Assembly (NCBI GenBank): GCA_965153455.1
Contig: OZ234494.1
Location: forward strand, 12,586,001-12,650,000
DNA length: 64,000 nt
Source: Sphagnum compactum
Taxonomy: Eukaryota
Direction: 5' to 3'
Shown piece after piece: positions 1 through 64,000 of this stretch (the stretch's first letter is position 1; every line of letters starts with the position of its first letter). A program made the translations under genes and the position numbers. The notes under the pieces are model-generated. The model was not told the DNA's origin and made no database searches. It was given only the letters and a program-made list of their open reading frames with translations.

Positions 1-289
1 GCCCTGGAGCTGTCAACAATTCTGAATGTAAGAACCTTGAAAAAAAATGTCACACTGTTTCTGGCACAAACTCGCACAGCCAAGTAAGATACCCTCTGGG
101 GTTCCACCATGGCGAACAAAGAATCACAGCAATGTGATCATCTTCACCACAGAAAATGACTGATCCAGGACAGTATCACAAGTGGAAGTTTGAGTCGTCA
201 GTAAGGCTTTTGCAACAAGAACTCCAGACAGCACTTAGATCTTCAGCGGACATAATCACATTGGCCACCTGTAAGGGGGAACTGAGTAC

Positions 290-946
290 CTTATACCACC
301 TTGTGTGAGGATCATAAGCCACAATGCGACCAGTGAACTCCTTTCGTGAGAACTTTTTGACAACTGACCGACCTATCAAAGCGTCACCATCTCCATAGCT
401 CACTTCTGTCAGGCCACCCTGCAGATTTTGAAGATCATCATGATTTCATGGTTAATTACTCATTCATAGACTAAAAATTGTACATAAACCCAAGCAGTCA
501 ATCATCAAGCAACTGATTATGAAACCACCTTGACAATTTTCAATTGATCGCCAAAACCTAACCTGGCTTGCCTCTTGTGCACTGTCACCATTTCCATGAT
601 TTCCTGCAAACTCCAGAACCTGGCTGATCAGTTCACATGCATGAGGCATAAAATTGACATCCAAAATCTCTACTAGTTTGAAAAGAATCAACAATTGCCA
701 ACTCAAGATGATCTGCAATGCTATTAACAGATCTAGGTACATATCATCAGAACCCAACCAAAAGATTCAGTCACTTTTAGCGATCCTTCCAAGGAGGTTT
801 ACAATCATACCAGTATGATTGTAATTTACTGTTGTAATTGTGGTGTGGTGCGAATGTTCAACCAAAACCACTGGCTCCCCTGTTGCAGCAGCTGTTAACA
901 CGGTCCCTGCAGGAGTTGTCAATGAGAACATATGCTGGTGTGCCAT
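290..946 (-). CDS. 5' part of a PTM/DIR17-like Tudor-domain protein (possibly a chromatin reader); the gene continues beyond position 1
   Basis: Phase-consistent GT-AG exons 946-811 (ATG, MAHQHMFSLT...NYNHT), 603-563 (GNHGNGDSAQEASQ) and 418-290 (GGLTEVSYGDGDALIGRSVVKKFSRKEFTGRIVAYDPHTRWYK|GT). LIGRxVxKxF...FxGxIxxYD...WYKV is the plant PTM-type Tudor signature. The expected next exon (V.YEDGD.E) was not found in 1-289. Confidence 0.7.
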
Positions 947-2636
947 ATCCAAAACTTCCTCCAACTCCCCCTGCAGGACATTTTACGAACTTGCTGCAGT
1001 GAGAGAGGTCTTTATAAGTCTAGAGTCTAGAAAATTGCTACGGGACAGAGAGGGGACCGAGCTGACAGAGAAAACGTTTCATCAGATGTCCTTCCCCTAC
1101 TTGCAATAGCCTGCGTATCTCTTGTCTTCACCACAAAACAAGTCCATTGGAACAGAGAGAGGATTAGAGTGTGCCCGCCCATAGGAAAAACCATACTTGA
1201 CCTGGGAGATATGGCAACCGCAATGAAACTCTGAGATTATCATTACCAAGTGCAATTTCCTTTCCTCGTCTTCCTCCAAACAGGCAGGTTACAGCAGTAA
1301 CCGGAAGAAACAAGAAACCACAAGACTGACATTCTCTCCACTCGTCAATAAACACGACTTGTTCTGAGGAACATCACAACATAAGAAGCTCCTGCATGCT
1401 TCTCTGATTGACCAGCATTTGGACAACGGGCTCACAGTTTCCCAAACCTGGAGGTACTAGTAGCCCTACACACAGGAGCAACAAGAAACCACAAGTATAC
1501 TTAAGTCCAGAAGCTCCAAACCTGTGCTAGGTCCCCACTACAACACTACAAACGACAAAAACTAAAAACTAAATCGTTCTTGAAGAAAATAGCCGAGCGT
1601 CTTGAAATTTTCTGTTTCCGGCACCTCGATAACATTGAGTCAACGAGTTTCACGAGGCACCGAAGAAGAAGGACCCAAAGGAACTTCCGATATTAGGGGG
1701 AGAGCCATAAACACCATCAGTTTCTGTACTAGTCTGGAACACTATGTAAACGCTCGGTTTAGGTCGTGGGGATAAAACAAGAGAGAGAGAGAGAGAGGGA
1801 GACAGAGACAAAGACAGAGAAAAACAGCCCGCACCTGCTCCTCTTCTTCGATCTGCATCACAGAAAACTCCTCCATAATCGCAAGGGCTTTCAAGTGCCG
1901 CCAACTACGACGTGCATGTTACGAGTTACGACCTCGCAGAAGCGTAAAACGTGGGTCGACGAGAGGGGTCGGGGGTTGAGGGTTTACAAAACTTGCAACA
2001 AAGATCGACGCCAAGAAACGCAAACCGAAAGACAAAAAAAACAAAAGCTACTAGCCTACACGTCCGAAGCGGGACCCATGCAAACCCCGAAAACCACTTA
2101 CCAAGATGACTCCCCCCCTCCCCCACATCAAAATGCTCACACTAGGCAAACTAAGTAGCCAAAAGCAAAAGCGTTTGTAGACAAAACCATTCCAGAAAGT
2201 CCTCAGCGAGTCTCGTGCACAGAAACACACAGACACGCCTGTTCTTTCTCTGTTGCTCGTGTTCCGCTCGGCGTCCGCTGGTTGTCCGAATGCCTGTGCA
2301 GCACAGGCACCACGCGTCGTCTGCATTGAGCGGAGTTATGTTCATAAGCAGCTTGCGCTCATCCGGTGCGAGCACGGGGCTTGGAATCTGCACCCAATTC
2401 TCATGTGTTTGCCTCTTTGGTAACACCTAAAATCATGCATGCATGTCTACTACTATATCTTAGAGCAATAATAAAATTTTATAAACAATAAAAGGCAACA
2501 ACAATACAAACAAATTAATCAACTTAAAAATTAAATTTTTCATTATGATTTTTGTTATTAAAACTTCATCAAAGCCTTATTGAAGTTTTTCAAATAAGAT
2601 GAAATTAATTAATAAACATTTATATCTCCAAAAAAT

Positions 2637-2666
2637 GACACGTAGCAATTTGCCAGGCCACGTGTC
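2637..2666. promoter_or_regulatory. Paired ABRE/G-box elements in the divergent promoter
   Basis: GACACGTAGC at 2637-2646 (ACGTGTC on the minus strand) and GCCACGTGTC at 2657-2666 (ACGTG[G/T]C on both strands), 20 bp apart, just upstream of the pyrimidine-rich leader of the CBS gene. Confidence 0.55.
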
Positions 2667-2892
2667 AAGTGCAGACAAGAGGTAAGGTGTCAAGGGCAGC
2701 AGAGTCGAGAATATCTCCCATGTATTTCTTGCACTTTGCCGTGCTTTTTCCAAAATCCTTGAAAAACCTCATCGAAGGAAGCTGCTCTCTCTTGTTCTTT
2801 TCTTCTCACCCAAGACTTGTTTGCATCATCATCCTCTGCTTCTAGAAATTTTCATGTTCCCGAGCTTTTCTTAATCTTCAAAGCTCATCAAA

Positions 2893-2895
<3 letters not shown>

Positions 2896-2934
<39 letters not shown>
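2896..2934. repeat. (TC)n microsatellite in the 5' leader
   Basis: About 19 perfect TC units. Confidence 0.95.
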
Positions 2935-2937
<3 letters not shown>

Positions 2938-3059
2938 GTTTTCTTGGTCTCGCCGGGCTACTTACTTGTTTGCATCATCTGTTTCTTAAGTAAAAGTTTT
3001 TGCACACAGATTTCCAAGTGTAAGTAAGTTTGTACAGTTTCCTTTTCTCGCTTAAGATT

Positions 3060-3190
3060 TTTCAGAGCTTTGGTTCTTGGACAAGAAAGAGTTTCCAGAG
3101 TTTTGGTTCTTGGACAAAATTGATCTTCCAGAGCTTTGGTTCTTGTTGTACAAGATTTTCCAGATTTTTGTTCTTGGACAAGATCTTGCA
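3060..3190 (+). repeat. ~33-bp tandem repeat x4 in the probable 5'-UTR intron
   Basis: Four copies of TTCCAGAG(C/T)TTTGGTTCTTGGACAAG-like units, between a donor-like GTAAGT near 3019-3030 and an acceptor TATAG ending at 3355. Confidence 0.75.
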
Positions 3191-3383
3191 ACCTTGGACG
3201 ATCTAAATCAAAGAAATGCAATGGCTGATTTGGCCAAGGGTCGCTCGCTCCGTGATCCTTGTGCTTTGTCGACGAATTTGCCATAGTCAATTGCGAAGTG
3301 CTCGATGAGGAGCATCAGCTTGTAACACATTCCTTGGTTCCTTCTGATTATATAGGGTTTGGAATTTTGGAGAGTGGCAGAGA

Positions 3384-6259
3384 ATGACGGCGGAGGCAAA
3401 TGAGGAGAAGCCTATCAACCAACAGTTGGAAGAGCTGTGGACGCAAAATGGGGAGAAGAGAGGGGTGCCACAGGGCATTCGTCGTCTCCTTAACACTGCC
3501 TTCACTAACGTGCAAGTCTCTTCCTTTCCTGACCTTCCCTCTGGTAAAGGTAAGGTGAATGAAGAAATGCAAAATTATTTTTTTTCCTTCCTGAGGGATT
3601 CCGGTTGTCTTGTCCTGAGGGAAGGAAAATCCGAGGAAGAATTTGGAATCTGTCAAACAGTGCTCTTCAACCCATTTGGAGCCCATTATTCTATGTTGCT
3701 CCTCTTTGTTCTGCATTCTTACCTTCAGGGAAACCAAGGAAAGAACATAGATAGAAAGCTTAGATGGCATACTTTGACATTTAGGTCACATGAGACCACA
3801 TTGAGTTCAACATTTCACTCTGAACATGATAGGGCTCATATGCACATTCAGATCTCAATGATATTATATGCCCAATTCTCTGATCTTGAGCAGAATAAAA
3901 TACCTTCACCCCATCTATGGTGATACATCCACTTGCAGTTGTGTTGTAAATTTATTCTGTGCTTAGAATGCAGAGTTACTTTAGCATCTGTGGACATTAT
4001 TTCCGTTATTCTATTACTGAAGAGTGAATCCTTGCCCTTTGTGTTGCCTGCCTTTGCCATTGTTGCAGTAGTGGAGATTCGAGGAGATTCGTCAATAGCT
4101 CAAGCAGTGCAAACACTAGCTGAAAACAACATATTTTCAGCTCCAGTGACTAATCCAGAGGCAAGTCCCACAGACAGCTGGGCTGCAAGGTACAAAGGAA
4201 TGGTAGATTACCCTTCCATTATACTGTGGGTGCTGGAACAGGCAGAGATGGCAGCTGCCACATTTGCTGCAGGCTCTGCAGCAGCAGTAGGAATGGGTGC
4301 TGGGGCTTTTGGAGCATTGGGTGCCATTGCGCTTGGCTTGACTGGCCCTGTTGCAATTGCTGGCCTTGCAACTGCTGCTGTTGGGGCAGCAATTGCAGGT
4401 TAGTATTTCTCTACAGTATCATCATTGTCCCCTGGATGCCAGGGACCTGAGATTCTGCATCCTGCAGACAAGACAGATGTCTGTTTGTCCTCTCCTTGTA
4501 GAAATTAGATGATTTTCAGGGTATCTAGACACCAACAGGAGACTTTTGGGAGCACCTGTTCATCTAGATTCTACGTCCATATCTGATCAGTTGGTCTGTG
4601 GAGAGTGGAGTCAAAGTTATGACTTTGAGTAAATCCAAATATGTGCTTGATATTGGGAATTTGTGCAGGGGGAATAGCAGCAGAGAGGGGGCTGGGGAAT
4701 GATGCATCTGCAGCTGCTGATGCCCTGGGAGAGGACTTTTATAAGGTCATCCTGCAAGACGAGCCATTTAAATCCACCCAGGTAAAGCTGTTCTGCACTA
4801 GTTGAACAATGTTCCCTGCAGGGTATGAGACAAAATGTACAGGATCATGTTTCCTTCTGAGGAGCATTTGCAGCATGGGAATGAAATTCACACATGCTGC
4901 ATACTGTCTCATGCTGTTCTGTTCTTTTGTTGGTGATTATGACCTTGTAGGTGGCGGAAATTACTAAATCTTACAGATGGGCACCATTTTTGCCAATTGA
5001 GCCTGATGAATCCATGCTTACTGTGCTGTTACTGCTATCAAAATTTCGGCTCCGCAGCATCCCTGTAGTCAATGACTGTGATCCTGACGTGAAGAATGTG
5101 ATTACTCAGTCAGCAGTCGTTCAGGGCCTCTCCCAGTGCCATGGACGTGACTGGTTTGACAGCCTAGCAGGAAAATCATTGTTTCAAATTGGGCTTCCTG
5201 TTATGTCACCTGACCAGGTAAAACATGTTCAAGAATCACATCAACATTTTGTGCAATTTTTGGTTGTCATCTTGATAGATAGATGACAAGTTATATGTTG
5301 TTCTTAGCATAGTGACCGGAACTAACACCACATTGGTTTGGTTACCTTGTTTTACCTTGTTTTAGTGGAGCTTCTCTGCCATCACATTGAAGGAAAAGAA
5401 ATAAAATCCAATTCTTAGGCACATTGTCAGATGCTGGAGGATGAACTGACCATACTAAAGATCTTTGGGAGAATCATCTAAAGCCATGTATTGTTTGTTC
5501 ATACCAATTTGGAAAGCAGATGGTGAGTGTGGATGCAAATCAGCTAGTGCTGGAGGCATTTATACTCATGAAGGAAAAGGGGATAGGTGGGCTACCAGTT
5601 GTGGAAGGTCCTGAAAAGAAGCTCAAGGGAAACATAAGTGTTCGTGATGTGCGATATTTGCTCCTGCAACCTGATTTGTTTGCTCGCCGCCGGTAAGTCA
5701 ACTTTAGGCTCCATCTGTATTAAGCCTAAAATTTCTGGTTTTTATCACTGCTCCAGAGTAACAACTGAAGTATGCATCATCTTTTCTAAGGTCTCAAGTA
5801 ACAGTTATGTGCTAAACAACAATATTGATACCTATTAAGTACATTATCTTTTTCAAAACCAATGTTACATACAGCAAGACCTTCAGTATTTGAGATGATT
5901 CTAATGTAGAATAAGGACTTGGCAGGGAGTTAACAATAGCTGAGTTCATGAAGACAGTGAAGTGGATAGCACCAGCAGAGACAGGGTTGATGCCTCCCAT
6001 CACCTGTGAAAAGACATCAAAGCTAGGTGATGTGATTGAAACATTATCAAGTAAAAAAATTCACCGCATATATGTGGTTGATAAAGGCTCCCAAGTGGCT
6101 GGTGTCATAACATTGCGGGACATCATTGGCTGCTTTGTTTCTGAGCCTGAGGGATACTTTAATAACTACTTTGGAGGTGCATTCAAGGAGACAATCCAAT
6201 CTGAACAGGTTTTAGGAGATGACTATGTTGAGCAAGATGAAGCTGACTTCATTCACTGA
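3384..6259 (+). CDS. CBSCBS2: SNF1-related protein kinase regulatory subunit gamma-1-like (four CBS domains), 460 aa
   Basis: Six phase-consistent GT-AG exons: 3384-3549, 4069-4398, 4669-4781, 4951-5217, 5520-5692, 5926-6259 (1383 nt). Motifs include AFTNVQVSSFP, NIFSAPV, a Gly/Ala-rich insert, LGEDFYKVILQDEPFKST, SYRWAPFLP, LLLLSKFRLRSIPVV, ITQSAVVQGL, GIGGLPVV, GNISVRDVR, IHRIYVV and GVITLRDII. Confidence 0.93.
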
Positions 6260-7016
6260 TGATACGAAGTTCCAATCCCGAAGCTTCAACCAAGTTGGAA
6301 TTAATACAGCCTGTGACTATGGTGGAACTATTTGATTGATCCCAGTGTCGAAGCAATGCTTGAAATGGACAATGACAATTCAACTTACAGGTTCAGATTT
6401 TTCACACTCACAGTACTAGTGTGTTTCTAATCAGATATTTCTGGACTAACCCAATGCAACACCCATGCTGAGTTATCTGAGCTTTTGTGGACCATGGCAT
6501 GTACCACAGGTTTTGGTCATTATCTTTTCACTTGATCTTGTTTCTTTGAGGAGAATTCTACGAAAGCATAAGTTAAATTTGGCTCTGAATTAGGTTTTGA
6601 TCCTCACCAACAGGGTATTGATCTTCAAGACTAACTTTTGTTTGTGGGCCTAATTTTGAAAAATCTGATGATTGGAGTATTCTTATTTTGCGGCACCTTA
6701 TTTCAAGTTTGTTGGCTAAATTATTTCAGAGAGGTTGCCTTTTCTCTTTTTTTCTTTTTTGCCTTTTCAAAATCGTCAATAGGCCCAGGATTTGTCTTTG
6801 AGACTTGAATTTAGAATCTAAGGAAACCAGTGATTGTTTTTTTTCCACAAATTTCAGCAAAAGCAAAAATAGGAATGTTTTGGATTTTTTTTGTTTTTCT
6901 AGTGTAAATTAGACTAATTTTGCTTTTCTTTTTTTTGGGGGGGGGGGAAATTACTCAAAATTTAGATATCACAATTGAGAAAAAAAAACCCTGAACTTTT
7001 TAAACCCTAATGAAAA

Positions 7017-7955
7017 TTACATATAGTAAAGGACGTCGGGATGAAATGAAGCTTTCCGTCCGTCCGTCCGTCATCCATCCCGTCATCCGTCCCGTCATCC
7101 ATGAACAAATAACAAATATATATTTTTAAAAGGGGAAAAACTAGCCAAAAAAAAAAACAGAAAAACACTTTAACAATTAGAAACTTTTTGTAAACAGTTA
7201 AACATGAAACAAACAAGGGAAATACAGTAAAATAATCTTAAAAGAAAATTAAAAACTAGATGACAAAAAATAAGAAACAAAACAGAGAGCAAAAGAAAGA
7301 GAATAAAAACCATACTTGAAAAAAAAATGAGGTTTGTCTTCTTTTTCCAAACTTCAAACCTGCATCTAATCAAACAAAAATAAAAAAGTTTTTTAAATTA
7401 TTTTTATTATAAAACATATTAGAAAAACTAGAATTTTTTTGGAAAAGAAAATAGAAACTAAATAAATAAATAAACCCATACAAATAGAAAAAAAGTGAAG
7501 ATAGACAAAATAAGAATAGAAAAAATTAAAACATGAAACAAATATTTAAAAAAAAGTAAAAACACAAAAACTATAAAAAAGGAATGGGAACAAATGAAAC
7601 AAGGAAAGGGAAATACAGTAAAATCATCTTAAAAGAAAAAAAATTATAAAAAAGAAGAAACCAAATAAAGAGTAGAAAATAAGAAAAAATAAAACTTATA
7701 ATAATGAAAAAAAACCCTACTTGAAAAAGAATGAGGTGTGTCGTCTTTCTCCAAACTTCAAACTTGCATCCAAATAAACAAAAATACAAAAGTGAAAAAG
7801 AAACACTTTATTTTTATTATACAAAATAATAATAAAAACAGAAAACACATAAAAATAAATAATAAAAAAGATAAAAGTTAAAAAAAAAAACTAAAACATG
7901 AACCAAACATTGTTGAAATAACACACCTGTGCATTAGGCACGGGGTTCAAACTAG
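7017..7955 (+). mobile_element. Non-autonomous Helitron (~940 bp)
   Basis: 3' GC-rich hairpin CCTGTGC-attag-GCACGGG (7926-7944) followed by CTAG (7952-7955) and a T. The 5' end is approximate (A|TTACATATAGTAAAG, followed by (CCGT)n). A-rich interior with an internal duplication (~7200-7420 vs ~7590-7830). Confidence 0.7.
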
Positions 7956-8469
7956 TATGCAAGTAAATCCACTCCAACCCAGAGTTCTTTGCATTGTTTG
8001 TGAAATTTTTCAGTAACACAGAAATGGTGCAACCCCTTTAACTTTTACTCCAAAAAGAATTTGCACATATGGAGAAAGTTGAAGTTGGAACAACTATTTT
8101 GTTAACTACAAAGTGCAACTTTGAAGCAAATTTTGAGAATGTACCAAGACTGGCCTTAGATGTGCTTCTTCGCCGTACGAATTAAGCTGCATTTGGCAAT
8201 TGTACAACAACAAAATCTAGTTTTTGATAAGAGTGGCAAGGAAGCTGAGGGCATCTCCACCCCACACCTGCAAACACCCCTTTCACGCCCTCGAAGCTCT
8301 GTGTTCCCAAAATTAAGGCCCACCCAAGATGGAGATGAGGGGCCCTTATTATTTTGGGAACACCCCACCTTGAGGATGTTACCCTCCCCCCCCCCCCCCC
8401 CCCCACAATAAAGGGTAATTTTCTTAATAAAGTGTAAATCCTTACATATCAAAAACTTAGGTGATTGCA

Positions 8470-9150
8470 ATGTATCTATTAAGGAAGGTTCTTTGTTTGT
8501 TTTGTTTGTTGTGTTGAGATCTCCTAACATACCCAGGTGCCTCGTAACGTGTTCTTGGTATTGTTGGAAAGCTCTTTATGAATAGATATGCATTAATATC
8601 TCTCAAACCACAATGTCCCTAGGGAGCAAAAGTTATTGAACATTGAACAATTTGGTCAAAGAAAATTCAATAAAATCAAAATTACATATTTTTGAGAAAT
8701 TGGGCATGCTCTTTGTATTGTTGGATAGCCTCCAACAAAGAGGATTCAATCAAGGCATTTTTTGCACTTTAAGTCGTGGGAGATGGTGAAATTTGAGTAA
8801 TTTTTGGAATCGAGAATAGTTTTTTCACAATTTGACAATATCCTTAGGATTTTATTCACACTCGGAGCAATTACGTAATCATGTTCACACATGGGAAAAT
8901 GGCAAATGTCACATTAGTCTATCTATTATGGAAGTTTGTTTGTTTGTTTCGATTGTTTGTCACCTTGAAAAAGTCTTTGATGAATAGGGGTGCATCAATG
9001 TGGTTTCATAATGCTTAGACCTATGATGTAAAAGTTGTTGAATTTGAACAATTTTATCAAAAAAAATCAAAAAAACTAAAACTAATTTTTTTTAAGGAAA
9101 TTGGAACAAGCTCTTGTTTATTTGCAAACAAGATAAAGTAGATCAAAAAC
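8470..9150 (+). repeat. Dispersed repeat family (two partial copies; inverted copy at ~45880-45980)
   Basis: TATCTATTAAGGAAGGTT...TTGTTTGTTT...TTGGTATTGTTGGAAAGCTCT at ~8473, a similar copy at ~8918, and the reverse complement at ~45880-45980. Confidence 0.6.
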
Positions 9151-10878
9151 TTAATTTGCCAAAAATCATGAAACAAATTAACATAATCACATGAAAGTAG
9201 ATTAAAAACCTTTGTAAGTATAAATATGACATCGTTAGTTCCTCGATCAATTGAGTTGATGATCAGTCCTATACAAAATTTGAACAATTTTAATATCATA
9301 AAAGTAAATTAAGAATGTGCTTGAGATTGATTGTTCAATACGGTGTTCAAAATTACTTTTACATTAAAAATTTGATATATTATGATTATAGTATACAAAA
9401 GTTGGGAATACATAAATCTCTTTTAAGCCTCAATTGATTCGAAAATATATAATTAAATTTAATCATTTACTTGCAACCCAAATGCATCTTTTAAAATTTT
9501 ATTTTCAAGATGGGGTTCTTCAAGATTTTAATAAGCGTTCCCTATTACATTCAGTTATATACATCTCCCTATGATCCTTCACAAAATCATAAAATGAATT
9601 TACATCATGTTGGCATTTAAGAGAAAAGGATCTTATTATATGATTGTGAGGTGTATGTCATCACTAAATCTGAAACACCATTTATGTGTTCATTCGTTTA
9701 AGCTTCATACGATGATACTTCAATTTGATTTTCTTTTGTGTTTTGTTAAGAGTCGCATGATAGACAATCATGTTGGCTTCTTTCTTGGAGTTGGCTAACT
9801 AAAAAGGTCAATAGGTTGATGTGGGATCCCCACTTTCCTTCTAATTTTTTGAACCCTCCCCAACACCAACTATTCTCACCTACCCCATTTTTTATGATTA
9901 CATGTGAACCATTTCTTAAGTCTTTAGTTTTGTTCGCTTGACCATAGATTTCAATGACTTCATCATTAAATTTTTAAAAATAAAAACTAGACCTTTCAAT
10001 TGTTGTCTAAACCCAACAAACACATAATATTAACATAACAACATTTGAAAAAAATTCCAAACTATTAAAACAAATTAATTCTAAACACAAATTAATCTAT
10101 CTTTAAATTTTTAAAAATGGACTACCATTCAATTGATAAACTAGAGTTGATTTGAATATTATATGGCGTCCAAACTTTACAAATGACTTAAAATTTTGAT
10201 AATTTAAAGTGTGGGATTCACAAACCAAAGTCATTTTTTGTTTATGATGCATCAATGGATTGATAAAAATATCTCATCTCATCTTCTACCATAAACAAGT
10301 TATCCAATCCATCATCAAAATCTTTGACTTTACATGGTTAAGGATTTAAGAAGTTCAGTTTGCACAAGGCACATGAGTTGGTCTTTTGGAAAGAACATAA
10401 GTCATATGCTTACAATTACTAATTTGTATTGCCCAAGGTTTTCTCCACCACTTTGTGTTGATAACCTCTTGGGTAGAAGCCATGCAATATTTTTTTTTCA
10501 TGAAACAAATCCTTTAAATGTGATAGTGTGCTTGAAGGTTTCTTTCATATTTTTCAGAAATTTGGAAACTCCAAAAATAAGTAATTAGTGCCTAATCAAC
10601 TTAGGTACTACCGCCTTGGAGGTTTTTAATTTTTGGCATAAAAAAGGGCTATAATGTATTGGTGTATGATGAAATGAACTTAGGTAATCCTCAAAAGGTA
10701 TTATAAAAAGTTAACATGTAGGTTGATTTCTCACATAAGTCCCATGTAAAATTGTTTGCATGTTTTTAAAATATTACAAGAATGAAAAATTGATGATTTT
10801 AAAGCTCAAATATTTCAAATCTCATGAAAGGTAAGCGACATGTATGTTTAAAATGTATCTACATACAATGGTATGTTA

Positions 10879-11800
10879 GGGTGAAAGTGCACTAACAACC
10901 TTCATTAAAGACTATATGTTCGAACATGTGAAAGTTCATCCCGTAAGAATTTTAACCAAGTCCAATGTAGGTGAAAACAATTCTGAAAAAATAGGTTCTC
11001 ATGCTTTTAATCATTATTGATGTATTAATGATATTCCAAAATCTTAACAAGAGATTTGACATCAATTGGATCATACTTATGGTTTTCTTTCCAACTTAAA
11101 TGCAACAATATAATGATTTGAAAATTGAACAATGTTGGTTTTGGATTTCATTTTGCTCTTTAATTACATAATATACTACAAAAATTAGGGCATTAGATCC
11201 TTATTTAAATAAACACATGTTGAACAATTCGTCTTGCCACCTTGCTACAAATTGATGGAGCACAAATTCATCTATCCTTGGTTTTAAATAGGCTACGAAT
11301 GAAACATAATTGGTATGCTTGTGTTCTAATCGAATCACTTTTTAGATTCCCCTTCACAATTATTGCCTACATGCACTTCTTGAAAGTATCGCTATGACAT
11401 AATATAAGAAGCATCAACTTATTATGAACAAAACTACAGTGGTTTAAAGCCACAAGATTAAGTGCATTGCCCCTTGATGAATTTAAATCCATGCCATACA
11501 TTAGTTTGCCAAGTAGATAGACAATGTGTTCCCATAGGTTAGTCACACCTTTCACAACAATCTTATGGGCATTGCATTATATTTAGATTGAGAGATTGTT
11601 GCAATTATCTCATTTGCAGACCTTTGAACATGGACATGAATAATCATTGTGAGAACCGTACATCCTCATGTTGTTAAAATTGTCCTTCAACTCTTAAATC
11701 TTTGAGTGATATTTCCAATAACATGAATTGAACTCCTTCAAACATTTGACAAATTAAGGTTTCAACTTGTTGATGTAGTAAAGCCAATTCTTACACCAAG
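10879..11800 (-). mobile_element. Decayed DDE transposase remnant with Sola2-type motifs, ending at a GGGTGAAAG TIR-like end
   Basis: Minus-strand translation across stops and frameshifts gives, in order, RIGFTT.NKLKP*FVKCLKEFNSCYWKYH, KGQC..CG, KEQNEIQNQH..FQIIILLH, EYH*YINND*KHENLFFQNCF.LHW.WL and HIVFNEGC. This resembles the IGFS.F..L[RK]P / CxCxxH / QxEIQSxHW / ISDD.KHD / FSDGC motif order. Confidence 0.55.
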
Positions 11801-13462
11801 ATTCTCCTTCACAAAGCTTATGTAAAAATAAAGTTGAAAATTGAACAAAATTTCATCTTAGAAAAAAAGAAGGAATGAAGATTACAAGAAACACTCGAAG
11901 GTCAAAGGACCTACAAAAGGAATATACATTGACTCAAAACAGTATCCTTACTGTCAAGGACAAAAAGTAGGATATCAAATGAAGAAAGAATTTAGCATTA
12001 GGACAAGGGCCAAATAATCGCTTCAAAAGTCCTTTGTAGTTTAGGACATCCTTCTAAGCAAGGATAACAAGTTGGAAATCAAATGGAAAACGATTCTTAA
12101 CAAAATATTGAAGGATTCAAAAAATCTACAAGAGGAATATTTCCTAGATTTTAAAAACTACAATTTTTGAATTTGGTTAAACATTTAGCACATACTTAAA
12201 TTTAAGGAATCACATTTTCTAAGTCAAACTAGAAACATACTTAGACTTATGGAACTACAATTCCTAACTTTGATTGAAACTTAGGACATACTTAAACTTA
12301 AAGAACTATAATTCCTAAATTTGACCTATACTTCATACTTACAAACTTAAAGAATTTTAGTTTTTGAATTTAACCTAGACTTAGGACATACTTACAAGCC
12401 AAGGATGATGTTCCTAACATCTTATGTAAAAGGGATGTTTTGACAAAATGGTACAAGATAAAAAGAATTTACTCAAAGAAACATAAAGGACTCAAAACCA
12501 AGTTGATGCATGAACTAAACATGTCACATGACTTTAAAAATTTGCGTTCAAAATCACACAATTTTATGCACAACAAAAGGAATCAAAATACCTATGGTTC
12601 CAAAAGATAATGGGTTACATGCTTAATTTATACATCTTTAAAGTGGTTGCGGTGTATGATGACATATTTCCTATTTGGACTCACACGGGTGTTCATTGTC
12701 CACTAACCAAGAACCATGCTTTGAGTTTCTTCATTCAACAAATCTTTTTGATGAACCTTGGAGCCTATTGCCCATTCTACAATAGACCCTTTGTTTATCC
12801 CCTTTGCTTGAAAGGATTTGGGACTAACACCCATCAAATCACCTATAGAATTGAAGCTTTGGGTTACATCTAACATTACCATGCTTATAAATCACATTTC
12901 TAGTGTGTAGATCATCAATGGGAAAGGCACCCTTTACTTGTTGTCATCCTTCTTTCATACTTTCAACTATGTGGTAAGTAGTTTCATACACTTTGGAATG
13001 TATACACTAGAAGAAAAAGGTCAAAACATAACCACTTGATTTGCAATTACATGTGACTAATTGTTACATACAACTACTTACCTTGGTAAGTTTTGTAATT
13101 GTTTCTTAAGTTTTATATTTTTTGGTCACCTTTGTGACTACTTTATAACTAATGGCTTAATCATCCACCAAATGATGATTTCTAACATTATTTTCATCCT
13201 AAAAGGCCCATGTATGGCCTATTAATCACAAAATAACTAATTAGTTTCCCTTATGTGCATAATATGATATATCATATCTACATTAGTGAAATATCTAGGT
13301 TATAATACATGAAGGTGTTCCTAAGTTCACTAAAGATGTACAAGTGTATGATGGGCATATGTATAATGGGTGTATTAAAGTATTATGTAGCTTGTATCTA
13401 GAGCATGTTAAAATATATATATCAATCATACATAAAAGGTATATATGTATATTTTAAGTATA

Positions 13463-14246
13463 GGGTGAAATCACATTACGGTGACTCCCTTTGGGGCACT
13501 TTTGGGTCTAATATTATAATACATATAGTATAATTATTCCAAAAGCATGATACATTTAATTTTGGGTATCAATTTTGGTTTTTGGGCTCTACAACAATTA
13601 TTTTTACAAAACTAAAAATAATAATTAATTTCATTATCTATATTGAAGGATCCATGAATATATTTATAATATACATTGGTATATAGGGCCATAATTTTGT
13701 TTTGACTACACTAACTTTAAGGTTTCATTAGTCATAAAAATAATCAATTTTAATGAAATTAAAAAATGACCCATCTAGCTATGCTTGTCATTTTTTATGT
13801 GGATGTGATTTCTTTTCAAATTTTCAATTTACCACACACTTATTGCATCTTTGTTGAAAAAACTCATTTTTTGAGATGAAAAACTTCAAATTAATCACAT
13901 GGTATCTACACATGGTTTGTATTATGTGAAATGACATGGTTCAATATACCTTCAACTTTCACAAAGACTAAAAATCATTTAAATTTTTTTTGAAATATAT
14001 TTTTGTTTTTGAGTACATAGGTACATTATATTTGTTTCCACAAATATATTCCAATCTCCCACTTTATAAAATGAAATAAAATAGTTTTTTTTCTAACCTC
14101 TTGCTTAGGTTATATTGTAACATAATATGCAAAAATACTATGAAAAATCTTTCAAAAATTTGAAGTGGCATACACTCAAACATGCACATCTCTAAAAAAC
14201 AGTACAATGTGACACCAAAGGGGGTCACCATAATGTGCTTTCACCT
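13463..14246. mobile_element. MITE (784 bp) with ~37-bp TIRs and TATA flanks
   Basis: Left GGGTGAAATCACATTACGGTGACTCCCTTTGGGGCAC; right (reverse complement) AGGTGAAAGCACATTATGGTGACCCCCTTTGGTGTCAC; TATA on both sides (13459-62 and 14247-50). Confidence 0.85.
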
Positions 14247-14659
14247 TATATTCAAGTTGTATCCAAGGTTTATTATACCTATTGAAATTATTATTATTGT
14301 GTTATTATTAATATTATTTAAATGTTGATTATCATGATTAATAATACCTATATTAAGTGAGATAATAAAATATTAAAAATATTAAAAATAATTTTTAATA
14401 TTATTATTACTAGAACATACTAATTATTTTAATAATTAGTATAAGATTTATAATTCTGGTTTAGTTTAATGTAAAATTGTCTTTAGATGATGTTATAGTT
14501 GAGCATGTAACCTTTCACAATCCAAGCTCAATTCAATTTTTTTCATTTTATCTTATTTAATTGATTTGATTGATGTGTTTGTTAAATAATTGCATGTCAT
14601 TTTTGTTTGAATATGAATATAGGTGATAAGGGAGTTGTCTTATTAATTGGTTGTAAAAT

Positions 14660-14950
14660 CTTATGAACATCTATTTATGTGGTGGAAAGCAATGAGGCTT
14701 AGTTTCCTATTATTGAATACTTAATTTGTCAAACTTTGAATATTGTAAGCAACCAAATTGAAGTGACGTGGATATCCTCCACTGTTGGGATCTTAACAAG
14801 GCTTTTTAGATGGTGACCCTGAGCTCAAAATTCAAATAAACTTGTGTTGATTTCGAAATATTGGCCAAATGATCTTCACATTGGTTATAAAAAATTTGTA
14901 ATGAATCCCTTTACGACTTTGGGGATTTTGACCTATCAATTGTTGGTATA
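14660..14950 (+). mobile_element. hAT transposase C-terminal dimerisation-domain remnant
   Basis: Frameshifted translation LFMWWK...*FPIIEYLICQTLNIVSNQIEV.WI..TVGILT...NKLVLISKYWPND, homologous to 36931-37179. Confidence 0.6.
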
Positions 14951-17900
14951 AATGAAAGAGTAATTTGAAGATTAACTTGATTTTTATTTTGATGATGTGA
15001 AAAAGTTGATTTCTAGACATGTGCATTGTGTGTGGCAATTCAAAAAAGGGGTAAAGCATTTTATTTTATTTTGTCGGTGACTTGTTTTCTTGGATTCTAT
15101 GGTGCCATATGGTAAAGTTTTCAAGTGTAGGTGATGATAAAAATTTGTTTCATTTTGTTACAAGTGGTTTTCATATTTGTTCATGTGTCAAAGGATTGTT
15201 CCACCCATACAACATACACATGTGTATGCTAATTAGGAGATGATGATGTTATGAGGGAAACGATGAAAAGTATTGTTCAAGTTTGTTTGGGGTTTTGAGG
15301 AATTTGGTGTTTTCATTCAGGGTAGTCTACTTGGAGTTTGGTGTTTCCTATAGTGCTTAGTTTTCAAATTATGGTTCATTGGGCATTTACTTTGTGTTTT
15401 TATATGGGTCATTCTAGAGCTTGAGGGTGGCTATTATTCAAAATTGTGGCTCCTCAAGGGCATTCACTTTATGTTTATTTTTGGGTTATGAGTGTTGGGT
15501 CAACACACATCAACATGATGATCAATCCTAGACACAAAGTGAAATCTAATTCACAAACGCTTATAAGATTTCATGTGTGTATGCTTGGCATTGGAAATTT
15601 GATCCACAAAAAATATGCAAGATTTCATTGAACAATTCAAAATGAACATTGAAAGTTTGATCTATAGAAGAGATGTTAGGATTCCATTGAGCAATTCAAG
15701 GGTACTTGGATATTATGTTTAGTGATTCATGCATTGTGCATTTGCATTTTGATATCTACAAGTAAACTATTTTTTCATCTTAGCAATTTCCAGTTGGAAA
15801 ATAAAGGATACAATGAATTATGGGGTAAAATCCCATTGGATTTGCAAGTTATTTGATTAAGTACAAAATGCACACATTTTTTTTTAATTTAACTGGATTT
15901 ATATACATTTTAAAAACTTAAATTAGGGTATATGATTGGGAGACCCAGACCTTACCCTGATCCTTAAACTTTAATTTTTTTGATACCTAGATCCTACCTT
16001 AAGAATAATATAAACCTATTGTGTGGTTGTATAAAAAACATTACACTTGCATATTTTTAGTATCGACATTATTTTTGTTAGTTTTGTAGTGTGAATTTTA
16101 TATTTCTTCCTTCAATCATGGACATTAGTTTAATTAACTTCTTGTTTTTATCATTGTGGAGAATCTTTTGTTTTCATTCAACAATATCCACAAACCTTAT
16201 CAGAATAATATATTTTGAATTGTAAAGAATTTTTTTAAAAAATTTCTTTCATTTCCACCTCCTCCTTGAAGGAGGGTTTTTAGGATAGGTTACAAGGGTG
16301 GAACCTTGGTAACTCAATTGTGGTGTGACACCAAATTAGGGTGATGAATCCCTAATGGATGGAAACATCATCAGATCAACTACTAAAAACTAGAAAGCAA
16401 CAAACTTTCGATATATAGTTGATGGTGATGGGAGGAGAGGTCTTGTGGACGGTGAGGTTTGCATGTTGTTTAATTGTTTTCTTGCGAGTTAAAAGCAACA
16501 ATGTTGTCATTGTAATTTTTGGATTTACCAACGCTGAACACTAATTTGCATTTTTCTTGTTCTTTATGTTGAAGGTGTGTTATGTTGTATTTGGATGATG
16601 TGTATTATGGAGCTTCAAAGGGGTGTTATATAAGTGGGGCATTCTAGATGTAATGCGGCATAACATGAAGCTAAGTTTCTTTTTCATCTTAGTTAATCAT
16701 AGGTTAAAGTTATGGAATATTAGAGAAATGGTGTTGGACGAATGCCTTGCTATTGCTAGGCACTTTGCCTTGGAGATATATTTTTTTATTGCACCATACA
16801 CTTCAAGGGAAAGGAGCTAAAAGCAGCAATAATGTTTAAAGATCAAACTAAGGGAAGGGAAATGATGAAGCACCTTAGGGATTTTAGAATGGTCAAAACG
16901 ATAATATAATTTGTGATGTGTTTGGATGATTTTGGAATTCTATGGGAGAAATGTTGATTTTGTGATTTTGGGAAAGAGTACTGATAATGGGAACTCTGAA
17001 AGGAAATTATGTTATGGGATTTAGTGTACTATGGGGAATTCTATTAACAATATCTCTGGGTCATTATTTTTTCTTTATTCAACTTCCTAAGTTTCAATGT
17101 GTATGGGCCATGTTTCATCTTACTTGTTTGGGAGCAAATGTCATGTGAATTGAAGACTTCAGATTATGTGTAGTATTAAAATGTGATTGAATATGTTTCC
17201 ATTTATTTATTTGGGAACCAATTTCATGAAAGTTGGGGGGGTTTTGTAATTACTTATATTGCCACAATCATGACCAATGGGTTCATTGAAAGAGAAGTTG
17301 GAGTGTGCTAATCCCTTATGGCCCGTAGTTTAAATGTGATTGTATAAGCAACAAAGAGTTTGGACATTACTTTATTAACATTTTCACTACATTAAAATGT
17401 TTTTTGTTTTTTGATGATTTAATTACAATAATAAGACTATAAATTTGAGGACAATTGTTTCTTGAATTTTTTTTGGTGATAGTGGTTCATCCATCCACAA
17501 CTGAATCAAACCTAGTTTCCAATGGATGGTGCATTGGTGGGTGTTATGTCACATAATTTGATCAAATTTCCCTTTAAACCACAAAATAACCTTTTGTTCA
17601 TGGAAGATTTCAATTCTATTATCATACCACTTTCCATTTTTGTAAAGTTAAAGATTTTGGAATGTCTTTGTTTATATAAGGAAGGGAAGGAACTTTTTGT
17701 GGGCTTGTCTAAGGTTTTGAAGCTTAGGCTACCACCCTAAGTTGGTCCCCAAAAAAAGCCTCACAAAAATTGTTAACCTTATAGTGACCTTGTGTTAAAA
17801 AAAACAAGGACAAATGTCTCCAAATGCATAGAATGATTATCATAATCAGATTTTTTAGAATTGCAGAAATACTGAAAAACTAAAATCATGAAAGTATCAA

Positions 17901-19469
17901 TCTTATAATGTCCAAATACTTGTTACATGTCCAATAAAATTTAAACTATGGGTCATTAGGGATCAACACACTCCAATTTCACTCTCATTGAACCCACTAA
18001 TCATCTTTGTGGCAATTTTAGTTGTGACAAAACTTATCCCCAATTCATATGAACTTGTTTCCCATAAAGACAAGATGGAACACATCCCATATACAATACC
18101 TCAAGAGGTTGGAGATAATGTGGAGCTCAACACATATAGATACACCACACAACCTGAAATTCCCAATTCATATGACATCTGCTCCCACAAAGGTACTCTA
18201 TCCTTGGGGAACAAAACCAACCTTTCTTCCGTAGAATTCTAGAATCACCCAAATAGATCACAAAATCACTTACCATTCTAATTCCTTCCAAAACCCTAGG
18301 GTTTTTCATCATTTCCCTGATCAAGACCCCTAAAATCTGCTTCTAAACTTACATTCTTTCTTTTGAAGCTCATGGCATAGCGGAAATGCATTACTTCAAA
18401 AAGAAGGATGGTTCATGGCAAAAGGGCATTCTTCCCCAACCAACATAATGCTGAAATTCTAGACTGTAACTCCTATAAGCATGCATTGCCAAACAAACTA
18501 ACAACAACAAAATTAAGGAACTTAGTTCTAGATCTCTTTCAATTGCTGATGGAACTCCTTCATATAGTGTTTACCTCTTGCACTCTTTGATTCACATCCT
18601 CCAAGTCATTGTGCAAAAACTATTCACTCACATCAGCAATGGAGAATAACCAAATAACTCCAAACATCAAGTGCCATCAAAACAGCAAAACCACCGTAAG
18701 CAAGCCAACCCACATAAGAACACAAATGCAAAGAAAAATCGTTCACAAACCCCTTTCCTCCCATCACCATCAATTGTTGAAAGTTTGTCACTTGCCGATT
18801 TCTGACAATCGATGTGATGATATTTTCATCCATTAAAGTTAATTTTAGGTCACAACCGATTTTAATGTCTACCCACACACTTTTACAAGTATTTTCTTAA
18901 GCGAGACAGGCAGCCATTCACTGGCTCTACTTTTGGTGTTCTCCATGTTAGTAGGTGCAAACCTTCCTGGCGCTCTTAAATGTTTGACGAATAACTTAAT
19001 AAAGATGCTTGAGATGTGAACAAGCCTTCAAGAACTGGTTAGGCTTTGGAACAGGCCCTGGAATAACCCGTTACCAATGAACCCAGTACCTGGGTGGTGG
19101 TAGGGCCAGTTCCAGAGTTCATAAAGGTCCAAAGAGCACGAGCAAGGTATGCACTAACTTATCTTTGCAGAGTGTTACGATTGGTTCTTCAAACAACTGC
19201 ATAAGTGAGGAATCGCCCAAAGTTAGAAGAAGACTTTTATTGTTCTTATTGAATTCTCATACTGTAAACTCCGTTAAATTTGCAATTTCTAACTTTAGCC
19301 TTTCCACCCATGCTCCTTGAACATGCCGATTTGGCAGCTTGAATGTTCAGCCCAGACTGCAGACTGTGTGTCTGGGGGATCTCCATCTCTGCACTCCATC
19401 TAATTAATTGCAAACTGCACCTTTTTGTTGCCTCTTTTGGCTATGAGCATCTACAGCAGAGTGATGAGT

Positions 19470-19630
19470 ATGTGACCCTGCAAAAATGTTTCGTACATCC
19501 AAGCTTAGTTATTCACTTTTTTCCGACCCCTGGCCATAACCACAAAAAGTGGGACTGCAAATAGGTAGGAGATTACTAATAGCAAACCACCTGGACGAAT
19601 CATTATGATTGGCCACTCAGAAACAGGAGC
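19470..19630 (+). repeat. Dispersed repeat copy (second copy at 34589-34755)
   Basis: Both copies share ATGTGACCCTGC...ACATCCAAG.TTAGTTAT...GCAAATA.GT.GG.GA.TACT.ATAG.AAACCACCTGGAC.AATCATTATGAT. Confidence 0.8.
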
Positions 19631-22094
19631 AAGGAAAACGTTCTCTGGCAGGAAACCCAACACAAGGCAAAACTCACAGCAAAAAGTATGCTGTGAGTTT
19701 TACTAGCCTCAGCAACCCAGCCCCCATGACTGCACCAGTTCTGTTTGGGATGAAATAGTTCTCATCCCAGTAACCAAACCTGGTGCAGTCAAAGAGGTTG
19801 AGTCAAAGTTTTCTTTTGCCCGCCCTTTAACCTTTAAATTTTTTTTTTATACGTCCATACCTACCCCGTTCACCCACCTACCCTTTTGCACATCCTTGTC
19901 GCCATTTCCTTTTACAATTAATTTTTCAACTACCTAGGTCTCATGATGCAGCACTTGGCCTCTAGAAAACCTTGATATAACCAATAGTTACTTGACATTG
20001 GTTCCACATTTGAGCTATACTGGGTAAAAACATAGTCAAAGGATCCACCAAAGTGAGTGGACACTTCTTAAAATTGTATTTTTGTATGTTTGAAAGATCA
20101 CAAGTGAAGCATAATAGTTTAGATTGGCATTACTTTTTTGGAATACTTTTCATTAATTGCAATGTTTACATGTTCAATACTTGACATAAATAAATAAAAA
20201 TTGCATGTTGAAAGCATTCAAACCTTAAGAGTGGATAGTCCTTGGTTTTTTTAAACGTCCTTTCTTTTTACCAAATGTGCACCATTCCTTCTAAAAATTG
20301 AAAAGGATTTTAACATTGATGATTAGAAGGGCAAAAGAATTTGAACTAATGATTTTCTTTTATAACCCATTTGAGCATTTGGCTCAAAAGTGCTTTCAAC
20401 CTTGAAAATTATTAATTTTAAAAATGTGCCTTTAACAAAAGTTGTTCATGTTTATGTAATAGAGGGCATGAATTCATAATATACATGATATAAAATTAAC
20501 TTGTAATCAAAATTATTTATATTTAAAATGCAACGTTAAAAGGGGTACCCGAAATGCAAATTTAAAGTTATAAACCAACACAAAAATGACATTTGTCATG
20601 TCCTTGAAAAAGGACTTTTACTTTGGTGCCCTTGGTTCTTTTGATCGTGTTTTCACCATATTACTAATTCATGGCAAGTTCAATATTACTATTGTAAATA
20701 TAAGATCAGCTACTATCCTCCACCATTTATAACATTAAAAAATATTACACAAGCAAAAAACCTTAATGAATAATAAAAATCATAAAAACTAGTACACACA
20801 AGGAAAAAAAATTGTCAATTATAAATTACCATCATTTTGTTTCATTTCCTTTCACTCATGTATACACACATTTGCTTGCACTCTTTCATATTTTCTTTCA
20901 CTCATACACACAATCTCTTTTATGTGTTGGCATTTTCATAATTTTTTTCATTTTCAAACAAAAAAATATTAAATCATCATACATCATAAGTTTTTTTAGC
21001 ATTGTCCAACATTCACAACCATTAGTATAACTCAAAATCATTTTGTGAAAAATAATTATTGATAGGTTTTTTTTTTAAAAATTTCTTGAAAACATTATTG
21101 CATTCTTCACATGTTCCTTTTGGGGTGCAAATATTTTTTTGTGAAATCCTTTTTTAATAAATGTTGAAATAATATTTCACCGTATACTTTATCAAATCAA
21201 AATATCATCTACATATTTCATTATAACGTTCTAATCTTGAATAGAATATGTATTCAATTTGAATGCCATATCCAAACATCAAGTAAAAGTTATTTCATCA
21301 TAAAAATATACCTTGAATATGCATGTAATTTTTTTGAAATTTTGTTTGAATAATATTCCGTTATTTATTACCTTGATAAAATATTTCGATTTTAAATCCA
21401 AATGATTTTTTAATTTTGTTTTGAAGTAAACACATCCATAGCATAATTCATAATAACAAAATTAACAACCATAAACTATATCAATATTCATCTTTTAATT
21501 TAAAAATGACTATTTTTTTCTCTTTTCCTAGTCTCTTGGAATATTTTGCTATATATTTTATTACTTATGATATATGTTTATTGTCATAGACTTTTAAAAT
21601 CATATTTTGCTAAAAGAAATCAAACCATAAAATAGCAAAATTAGGCAAATATGACATAACATTCACCTTCAAAGCCATAATATGTTTATAACATATCTAA
21701 AGATAACATACAACTTCATAAATTCAAATATACTAATATGACCTTTGCCACTAGCCCAAACATGAAAATAGTCTAAAATCCATTGAGAAATTGAGTTTAG
21801 GTGTGCTACTTGGAAGGATTCTGTATTAGTGTTTTTTTTTTTTTTCTTCTTCTTTTCTTCTTTTCCAATTTTGCGATCTCAAGATTTTGGTGGATTTTTT
21901 CATTTTTTGAGTTTCTTTTTCAAATTTAGAATTTTTTCCCCCAAAATTTTCCAATTTTTTTTGTAACCAAAATTTGAAAATTTGCCAAAATAAATTCACA
22001 TGTGCTAAGCCTCTAATGGGCCTATGTTGGAGGATTGTTTCTGATTCATTGTAATTGGGACTAGCCCATTGAACATTATGTGGTCTAGCAAATA

Positions 22095-22285
22095 CTGTGG
22101 TACCTTTGGTAGCTTTGACATTAATTAATCATTATATATATTTTTAAACGACGATATTTTTTAGAATTATTTTTCAAATACCTAAATTTTTTGAAGGAAA
22201 ATAATGAATCTTTTAAAATATTTTAAAAATAAATTATTCAAAATTAATAAGTTATTCCACAAACTTGTATCAAAGGTACCAAGTT
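22095..22285. mobile_element. Small MITE-like element
   Basis: Inverted termini TGGTACCTTTG(G/A)TA...TTTG around an AT-rich core; TSD unclear. Confidence 0.45.
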
Positions 22286-22787
22286 ACTATGGTCGATAGT
22301 TTATAAAGTTATTTAACAATGTGATAAAATCTTTCCCTTAGTACCAAATTACATCATATAGTTAATGGCCAAATTGGTTCATGGCATTGGCCACCTAGTA
22401 ATATTCAATATTTCAACTAATGCAACCTTTGGTACAAAAAGGAGGCTCAAGTTTCAATGGTCCTTGATATCTCATGTGGTCTCAAGTGTCAATACAAAAT
22501 TGTGGAGCTTAGAAGTTTTTCAATGACATGGTTTTTTTGGTATGGGAGAAGGTCTCGTATGTGGGCGTTTTGGATTTTTGGCCAACAAAATTTTCTTGAT
22601 TTACTTCAAACCTACCTTATAATTACTTCATTTTTATTGGAACTTTCGAAATGCGAAAGGCCTAATGCAACTTGTACTAGGCTTTTTGAATTTTAGATTA
22701 AGTTCTAATTTTTTGGTTTGTCATTAAAAATAAGAAAAAAATGTTGGATCTTTATGTGTAATTAAAGACTAAAAGCATAAAGCATAA

Positions 22788-23130
22788 GCATTCCCAAAAT
22801 AAAAGGCTTAAGATGAAGCAATAGTTAAACCTAGAGTTTAGATGTCCCAACCTTTGTGTGGCCCACTACCCACCTTTGGGATTTATTGGTCTTAAAACAT
22901 GCACTGAATGTCTTTTCAATCTTAAACATATGTAGATCACAGGACATGTAAGTAAGCAATGGTTGTTAATAATTACATCTACAAGTTGTGAAAGTGGGGG
23001 GAAATCTTATACATATATGAAGGCAATTTCCTTCCCATTCATAATGAGTAGGCACAAGATCCCTCCTAAAGATATTCATGGACATAACAATATCCATGAA
23101 TTGTGGAGGAAGAATTGATCCTAATGTTTT
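22788..23130 (+). repeat. Dispersed repeat family (other copies ~49518-49930, ~52330-52520, ~52538-52780)
   Basis: Shared CATTCCCAAAA(T/G)AAG.GG start and, in the longer copies, GAGTAGGCA(C/T)AAGATCCCTCC. Confidence 0.65.
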
Positions 23131-25469
23131 TGAAAATTTCAGGTAAATTTTAATTTAATTTTCAATGTTAGAAAATGATTCAATATTCAAAATCTTTTAC
23201 ATTGCAAGTCCAAATGTTATGAAATGAGGTTGGTATAGTTTTACTCATCAAAAGTTCTCCAAATATATCAAGAATGTGATCGAAAGCCAAACTATACCTT
23301 CCTTCATATAAAGATCATGAAATCTTCATTTATTAAACACATATTAAATATACAATATTTAACTTATTTGTAGGAGTATAACATTGGGAAACCATTTACA
23401 ATCAATACAAAATATATGATTATCACATCATCACCATAAAAGACACTAAATGGGGTGTTTTTCCAAAGGGATCAAATTATCATAGCATATTGTTTAACCC
23501 CAAAACAAAAGAAAAACTTTTTGCAACAACATCAAAAGTAGCTAAACTAACATTGAAAAAATAGAAAAACACAATGGAAAGTGATGATGTAGAAGAATTT
23601 CATAAAGTTGAAATATTTGACAAGGACAATAGATTAATTGATGGGGACACAAGTAAACTCAAGAGATTTAATGTCCATCAAATGTTACATAGGATATTGG
23701 AGGCATTTAATTGCTTCCAAGAGACATGTTTAAACATTAGAATTAGCTATAGTTAAATTATTAGACCAATCAAATATGATCAAAGACAATTATAATGTTC
23801 ATAGACTTGTCATATGAATCCATTTGAATCAATAAAAGTATTTCCAATCTCTTTTATCATCATATTTTTCAAATTGATTTCCTTTCATACAATAATCATG
23901 TAATTTTAAATTTTAAATTATATTTCATTGATTTGTATTTTTATGAATTTTTTTATGATGTTCCATCTATTTTCCCCCTCTTTTTATGTGTATTTGTTAC
24001 AACCATTCTAACACCAGCAAAACTTTTATTGCCATTGAAGGTGTTGGAATTTAAGGGCAAAAAGAGGAAATCATAGTTCAATGTAGTCAAATACTATTTT
24101 GTTCCATATAATTCTTGAAATATAATTGATCTAGTGTTATTTTGTAAGCCTTCACATTTTATTTTTTACATTCGATTTTTTTAATTGAATTTTTTTTGAG
24201 TAATTAATAATTTCAAATATTTATATTATAAAATATTTTTTAATTTTAAATTTTTTTGAATTGTTGAAAAGAACATGCTAAAATTATTAAAAAATCAATT
24301 ACAAGCATTTACACATCAAAATATCATATATCAAACATCATTTATTAAAATATCAACTTCATCCATTGATAGAATTTTAGGTCTTCATTATAGGTACAAT
24401 TATAACTAACCATTTGAAATGACGAATCAAACTATTGTGAAAAAACCACAAGCAAAAGAAAAGGAAAGAACAAAATAGAAAACAAAAAATGCCCAAAGAT
24501 GGGAATGAAGACAAAACAATTTTGAAAAAAAAAGAATACATCAAAAATAAATATTTAATTAATAATAAAAGAAAAAAAAAGATATACACAAAATATTTGA
24601 AATTTTTTTAATACAATAAACAAACAAACATTTCCCAACCAGAAACCAAAACACAAAATAAAATGTTTTGTAAAAAACAATTTAGCATTTCCAAAATTGA
24701 TATTCGAAAAGAATTATCAAGTGACACCAAATGTGTACATCAAAAATCAGAAAAACCTTATTGACAAAAGCCTATATTTCACATGAACATACATGTAGAA
24801 AAAAATAAAAAATAAAAAAAAATAAAAAAAATTGACAATCAAAATTGAAAGAAAAGAACTAAATTTTTTTAGAATTCATAAAAAAAGATGTAATCGATGC
24901 TAAAAGACAAAAAAAAATTCAAACACATAAAATATATGAAGAATATTTAATACAACAATCAAATATTTTCCCACCACAAATAAAAAAGAGAGTAATATGT
25001 TTTGTTTAAATCAATTCAACATTTTCACAAGAAAATCTAATTTTGAATTTTGGTTATTGTTGTGTTTGCAATGAAAAAAAATTTATACATGAACTAATAA
25101 TATGTTATACCTCAAATCTTCAATCTTATTTGAAATATATTAAAATTTACTCAAAATGAATATTAAATATCATTTTGAAAATGATACTGAATTCATCTTA
25201 AAATAATTAACAAGTGACACCAAACATGTATAACAAGAATTGAATGGACTTTTGTTAGCAAAGGAAAGTATTTCAACAATTAGTCACTAATTTTTGTATG
25301 TAGAACTTGTTATGTTTCTTTAAAAAATAAAATACCAAAACTTGCATTATCCAATTATGGATTGACATCGCACCACCAATGTTACCAAAATTAAAAATGG
25401 TGGAAAAAACTTTAATTTCCATTGTTGTGCCATATTAGTTAAACTTGGGCTGCACACTACTATGCACTA

Positions 25470-26080
25470 CTAGTGATGATGAAATGACAAAAAAGAAATA
25501 AGGGTTTACATTTGAAAACTTTATTATTTTCAAATATATATAGGATTCAAATTGTATAAAATACCGCCCAATCATCACGCAAGGGGAGATTTAATCAGCC
25601 ACCCATGTTTTTAATTCATTGAAATTTTGGAAGTAATTAGGATGGATAAACATTAAATCAACTAGGCAAGTGGGGATTAAATCCTTGATTCATATATTTG
25701 AGGGAGAAGTTTTTATTGGAAACTAACTTAATCTCAAAGAAAAAAAAACATGTTAATCTCTTGAAATAATCTCAACATATTCAAATGAAAAACATATATT
25801 TACATTTGTATGAAATTGGAAAGACACAAAGATTTAGTTTTTTTGAAAGGACACAAAGATCCCAAAAGACATTGAAAAAATAAAGAGATTTGCTTCTCTT
25901 TCAATATTTAGGATCCATAAGGACATTTGAAACATTACAACTTGTAAAATGTTTATTTTTTAAAAATTCTGGCTTGGAATCGACTTTTAATAAATTTGTA
26001 ATTTGGAATTGTTTGTTTGTACGACCTATGACTATAGCCCATCCCACCTAAACCAACTCTGATGAAATCATCATCACTAG
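25470..26080. mobile_element. MITE-like insertion interrupting the Helitron DUF6570 region
   Basis: Perfect inverted 13-mers CTAGTGATGATGA (25470-82) and TCATCATCACTAG (26068-80). The Helitron frame ILVK|LRYTNKGGIINQHAFKG resumes after it; about 25 extra bp on the left are unexplained. Confidence 0.6.
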
Positions 26081-26955
26081 AATTAAGATATACCAACAAA
26101 GGAGGAATAATAAACCAACATGCATTTAAAGGAAATCTAGTAAGTTTTGCACAAAATTATCTTGAAAGTGCAATAAAACTTCTAAACACATCACCGTCAT
26201 GATTAAAATCATTGATTGATATTATTGTAATACATTTTATTGGAAGCTCACACCCACCTACAGAATTAGTAAAAAATAATGGACTATTATATGTACATAA
26301 ATATATTGTAACCATATGGCAAACTTGATTAAAATCTAGTCATATAGGCTACACACATATAATTATGAATACACATGTATTAAATACAATGCCTGAAAAT
26401 GAAATACTAAAGCCAATAATGATATCAATGTTCTAATAAAAAAATATTGAACTTGCAAATGCCAAACATTGTACACATCAACAAAAGAAGTACAACAAAA
26501 TTGAACGGTCATTAAAACATTAGGTTCAATAAACCTTAATGGCATAGACATAAATCAACATGAACAAATGACTAACACATTGAAATATTTACATCATAAT
26601 CAATATTTGTCATATAATCATCACACCATAATGATAAATGAATACAACAACCTAAATTTAATAGCATGCATGCTTTCCACCTTATTTCCTATCAGAATTT
26701 GTGTCCTTGAAATGAATAACAAACCCATCAAATTATCACTATAAACTCATGTAAAGCATTAATGAATTTGGATGAAACTCATTATCAATTTTTAAAACAT
26801 CATTTATTTCCATGTTTTGTATTTAACATAATACAATGTAAAAAAAATTTCTTTGGAACTAAATCAACAATATCCAAATCATCAAAAATGAATGAAAGAG
26901 AATTCCTTAATGAAATAAAAATTTAGATTTCAACCACAATATTATTAATTGACAA

Positions 26956-27759
26956 GAAAACACACTACGGCCCCCAAGAATTGTAATCACAAACATAGAA
27001 ATTATGCATTTGGTTTTTTTGGGTACATGTGGACATCACATCTTGGATTATTTTTATTCATTTCAAGTATATTGCATTAGCTTTAAACTTAAAATAATTT
27101 ATTTAAAAAGAAACTCCAACAATTATAAATTTGAACATATGAAGTATATTTGTGTCAATATAAATATCATGGAGTTTGAAAAATTGCAAATATACTTCAA
27201 AACTAAGGTTATGGGTGGAATTTTTTAATGAATTTTTTAGTGATGAATGATATTGATATACATCAACTAAATCTAAGACCATTTAGAAGTTAATTTTTTT
27301 TGATTGAAAATCTATTAACAAATTTGTTTGTTTTGCACTTTTGGAATAAGAAATGCATAATTTAAATTCATATTTTTGAGAAAAAACCATAACTTTAAGA
27401 AAAAGGAGGAGATTTTATAGGTGGGCATTGTATTATTTTTTCATTTTTCTTTGGTTTGGTAATGTGTCATGAACCACAAACATGAGGCCCTACGGCTATT
27501 GAAAAAGTTTATGTTATATACTTTATGCATATTGATTTTATCTAATCCTCTTCATCTAGCCATTGGATCAAACTTAATTTTGATTCAAAATGAGCTTTGA
27601 GTTTGAAAATGTTGTCATGCACATTTGAAAGTTTTTTTTTTAATGTTTAGGATTTTAAAAAGATGCCAATAAGATTTCAACTTACCACATACCTATCATA
27701 CTTGTTATTAATCACTTTTTTTTGGTGAAAAGTGGTTCACCCATAATGTGTTTTCACCC
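26956..27759. mobile_element. MITE of the GGGTGAAA-TIR family nested in the Helitron
   Basis: The right end CCATAATGTGTTTTCACCC matches the right TIR of the 13463 element. The left end GAAAACACACTACGG matches 13/15 but has lost the terminal GGGT. Confidence 0.6.
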
Positions 27760-28573
27760 AAAACATACATTCCCAAAAAAAATGTAGTTTATTAAGACAT
27801 TTAAAAGTTTCTAATAAATATGTCATGACCTTTTGAAGTAATCGTGCAACATAAAGGAATATGACAAAATTTATGGAAGCATCAAGTTTGTTTTTCATTC
27901 TAAATCCCACATTCATTCATCATTATTTATTAGCAGTTTTAAGTGAACAAAACATAAACCTTGATTTATTCTATGATAAAAATATGATAACAAAAAATGA
28001 ATGATGCAAATATGTAATGAGAAATCCAAAAGTTCAAGCTATATTTGTATACATTATTGTTTAATGTTATCTTCAAATATATGTTACAAGTAAAAAACAC
28101 AAAAGAGTTATCTAACAACAATGTTAGTGTTTTCAATCACACAAAAGCTCATTATGGATGTTACAAAATTACAAAAAATGGTAACTTACATATCCACACA
28201 TTATTTTGGTTTAACGATTATAAGATCCTAACACACGTATATATAAACATTGCATGATGATGAAATTTTTTTAACAAAATATGATTAATTATTTAAATGG
28301 TATAATTACATGAGACATGAATCAATATAAATCATGTCCAATAATGACAAAGAAAAATTACATTGATGACAATCTTGATAACATTTGCACCACAAGGCCA
28401 CTAGATCCCAAAAAAAATTCCTTTACAAAATTATTCCAAAATGACATTTATAAGCTAATGAACATATGTAATTAACATGTATGTAATACAACACACTACA
28501 AAACAAATCCTGATACATTAAGAAAAACTATCCCTTTCAACTTTTAATCAATGAAACTCATTTTAACGTTGAA

Positions 28574-29309
28574 GGGTCACAATTTACTTGAGTTTCCAAT
28601 TTTTATTATGTATTTGTAGCCTTTCAGTATTTCCAAATGCTAGAAAAAATTTACACATTTCCACTAACTTTCCCACTTTGGGTTCAAATATATGAAAATT
28701 ATTGGTATTTTATGAAAAGATTTCATATTTTATGGGTATTTTAAAAATCTAGGGCCCTTTATAAACCATATGGCTATAACTTTAAGAAGATTAATTCCAA
28801 ACATGAAAATATAGGTGTCACTAATATACCTCCTTGTTAACACCTTCAAAATTGGTTTCATACCATTTCCTAATAAAATAAGGTGTTTTCCTATGTGGAA
28901 AATTTTCAACAGTTTCAGAAGGATCCAAATACACAAGTTTGCATAGTCATTATTAATGGATGGGCCTAAAAATTGGTGAAAGGATGCTTCTAATGGATAT
29001 TGATGAAAATACACCAATTTCTTTTTTCAAAAAAATAGTTATAAACATAAAAGTTCCATACATGTATGAGATGTTATTTTGTGGGACATACATTTGGTGT
29101 TTCTACAATACTACCAAAATACCATGTATATTCATATTATGGATATGTCTCAACATTTTTGTGATGTGTTTGTTGCATATTACATTATTGCAATTTCAAA
29201 TTTTTATTAAAAAGCACCTAACATTGCATTATATGTTATTTTGTTCAAAAAAACACACAAAAAGCTAGATTGGACAATATTTTCTAAACATTTAGGCAAA
29301 CCATGACCC
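28574..29309. mobile_element. MITE (736 bp) with GGGTCA termini and a 4-bp TSD TGAA, nested in the Helitron
   Basis: TGAA|GGGTCACAATTTACTTGA ... TTAGGCAAACCATGACCC|TGAA. All TIR mismatches are transitions. Removing the element plus one TGAA restores the frame ETHFNVEMRLLHK. Confidence 0.75.
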
Positions 29310-32129
29310 TGAAATGAGACTTTTACACAAAATTATTTGATAAATGGTCAAATAATTCAAATCCATGGATATTATTAACTTCAAGATGTAATCATGATTT
29401 GAAATTTATAGTAGCCTCTACCAAAGACAACAAATCATTGATTTTTTACATCATGAAACATTTATTTACACTTCAAATGTGTATTCCTTTTTGTGAATTG
29501 TAGTACAAAAAACTAAAACAATACATGAAAACCCAAATAATAACTATAATTCGATTGACAAAAGTTGATGTCTCCTCACATGTTATTTAAATACAATAGG
29601 AAATCAACAAGAAATATTAGCAATTAGAATAACTAATTACTAATTGAACTTACCAAGTCACATAACTGATAAATGATTTCATATACATACCTTGGTATAG
29701 TTTGTTAGCATCAGCAAATGAACAAGAAAAAATCAAAATCTCCAAAATGAAAATGATAATGACATTGATGACAATTATGAGACTTTTGTGTAGTTGACAA
29801 AAACTCATTGAAAATCAACAATATATCATACAAAATTTTAGGGTCAATTACCAATAGAGATATATCACTTTAATTATCTATGTCCACATGAGTTTTTTTA
29901 ATAACATAAAGAATCAAAAGACGTAAATAGATTATTGAAAATAAAATCAACACAACTTAAATTTGATAAAGAAGATAGAAGAAAAATCAATAATGAATCC
30001 TTTTTATGATGATGATATTGAAAATGAATTCCAACAAAATATCCATGACATAAAAGAACAAAACATATATATATAAATAGAACTCAGGCATGAAGAAATA
30101 GAAATTAAATATCTATTATGTAACACAAGTACTACAACCCATGTAATTAAAATAATAAAACATTTAGAAACAATGGAAATAAAATGCAAAATGAAAATAT
30201 CAATAATCATAATGTGAATTTCATTATCAAACCTCAAGCTTTGATCAAATAATGGAATCAAAATTTGAAATCCACAAATATTAAACCTTGATGAATCAAC
30301 ACCAAAAATGTCACATACATATTCAAACACAACTTATACAAATGATAATACAAAACCTAAACTACACCACTTACCATTTAATGACATGCAATCATATGAT
30401 ATTGAAAATGAACATAAAAACATAACCTTGATTGATGAAACAAATATTTATTCACCATTACACATTAAAAACATCATAAAAAAAACATACAAATTAAATA
30501 ATTTACAAGCCATTTCATTTGAAAATTTTATTGCAAGTACAAAAAAATCAATTATTACAATATTTAGGAAGAATTGTAGGTATTAGTCAAACACAAATAA
30601 TTAGAGTTATCCAAGAATATTTTTTGAAAATGGGAAAAACAACAAATTTTTTAAGTTATAACATACCCTGTGGATGCAAGTGTATTAATAAATGCAATAA
30701 TAATACATTTTTATTGGGATTATTGATTGATAAATACACAACTATAACCAAACCTAAGTCAATCATAGACATATGGCCAAATATCTAGCTCATCATTATT
30801 GATAAAATATCCATGGTAGGTTACATTATGCTTGCCACAATACACTTAAATCTACAAAAATTAAAATCTAACATTTTACCATTTGGAGGAATCAACATAA
30901 TGTTCATGGGAGGTTTTTTATAATTTCCACCAATCAATGACACACCATTATATTTAACAAATATATAATTGATTTTTACATTCACAAAGTTAGCACAAAA
31001 AAAATTATAGGTATAAATTTTTGGGAAAATTACATTCGACCAAATAATATTGTTTTAATGGAACAAATGAGACAAACAAAGACATTCAATATGTTACCCT
31101 TTTAGAAAACCTTCGAATAAAAGATATTTTAAAATTAAATTTTGACTTATTAAAAAGCCATTTTTTATTCAATTTAAATGTCAACTTATTTGATGATTCA
31201 TGGAGGATAACAAATTTTATAGTTCCTTGTACAATGAATTATGAAATGCCATAATCCATTACATGATAAATATCCATTCAAAAACATCAAAACAAAAATG
31301 TTACACTATTGTTGCAATTAACACGTACAAAAAAAAGTCCAATATGTAATGATATCAAATACATTATAAGAGAAACATTCCACGAGTAAAACTCAATGTT
31401 TAACACCTTTCCTTAAAATCTATATTATACTAAAACTCATTATAATGGAAATTTTATATCCTAAGCTAAGAATTATAAATGGAAGCATTGGATACATAGA
31501 AAATGTCCTTCACGGAATCTGAATGGATACAAAAAAATGTTACAATGCATCCGCTCATAAATGTTTTAGTGAATTTGAACGATTTCATAGAAAAGATATA
31601 TAATTACAAAACATAAAACTAGAAGGCATTCCTAAAAATGTCATACCAATAATACCCATATCAAGGAGTTTCCAATATCACCATTACATATCGGAATCAA
31701 ACACCTCCAAAACATTCACAATCACTAGATATTAATTGCCTCTTGCCCTAACTTTTGTTTCACATACTTTAGAACACAAGGACTAACATTGGACAACTTA
31801 ATTATAGACCTTTGGCAACCACCTAACAATATGCATTTAAATATGCACAACATATATGTAATCTTATCACATCTAGAATCCATAGATGGATTCATAATCT
31901 TATGAAATATTACTATTGAAGACATATGCAAAGCTAACTTAAAAAAGGATTGCTAGAAATGTTGGAACCTATTTCAAAGCATAATATAACCAAAAACATC
32001 CAAAATAGTTATCCACTGATATTTTATAAAGAAAACGACAAACATTTAATTATGATCGATGATTCAAATGATTACAATATCATTGATTATTGGCATGAAG
32101 AATTCTAGTTAATTAAAAAGTGATGAATT

Positions 32130-32630
32130 CTTTTTTCCAATCCAAATGGATGGTTGAATGACAACATTTGACAACCACAATGCAAATATTGTATGTTCAA
32201 AAACTATAATTGTTAGGATATCAACAACACACATACACAATCATGGGAACTATACATAGATACGGAACCAATTTTTTTCAAAATGTTTTCATAAATAATA
32301 ATCATTGGATCTTAGTCCAAATACATGCATCCACACTAGACCTACATTACACAATATATGATTTGAACACACTGACAATGAAAAAAATACTAAATGACAC
32401 CATCCAATCACTAACTAACATTAGAAATGTAAAACATTTCCTATATTCATATGCAAATATCATGTAACAACTAGATGGTTCATCTTGTGGACTTTTCACA
32501 ATAACATATGCAACCAATATAACATTCGAACTCAACCCAGAACAATCTATTTACAATGTGCCATAAATGCGATTGCATTTGCATAACAACATAAATAATA
32601 AAACTATATCTCCATTCTCCAAAATACTTG
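32130..32630 (+). pseudogene. Ulp1/SENP-like (C48) cysteine protease remnant downstream of the Helitron helicase
   Basis: PNGWLNDNI, QNVFINNNHWILV (His-Trp at 32303-08), IYD, then in frame across TAA: *QLDGSSCGLFTITYA...NPEQSIY...*MRLHL...ISPF (Cys at 32486-88). Confidence 0.75.
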
Positions 32631-34588
32631 GATTCAAACAGATTACAAAAATAAAATGATTGATTATCATTAGTAGTGCATAGTAATGCAGAGCCCAACC
32701 AAAATGATTCAAAAAACATATTAAGCTTATAGAAGCCTTGGGTTAATGTAATCAAGCATTAATTTCAAACAATTGCTTATGAAATTATTTACAAAGAAAC
32801 AAAAAGCTTAATAACCCTTGGGTTAACCACCTGTCAACTCCGCCCTTCAAACCGCTTCAAACCTCCTATTCCCATTGCCAACTTGTTACTTGAGCCGATT
32901 GTAGACTTGTTACACTTGGCAATTGGTAGTTGAGTTAGGATCTCCAATCAATGATATTTTTGATGAATTCTTAATTTTTTTCCTACCTGCATAATATGAC
33001 TTCAGGAATATAGAAGGATCCATTTAAAAGAAATTTCATCTTGGTTTAAAATTAGTATCTCCACCATGTGACTTGTAGAAATTCAACTGGGACTTCTTAA
33101 GTCTTCTCCTCAACTTAAGTTTTTCCACTTGCTCTCCAAACAGGTTTCTTCACTAATAAAGTTTTGCAGGGTTAATATATATTTATATAAGAATTCTCAA
33201 GCTTATGTTTCAGCCATAGACAGCCAGCAAGCAAGAAGACAAGAACAAAGAGACTAAATTCATAAGAAATGAGCAACATAAAAAAAACTTGATTCATTCA
33301 AGGTTACAAGCATTAAAACCCTCACTGTAGTTGAACACCCAATACACTTGTACCCCTTTTCTGTGTTGAATTTTAAACTCTTGGCCATATGCTTCAACAA
33401 AATGGGTTTGAACCATAACAAACCCTAAACCCTTTGAAAAACCATAATTGGACGTTCTTTGATTCTGAAAATTTTCAAAAACCCAAAACCAGAGGTTCTG
33501 TGACCCTACAAATTTTGGAAAAAATCAAAACCACAGGTTTTTTTTCAATTTAAAAAAACATGTAATGTTTGATTAAATGTCATTTGATCCCTTAACCCTC
33601 AAATTATTCCCTAAATGTTTTTCGGCTGGTGGATCTAACCCATTGTGAGTTATGTAATGGCCGAGGAGTGGGGCATTCTGAGAGTAAGGGCTTGGCTTGC
33701 CCAAGGTGGAGCCAAGGGGGGCCTTAGTTGGGAGATGCCTTGCTCCAAGGGTGTTGCCTGACATATAAGGAATGACAACTTGTTGTTTTGGATGTTCTTT
33801 TCACCCATGATACCCCATGAGAAGTGTTGGTCATTTAGCTTGAATTCTCTCATCTTTTTCACCTCTATGATGTGGTCGGGCCGGTCCATTCCCCTACCAC
33901 CCAACCAAGGTTCTCCAATTGCAATATAAGCTATTTTGGAGGATACCCAAGTTGTGGAATTTGGTACCCGAATCCCAAATTCAAGTGTACGTACACAGAT
34001 GCAATGCTTCAAGCTCTCCCCCCCCCCACCCCAATGCGTGACTCAAATTCAATGTTCATAGTGGGGACACCAAATAAGTTCAAAACTTTTTTAGTGATGG
34101 GCCTCATTGTATGGCCCCTCACACTTTGGATACTCCCCCAAATAGAATATCATAGTACCTTTACCATTCTCGGCATAAATTAAATTATTTTTTATTTTGT
34201 CCAAATTTTGAGAATTATTTCCTATTTGTGCCAAAATTTTAATAAAATAAAAGTTTTCTCTGTCAGGTTTGAACCCCAGACCTTCAAGGTCAGCAACTTA
34301 ATACGGGGACATAATATCAATAACATTGTGTTTATAATTTTCTATAGTCATTACCTGTTGAAATTTCAGAATTAAAAAACCAAGTGTCAAAGTTAAGATT
34401 TAGAATTTAATTAATTATTCGACAGTCTGTTGCTCAAATGGCAAAGGTACTACAGTAATGGTAGTCTTGCCTTTTGGCCTAGCTACATGGGTCATAAGAG
34501 GAGAACTCTGGGAGAAGGTTATCCCAAAGAGAGTGCACTTCCTGGATGCTTGCTTGCTGCCCTTAGAGCATCTCCAGCGGTGCTCAAT

Positions 34589-34755
34589 ATGTGACCCTGC
34601 GAAAATATTTTTCACATCCAAGTTTAGTTATGTACTCTTTTGCAACCTCAGAAATAAAACTGAAACTGGAACAGCAAATAAGTGGGGGACTACTGATAGA
34701 AAACCACCTGGACCAATCATTATGATGAGCCAATCCGAAACACTGAGCAGCAGTT
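34589..34755 (+). repeat. Dispersed repeat copy (homologous to 19470-19630)
   Basis: Direct alignment by eye with the 19.5-kb copy. Confidence 0.8.
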
Positions 34756-35184
34756 AGATCATGTTTATTACACTTTTTTCTGCAGGTTCACAGGCCTGCT
34801 TTGCCGTTTACCAGCCACGGCACCAGTGCACAATTGTGGTGAGCCAAACTGGCATATGTTGGATTTTCTTCATCCAATTTTATTGTGCAGGATCACATAC
34901 CGAGCACTGCTGGAGATGCTCATTAGCTGCGGAGAATTGATATTCCTCATCGTGTTCATCATGGTTTTCTTGGCTAAGCTAATGGCAGGGGCATGAATTG
35001 TGGGGTCTATGTTGAGTTCACGAAACAGAAGTGTAACATTTGGTGAGGTAGTAGTTGGCAAGTAACCAATTGTGGGGTCATGATTCTGCTGCACTAGGAT
35101 GTTTTCATTGTTGCTTGTTGTGTAGGTGGTCTCAAATGTACTTGTGTTCTTAGAGGAAGTTGACATGTTCCACCTGAGGCAATG

Positions 35185-35420
35185 ATCTTCCCTGCAAAAG
35201 AAGAGTGAACAAATTATAGCAATGAAGATGGTCGCCGTGTGTCAGAGATCTTCTTCCCTGCACAAGAACAGTCCACAAACTATAGCAATGAAGATGGCCA
35301 CTGGGTTAGAGAGCTTCCTTCCCTACACAAGAACAGTGCACAAACTATGGCAAATGAAGATGGCCACCGAGTCAGAAATCTTCCATGAACAACAACAGTG
35401 CACAAACTATAACAATAGAG
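35185..35420 (+). repeat. ~65-bp tandem repeat, about 3.5 copies
   Basis: Unit CTTCCCTGCACAAGAACAGTGCACAAACTATAGCAATGAAGATGGCCACCG. Confidence 0.85.
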
Positions 35421-36849
35421 AGGGCCATGATTCATTGCACATGCTACAAAAAAAAGAAAGAAAGAAAAGGAAAACAAAGGCACCAACACTGCATGATATA
35501 GATCCCTTACACACTAAGAATGTAATGTGTAGAGGAAGGAACCTCACACTAGGGGGTTACATTACTGACCTAATTTGAATCTGTCAGCTTGGAGGCACCT
35601 TGCAGATTTGTAAGGAATCTGCAAGGGGCCTTCGAGTTTAGGTGGAAGATTACACTTTGTTACGGTATCTATAGATACAAATGAAAAATCAGGTCAAGTT
35701 TTGTGAGGAAGAACTAGACTCTTGCACATGCTTTCTGAAAATTCCTCATCTAAGAATCTAATGAATAGATATATGTGTTCAGAGGCATGCAACCCAAAAA
35801 TTTAAAACCACCCAACACAGCCTCTACACAGGTAATTAAATGTGTAGTGTAAAGCCCCAGTGTGTGGCTATTCCCTGAATAAGGGGTTTAGGACAAGGTG
35901 GTAGATGAATTTGGCCCAGCACATTGGGTATGTTCCAGTGTTGGGCGGGTATGTTCATTTCAACAAACCAGTTGGGTACATGTCTGTAGATTCATTCAAT
36001 GTGTACATTGGGTATGAAAATGAATGTTAAATATTTTTTTGAAGTTTACATATCAGGTAGGTATGATTAATGACTGGCATGTTTTAATGGGATCTTGGGT
36101 ATGAGTATGAATGCCCAAGATCATGATACCAGATGGTATCATATATGCATTTGGTATTGAATATTCTCTTTTAAAAAATGAATCTCAATCTACTTGAAAT
36201 GAAAAAACACTGTCTTTCAGCAAAGCCATAGAGGCGCATTTATTAGGTTGTGCATGAACACTTTGTTGGAAGAACATATTTTGAATACATAAGAACAAAT
36301 TAATCCTCTTAATGTGTTTGACAAAGATCCAACTTATGGGTGTCTTTAGCTTTAAAAAATCTAAGGCCCTTGTGAGAAGTGTTCACGAGGGGCAAAAAAA
36401 ATGTTTACTTTGTTCACAAGGGCAAGAGTGACTCCCATGCCAAATTGCTCAAATTCATTCCATTCTAGCAATGTTGGCCATGAAACCAATACATTGATCC
36501 AAAAAATAAATTACTAATAGCTAACTACTCAAATCCATTCCATTTTGACGACATTAGCCATGATAACAATCCATCTACCTTGAAGACTATTAAGAGCCAA
36601 CTCTTGTTCATATTTCAATGTTGTAGTTTGAAAGAAAGTTCAAAACATTTGAAACAAGATAAGACACATGTTTGAAAACTAACTACATAAATCCCTTAAA
36701 CTTGTTCAAATGAAAAAATAAAAATTAAAAGACCATGTTATGGATACTCACCATGCATCTTCATAAAACCTTACGTCAACCAATAGTTATTCATTATCAT
36801 CGAAGAGAGCATCGTAAGTCGCAAAAAAATCTGAGGTAGATCTTTCCAC

Positions 36850-39000
36850 CATTTTGTAATCCAATTTTGCATTGTTGGGCCAATATATGTAAATGAACAC
36901 CAATTTTTCTAGATTTTCTACCCCTAATCATCATCTTTTCAAATTAGTAAAGATACCCATCACATTAAATATCCTTTCAATTTCTCTTTTAGAGCCTACA
37001 ATATTAATTGTTTGTTGTGATAAACACCCAACATGTGGAAATTGTGGTTCATGAACTTTCCACCATGAGAATAGACTTGCAATTTCAACAATATTGAAAG
37101 ATGTATGATGAAAAAGTGAAAGTTTAGATGCCAACAAACTTTCACTTGCTTCTTTAATGGTGGTAATCACACTAAACAATGAGTCTTCTAATGAGACTAT
37201 AATTTGTCATGGAGGGGTCTGAAGGCCTCTCAAGATGCAATTGTTTGTAGGCTTTAGCCAAGAGAAGAAGCAAGATCCTCTAATAATACTCATCCACCAT
37301 CTCCAAAGCCATGTTTGAGCTATTGAGGTACTTGGTCACAATTTACAACCCTTTGAACCTTGGATCAAACATTAAAGCAAGCATGTCGTGTGCTTTTTTT
37401 CATGAAAAAGTGGTCACAAATGAAAGGAAGGGTTGTAATACTTTCAATTGTTCAATAGGCATGCAACAATACAATATGGTCAATTCTTGCTCAAATGTAC
37501 TACATTACAATGGTGGTTGATTGGCATTTCTTGCAGCACATTCTATTTGCATATGCACAACTATTATCATTATAGCCTCCAATGCATTTAATAGAAGCCA
37601 ATACCCCCTTGTTTGGTTTATGATGCATTGATGAACAATAGGAGCAATACATTCATAAACAATCCCTACCAAAGCCCAATTCTACCTACTTGGAACCCTA
37701 ACCTGTAAAACTTGAGTTTGACATAACATATGTTAATGGTATTAACACATGCAAGTGTATTTTGAAACAACACAACCTTGGGTGTAAATCTAGTCTTCAT
37801 GGGAATTTTCAATTTCTCTTTTGGCAAAAAACTTCCACACATGCCTTCTCCCACTCTAGCAACCTCTTCTATGATTCTTTTGTCCATGTTATAATGGATT
37901 GAAGATAGGACTAGACACCTTTCAAATTAAGTTCATGCATCCCATTACAAACTTGGTCATGGTTAGTGGCATATTGACATGCCTTTGACATAACATGTCC
38001 AAAGCAAGTCCTAAGGTAAGGTGTGTCAAGCTGCAATGAATCACAATTTAGAATTGAGGTCAAAGCTACAACTAATTAAAGTATTCAAATTTCCTCCTTC
38101 ATCCTTTACATATGTAATAATTTTGTTTGTGATATTGAACTCAACTACTAGTGACTTCACATGGATGGTTAAAGTAGCACATGATGTATCTCTAGCTTGA
38201 AAACATGCAACAATAACATTGCAAGGGACCCATTGGTCATCAATGAAGTGTCACATCCTAATTTGTACATCCATAGATTAAAAGAGGTTGTGGTTGTGGC
38301 ACATTTTGCAATAGTTGGTAAGTCATATTTTTCCATTATCTTTGCAAGCATTGTCGACAAATGTTCATTTATTAATTGTTTCTGAGATGGAAAAACACAC
38401 TTATAATCACAATGTAGAACCCAACATGTAGGAAAGGGTTTTCCAAAACAAATAAATGCACATATCCTTTTGCTACCATCAAAACACGATCCTTTAGAAA
38501 TCTTTGTTAGTTTAAAACAATTTTATAGTAATCCTTTTAAACATTTTTGCCTTCTTACAACCATCCCTAGACCCTTTTGTAATTGCCACTTCTAGTTTAT
38601 ATCGTGTTAAAGTAGTTGCATGTTCATTTTCCACATGCTTCTTCATCACTACTACAAAATGTGGGTGCAATTCACTAGTCCCCCTTCACTACACCAGTGA
38701 ATTCACTACTTCTTCATTAGTCCCTATTCACTACAACCAGTGAATTCACTCAAAATCCAGTGAAATCACTTGGCGTACACGAACACCTTTTGCTGTAGTG
38801 CATGTTGCCGATGCTATGCTTTGGGTTGTAGGTAATAAAACTTTTTTGGTCTCTTGTGTTGTTAGAACTTTCAAAGCTTTGAGCCCTTCCATTTCCATGG
38901 CATATGACACACCTCATGCTTTAAATTTCATGCACATCAACAATAGCTCTATAATCATTCAAAACAAAAAAGGCCATGTAACAAATTTGCGATGGTGAGA
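36850..39000 (-). pseudogene. Decayed hAT (Ac/Tam3-type) transposase, near full length
   Basis: BED-finger-like W.FF ... GNMKKHVENEH, TTSFNLWM, YVKDEGGNLNTL, CFGHVMSKACQYA, KLKIPMKTRF, MLALMFDPRFK, and the dimerisation domain SWWKVHEPQFPHVG.L..Q...IVGS..EIERIF. Confidence 0.88.
38647..38800. mobile_element. 154-bp miniature CACTA (En/Spm) element with 3-bp TSD CAT
   Basis: CAT|CACTACTACAAAATGTG ... CACCTTTTGCTGTAGTG|CAT; interior made of AGTGAATTCACT-type subterminal repeats. Excision restores GNMKKH of the hAT BED finger. Confidence 0.92.
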
Positions 39001-41449
39001 AAGTTAGATTTTTTGGTTATCACTAAGTAACACCCATCCTTGTTTTTAGATTTCTTCTTATTCTACTTGTAAGTTTTCTATACTTGTTTCTTTTAATTAC
39101 ATAATTGATTCTACAATAACCCTTGTTTTCCAATCCTTCATGTAGAATTTCAAAATCAAAAGCAGTTTTTAACATTGCAATACACCCTATCCTATGAAAA
39201 CATTTAAGTAAAACCCTAAACAATGTGTTTTAGCAAATGAAAGTTTGCAAAAGATATTTTTACACAAAAAAAACAACTAAATATGAAAGAAATGTTTTTT
39301 AGCAAGGTTATTCCAAAGCTTGATATGAGATTTGAAAAAAAAAAGGACCATTACATGATGTCAAAAATTTCAACAAAGGATTAATGTATGTTGGAGCCCT
39401 CACAACCAACTTTAAAAGTCAAAACAAAACTCCACAAAAGAAAATATGAACTACAAAAGAAAACCTTAATGCAATTTGAAAGTTCAAAGTTTGTAACCAA
39501 ATTGTTGACACATGTAACTAATGAACACAATGAGTTAGTTCACCACATTTAACAAATGCAAGAAAACAACAACCCTATTTATGAGTTTTTGGGTTTAGTA
39601 ATTGTAAACATCAATCATGTTATAGGTTTAGAAAACAACAAACCTAGTTTATGCACACACATAATCCAAATACCAAAATGTGTTTACAATTTGCACAAAT
39701 GTGATTAAGAACCAAAACATCCAAGCCCAAGCTTTTGCAAGTTTTTGCACAAATGTGATCAAGTCAACAAAATGTGTTTACACAAATAAGATTGAAAAAT
39801 TAAAATGCAGGTTTGAGCTTTTGCAAGTTTATGCACAAAATAATAAAGAAACCCAATTTGAAATAAATTGTAACAACTTTTGCAACTACAAAAAGAAACC
39901 CCAACACTCCCATAATTGATCAACTGTCCACCCATGCACCCTTGTATGAACACAACCACTTCGAAAGAAAGAAAAGTGGTGGAAGTGGAACAATTTTTTC
40001 AATAGTGCACCTTAGAAATGGTTATTTTTCTTATGGTTATTTTTTCTAGAGAAACCCAAAGTCACAAAAGAAAACCCTTGGCCAAAAGAAGTGCAAAATA
40101 TGCTGACTTCGTAATTCTATCAGAAAACCCAACATTCTAGCAATAGTAGTGGTAGTGAAGAATGTAAAAAAAAAGGTTTTTTTAAATGCACAAAGAGAAA
40201 GAAGAAAAAACCAATAGAAAATTCAACATAATCACAACACAAAACCCCATGATGACCACAATCTCACAAATCCACAAATGGCTTAGGTAATCAACTCTTA
40301 ATCATCTTTGGATCAAAAGTTTTCACTAGTTTTTGCACAAAACTGATTTTTGTAAAAATGTGATCTATAAACTAAAAATCACCATCACAAATACCATCAT
40401 TGCAAAAATAATGTAAAAGAAACATGCGCCATCAATGCAAAATATAAGTAAATTGTAAAGAACATTTCAATTGGAGAAATGGATCAATTGAAAAGTATAT
40501 GATGGCATCAACTCGATTCACAAATCTCTTTAAAATTTTTTTGCATTCCCAACAAACATTAAATTGATTCCTTGTGCTAACTTGTGTAGCTTGCATTCAA
40601 CATATACGTACCAGGAAGCACACACAAAAAGTTCTACACAACAATGAATAGGAGTTCCTTCTAGAAGGAAACTTTGGTTATGTATTAAGGGCATTCTTAT
40701 TTCCAATAGATGTGATCAAATAACCCAAGTCTTTCCCATGTATTCCACTATGTTATACCAATCCCCACCCATATGGCAATAAAACACAATGCAAATGGTG
40801 TCATGAACCTAAACATACATAGATCACAAGGTGTGGAAAAGGGCAGGTTCTTATCCTTATTATCACAACATAATTGAATTCTTATGTGGACTTTTCTTTT
40901 GATATTTCATTTGGAAATGTTTATAAGGGACTCAATATGCCTAATAACAAACCAAAATAAATTTAGGAATGGAGTTCTTTCACAAACATATTTTGTAAAT
41001 ATCTATTAATTGACGTTTTGATGGCCAAAATTGACATGTTTTTTTAAAGTCCATATCATTTGAAACACAATAAAAATTATTTTGAATTTTGTGCACACTT
41101 CTATTAAACTAATGATCTTTAAATGGTACCAAAATAAATGGAAAAAAATTCTTGAAATATATGATTTGTTTATGAGTTAATTATTTAATCATCCCATGGC
41201 TTGCAAAAAATATGAAGGAAATCGACATGATGTTGATGCAAGTAGGATGAACATTCAACAAACAAAGAATAATAGAATCTAAAAAGAAGAAACATGTTGA
41301 AAAAAAACCTTCAAAATTAGTTGCACATACATGTGTTCAACCAATTAAATATTGATATGTTGAATGCATTAGACCCATAGATCTTTAGGCACCTTGATTG
41401 AAATAAAATCTCTGAGCTTGATTCCACAAAAATCGGCAACAACAATTCA

Positions 41450-42260
41450 CATAGAAAATATCAAATCACATGCTAACATGAATTATAAATTTAATCAAGT
41501 ATATCTTGTCTTCATTAGCGTGTTTAATTATGTGGTCTTATGCTAAAATCTACACAACTTTGTCCCATCTTTACCTTTGCTTGCCCAATATTTTTGTTTC
41601 AAGTAATAGCTTTTTGGATATCAATATAAAGCCAATTTAATACATGCATACTTGAATTCACAAGCTACTTTTTCAAATATAATAGAATATTAATAGACAT
41701 TAAATTGATAATTCATGCCCAAAACAAGACCCATCAAATGGCTAAAACATGCTCAAGCTATTGCATGAGACCACAAAGTTTAAAACTATTCCAAAAGTTT
41801 GTAAATTGAACTTCTTGTCCTTCACATAAGCAAAAATCTTCTGAATGATTAGCAAAAACATGTAAGTAGTTACCATAGATGTGAACCATACTTACACCAT
41901 TTATATGATTAGGTGCCTTGAATGACCAAATAGTGAGATGTCTGGGTTCCCAAGTCTTGTTAGACAAAAAAATTAACCACAACAACAAACACATCATCAC
42001 ATTCTGACATCCAAAGGTCAAAGGTGTTCGAGCGGTTAACAAGCAACTTGTTGATGTAGGATTAATTTAGTTCAAGGTTTAGAGCTACATGATTTTAGTT
42101 AGATTTTGAACTTCAGCTAAACAAGACTTTTGCTATATGAATAGTTCAAATTTCACATGTGCATTAGTTATGTTTTATTTTAAATAGTAATAAGAACACA
42201 AATTTCCAATTTCATGATCCATTTTTTCATGTCATTTTGTTATTGTTCAATTGGTCGCCT
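41450..42260 (-). pseudogene. Second, divergent hAT transposase fragment
   Basis: Across frameshifts: FDLWMS..DDVFVVVVNF, WEPRHLTI, FAYVKDKKFNL, PFDGSCFGHELS. Confidence 0.7.
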
Positions 42261-45200
42261 TAATTTCTTTTATTATTTGAATCATTATGGACGATAGTTG
42301 AGATTTTGAGAATTATGTTTTATTTTCATTTTTACTAATTAAATAATAATAAATAATAATAAATTCAATTTAATGTTTTAGATATAAAAATGACATCAAA
42401 ATTAACATTATATTCACATGCCATAGTTAAAAAATGATTGATTTCAGTCACATTAGTCAAGCTCCACAAATCCATGTAGGTGTTGCATCCACCTACATAA
42501 TAAGCATATTATAATAAATTATATGGTACATAATATGTCATACGTAATGCGTAATATATCACATATAATATGCATCCACACATTTTATCGCATCAAAATG
42601 AATAGTTTTTGCTAAAAACACATTTCAAAATTCATAATTTAAAAATAAAACTAGCTTTTAAATCAAAAGTACCAAAATGTGTTGAAAACATGAATTTCAC
42701 TAATTTAAACTCATGTTGCTTTTTAATCATTAATATTAAGATCATCTCCAATTTTGAAAAGGAACGGTGCATATTTGATATTAAAAATTGAGTGGTTATT
42801 GAAAAAAAAAAGATTGTCCACACAATAGGGTTTTGAATGCTTTAAATATGCACAAGAATTCTTCAAACAATATCAATTTTCATTGAATATTGATAACTGA
42901 AACTTTGTAAATAAATGACAATCCATTCACATCCCTTTGTGACTCCTTTGTGACTCACAAAAGCTCAAGTGCTAGCTGGTTGAGAGAAAAACTCATAACC
43001 TTACCAAGAAGACACTGATGGGTATATATGCCTGGGGTTTGAAGGTTTGGGCTTATAACCTAGATTGATTTTAGTGTTGGGTTTGGGCATGGTTATGAAC
43101 AAATGTTTTGGAGTAGGAAGGTGGGGGTGGATACTTGAATTCCGTATCTACCTGGGTATTAACTTAGGGTGGGTTTTTGAATTTTTTTGCCTTTGATCAT
43201 TACAAACATGCATATCCAGGGTTGATACCTGGACGGGGTGTCATCGTGTTAAATTTCAACCCTGCCCAACACTGGATTAGACTTCAGACCTATACAAAGG
43301 AGTTTAGAATGATGGGTTTAGGGTTGAGGGTTTAAATACAAGTCACCAGATTTCTATAAGAGGTTTCAGCAAGTAAGCCAAACATGATGGCAGAAAGGCC
43401 AGTTAAAATTTGGAACCTTCATATTTAGTTTTGCAGCCAGTTGTGGCTAAATCTTCTTATGGATGATTGCCAGTCCTATGACATCCCAAAATTGGGCAAA
43501 AATATGCCAGTGCTCCTGCTCATGTTGTTGTTGCTTCAAGTAGTTCCCTGCATGACCAACTGTAGACTACAAAGGTACAAGTTGCAAGGACAAAGTTTTT
43601 TAGAGTTGTCAGCTTTGGGTACATACAAGTAGAGAAGTGAGAGACATAATAATTTATTAAAAGTAATTTCATTCCAACAAAATACTCGAGGACTTTAATG
43701 GAGTAAAGACTTTGATGATTCAACAATTATTGGGTTTAAGCTGAACAAAATAGGGGAGTTGCGAATCTTGGTAGACAAACAACAAACTTCTTTTGGACTC
43801 TTGTCGTGTTCAATTGTAAGTAAAAAATTGTGCTAATTTACTCTAAATTTATTATATCCTTGTTGGTGTGGGGCTTTTTATGAAGTTCTTCAATCACATG
43901 GTCAAAGCAACAATAAAATCAGTTTCACAAGTGAATTTCATGATTTTTTTCCCAAATGTATTAGAGTATGTGACACCTTGACCCCCCATGTATACATACC
44001 TATCATTGTATCCAAAATGTGACACCTCCATAATGCCACAAAATTTTCAGTCCGTAGGTGTCATATTGAGGACATCTAACAATACAACCAAACAAGTGTC
44101 ATTTTGACGACATCTAACAATACACAAAGAAACTTGATGTGTGGGATGGGAGGAAAAAGCCAAATTTCCTTAATGCGGAGATTGAAAAGGTCTCAATAGC
44201 ATTTCAATCAAAACTAAACTATTGAGAACATTGGTACGTGAAGTCCCGCATCATCTCATTGCTAGGTAGTCACAAGTTACAACCTTACTAATTATTATTG
44301 TTCAATCACTAGTCTCTAGCATTGAGGAGGTTATTTAGTCATCCTCCCCGCTACCCAGTCCCTTTACATGCCCTTAGCATCGCCCCCGGCCCCCTCCCCT
44401 CCCTTTTGAGTACTTATACCTAGTGATTAAAGAAAGATTAGATTGATTAAGAAACCTAATGAATAGACATTATCTACCTTATGAAAAGTATAAGTACACT
44501 TGTTGAGACTGGTTTTGATGCTTCAAGTTAATAGCAATCAAATTGGATGGTAATAAGATCTAATTCAACATTTTGAAATTCGTGGTTTTATCAAATTAAA
44601 GGTTGTTACCAAAATGCTATTTAAGTGACCATATTTAAGTGAACATATATTTTTATTTTTGTGGTCTTGACATTACTCTCACATCTACTTGGGGAAAAAA
44701 GATTTTTGGTTTTACAAAATTAATTGCAAAAAATATTGAAGTTGTCAAGTAATTAAAACGTTACCTCAAAAATATTTTCAATAACTCATTACATTCGTAC
44801 ATTTCACAAAATATTGATGTAGCCAACAATTATTCAATCATATGACCCGTATGTCGCGGGTGGAGCAACTTTTTGTAAACGCAAGGCCCGACATCAACAA
44901 CCTAGCCAATTGTGAAAAAAAGAACACTACATAATGAGCATGACGGGTACATGGTTCCCAACTCCAATTGTCATACAATAAGTTGTAATTAAGGTTTTTG
45001 AAGTTTGAACATGTCTTCTCATCATGCATTTGACTTTCACTAAAAAGTTAGATACCTTTGGAGAAGATTGGTGCAAGTCTTAGAATTTTTTGGTTTTATT
45101 TCATGATCAATTGATATTGTACATTGGCCATGTTTGTACTTTGTACGTCGAAAAGGTTGTTGTCAACCAATACTAATGTGTGCCAATTTCCAAACACATT

Positions 45201-48200
45201 CAATAGTTTCTAGCTTAACATCGTCAACTTAGGACCTTCCTAGATATATAAAATTCAACCCGTGCTTCCACACTAACAAAAGTCTCCACACCCTATTACC
45301 TTTGATATTCGAACAAATCCGTATTCAAGTCATCCAATAAATCATCCAAGTTATAGGGGGCCCACCTCCCAACTTTATCTTGGGAGATTGTCCATAAGTG
45401 AATGAAAAGGTTGATGAAGCCAAGCAAGAACTTTCTTTTGGGGACTACTCCCAAATTCTAGTAGTGGGTGGGATAGTTTGTCCATGTATCCAAGTATTTT
45501 GAGTTCTTTGTTTAGCCCACACTCCTTGTGGAGTCTTATGTATAACTTGTCAAGAATCCAAGTCAGGTGGGTGGAGTAGCTACTAACTAGGCCGAGGATT
45601 CACCCCCACCCCTCCCCATTTCCCACCCCCAATTTTTTAAACCAAAAGCTGAAGTGTTGGGAAATTGACATTGCCAAAAGCATTCAAATTTGGTGAAAAA
45701 GCCATTGAAAATGTGGTGAAAAAGCCATTGAAAATTGTAAGTATAACTAAACAAACAAGTTGAAAACATAAGTAATAAAATAACAGGCATTTCTAAATAC
45801 CTATTTTCAATGACAAAGATTCTCAAAATCCAATATCTCATGACTTAGGTCTGAAAATTACGAAATAGCTCCTAGAGATCCACTCATCAAGGGCTTTCCA
45901 ATGATACCAAGAGCATGGCGGGGGCTTGTGGTTTGGGAGTTCTCAACCTCACAAACAAACTAACCACCTTCCTTGATAGATACATGCGATTTTTAGTGTA
46001 AAAATTGCTAATTGTAAAGTGTGAAAAAATTTAATCATCATTTAAATGGTGTTATTTTCAACAATTTCCTGACTTTATATTCAGGAATACAAACACTCCC
46101 ACTCAACATTTTAATAACAAAAACTATCAACCAAGGGGTGACAATAATGTAAATTAATCGGTAGCATTTTTCAATATTTTAACATACACTAATCAAAGGT
46201 TTCAAGTCTAATGTAGCATCTTATCTGGTTTGGCATTCAGGTGCCAAATAATTATTTTATTTTTTGAAATCAAGATTGGTAGTAGATTTTGTGATTTAAT
46301 ATTTTTGAACATATTTATGTCGTTCAATTAAAATATTTCACAATGATGATTGATTGTTAACATTAAATATTGAAATTGTGAAAATTTGAAAATGGGACTA
46401 TTGAACCACTTTTATGGAAAAAAGTAATTATTTTGGTTGAAGGTTTTTTACGTATTTGAAAGCTATTGTGTTGGTCTCTTTCTAACCACTGCAATAAACA
46501 TAACAAAATGCTCAACTCATGTATCCTCTATGAAGACTTAATAAATTGCAATTGTTTTGTAGCCATTGCAATAGACTTAACAAAAATGCTCAAGTCATGT
46601 AGTGATTGCAATAGACTTAAAAGTTGCCCTCTTTGTTGCCATTACAACAGACTTAACAAAATACTCATCTCATGTGCCATTGTAGCATATTAACAATTAC
46701 GCAAAGATAGGAATTATGCAATGCTCATATAAAATGCTTGGGTGTTGCATTTGTCAAAACAAAAAACTCACATAAATGTAAAAAAAAATGCTCGACTCAT
46801 ACCTGCTATTTATTATTTTTGAAAATCACCAACGTTAGCTAGTTCATATTCACATTTGTCTATCAATTTTGCTTCGTAATTCAAGGAGTCTTTGACATCT
46901 TTGTATTTTGATGAGGTGCAACCAACATGAACACTCAATGACCAATTTTTGCAAATCATGATCAAACTATCAAGGTTTTGTATTTTGAGTTTTTAACGCC
47001 TCAAACTTGTTAAGGTCCTTGCAATGCTAAAGATTTCATCTGTCTCAATTTACAAACAAAGGATTGAATTTTCACCAAGTTAATGGTGAATTTATAATGT
47101 TGACTACAACAAGAAGTATTGTTTTCAACTTGGTGAAACAACTAGTTTTCCAACTTCCATCTTGGGTTTGGGTGCATCCACACTATTAGGAGTTAATCTT
47201 GTCACTTTTGGCGAGTGCTTATTTTGGAACATTTTTAAAAATATTTGATTTTTAAGATGAAAAAATTCTTTAAAGAATTCTCATGATCTAAAAAAAATGT
47301 TACATCAATTCTTAGGTTTAAAAAAAATTATCCAAAAATATGTTATGTTTTAAAAATCTCACCAACAACAGGAGTCTTCATAATGGTAGGAGTCCTCATA
47401 ATGTTTTTAAAAACATTAATTACAATGCTTAGTGAATGCTTTTGAATATTTTATTTTCATTAGATTCATTCCAAATCATGACACTTGTTGAAAACATAAT
47501 ATATTAAAAAAATTGTTTATGTAAACACATTCAAAAACTTACAACAAGAATACAATTTTGACGAAAAACATGAAAACCAAATAATGCTTACATTTGCTAT
47601 GACTCCTGTTACACCCATTTTGCAACTTCCATTTTGATTACATAGTCTTCAATTGTTTCATGACAAAATGAATTAACATCATAATTATCAAAAGTTGTTA
47701 TTTTATGACACAAAAATTTATCAATTGAAATATTTTATGCCCAAATTTGTTTGATCAAGATCATATAAATGGGTTATAATTTGGTCCTTTTAATCATGAA
47801 TTGATCACATGTTTTGAAACAATGAAATTATTGTCTTGTAATGATGAATAAATTAGTGATTACCAATGCCAATGTGTGTATGGATTTATTTTGTGTTACT
47901 TTTCTAAAGATATTTTTTTAAATTTCAAAAAATGGACTATATAACATAACCAAGTTTTTGTTTCAAAATCAATGTAATAGACTACAATCCATAAGCCATG
48001 TAACATATGACATATGAAATGGATTCATTTGCATTGAAACATTTAGATACATGCTTTTAGAATGTTGCAACATTAGAAGAAAGATTGTGTTTTTCAACTT
48101 ATCATATTGCAAAAATAATTGCAAACGCCACTTTTAGTTGTAAACAACAAGTGGTAAAAAAAAATTGCATTTTTAATGAAAATATGAACATGGGTACACA

Positions 48201-48528
48201 AGATGATAATTTCCGCATGCCATAGTGTGAGAATTTTGAAATTCATTCATCTTATCTTGTTGAATAGGGATAAAATCTACTTTTCTCAAAGAAAAAATAT
48301 TTGTGAATGAAAATGAGGAATGTTTTGGAATATTCAGGAATATTTTAATTTTGGAAATGTAAGCTTCAAGTTTTATTAATTATTTGGCAGACATGTGCTG
48401 AAGCTGCCCGTGTACTACGGTATTTATTAACCAAGTACAATTGTGGCATAGGGATTCATCAAAGTTGAAGCCTTTTGTGTCAATTGAATTACCAATGTTG
48501 TGGAGGTAAATCATTTGTCATACATAAC

Positions 48529-48709
48529 TCAGGATACTAGACAAAGGTCTAAAACATACTTTGTGGGCAAAGAATAGGTATATGAGAAAGTTCTAAAAAC
48601 CCAAAATCCCTAAAACCCTAAACCCATATATATATAAAGTCAGGATACTAGACAAAGGTCTAAACATACTTTGTGGGCAAAAGCATAGGTTTATGAGAAA
48701 GTTCTAAAA
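48529..48709 (+). repeat. Local direct duplication of ~70 bp (period 111)
   Basis: TCAGGATACTAGACAAAGGTCTAAA(A)CATACTTTGTGGGCAAA...GAGAAAGTTCTAAAA at 48529 and 48640. Confidence 0.9.
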
Positions 48710-48834
48710 GCCTAGAAAACATATTTGTCTTTCTCCATTGTCAACACCACCTAATAACACCTTTAGGTTAATACAACAATTTACTTCTCCTCATGGAGTT
48801 TGCCCCTTAATGCATGTTAATTTAGTTTTTATAT

Positions 48835-49345
48835 GACACATGTTCGAGTCAATGGGTGGGAGGAGACTTGAGTTGTGATTCAATGATGGCAAAGAAAATC
48901 AGAAACGAATTCTAATCATGTTCAAGTCGATGGGTCCGAGACATGTGATTTGATGATGGCAAAGAAATTTAACAAACCTGATGATTTCACATTGATGGGT
49001 CGGAGACACGTGATTTGATGATGGCAAAAGAAATTTAACAAATCTGATGATTTCACATTGATGGGTCGGAGACATGTGATTTGATGATGGCAAAAAGAAA
49101 ATTAGCAAATCTTATCATGTTACCAATTTCATGGGTGGGAGACGTGATTCAATGATGGCAAAGAAAATCAGCAAATCTAACAACTTACAAAGTTAATGGG
49201 TCCAAACACACACACACATACACACGCACACAATTCAATAAATAAAAGGAAATTGGCAAATATAATCATGTTCAAGGTGATGGGTGGGAGACACGTGATC
49301 GAATGATGGCAAACAAAATTGGCCAATCTAATCATGTTCAAGTTA
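48835..49345 (+). repeat. ~62-64-bp tandem repeat, about 7 copies
   Basis: Unit CATGTTCAAGT.GATGGGTCGGAGACA(C/T)GTGATTTGATGATGGCAAAGAAATT. Confidence 0.9.
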
Positions 49346-50714
49346 ATTAGTGTATGTCATGCAAAGTGTTTCAAAATGTTGCCACATCAAATCTATAAGT
49401 GTTCCAAAGGATGCCATCCAAGCTAATTTGGTTTGAAATTTGGAACTTTGAAGGTCAAGGTAGGCTATTAGCAATAATAATCTGAAAGCGGTTAAAGGCA
49501 TAGCCCCTTGAGGGGAAAGCATTCCCAAAAGAAGGGGCCCAAGTGCATCAAGGCATTACACCTATTAAATAAGTGTAACCTGCATCCTCTTTTAAAGAGG
49601 CTATATTCCTGGATTTATGGTGGCCTCCATTTAGACTAAAAATTCTAACCGACTATTTTTATGACAAGGTGGTAGCTGAGTCCAACCCCAAGTTTAGGTA
49701 TGTTGCTCACTTGTGTGGGTGGGCTTTACCCATTGGGAAAGCACAAGACAAACATAAGTATGAACCTAAACATTGTTAGATCATGAGGCATAATAAGAAG
49801 GGAAGGATTCTTATGCTTGGAAGGAGGCTCTCTCACTATCAAGTGGAGTAGGCATAAGATCCCTCCACCTCTTTACTAGAGGGATGTTCATGGATATGGT
49901 GTGGCCTTCAAATATGCTTCCAAAATTTCTCCCAAGTGCTTTACAAAACTAATGTAAAAAGCACAGGTGCTGCTTGTACAAGCTTGGGAGAGCAGTTGGA
50001 CTTTCAGAGTTGTGCAAATGAACTGGGTTAAAGTGGTAGCCTAGTTGAGAGAAGGATCATTATTAGTCTCTAATCTCTCCAAAGGAAGTCATTTGGAGTT
50101 GGTGAAAGTCACATTAAGGTGGTGGTGAGTAGCTGAGAAAGGCAAAGTCACATGCTACCAGAGGCAGTGGACATCCAAAGGGCCCACACTTGGCTGTTGG
50201 GCATTGAGAGTTTCTAAAGGATTTTCACACTTGGCCTATTGTTTTTGGCACTTGACCAACTCAATTAATAAAGAGCAGGGCTTTGCTTCTTGTGGCCTTG
50301 GCAAATGCATTTTGTCTGAAGACACTAACTAGGGTTGAACCTTAAGATATTAGGGTTGACATACATGTAAAGATTGCAACAAGTGGGCTTGTCCCTATGC
50401 CTTCAACTTGAAGTGCTAGGATTTCACACTTGTAAAAAGCCTAGGATCTTAGGCATGAAGGCCAAGGACATGAGAATTTGAAAGGTTTAAGACTCAATGC
50501 ATGTAGAAGGTTACTTGACATTAGGGTTCAAGGGACTAGGAGTTGAAGCTTTAAGAATCTAAGACACGAGGGCAAGCTTGAGGGCATAAACATGATGGTT
50601 TGAAAGCCTAAGACATGGGGGCCTAGGGACATTAGGACTTTGAAACGATGGTTTGTTTTTTAAGCCCAAGTTGTTAGACTCTACGCCACAAAATTCTATT
50701 CCAAGACAAAGCAT

Positions 50715-50882
50715 GTTTTGGCTTTAGGTTTGAATACTTTTGGGAAGTTTAGCAAGGTTGGGATATTTTGGGACATTTTGGCCTAGGGTTGGAATATTTT
50801 AAATATTTCAGCCTAGAGTTGAAATATTTTCAACAATTTGGCCTAGGGTTGGAATATTTTAAACATTTTGACCTAGGGTTAA
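50715..50882 (+). repeat. 30-bp tandem repeat, about 5 copies
   Basis: Unit TTTTGGCCTAGGGTTGGAATATTTTAAACA; related CCTAGGGTT motifs recur at ~52080-52225. Confidence 0.8.
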
Positions 50883-52872
50883 CAAATTGCTTGAATCGTG
50901 TCCTAGCTAGCCCAAACACTCCATTTGCAATGTAACGCTTTGTTGAGATTTGAAACCCTTGTTTAAATTTTTGTTCTCTTTGCTTTCCAATCATAATTCC
51001 AATATCCAAGTTGATCAGGATTTCTTAAGGAGCTTTGCCTCCAAATGATCTCGAAACTAAGTTTTTTTGAGTTAGAAGAGTGAAAGAAGAGGGTGTGTGA
51101 AAGAGGAATCAGATGATATGAGCATCTTTTCATTTTTCATCTTAATTAATATCTATATTTTCTTTTTGTGGGCATATTTCAGTATGAAGACCATCAATTT
51201 TTTCTTTAGGGCATATTTTTTGTGCAACAAGAAAACACCTTAAGCCACTTGTCGTAAGCCATTGGTGAAAAATCCATGTAAACACCGGAAGCCAAATGTC
51301 TTACAAACACATTAGACCAAACTTGGTCTCATGAGCAGTTTAAACTGAAAATCCTAAGCAATAGGCTAAAAGTCATGTGAACACTCTAAGCGAAATGTGT
51401 TGCAAACACATAAAGCCAAATGTCTTGAAAGTGAATGCACGTTTAGGGAGACTATTTGGACTATCATATTCGTAGTTTTTTAAAATTGTAAATGAACTTA
51501 AAATGTAAAAACATATTGAAAATTATGAATGAGCTTTTTTCTAAAAAGGATTCACATGATGAACTTTTGAAATGGTGACATTGCATTTGTTGTGCATAAG
51601 TATAAAAAAAGTGAATAAAAAAAAACAAAATCATAATAATGTCAAAATAGAAATTAAAAAATTAAAACGCCATCAAATGAGAAATTAAAAAAATAAAATG
51701 CCATCAAATGAGAAATTAAAAACTTAAATGCATTGTAAGCTTCTCAATGCAAGAAAGTTCAATTTAAAAATTTTAATTTGTTGAGATTTTCATTTTTAAA
51801 AAATTATAGTCCGTTGAAATATACAAGCTTTCACATGAAATTTTTGACCAATCATATGTTTAGTGAAATTCATAAAATGATTTATCAATATTTTTGACTA
51901 AAAAATTAACGAATAACTATAAGATTTATAATTTGATAATGATCATAATTGAAAGAAAAAAAAACTAATGTAAAATGTGAACTCTTCAAAATGTCAAAAA
52001 CAAGTCACTTAATCATATTTTTACCCTTGAGCCCAAATGTGAAAAAAACCTAAGCAATGAGGTGAAGGTCAATGTGTTTAGGTCTAGGGTTAGACCTTAA
52101 GCCAAGAAGTTTTTATCTTGAGCCAACACTTGTTTTGGTTTATGCATTTTGTCCTAGAGTTAATATAATTTGAAGCATTGTGACCTAGGGTTGAAATCAT
52201 TTTTGGCTTCTTGGCCTAAGGTTGGCCACTATTGCCTACTCTTTGAATCATGTCCTGAATAGTTTTTTTTTTTTTTTTTTTAAATTTTAAATTATTTTAT
52301 TTTGCATTCCATAAAAACCCTTAGGTTGAGGCATTCCCAAAATAAGAGGCCTAGGATGAGGTGCAGGTGATAGCTGAATCTGGGTCGACAATTTGGGAAT
52401 GTTCCCCACCTACTTGGCTTTAGCCCTATCATGAATCTAAAAATCTACATAAATCACAAAGAAAATAATATCATTTTTTTTCAATAAGGGCAGAGATTTT
52501 TCTACCTAAGAGCATTCATAAAAGCCCCTAGGTTGGGACATTCCCAAAAGAAGGGGCCCTACGATGAGTCCATAGTCGAATTGGGGCCCATACATATTTT
52601 GGGAATATTCCCTATCTGCAGGGTTTACCCCCACCCTACCTACCATGAATCTAAACATAAACATAAGTCACAAAGCATAGTAAGGGTGGGGGAAGACATA
52701 TGCAATCCTACTCCTTAATAGTGGGAGGGATCTTATGCCTATAAGCAAGTGTAAGATACCTCCCACTTGTTATTATAGGTGTAGGACCGGTCCCATGCTT
52801 TAAGTCCCAAGATCCCTCACAACACAACTTCAGGAAGAAGGACTAGATTACATAATATCCCTCCACTTTGTA

Positions 52873-53030
52873 GGAGGAGTGTCCGCCATATCTAAGGTGC
52901 CCTCCAAATACACTAGGGAATTTCTTTGAGTGCTTTCCCTTTGTTTAATGGGAGGAGTGTTTGCATATTTAAGGTGCCTTCCAAATACACTAGGGAATTT
53001 GTTTGAGTGCTTTCCCTTTGTTTAATGGGG
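52873..53030 (+). repeat. 78-bp tandem duplication
   Basis: GGAGGAGTGT...AAGGTGCC.TCCAAATACACTAGGGAATTT.TTTGAGTGCTTTCCCTTTGTTTAATGG twice. Confidence 0.9.
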
Positions 53031-53479
53031 GGATTGCCATCAAGTTAGTTGTTGGCACATGGTTGATCCCAAGTTGATGGGGTATTTAAGCAAAGCAAAG
53101 TAGAGAGGAACAGAAATCACTAGAAAAAGAAAACCCAGTATTTAACACCAAACCCTAATTATAGGCGCCTGAGTTGGCTTTTGGCCCCCACCCAAAATTC
53201 AAATCTCAGGATCTTTAGCGTTGGTTTGACGGTGGATTGGTAACAGATTGGGGGTGAATATGTTATGTTCCTTCACAGCCAGGCTTTAATTTTCTATGTA
53301 AAGATCTAGATATGAATTAAAAGGTAGAGCTAGATTTTCTTATGTGTTAAGAAAAAAAAATGCCACATTGACATTGATACTCCAAAGCTCAGGCTAATGC
53401 TGCCTTTTTTTATAAATTTTTTTTTTTTTTTTAAATTTAAATTTTGCTTCGGTTGTCTACTACCTGTTTCTAGTACCAT

Positions 53480-53770
53480 TGTTTTATTTTTGGGCCGAGA
53501 TTTCGCCAAATTTCCACCTAAAAAATATGATTTTCGACCTATGCAAAGGATTTTGCATGGGAAAAAAAATGGCACAAATTCGCCAGATTTCCAAAAAACA
53601 AAATAAAGAGTTTCTAGATTGCCAGATTTGTATGATAAGTTCCAGTAGGTAGCCAAGAATATAGAAAGATTCTGTTTTGTTTTTCTACTTTCATATCTAA
53701 TCTGTAGCCAAATGTGGCTAAATCATCTTATGGACGGTCGCCCACTTTTGATACATCACAAAATTCAAAA
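53480..53770 (+). repeat. Dispersed repeat (partial copy at ~43430-43500)
   Basis: TCGCCAAATTTC...CGCCAGATTT...GTAGCCAAGAATATAGAA.GATTC...GCCA.ATGTGGCTAAATC.TCTTATGGA; the tail recurs at 43435 and a fragment at ~33005. Confidence 0.65.
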
Positions 53771-53836
53771 TTGAAAAAAAAGGGAAAAAAAAAAGAACAA
53801 CAACAACCATGTTCTCTACTACCTAACAAAAGTAGT

Positions 53837-54882
53837 GGGTGAACCAGCAGCACCTACACTGGTACCATGGTAAAATCCCAGTGTTGGGGCAGGCTGAGGT
53901 TATTTGGAGGTTAAATTAAGGTTCTAGGTTAGGTTAAGTTGTGAGGTATACAGACTGGAGGTTCACAAAATTGAGAAATTTGGATTTGAATTGAGACTTT
54001 GAAATCATCTCTTTTAAAAACTTGAATGGGGGACTACCTATTGTCTTTGTAAAAGAGGTTAAGGTTTTGGTTTTTTTTTTTGAAAGGTATACGCATCAAG
54101 GCTCAAAGAAACAACTCTCCCCCCTTTTCCAAATGATAAAACAAAAAATGGGTTTGATTGATGCCTTGTTTCCTTGGCGGTCGGGATTTTGTTTTCTTGA
54201 TTGCATAGCGTTTCTCAACTTTTTTCCTCCTCACGAATACACCTCACTTTCATGAGTGTGGGTACATATTTATTTATGTAAGTTATTAATTTTTGTTCGA
54301 TGCAATGTAAATTTAATTGAACCATTTCTTAACCCAGATCAAGTTCCCAATTTTTTTTGAAAGTCTTTGAAACTGGAGGTTTTATAAATCTAGAAATTTT
54401 TTCCCTCAAACCCATACCAAATGATGAAACCCTGCCAAACCTTTATAAAAATAAAGCACCCAAGAAAGGGAGAGGAAAAAAAAAACAAGGACCAAAGTCT
54501 AGGCAAGCAAACAGCTCAAAAGAGGCGGCGGGCCACAAGGAGGTAAGGGAACCAGTAAGTACCAAAACCTCCACCAATTGCTTGAAGCATATTAACTGAA
54601 GAAAGGGCAGGTAAACCCCATAAAACTCCAACACACTAAAGGTTCTATGAAATCAAATTAAAATTAAAAATTGAAATGGAAGGTAAACCCCATAAAACTC
54701 CAACACACTAAAGGTTCTATGAAATCAAATTAAAATTAAAAATTGAAATGGAAGGTTCCTTTCAAAATCAACAACCAGACTTCATGGGTAAAAAAACTCC
54801 ACATTACTTTGAGTTCCTTTTGAACACTTAACATTTCCTCCAAGAAGGTGAAGGTAATAATAGTGTAGGTGCTGGTTCACCC
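53837..54882. mobile_element. Non-autonomous TIR element (~1.05 kb) with GGGTGAA termini
   Basis: Left GGGTGAACCAGCAGCACCTACACT; right (reverse complement) GGGTGAACCAGCACCTACACT. Flanks TAGT and CAGC differ by two C/T transitions, a possible 4-bp TSD. Confidence 0.7.
54609..54756 (+). repeat. Perfect 72-bp tandem duplication
   Basis: AGGTAAACCCCATAAAACTCC...AATTGAAATGGA twice, with AGGT microhomology at the junctions. Confidence 0.95.
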
Positions 54883-54902
54883 CAGCCATTAACTGAAAGC
54901 TC

Positions 54903-55440
54903 TGGATAAATTAGCTGGATCACAAGGCCAGGATAGATTAGCTGCCCAGCAACAACAAAAAAGGGCGGGACAGATGAGCTGGATGAAAAGGGCGGGAAAA
55001 GATCAGCTGGATCAAAAAGGACTGGATAGATTAGCTGCCTAGTCACAATGAATGGACAGATTAGCTGGATGAAAAGCGTGCAAAAAGATTAGCTGGATAA
55101 ATAAGGACTGGATAGATTAGCTGCGTAGTCGCAATGAATGGACCGATTAGCTGGATGAAAAAGGCTGGAAAGATCAGCTGGATGAAAAGGGCGGCAAAGA
55201 TTAGCAGGATCAAAAAGGCCTGGATAGATTAGCTGCCTAGTCACAATGAATGGACAGATTAGCTGGATGAAAAGGGCAGCAAAGATTGGCTGGATTGAAA
55301 AGGGCTGCAAAGATTAGCTGGATCAAAAAGGACTGGATAGATTAGGTGCCCACTCAAAAGGGCTGGACAGATGACTAGCTGCCCAGCCAAAAAGGGCTGA
55401 ACAGAGTAGCTGGATCAAATGGGAGCTGGATAGACTAGCT
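54903..55440 (+). repeat. Minisatellite of about 19 units of 27-30 bp with higher-order structure
   Basis: Core GATTAGCTG every 27-30 bp. A-type units GATTAGCTGGAT(G/C)AAAAGG... alternate with B-type units GATTAGCTGCCTAGTCACAATGAATGGACA. Confidence 0.95.
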
Positions 55441-55445
55441 ACTTA

Positions 55446-55838
55446 GGCTCACTTTACACTAGGAGTCAAGGCCAATGTTCAACTCAAATCAAGCATTCCT
55501 AATTGCTGCAAAAGTTGAAATCAGGCCCAAGGGCTTTTTACATAGCAGTGAAGGCTGAAATAGAAAAACAAAATTCCAATCTGCCCCAAGTTGCTATTAA
55601 ATGCTGAACTTTGTGGCCTTGTATTGGCCCCAAGGCTGAAAAAAGGATACCATCGAATTTGGGAAGTCAGCCAATTTGCAACCTTTGGGGCCAATGTTCC
55701 AGCATTTATTAATAATATCCTGACATCAATGTTCTAGCATTTAGTAGTAATTTGGGGTCAAACAACAAGCCAAAATTGCTCAAACCTCAAAATTGGCCCC
55801 AAGTTTTTTCGGCCCTGATTCCTAGTATAAAGCGGGCC
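55446..55838. mobile_element. PIF/Harbinger (Tourist-type) MITE, 393 bp, TTA TSD
   Basis: TTA|GGCTCACTTTACACTAGGAGTCAAGGCC ... GGCCCTGATTCCTAGTATAAAGCGGGCC|TTA; 28-bp TIRs with only transition mismatches. Confidence 0.88.
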
Positions 55839-57821
55839 TTAGATCGTGAAAAAGAAAAAAAAATGGGTTTACAAGCTGACAAAATTGGGTTGCTAGATCA
55901 AGTGGACTAGAAAAGAATCAAAATTAGTAGGAAGTGGGCTATTTGGGGGGGGTGGGGGTCAAGAACATTAACTACAGTTACCGCATTCCCTGCATTCATT
56001 CAAGTCATCGTCCACCCTGCCCATGTTCTTGCCGACTAGAGTATCGGAGAAAACTGGAGTTTAGTTAATACGCTTTGCATACGCCATTCAATACAAAAGC
56101 TCCTCGTGAATTGGGGAGGGAAGGGGGGCGCAATCAATCAATCAATTCACTTCAATTCATTCATGCGTTCAGTCAGTCAGTCATCACGCGAGCGCATGAA
56201 GGAACGAACTAACAAACTAATAATAACAATAACATATGCATACACGAATTCACGAAATCATTTGCGGATAAGTAGTAGGCTAATAATAATAATGAGATGA
56301 TAATGCAAAGCATTTGATTTGTTTGCTTCATTATTTTGGATTGCTTTTAGTTTTTTGGATTTGTTTGCTTCAATTGTCTAGTGTTTAAGGTACCCTGAAT
56401 TGTTTTTTAAAAAAAATTGGGAGTTTGTTTTTTGTTTTTTCAGTTTGTTGGTTTATGCCTCCCATTGGTAGTTGTGCAAGGAGGAGAGAGAGAGAGAGAG
56501 GGAGAGAGAGGGAGCCGGACACGACCGACGACTCATTCTTGTAAGCTTTTTCTTTTGCATGAGAAAATTATATTCTCTCTCTCTCTCTCTCGATTAGGCT
56601 GCGTACAACTCTAGGCCTAGTACTACTTGCTGGAGCGTGCACTCCTAGCAAGCTAGATAGTTGGATAGTTAGCTGAGGAGGTTTTATTGGACGCCGTCCA
56701 ATTGTTGTGGCTCTCTCTCTCTCTCTCTCTCTAGACTCTCTCCTGGCATAGTTAGGTACGTTGTTGCCCCACTTGCTCATTTGCTGCCTGACACTAGTAA
56801 TGGTCAGAAGCTACGATCTGTGACGTTCATGGGAACGTAGGGAGGAGCATTGGGGGATGGGAGAAACGTCGTGTCTGTCTTTCCTCACCAAATGTTCGAT
56901 TGGATTTGTCCACCGTAGGTATCTGTGTCAGTTTCTCTCTCTGTCTCCGTGTCTGTCTCTGCTTCTTTTCTTTTCTTCTCTTTTCCCCTGCGCGCGCGCG
57001 CGTGTGTATGTGTGTGCTGATGGATTTCAATGTGATTCTTTGACGAGAGTACATGCCGACGTGATTAATCAAGCGAGCAGGAGTTTGGTTGTGGTATTCA
57101 TTCGTCGTCGTCGTCCTTGTTGTTGTTGTTGTTGTTGTTTTGGTTTGATAATATTATTATTATTCCAACATATATACCAGCTTGGTACGCCAGGAATTAA
57201 TTGTGACTTCCCCCGTTTTGCGTCTATCCGTCTACAATATCTATCCATCGCTTTCTTCGTCTTTCTTCTTCCCATTCCAGCTGCTTGTGCACGGCTGGTG
57301 GGGTCATCTGTATATAACGCACGGTAGTAATCTACGGGGAGAGATGGGGTAGTTCTAGTGCGCCGATGGCCGAGCTGAGCGCTGCAGGGTTTATGCACAC
57401 ATGGAGCAGCTGGACCATGTTCCTACTCTTTGTTGTGTCTATACTCGGGAGACCACCTCTTCAAAAGTCGACAAGTTTATATCACAGATACATCAGGTGA
57501 AGAAGAAGCAGCTAGCCTGCAGTGGTACTAGGTCCTCAGGCTCAGCGAGTTGTGCGGCTGCAATGCAGCAGATGCAGCGGTCGAATTGAGTGATAGTCTT
57601 TGTGTATTGGATCAGGCAGCAGCAGCTTCTGGAGAGGTTTTTATCAGTGTCGCCTCAACTACTCTCCAGGAGTTCGAATTCCTGCAGCAACCTAATACGT
57701 CACCTCCTGCAGGGACCAGATTTAGATACCCCACCAGCAGCAGCAGCAGCTTGTGATCACTGTACTCAGCTCCAGGAGCTTGGAGTTAGCTGCAGGGAAC
57801 ATCATCATCATCATCATCATC

Positions 57822-58727
57822 ATGGGTGGTAAGAATTCCGTGCCCGCACACAGGCCGTCCGTTCAGCAGGGAGCTGCAGTTGCAAACTCGACCAGAGCTG
57901 CAAATGAAGAATCCGTGATGAAATCTGCAAGGGAAGTCTCGGGATCGGCTGCAACTGCATTTCATGTTGTGTCGTCAGAATCCAAGGATAAAGTGCAGCC
58001 GGGGCGATCGTTCCACCTCGAACGGAAGACTAGGAATTATACTAATGCAAGCAGCATCACGACGATGTGGGATCTAGACTCGGATATCATGGATTTTCGC
58101 CGATCCATATCGTCGCAGCATGCTGTTCAGAAGCTGGAAAGCTTGAATCCACAACGTCTGTCGCTTCTCGATGACATCGAGGACGATTATCCTGTGTACA
58201 AACCACGGGACTTTGCAGCATCGTCCATGATTCCACCTCCGGCTCAATCACCCTTGAAGGAGGAGCCTGCAATGCCGGAATTTCTGTCGCGGTCGTCCTG
58301 GAGTAACTTTACTACTGTGCAGCAGCAGGATGTGCAGGCCCAATCTTTTGCTCCCCTACCTCAGCAGCAGTCGTCATCCGAAAGGGCCGTGGCCAGAAAG
58401 CCTTATATTGGAGGAGGAGCTGCAGCAGCTGCTGCTGGGATCAGTCGCGGCCCATATCAGCACTGCATGTCGTCCCTGGACGAATCCACATTGGAGAGAG
58501 CTGCCTTCTCGTTTGCTTCTCAAATGGAGATGGGTAATCTCGTGCCTCCCGCGTCGGTAACCTCCCTATTCATCACCCGCTAAATTCATTCAATTCTGCT
58601 TTTGTGCCAGACCTTGCAGAGATGCAGCTTGCAAAGGATCCCATCCTATTGAAACCCTGCACTAGTCAAAGGCCATGTATAAGACTGGCAATGGGTCTTG
58701 ATCATTGAGTGTGTTCCTTGCAGTCTT

Positions 58728-58778
<51 letters not shown>

Positions 58779-60998
58779 TTGTAGCTCATGCCGCCCATCA
58801 AACACAAGACAAGACTTGCTTCAAAAGAGTTTCAGAGCTTGACGTACTTACCTTTTGTGCTTTGAAGCTCTGCACTGTAATGTAACCTGAGATTCTGTCG
58901 TCTTGCAATGCCGTGCTAAGAAGTTTGATGGTGCCGACGCATGTGATCTACAGTACCGAAGGTCGACCTTCCATAAAGTACGGTTACCACACTCTGGGAT
59001 ATCACTTGGCAGTTGGATCAAGGATCGGAAGAAGAGGAAAAAGGAGGCAACTCGCAGTCAGAATGCTGAGGTGCATGCAGCCATCGCCATTGCTGGTTTA
59101 GCTGCAGGAATTGCTGCTGTAACGGCTGCAACGGCTGCTTCAGCAACAGATGAAGCTTCCACTAGGACATCCATTGCAGTCGCTTCCGCAGCTGCCTTGG
59201 TAGCTGCGCAATGTGTGGAAGTTGCAGAGCGCATGGGGGCTGATCGAGATCACATGGCAGCTGTTGTTAGTTCTGCAGTCAATGTCCGGTCAGCTGGGGA
59301 TATCATGACTCTAAGAGCTTCAGCTGACACTTGTGAGTATCTAGATCTGTTTACCAAAAGCCACAGAAGATAGGGCTCCAATAGAATGTGCTCTATAGCT
59401 CTTGTCTTGTTCTGTCTGGTACTGGATTGTTTTCTGAACTTCTGAACCAAGTTCCACGCATCTTGAGTCTAACCAAAAAAACCTGGAGCATTTATGTCAC
59501 AGTAGTAGATCTCTGGATCAATGTTTATTCCTTTGAATTTGGGGGCTGCAGCATTAAGGGGAGCAGCAACACTGAGGGCAAGAAGAGTGAAGGACGTGCG
59601 GAGTCTAGCATCAGTAACTCCCTATGAGAGGGCATCCAGTTGTGATTCCAGTGCTGCAACAGTGGATGAAGCTGCTGAGAGTGAAGCAGAGAATAGCTGC
59701 CAGGAGCTTCTTGCACGGGGTGCTGGATTCTTGAAAAGGGGCAAGAATGGTAAGACTTGAACAATTGTTGTTCAATCCAGTAATCTTGACTGTGACAACC
59801 TGCAGCTCCTCAAGCTTGCACACATTGATCAATTCAGATAGCTGCACATAGCCTCAGGATCACAACTGAGTCCACTGCAGAGTCTAAGAAAGTGTGTGTT
59901 AGTACTGTAAGCACTTTGTGCCAGGCTCTTATCTTTGCAACTTGGTCCACATGTGAATTCATGGCAGGAGATTTGCACTGGAGGACTGTGTCTGTGTACA
60001 TCAACAACAAGCTTGGCAAGGTAAATTTGAACATTGCCAGTACTCGGCCTGAAGAGTCTGAAATTATGTGTTGTAATTCCACAACTGTGTTAATTATCCC
60101 AGTGTTCCACAGTGTTCCTTCTGTTGGAACTGCAGTTTTGATTCTTCAAGTAATTATAAGAGACTTGTTTATGACTTGAAACAAACTCATGTTGAATACA
60201 ATTTGGAGATTATCCCAGAGCCTGGTCACTACTCTGAGATCAAGTGCTAACAATTCATGGTCTTCTGTTTGACAGGTACTGGTGCAGCTGCAAAGCAAAC
60301 ACATGAAGGGAGTATTAACTCTAAACCAAAAGAGTATGTTAAATTCACCAAAACATTTTCAATTTTCATAGTTCATCCTTGTTTACTGAGCTCTACAAAA
60401 TGATGAATAGCAAAGTGAATGTTGGGATTGGTATTAGGGATTTGAACAAACTTCTAAATTATGGTCCTTCTAGATAGTGTTCCTGGTAGTTGGTTTGCTG
60501 GATTTTGACAATATTAGCTGCAAAAACACAGCATGTAGTGGGAATATCATGTACTAAGTGATTTAAGGTTTCAGGAGATTTCCAATTCTGATTAGTTTGT
60601 CTGCATCAAGACAATCATGATCATCAGGTCTTCCTCCAAATGGTGCTAAATTTGAGAAATGGGTTTGAAGTTGTGGCCATGGATTTCAAGTCTGTTGCAT
60701 GTTTTGTGTCTAATTGCATCCATCATCTTCACCATCTTCACAAAGAGACATAATTTATTTCTTGTCCTCATGTGTGGTTTCAATCTGCTTTGCAGGTGTG
60801 GTTCTACAAGTGTATCCAAATATCCCAGCTTGGCCAGGCAGAAATCTGTTGGAGAATGGTGAACATAGAAGCTACTTTGCTTTGAAGACCAGCAGAGGGA
60901 CAATGGAGTTTGAATGTCAGAAGGAAGAAGATCATCAACTTTGGACAGAAAGCATTTCCTTCCTCCTATACATTTCAAGCCAGAGACTTCTCAAGTGA
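57822..60998 (+). CDS. VAB: FORKED-like / VAN3-binding protein (DUF828 auxin-canalisation domain + plant PH_2 domain), ~541-553 aa
   Basis: Exons 57822-58556 (or 57822-58533 plus 58785-58843), 58954-59332, 59552-59749, 59968-60020, 60276-60333 and 60796-60998, all GT-AG and phase-consistent. Motifs [120 protein letters not shown] and [15 protein letters not shown]. Confidence 0.92.
58730..58774. repeat. (TC)n microsatellite in an intron
   Basis: About 22 TC units just upstream of TTTGTAG. Confidence 0.95.
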
Positions 60999-61300
60999 TG
61001 GTCCTTGATTTGTGTGTGTGCATCATCTTAATTTCTCATTCTCCAATCAATGCCACATAGATTCTCCCCGAGCCAATTATCTTCGGCATCAGGAGCTCAC
61101 TATGATGGCATTGGTGGGCCAGTTTTTTTTTTTCTTCGTCTTCTTTTGAATGTTATTTTCACTCCTCTAAGTAGAAATTATGCAGAGGGAATGAACTCTT
61201 TCTTTCTGGAAAGTGTGCATTTGAGGAAGGTTAGCCAATGGGTTGACCCCATGTGTTTTACCACCAATCTGAAGAGTTTCCTAAGATCGGACTGTGTACT

Positions 61301-61313
61301 ACACACACACACA

Positions 61314-61352
<39 letters not shown>
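61301..61352. repeat. Compound (AC)n(TC)n microsatellite 3' of the FORKED-like gene
   Basis: Directly visible in the sequence. Confidence 0.95.
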
Positions 61353-61355
<3 letters not shown>

Positions 61356-62800
61356 ATGAACTTCCAAACAAATGGACATCAGGGAACTGAAGAATTGGAG
61401 TTTTTTAGTCTAGTCTATTGAGGTTCCTGATCTCTGTCATGGATCCAACAAACACTTTCTCAAGGGGCAGAGGACACACAACCACCTTGAGTAGGCTGTT
61501 AGTTTTCATGTGTAAAATATTTAACCCTTTGTGAACATGTCTAAAGGTTTCTGCTTGGTACACTTCCCAAGAGAACAAGGGGTGTGTCACACTGTGGCCT
61601 TGCCATGTACATTAAAAAGTATCTTAAGGCAAAAGAAGAATTATGGAAACTTAAATATTTCACCTTGCAAAAATATAATTTTCAAAAAATCCTACAAAAG
61701 AAACCAAAATCCTTCAAGATATTATAACTGTATAACAAGTCTCAAGTTTCAAAACAAGCCAAAATGTCATCTGTCAAAAATCCTCATATAAAAATAGGCT
61801 TATTACCTTAGCACCAAAATCCCTGAAGCTACTATACTCTATAATGAATCTAAACACAATATACTTGCCTTGGTAGGCAGCGCCAACAAACAAGTGAAAC
61901 TACCACACTAGTTAACACTTGAGGTAGATCCAAAGCCTTGAGAAGAAGAGGTCTGTATTCAGAATCAAGAGGGTAATCCAGCCGGTGATCGAACACTTAA
62001 GTGTGCAGGGCAGGCTGGATCCAAGGGGAGGGCTCCATTGTTTCTGGTGTCCAAACTAAACTTGAAACCCTCCTCTTGGTGCATCTGACACACTAACAAT
62101 CGTCTAAAACGGATTAGAAATGAGAAAATTACAGCTCCCAAAGTAGAGGGGTCAAAAACTCAGAAAAGCAAACCAACAAACACTAAAGGCTAGTTCCTGA
62201 ACATCAAAAAAATTCATTGTATGTTGCTTTGTTGTTATTAGAGTTCAAAGATGATTTGTAAACCTTCAGGTGGCACTCCTATAGCATTTTTAAATCTTTT
62301 AAAATAAATAAGAAATAAGAAAGTTATGAGATTTAAAAGTAAGAAAGGTCAAAATGAAAAAAAATGAAAAAAAAAGTGTTTTGTAATTGCAAAAAAAAAT
62401 AAAAATTATTGCCCTTTTTTGACTGGTCCTTTGACTTTGCATTTCAAAGATGATTTGTAGAGCTTGAGAAGACACTCCGATAACATTTTAAATCACTCAA
62501 AATGGAGAAGAATTGAGAAAAATCTGTCAAAGTGTTTGGCCATAGCCAGGTGATCAATGATGGGCCAATTTACCCTAGTGTGTGGTTGTCATAACCTTCA
62601 GTTTTGAGTAGGATATTCTTACCCTGCTGGCTCCAGGTTAAGAAATAGAGAACTGAGGCATCATTGGTTCCTAACTTTGTAGGAGTGTTAGCTGGATATT
62701 GAGAAAACACCTAGTTATCAATAACAATTATTAATAATTTATTTGTCAATTATTTAATTTTTCAAAGACTGGTTAGGGAACCTATCTGTTAAGCAGCATC

Positions 62801-63752
62801 CAGTGTTGCGTATGTAAATGTCAATAGTCATAAATACGACATGTAAATCATTACACTTACACATCCAAATTTTTTGGACTTATAGTTATCCTGTTGCAGT
62901 GTGTACATTTGTTTTTTACACTTACACAAGGCCAGTGTAAATATTTGTAAAATACACTTAGATGGCCCCATGTAAATGTTTTGGGGCATGTAAGCGTGAA
63001 TACTAAAATTATTTATAAAGTTACCTTGTCTTTGAGCCTCCTTTCACCCCCAAACCCTTCTTTCAGGGGTATCCATAAAGTAAAGAAATTTTATTAAGTC
63101 TGATAATGAAATGCTGAAAATCTTTACATGTAGGAGGAGTGAAAATATATGTGGAGCCCCTAAAGAAAAAGGAAAGACAGGGTGAAACTCAGTTCACCAC
63201 AAAAACTGAGGTCCCCCCACCCTTGAATGCTAGTGTTTTTTACTTTTTTGGATCTCACCTTATTTATGATCAAACTCAGGGTTCTAGTGTTGTTTTCCTT
63301 ACTTTATAGATAATTTTATTATATATCTTTAATGACCAGACCTTCTTGCAAAGCCATATGAATTAGTTGTGGGTGTATATTTTGATGATTTTTTATTTTT
63401 TTTTGCAATGGGCCATTTAGCCGGCTTATCTTCAAAAACATCATGCAATCTCCCCTCCTCAAGTCAAAATCACATTTTTTACTTTGTTATATATTTACAT
63501 TGTTTTACATAGCCATGTAAAATCATATAAATATGTATATTTTTACAATTACATTGTTTTATCAGACTGTCTAAAATTATAAATTTTATTTGTTTTACAC
63601 TTACATTTACATGTTTCATATTCTACATTTACACTTACACGAATATAAATAAATATTATACACTTACACTTGCACAGAGTGTAAAGAAATTTCATTATGA
63701 GATTACACTTACACAGAGTGTAAGGCCCAAACCATTTAGGCACACAACACTG
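62801..63752. mobile_element. hAT-like non-autonomous element (~950 bp)
   Basis: Left CAGTGTTGCGTATGTAAATG; right (reverse complement) CAGTGTTGTGTGCCTAAATG; dense TGTAAA/TTACAC subterminal repeats at both ends; no TSD preserved. Confidence 0.7.
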
Positions 63753-64000
63753 GTCCCAAGAGTTGGTTATTGAGAAAACACTCAGTTATCAATAGGGTTA
63801 TGAACAACCTATTTGTCAATTATTGAATTTTTTGAAGACGTGTTAGAGAACCTACTTACCTAGTAACTAGCATTCATTGACAAAATCTTCATTCGTTGCA
63901 TATTGACTTAATAACTTATGGTTGAAAATTTTGTCCAAGTAGTGTATCAATCCACTTAGTGTATTTTGCATCTTCAACTCATTCTCTCAGAGTTTCCAAT

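Follow-up and report, generated by a model that had tools for sequence, protein, structure and literature searches.

A probable Sola-type transposase remnant and GGGT-ended inverted-repeat elements in an intergenic stretch of a moss-like plant

The DNA studied here, 64,000 nucleotides long and hereafter called the window, appears to be AT-rich intergenic sequence from a moss-like land plant. It raises the question of whether a broken transposase and the small inverted-repeat elements near it are the debris of a single kind of transposon. The initial annotation had proposed that a Sola2-like family once mobilised several MITEs with unrelated interiors in a bryophyte. A bryophyte source is plausible, since a host gene in the window has its nearest match among named proteins in Sphagnum (70% identity). 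We favor a reading of this sort, with a probability of roughly 0.6: the window would be the graveyard of one cut-and-paste transposon kind, Sola, likeliest a Sola2 remnant, together with its GGGT-ended passengers. The Sola2 label is the most likely one; it draws on the family marks given below and on indirect features, with Sola compared through printed descriptions and end consensi.

The transposase remnant and its relatives

A transposase remnant had been placed on the minus strand at 10890-11800, and homology searches uphold it. Its core (10911-11774, minus strand) corresponds to approximately residues 116-400 of P0047, a 774-aa relative from Ceratodon, by phmmer, tblastn and profile HMMs. 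The core has 43 phmmer relatives at E<=1e-3, three of them at E<=1e-10 (best 1.4e-29); tblastn against P0047 and P0061 recovers it as four pieces in three frames with a summed E of 6e-32, and it is the sole window match of the profile HMMs of alignments A4 and A5 (domain i-Evalues 1e-19 to 3e-3). The homology extends rightward to 12774 through an N-terminal piece (12598-12774, minus strand), which tblastn aligns to residues 34-91 of P0047 at 39% identity (E=1.9e-4). This piece is weaker than the core, because the A4 and A5 profile HMMs run over the window give no match to it and because its tblastn match to P0005 reaches only E=0.51. The two pieces are separated by an 830-bp gap, either an intron or a later insertion, in which Tandem Repeats Finder reports a repeat of about 50 bp at 12226-12382 (periods 51 and 49, about two copies each, 79-83% matches).

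Across the whole remnant there are 15 stops (13 in frame in the core pieces and two in frame in the N-terminal piece) and three frame changes. At the place of the relatives' catalytic motifs the window reads ...IFVVYYVIKEQNEIQNQHC..., with the first catalytic aspartate replaced (LIFVVYYVIK where relatives have LIDFAENYSFK), and tblastn and the profile HMMs find neither the second catalytic aspartate nor any of the sequence beyond it. As judged from these alignments, the remnant is a genuine decayed transposase of a D-D-D family. Two database relatives have lost the same catalytic aspartate as the window copy, and the relative P0004 terminates precisely at the position of a stop in the window copy.

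Sola2 elements are marked by 4-bp target site duplications (TSDs), GRG termini and the motifs DFxENY, QxEIQSxHW and SDG. These motifs, on which the initial annotation had relied, are indeed carried by the longer relatives, as IDFAENY, Q-EIQS-HW and WSDGC together with HGKGPxDG, but the window itself shows no literal DFxENY or QxEIQSxHW. The named family members belong to the moss Ceratodon, the charophyte alga Klebsormidium and a brittle star; the neighbors of the family in the Atlas are unnamed. In alignment A4, D185 is invariant in 12 of 12 rows and D277 nearly so (>=90%), after which the HGKGPxDG block follows. The predicted model of P0061 places the motifs on a b1-b2-b3-a1-b4 core (pLDDT 70-88) whose strands and helix succeed one another as in an RNase H-like core. 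The best PDB matches in a fold search are all RNase H-like enzymes, but none is significant (no match at E<=1e-3), which counts against our assignment. The relatives carry the D-D-D triad expected of Sola, on a predicted RNase H-like fold; the window copy itself lacks this triad. Pfam scans of the remnant and of 28 relatives gave no domain, rve included, and the part of the Majorek 2014 supplement examined holds no sequence with these motifs.

The remnant had also been said to abut a terminal repeat, and this too stands. A candidate left terminal repeat (GGGTGAAAGTGCACTA, 10879-10894, plus strand) lies about 70 bp from where the transposase homology stops, and matches the consensus of elements A and B described below (GGGTGAAANCACATTA) over 16 nt with three mismatches, all transitions. 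The match covers only 13 of 15 specified bases, and matches this loose occur nine times in the window against 3.62 expected by chance, which weighs against our reading; in a 100-nt inward-facing target beside the end of the transposase homology, only 0.0028 such matches are expected. A second point against it is that a search for the right terminus, from 12774 to 13463 and further on, found none. We propose that 10879-12774 may be a dead, internally deleted autonomous copy that keeps one terminal repeat and, on the minus strand, the transposase gene's first half.

Inverted-repeat elements around the remnant

Four elements with GGGT(G/C)A ends had been annotated, and the ends, coordinates and flanks of all four (here A to D, plus-strand coordinates throughout) were confirmed. 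Element A (13463-14246), a non-autonomous inverted-repeat element, has arms that align with a single gap and agree in 32 of 38 columns, and is flanked exactly at the repeat boundaries by identical TATA tetranucleotides (13459-13462 and 14247-14250). Element B (26956-27759) has an intact right end, GGGTGAAAACACATTATGG, which shows no mismatch to the A/B consensus and equals the left end of A at 15 of the first 16 nt. Its left arm matches from GAAAACAC onward, with the terminal GGGT replaced by ACAA; the left end is thus lost, as the annotation had it, and therefore no duplication is readable. The 19-nt A/B consensus occurs three times in the window against 0.17 expected, a count that 0 of 100 shuffles reach. 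Elements A and B are, by their repeats, one inverted-repeat family, and share the candidate terminal repeat of the remnant.

Elements C and D share less with this family. Element C (28574-29309) is an old inverted-repeat element whose GGGTCA ends match exactly; over the first 26 nt its arms show 15 matches, 10 transitions and one transversion, and its TGAA flanks are identical. The arms of element D (53837-54882; ends GGGTGAACCAGCA) agree at 21 nt, interrupted by a 3-nt gap but by no substitution, yet its flanks, TAGT and CAGC, agree at only two of four positions, and no duplication of 4-10 bp was found at nearby offsets. Past the first six nt the repeats of C and D are unrelated to those of A and B, and the interiors of A to D are unrelated to one another. 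The annotated single family is supported for A and B, which share the 10879 repeat; C and D have only GGGT(G/C)A in common with them.

Element E (15406-18250, flanks ATAT and AAAT) was absent from the earlier annotation. It has ends of the type GGGTCATTCTAGAG ... CTCTAGAATCACCC, and the exact 11-nt GGGTNATTCTA occurs only at its two inward-facing ends (0.16 expected; two occurrences in 0 of 100 shuffles), with a shared subterminal CTCCYCAAGG about 50 nt inward. The end motif recurs in degenerate inner copies on the plus strand (16636, 16924 and 17033) and on the minus strand (19069), and the element overlaps a large palindrome (16353-18835). The profile HMMs gave no transposase signal inside A or E.

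These observations allow a second reading, which we hold only tentatively, in which the remnant is of Sola type and the small elements are a mixed lot: only A, B and the 10879 repeat would belong, and C, D and E would be unrelated elements or chance repeats. The unrelated interiors, the repeats that diverge after six nt and the missing duplication of D are as this reading expects, as is the chance frequency of the end motifs, GGGTGAA occurring 13 times against 8.5 expected in the window (no enrichment) and GGGTCA at the chance level. Configurations of the quality of C are frequent by chance unless GGG is required, with 82 in the real sequence against 55.5 in shuffles, which also tells against our own reading; for those that start with GGG the expectation is 0.13. 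Against a mixed lot stand the ten transitions to one transversion in the arms of C, unlike chance, with its exact 4-bp flank; the 11-nt ends of E, found twice; and the presence of four to five GGGT-ended elements in 45 kb beside a transposase whose animal relatives have GGGT-type ends. In our reading, C, D and E probably belong with A, B and the remnant.

Target site duplications and superfamily

Among the classic plant superfamilies, Stowaway elements duplicate TA, Tourist TWA, CACTA 2-3 bp, hAT 8 bp and MULE 9 bp. We scanned for TSDs 2-10 bp long, allowing each repeat boundary to shift by as much as 4 nt in either direction. For the five elements of this window the 4-bp flanks are exact in A and C, agree at three of four positions in E and at two of four in D, and are unreadable in B, so that of three elements credited with apparent 4-bp TSDs, A and C keep theirs but D does not. 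The failure of D despite its near-perfect arms, the partial flanks of E and the lost end of B count against our reading. Identical 4-mers at such distances have a chance probability of p=0.0079, and at least two exact cases of three, p=1.9e-4. No TSD of another length fits any element, except that in A a 7-mer with a single mismatch can be placed at asymmetric offsets. The claim that the duplications are unlike TA, TWA, 8 bp or 9 bp proved correct at the symmetric boundaries of A, and for C and D.

That the small elements are common plant MITEs (Tourist/PIF, Stowaway, hAT or Mutator) with misread boundaries is very improbable. Many PIF-type repeats begin with GG, and the flanks of element A can alternatively be read as TA with a repeat starting TA(G/A)GGTGAAA; against this, shifting the boundaries of C or D by up to 4 nt yields no duplication of 2, 3, 8 or 9 bp, 4 bp is the sole fit for A at symmetric boundaries, and the 110 window ORFs of at least 75 aa contain no PIF, hAT, MULE, CACTA or mariner transposase domain. 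Tourist/PIF-Harbinger elements resemble those of the window in being small, AT-rich and non-autonomous, with short G-started inverted repeats, and in being common in plant intergenic DNA; we rejected PIF/Harbinger on the absence of TWA at any offset and of DDE_Tnp_4 or Plant_tran domains in the 110 ORFs or the relatives. For hAT and Mutator, neither an 8-bp nor a 9-bp duplication was seen within 4 nt of the boundaries of A, C or D, and for Tc1/mariner (Stowaway), TA is possible only for A with shifted boundaries, C and D lacking TA at either end. Ginger2/TDD elements make AT-rich 4-bp duplications with a preference for TATA (excerpts of PMC3845634), as in the flanks of A, but Ginger transposases are integrase (rve) relatives, for which there was no match in the remnant or the 28 relatives scanned, and TGAA lies outside the TATA preference.

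Sola elements combine a DDD transposase with 4-bp duplications (excerpts of PMC10741241), so the chemistry and the exact 4-bp flanks of A and C fit Sola. In 2017 Pfam still lacked a model for the superfamily (PMC5751038), and a dictyostelid Sola2 has an 888-aa transposase and AT-rich 4-bp duplications (excerpts of PMC3627910). The window family resembles Sola2 in its D-D-D transposase, the variable AT-rich 4-bp flanks of A and C, the lack of a Pfam model and full-length relatives of about 850-890 aa. Length is a weak criterion: the animal-type relatives (841, 870, 872 and 878 aa) approach the dictyostelid protein, whereas those of plant type span only 628-774 aa, and some of these may be incomplete. 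The window copy further differs from Sola2 in being dead and lacking the second and third catalytic regions, and in that element D has no duplication. Eleven of the 14 curated Sola2 consensi from bivalves were compared at their 5' ends: two start with GGGT(C/A)ATTCT and three have G(T/C)NATTCT within the first 13 nt, like the GGGT-type ends of the window and in particular the GGGTNATTCTA ends of E, but the other six differ, a further point against Sola2.

The transposase could instead belong to Sola1, Sola3 or a yet-unnamed D-D-D group, 4-bp TSDs and G-rich ends being shared superfamily traits, although we consider this doubtful. The Sola groups reportedly differ in termini and share little sequence identity, according to the 2009 abstract of Bao, Jurka and Kapitonov. 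The unnamed Atlas neighbors suit such an assignment, and so does a review table that lists Physcomitrella patens elements as Sola1 rather than Sola2 (PMC9033089). Sola1 is described with AWWT 4-bp duplications, GGAC... ends and, in an insect, a 630-aa ORF (excerpts of PMC3845634). Points in common with the Sola1 of Physcomitrella or of insects are the moss host, 4-bp duplications like those at A and C, repeats that begin with G, and the spread of non-autonomous derivatives in trans, but TATA and TGAA do not fit AWWT. Sola2 is further favored over these groups by the Sola2 motifs of the initial annotation, which predicted those of the relatives exactly; by animal-type relatives nearer in length to the dictyostelid Sola2 than to the insect Sola1 ORF; by ends like those of curated Sola2 consensi and unlike two Sola1 consensi (GTGACCC and CGTCGCG); and by the DNA/Sola-2 that RepeatModeler reports in a conifer.

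Proposed mobilization and repeat annotation

If the Sola2 reading is correct, the enzyme would bind the terminal inverted repeats, cut the element out and insert it again into a target opened by cuts staggered by 4 nt, the repair of which would leave the 4-bp flanking duplication. We infer that this transposase family mobilized the small elements. Intact copies at other genomic sites may have moved these non-coding passengers in trans, and the passengers would since have decayed, mostly through transitions. Full-length transposase copies in the source genome would then be expected to have termini related to GGGTGAAA.

The element set is real but fairly ordinary, and the kind of transposon is already known. 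Excerpts of two reviews list Sola in the moss Physcomitrella (PMC10741241, PMC9033089), and RepeatModeler-type annotation reports 56.7 Mb of DNA/Sola-2 in a conifer and Sola in a fern; with Sola thus reported in moss, fern and conifer, the novelty is modest. The same calls indicate that common tools recognize coding copies, and the expectation that plant pipelines would misclassify this family is consequently overstated: it would hold only for the non-coding small elements, which would be missed. To our knowledge, tools built on the five classic plant superfamilies leave the non-coding derivatives of Sola unclassified. Since Sola elements are seldom curated in plants, a worked example joining a transposase relic, its terminal repeat, matching small elements and a 4-bp duplication would aid bryophyte repeat annotation and bear on the age of Sola in the green lineage; it opens no new mechanism.

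A bolder reading, which we think rather unlikely, is that of an old streptophyte lineage of Sola2 type, from Klebsormidium to mosses, which has the same terminal motif (GGGTNATTCT) as bivalve Sola2 and has spawned several MITE families. If true, plants and animals would have retained a common recognition of the ends by the transposase. Even a dead gene copy would have been copied under this proposal, a part of it that refers to the aspartate lost in two relatives and to the end of P0004 at the window stop.

The transposase remnant and its relatives

The initial annotation had called a decayed transposase on the minus strand, and the remnant is genuine. When 10883-11341(-) was translated through its stops and searched with phmmer, 43 matches at E<=1e-3 emerged among 1.84 billion representative sequences, despite the silence of Pfam, which reported nothing for 11 stop-free remnant pieces and two read-through translations and found a domain in 0/28 relatives. 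The matches include two short near copies of the remnant, P0003 (82%) and P0004 (73%), and the named relatives come from Ceratodon purpureus (two proteins, 504 and 774 aa), Klebsormidium nitens (one) and Amphiura filiformis (one); further animal-type relatives measure 841-878 aa. In the ESM Atlas the neighbours are eukaryotic clusters of cnidarian, molluscan and chordate origin. One of these clusters has DUF7869 on 17% of its members, and hmmscan finds no DUF7869 in the transposase family proteins. The openness of the remnant's frames is not evidence for a coding origin, since it is ordinary for the composition: of 6629 low-GC windows 150 codons long, 196 contain <=4 stops, and these are spread over many loci.

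Mapping by tblastn with 17 family proteins, together with two profile HMMs, resolved the remnant into minus-strand pieces that follow the 774-aa Ceratodon protein (P0047). Residues 116-171 of this protein correspond to 11768-11616, 209-267 to 11508-11338, 267-345 to 11341-11117 and 342-400 to 11129-10953, with an N-terminal piece, residues 34-91, at 12774-12598 detected by tblastn only (E=1.9e-4). The pieces lie in three frames and contain 15 in-frame stops, and the 830-bp gap between the first two contains a 50-bp tandem repeat. The first catalytic aspartate is lost (LIFVVYYVIK vs LIDFAENYSFK); this loss is common to the window copy, P0003 and P0004, and the C-terminal end of P0004 falls at the exact position of a window stop. 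Past the mapped end the profiles match nothing else in the window, and the copy thus lacks its second and third catalytic regions (about 370 aa). The motifs named in the initial annotation are present in the longer relatives, which read ...IDFAENYSFKGQDEIQSQHW..., ...VWSDGCAAQFK... and ...HGKGPHDG..., but not literally in the window: a six-frame search for DFxENY, QxEIQSxHW and HGKxxxDGxG gave no match in the remnant.

An AlphaFold model of one relative, P0061, built from a 12-row alignment, has a mean pLDDT of 60.7, with a core at pLDDT 70-88 comprising b1 (first D), b2, b3, a1 and b4 (second D), followed by an HGKG loop and a helix. A Foldseek search of this model against the PDB gave zero matches at E<=1e-3; the top non-significant matches were the IstA and ISCth4 transposases, PIWI domains, RNase H1, retroviral integrase and Metnase. 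The predicted fold is compatible with an RNase H-like core, and no more.

GGGT-ended elements and the candidate terminus at 10879

The four non-autonomous inverted-repeat elements, A (13463-14246), B (26956-27759), C (28574-29309) and D (53837-54882), all lie where they were first placed, and their interiors are mutually unrelated. The arms of A are identical in 32/38 columns, and those of D agree over 21 nt interrupted by a 3-nt gap and are free of substitutions. The right end of B matches the left end of A at 15/16 nt, and its own left end reads ACAA in place of the expected GGGT. The 19-nt consensus of the terminal inverted repeat common to A and B occurs three times in the window, where 0.17 occurrences are expected; the short motifs GGGTGAA (13 observed vs 8.5 expected) and GGGTCA (22 vs 21.7) are not enriched there.

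Target-site duplications were sought systematically at lengths of 2-10 bp and offsets of <=4 nt. For A (TATA/TATA) and C (TGAA/TGAA) the sole reading is 4 bp, and for D, flanked by TAGT/CAGC, no duplication was found over this range. The 4-bp duplications proposed in the initial annotation are exact for A and C and fail for D. Identical 4-mers at spacings of the A, C and D type arise by chance with p=0.0079, and in at least two of three cases with p=1.9e-4.

The first 26 nt of the arms of C show 15 matches, 10 transitions and one transversion. Configurations of this weak quality, defined as an exact 6-nt end, >=11/16 matching positions and a 4-bp flank, are common by chance (82 in the real sequence vs 55.5 in shuffles); with a GGG start, 0.13 are expected. 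Element C is credible solely through this GGG start and the bias of its mismatches towards transitions. Weak tblastn matches of its interior to the transposase (E 0.36-0.97) were seen by neither profile HMM and are attributed to chance. A de novo scan for inverted repeats with duplications from exact seeds missed both A and C and gave no useful excess. Directly after the right end of D begins a tandem repeat (54896-55451) whose copies are about 70-74% identical.

Element E (15406-18250) came to light when every GGGT...ACCC pair in the window was scanned. Its exact end motif, GGGTNATTCTA, occurs in the window only at 15406(+) and 18250(-), facing inward, with 0.16 expected and two copies in 0/100 shuffles. 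The flanks, ATAT/AAAT, are identical at 3/4 positions, a subterminal CTCCYCAAGG is common to both ends, and the end motif recurs in degenerate form at 16636, 16924, 17033 and 19069. A 2.5-kb palindrome (16353-18835) extends across part of the region, and profile HMMs gave no transposase signal inside the element. Its ends resemble some of the curated bivalve Sola2 consensus ends.

Transposase homology stops at about 10950, and at 10879 stands GGGTGAAAGTGCACTA, which differs from the A/B repeat, GGGTGAAANCACATTA, by three mismatches, all transitions. Equally loose matches number 9 in the window vs 3.62 expected, so the motif alone would be weak proof; the chance expectation for a 100-nt inward-facing target beside the homology break is 0.0028. 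We read 10879 as the putative left end of an internally deleted transposon copy, for which a search between 12774 and 13463 and beyond found no right terminus. Loose matches to this repeat elsewhere, at 15497, 15823, 16323, 20386 and 47170, and the 62.6-64 kb region, are at chance level, lack a partner and were rejected.

Probable assignment to Sola

The papers defining Sola are reportedly those of Bao et al. 2009 and Yuan and Wessler 2011. Later work describes Sola as DDD transposases with 4-bp duplications and inverted repeats of 11-1124 bp, with the moss Physcomitrella among the hosts (PMC10741241); a review table lists 'Physcomitrella Sola1' (PMC9033089), and in 2017 Sola is noted as lacking a Pfam model (PMC5751038). 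The hallmark of Sola1 is said to be AWWT, with an insect ORF of 630 aa (PMC3845634), and for Sola2 in dictyostelids a transposase of 888 aa with AT-rich 4-bp duplications is described (PMC3627910). Among bivalve Sola2 elements, compared over the first 400 nt of 11/14 curated consensi, 2/11 start GGGT(C/A)ATTCT, a further 3/11 have G(T/C)NATTCT close to the start, and 6/11 end differently (PMC10294476). The literature text searched contained no occurrence of DFSENY, DFAENY, DFVENY or DFGENY, and one portion of the Majorek 2014 supplement gave no match to the family motifs.

The transposase family fits Sola and leans to Sola2, a placement by features: the DDD chemistry, the apparent 4-bp duplications, the length of the protein, the GGGT-type ends and the lack of any Pfam domain. 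The initial interpretation of a Sola2-like family is partly supported, and the observation behind it is confirmed. Lists of plant superfamilies include Sola (PMC10741241, PMC9033089), and assembly tables give 56.7 Mb of DNA/Sola-2 by RepeatModeler for Cryptomeria japonica (PMC11539532) and 1.57 Mb of 'Sola' for C-fern (PMC6890710). Finding a family of Sola type in a moss-like genome thus adds to a kind already known, and the suggestion that standard pipelines would misclassify such elements fails for coding copies, which common classifiers label, as with DNA/Sola-2 in C. japonica. The open-access text searched yielded no description of Sola2-type MITEs in bryophytes.

Host genes and other repeats

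The window is land-plant nuclear DNA. Pfam identifies a VAN3-binding/FORKED-like host gene (Auxin_canalis and PH_2) at about 58.9-61 kb, in the interval 57726-61000. It also reports CBS-domain exons between 4.9 and 6.3 kb and, at 179-445, a Tudor piece of the PTM/DIR17 type. The 160-aa Auxin_canalis exon has its best named relatives in Sphagnum jensenii (70%) and S. fallax (65%), and matches a transcript-like 540-aa record at 98%, which makes the donor moss-like but none of the annotated mosses. The VAN3-binding/FORKED-like gene is surrounded by long (GA)n/(CT)n tracts (56484-56514, 58728-58780 and 61318-61367). G+C is 24-34% across about 6-33 kb and stays <40% in most of the sequence as far as about 54 kb, and this low-G+C stretch is packed with decayed repeats.

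Within it, a small element at 34566-34921 has 35-nt inverted repeats (GAGCATCTCCAGCGG..., with 89% complementarity and 286 nt between them) and a partial copy at 19445-19631 (77% identical); it is a repeat family different from the GGGT-ended elements. The AT-rich blocks 7100-7930 and 24090-25340, cross- and self-similar at 57-68% identity, resemble decayed satellite. Telomere-like short runs, GGGTTTAGGGTT..., at 43314-43333 and about 48606-48625 are inverted, about 5.3 kb apart, and adjoin a tandem array (48520-49347). A direct repeat (62690-62805 and 63761-63879; 76% identical, about 1.07 kb apart) may mark the two ends of a small terminal-repeat element. Finally, an inverted pair of about 300 bp (20202-20492 and 42555-42852) is 69% identical, and its first copy has the ends GTTGAAAGCA...TGCTTTCAACC, with a loose likeness to the A/B repeat.
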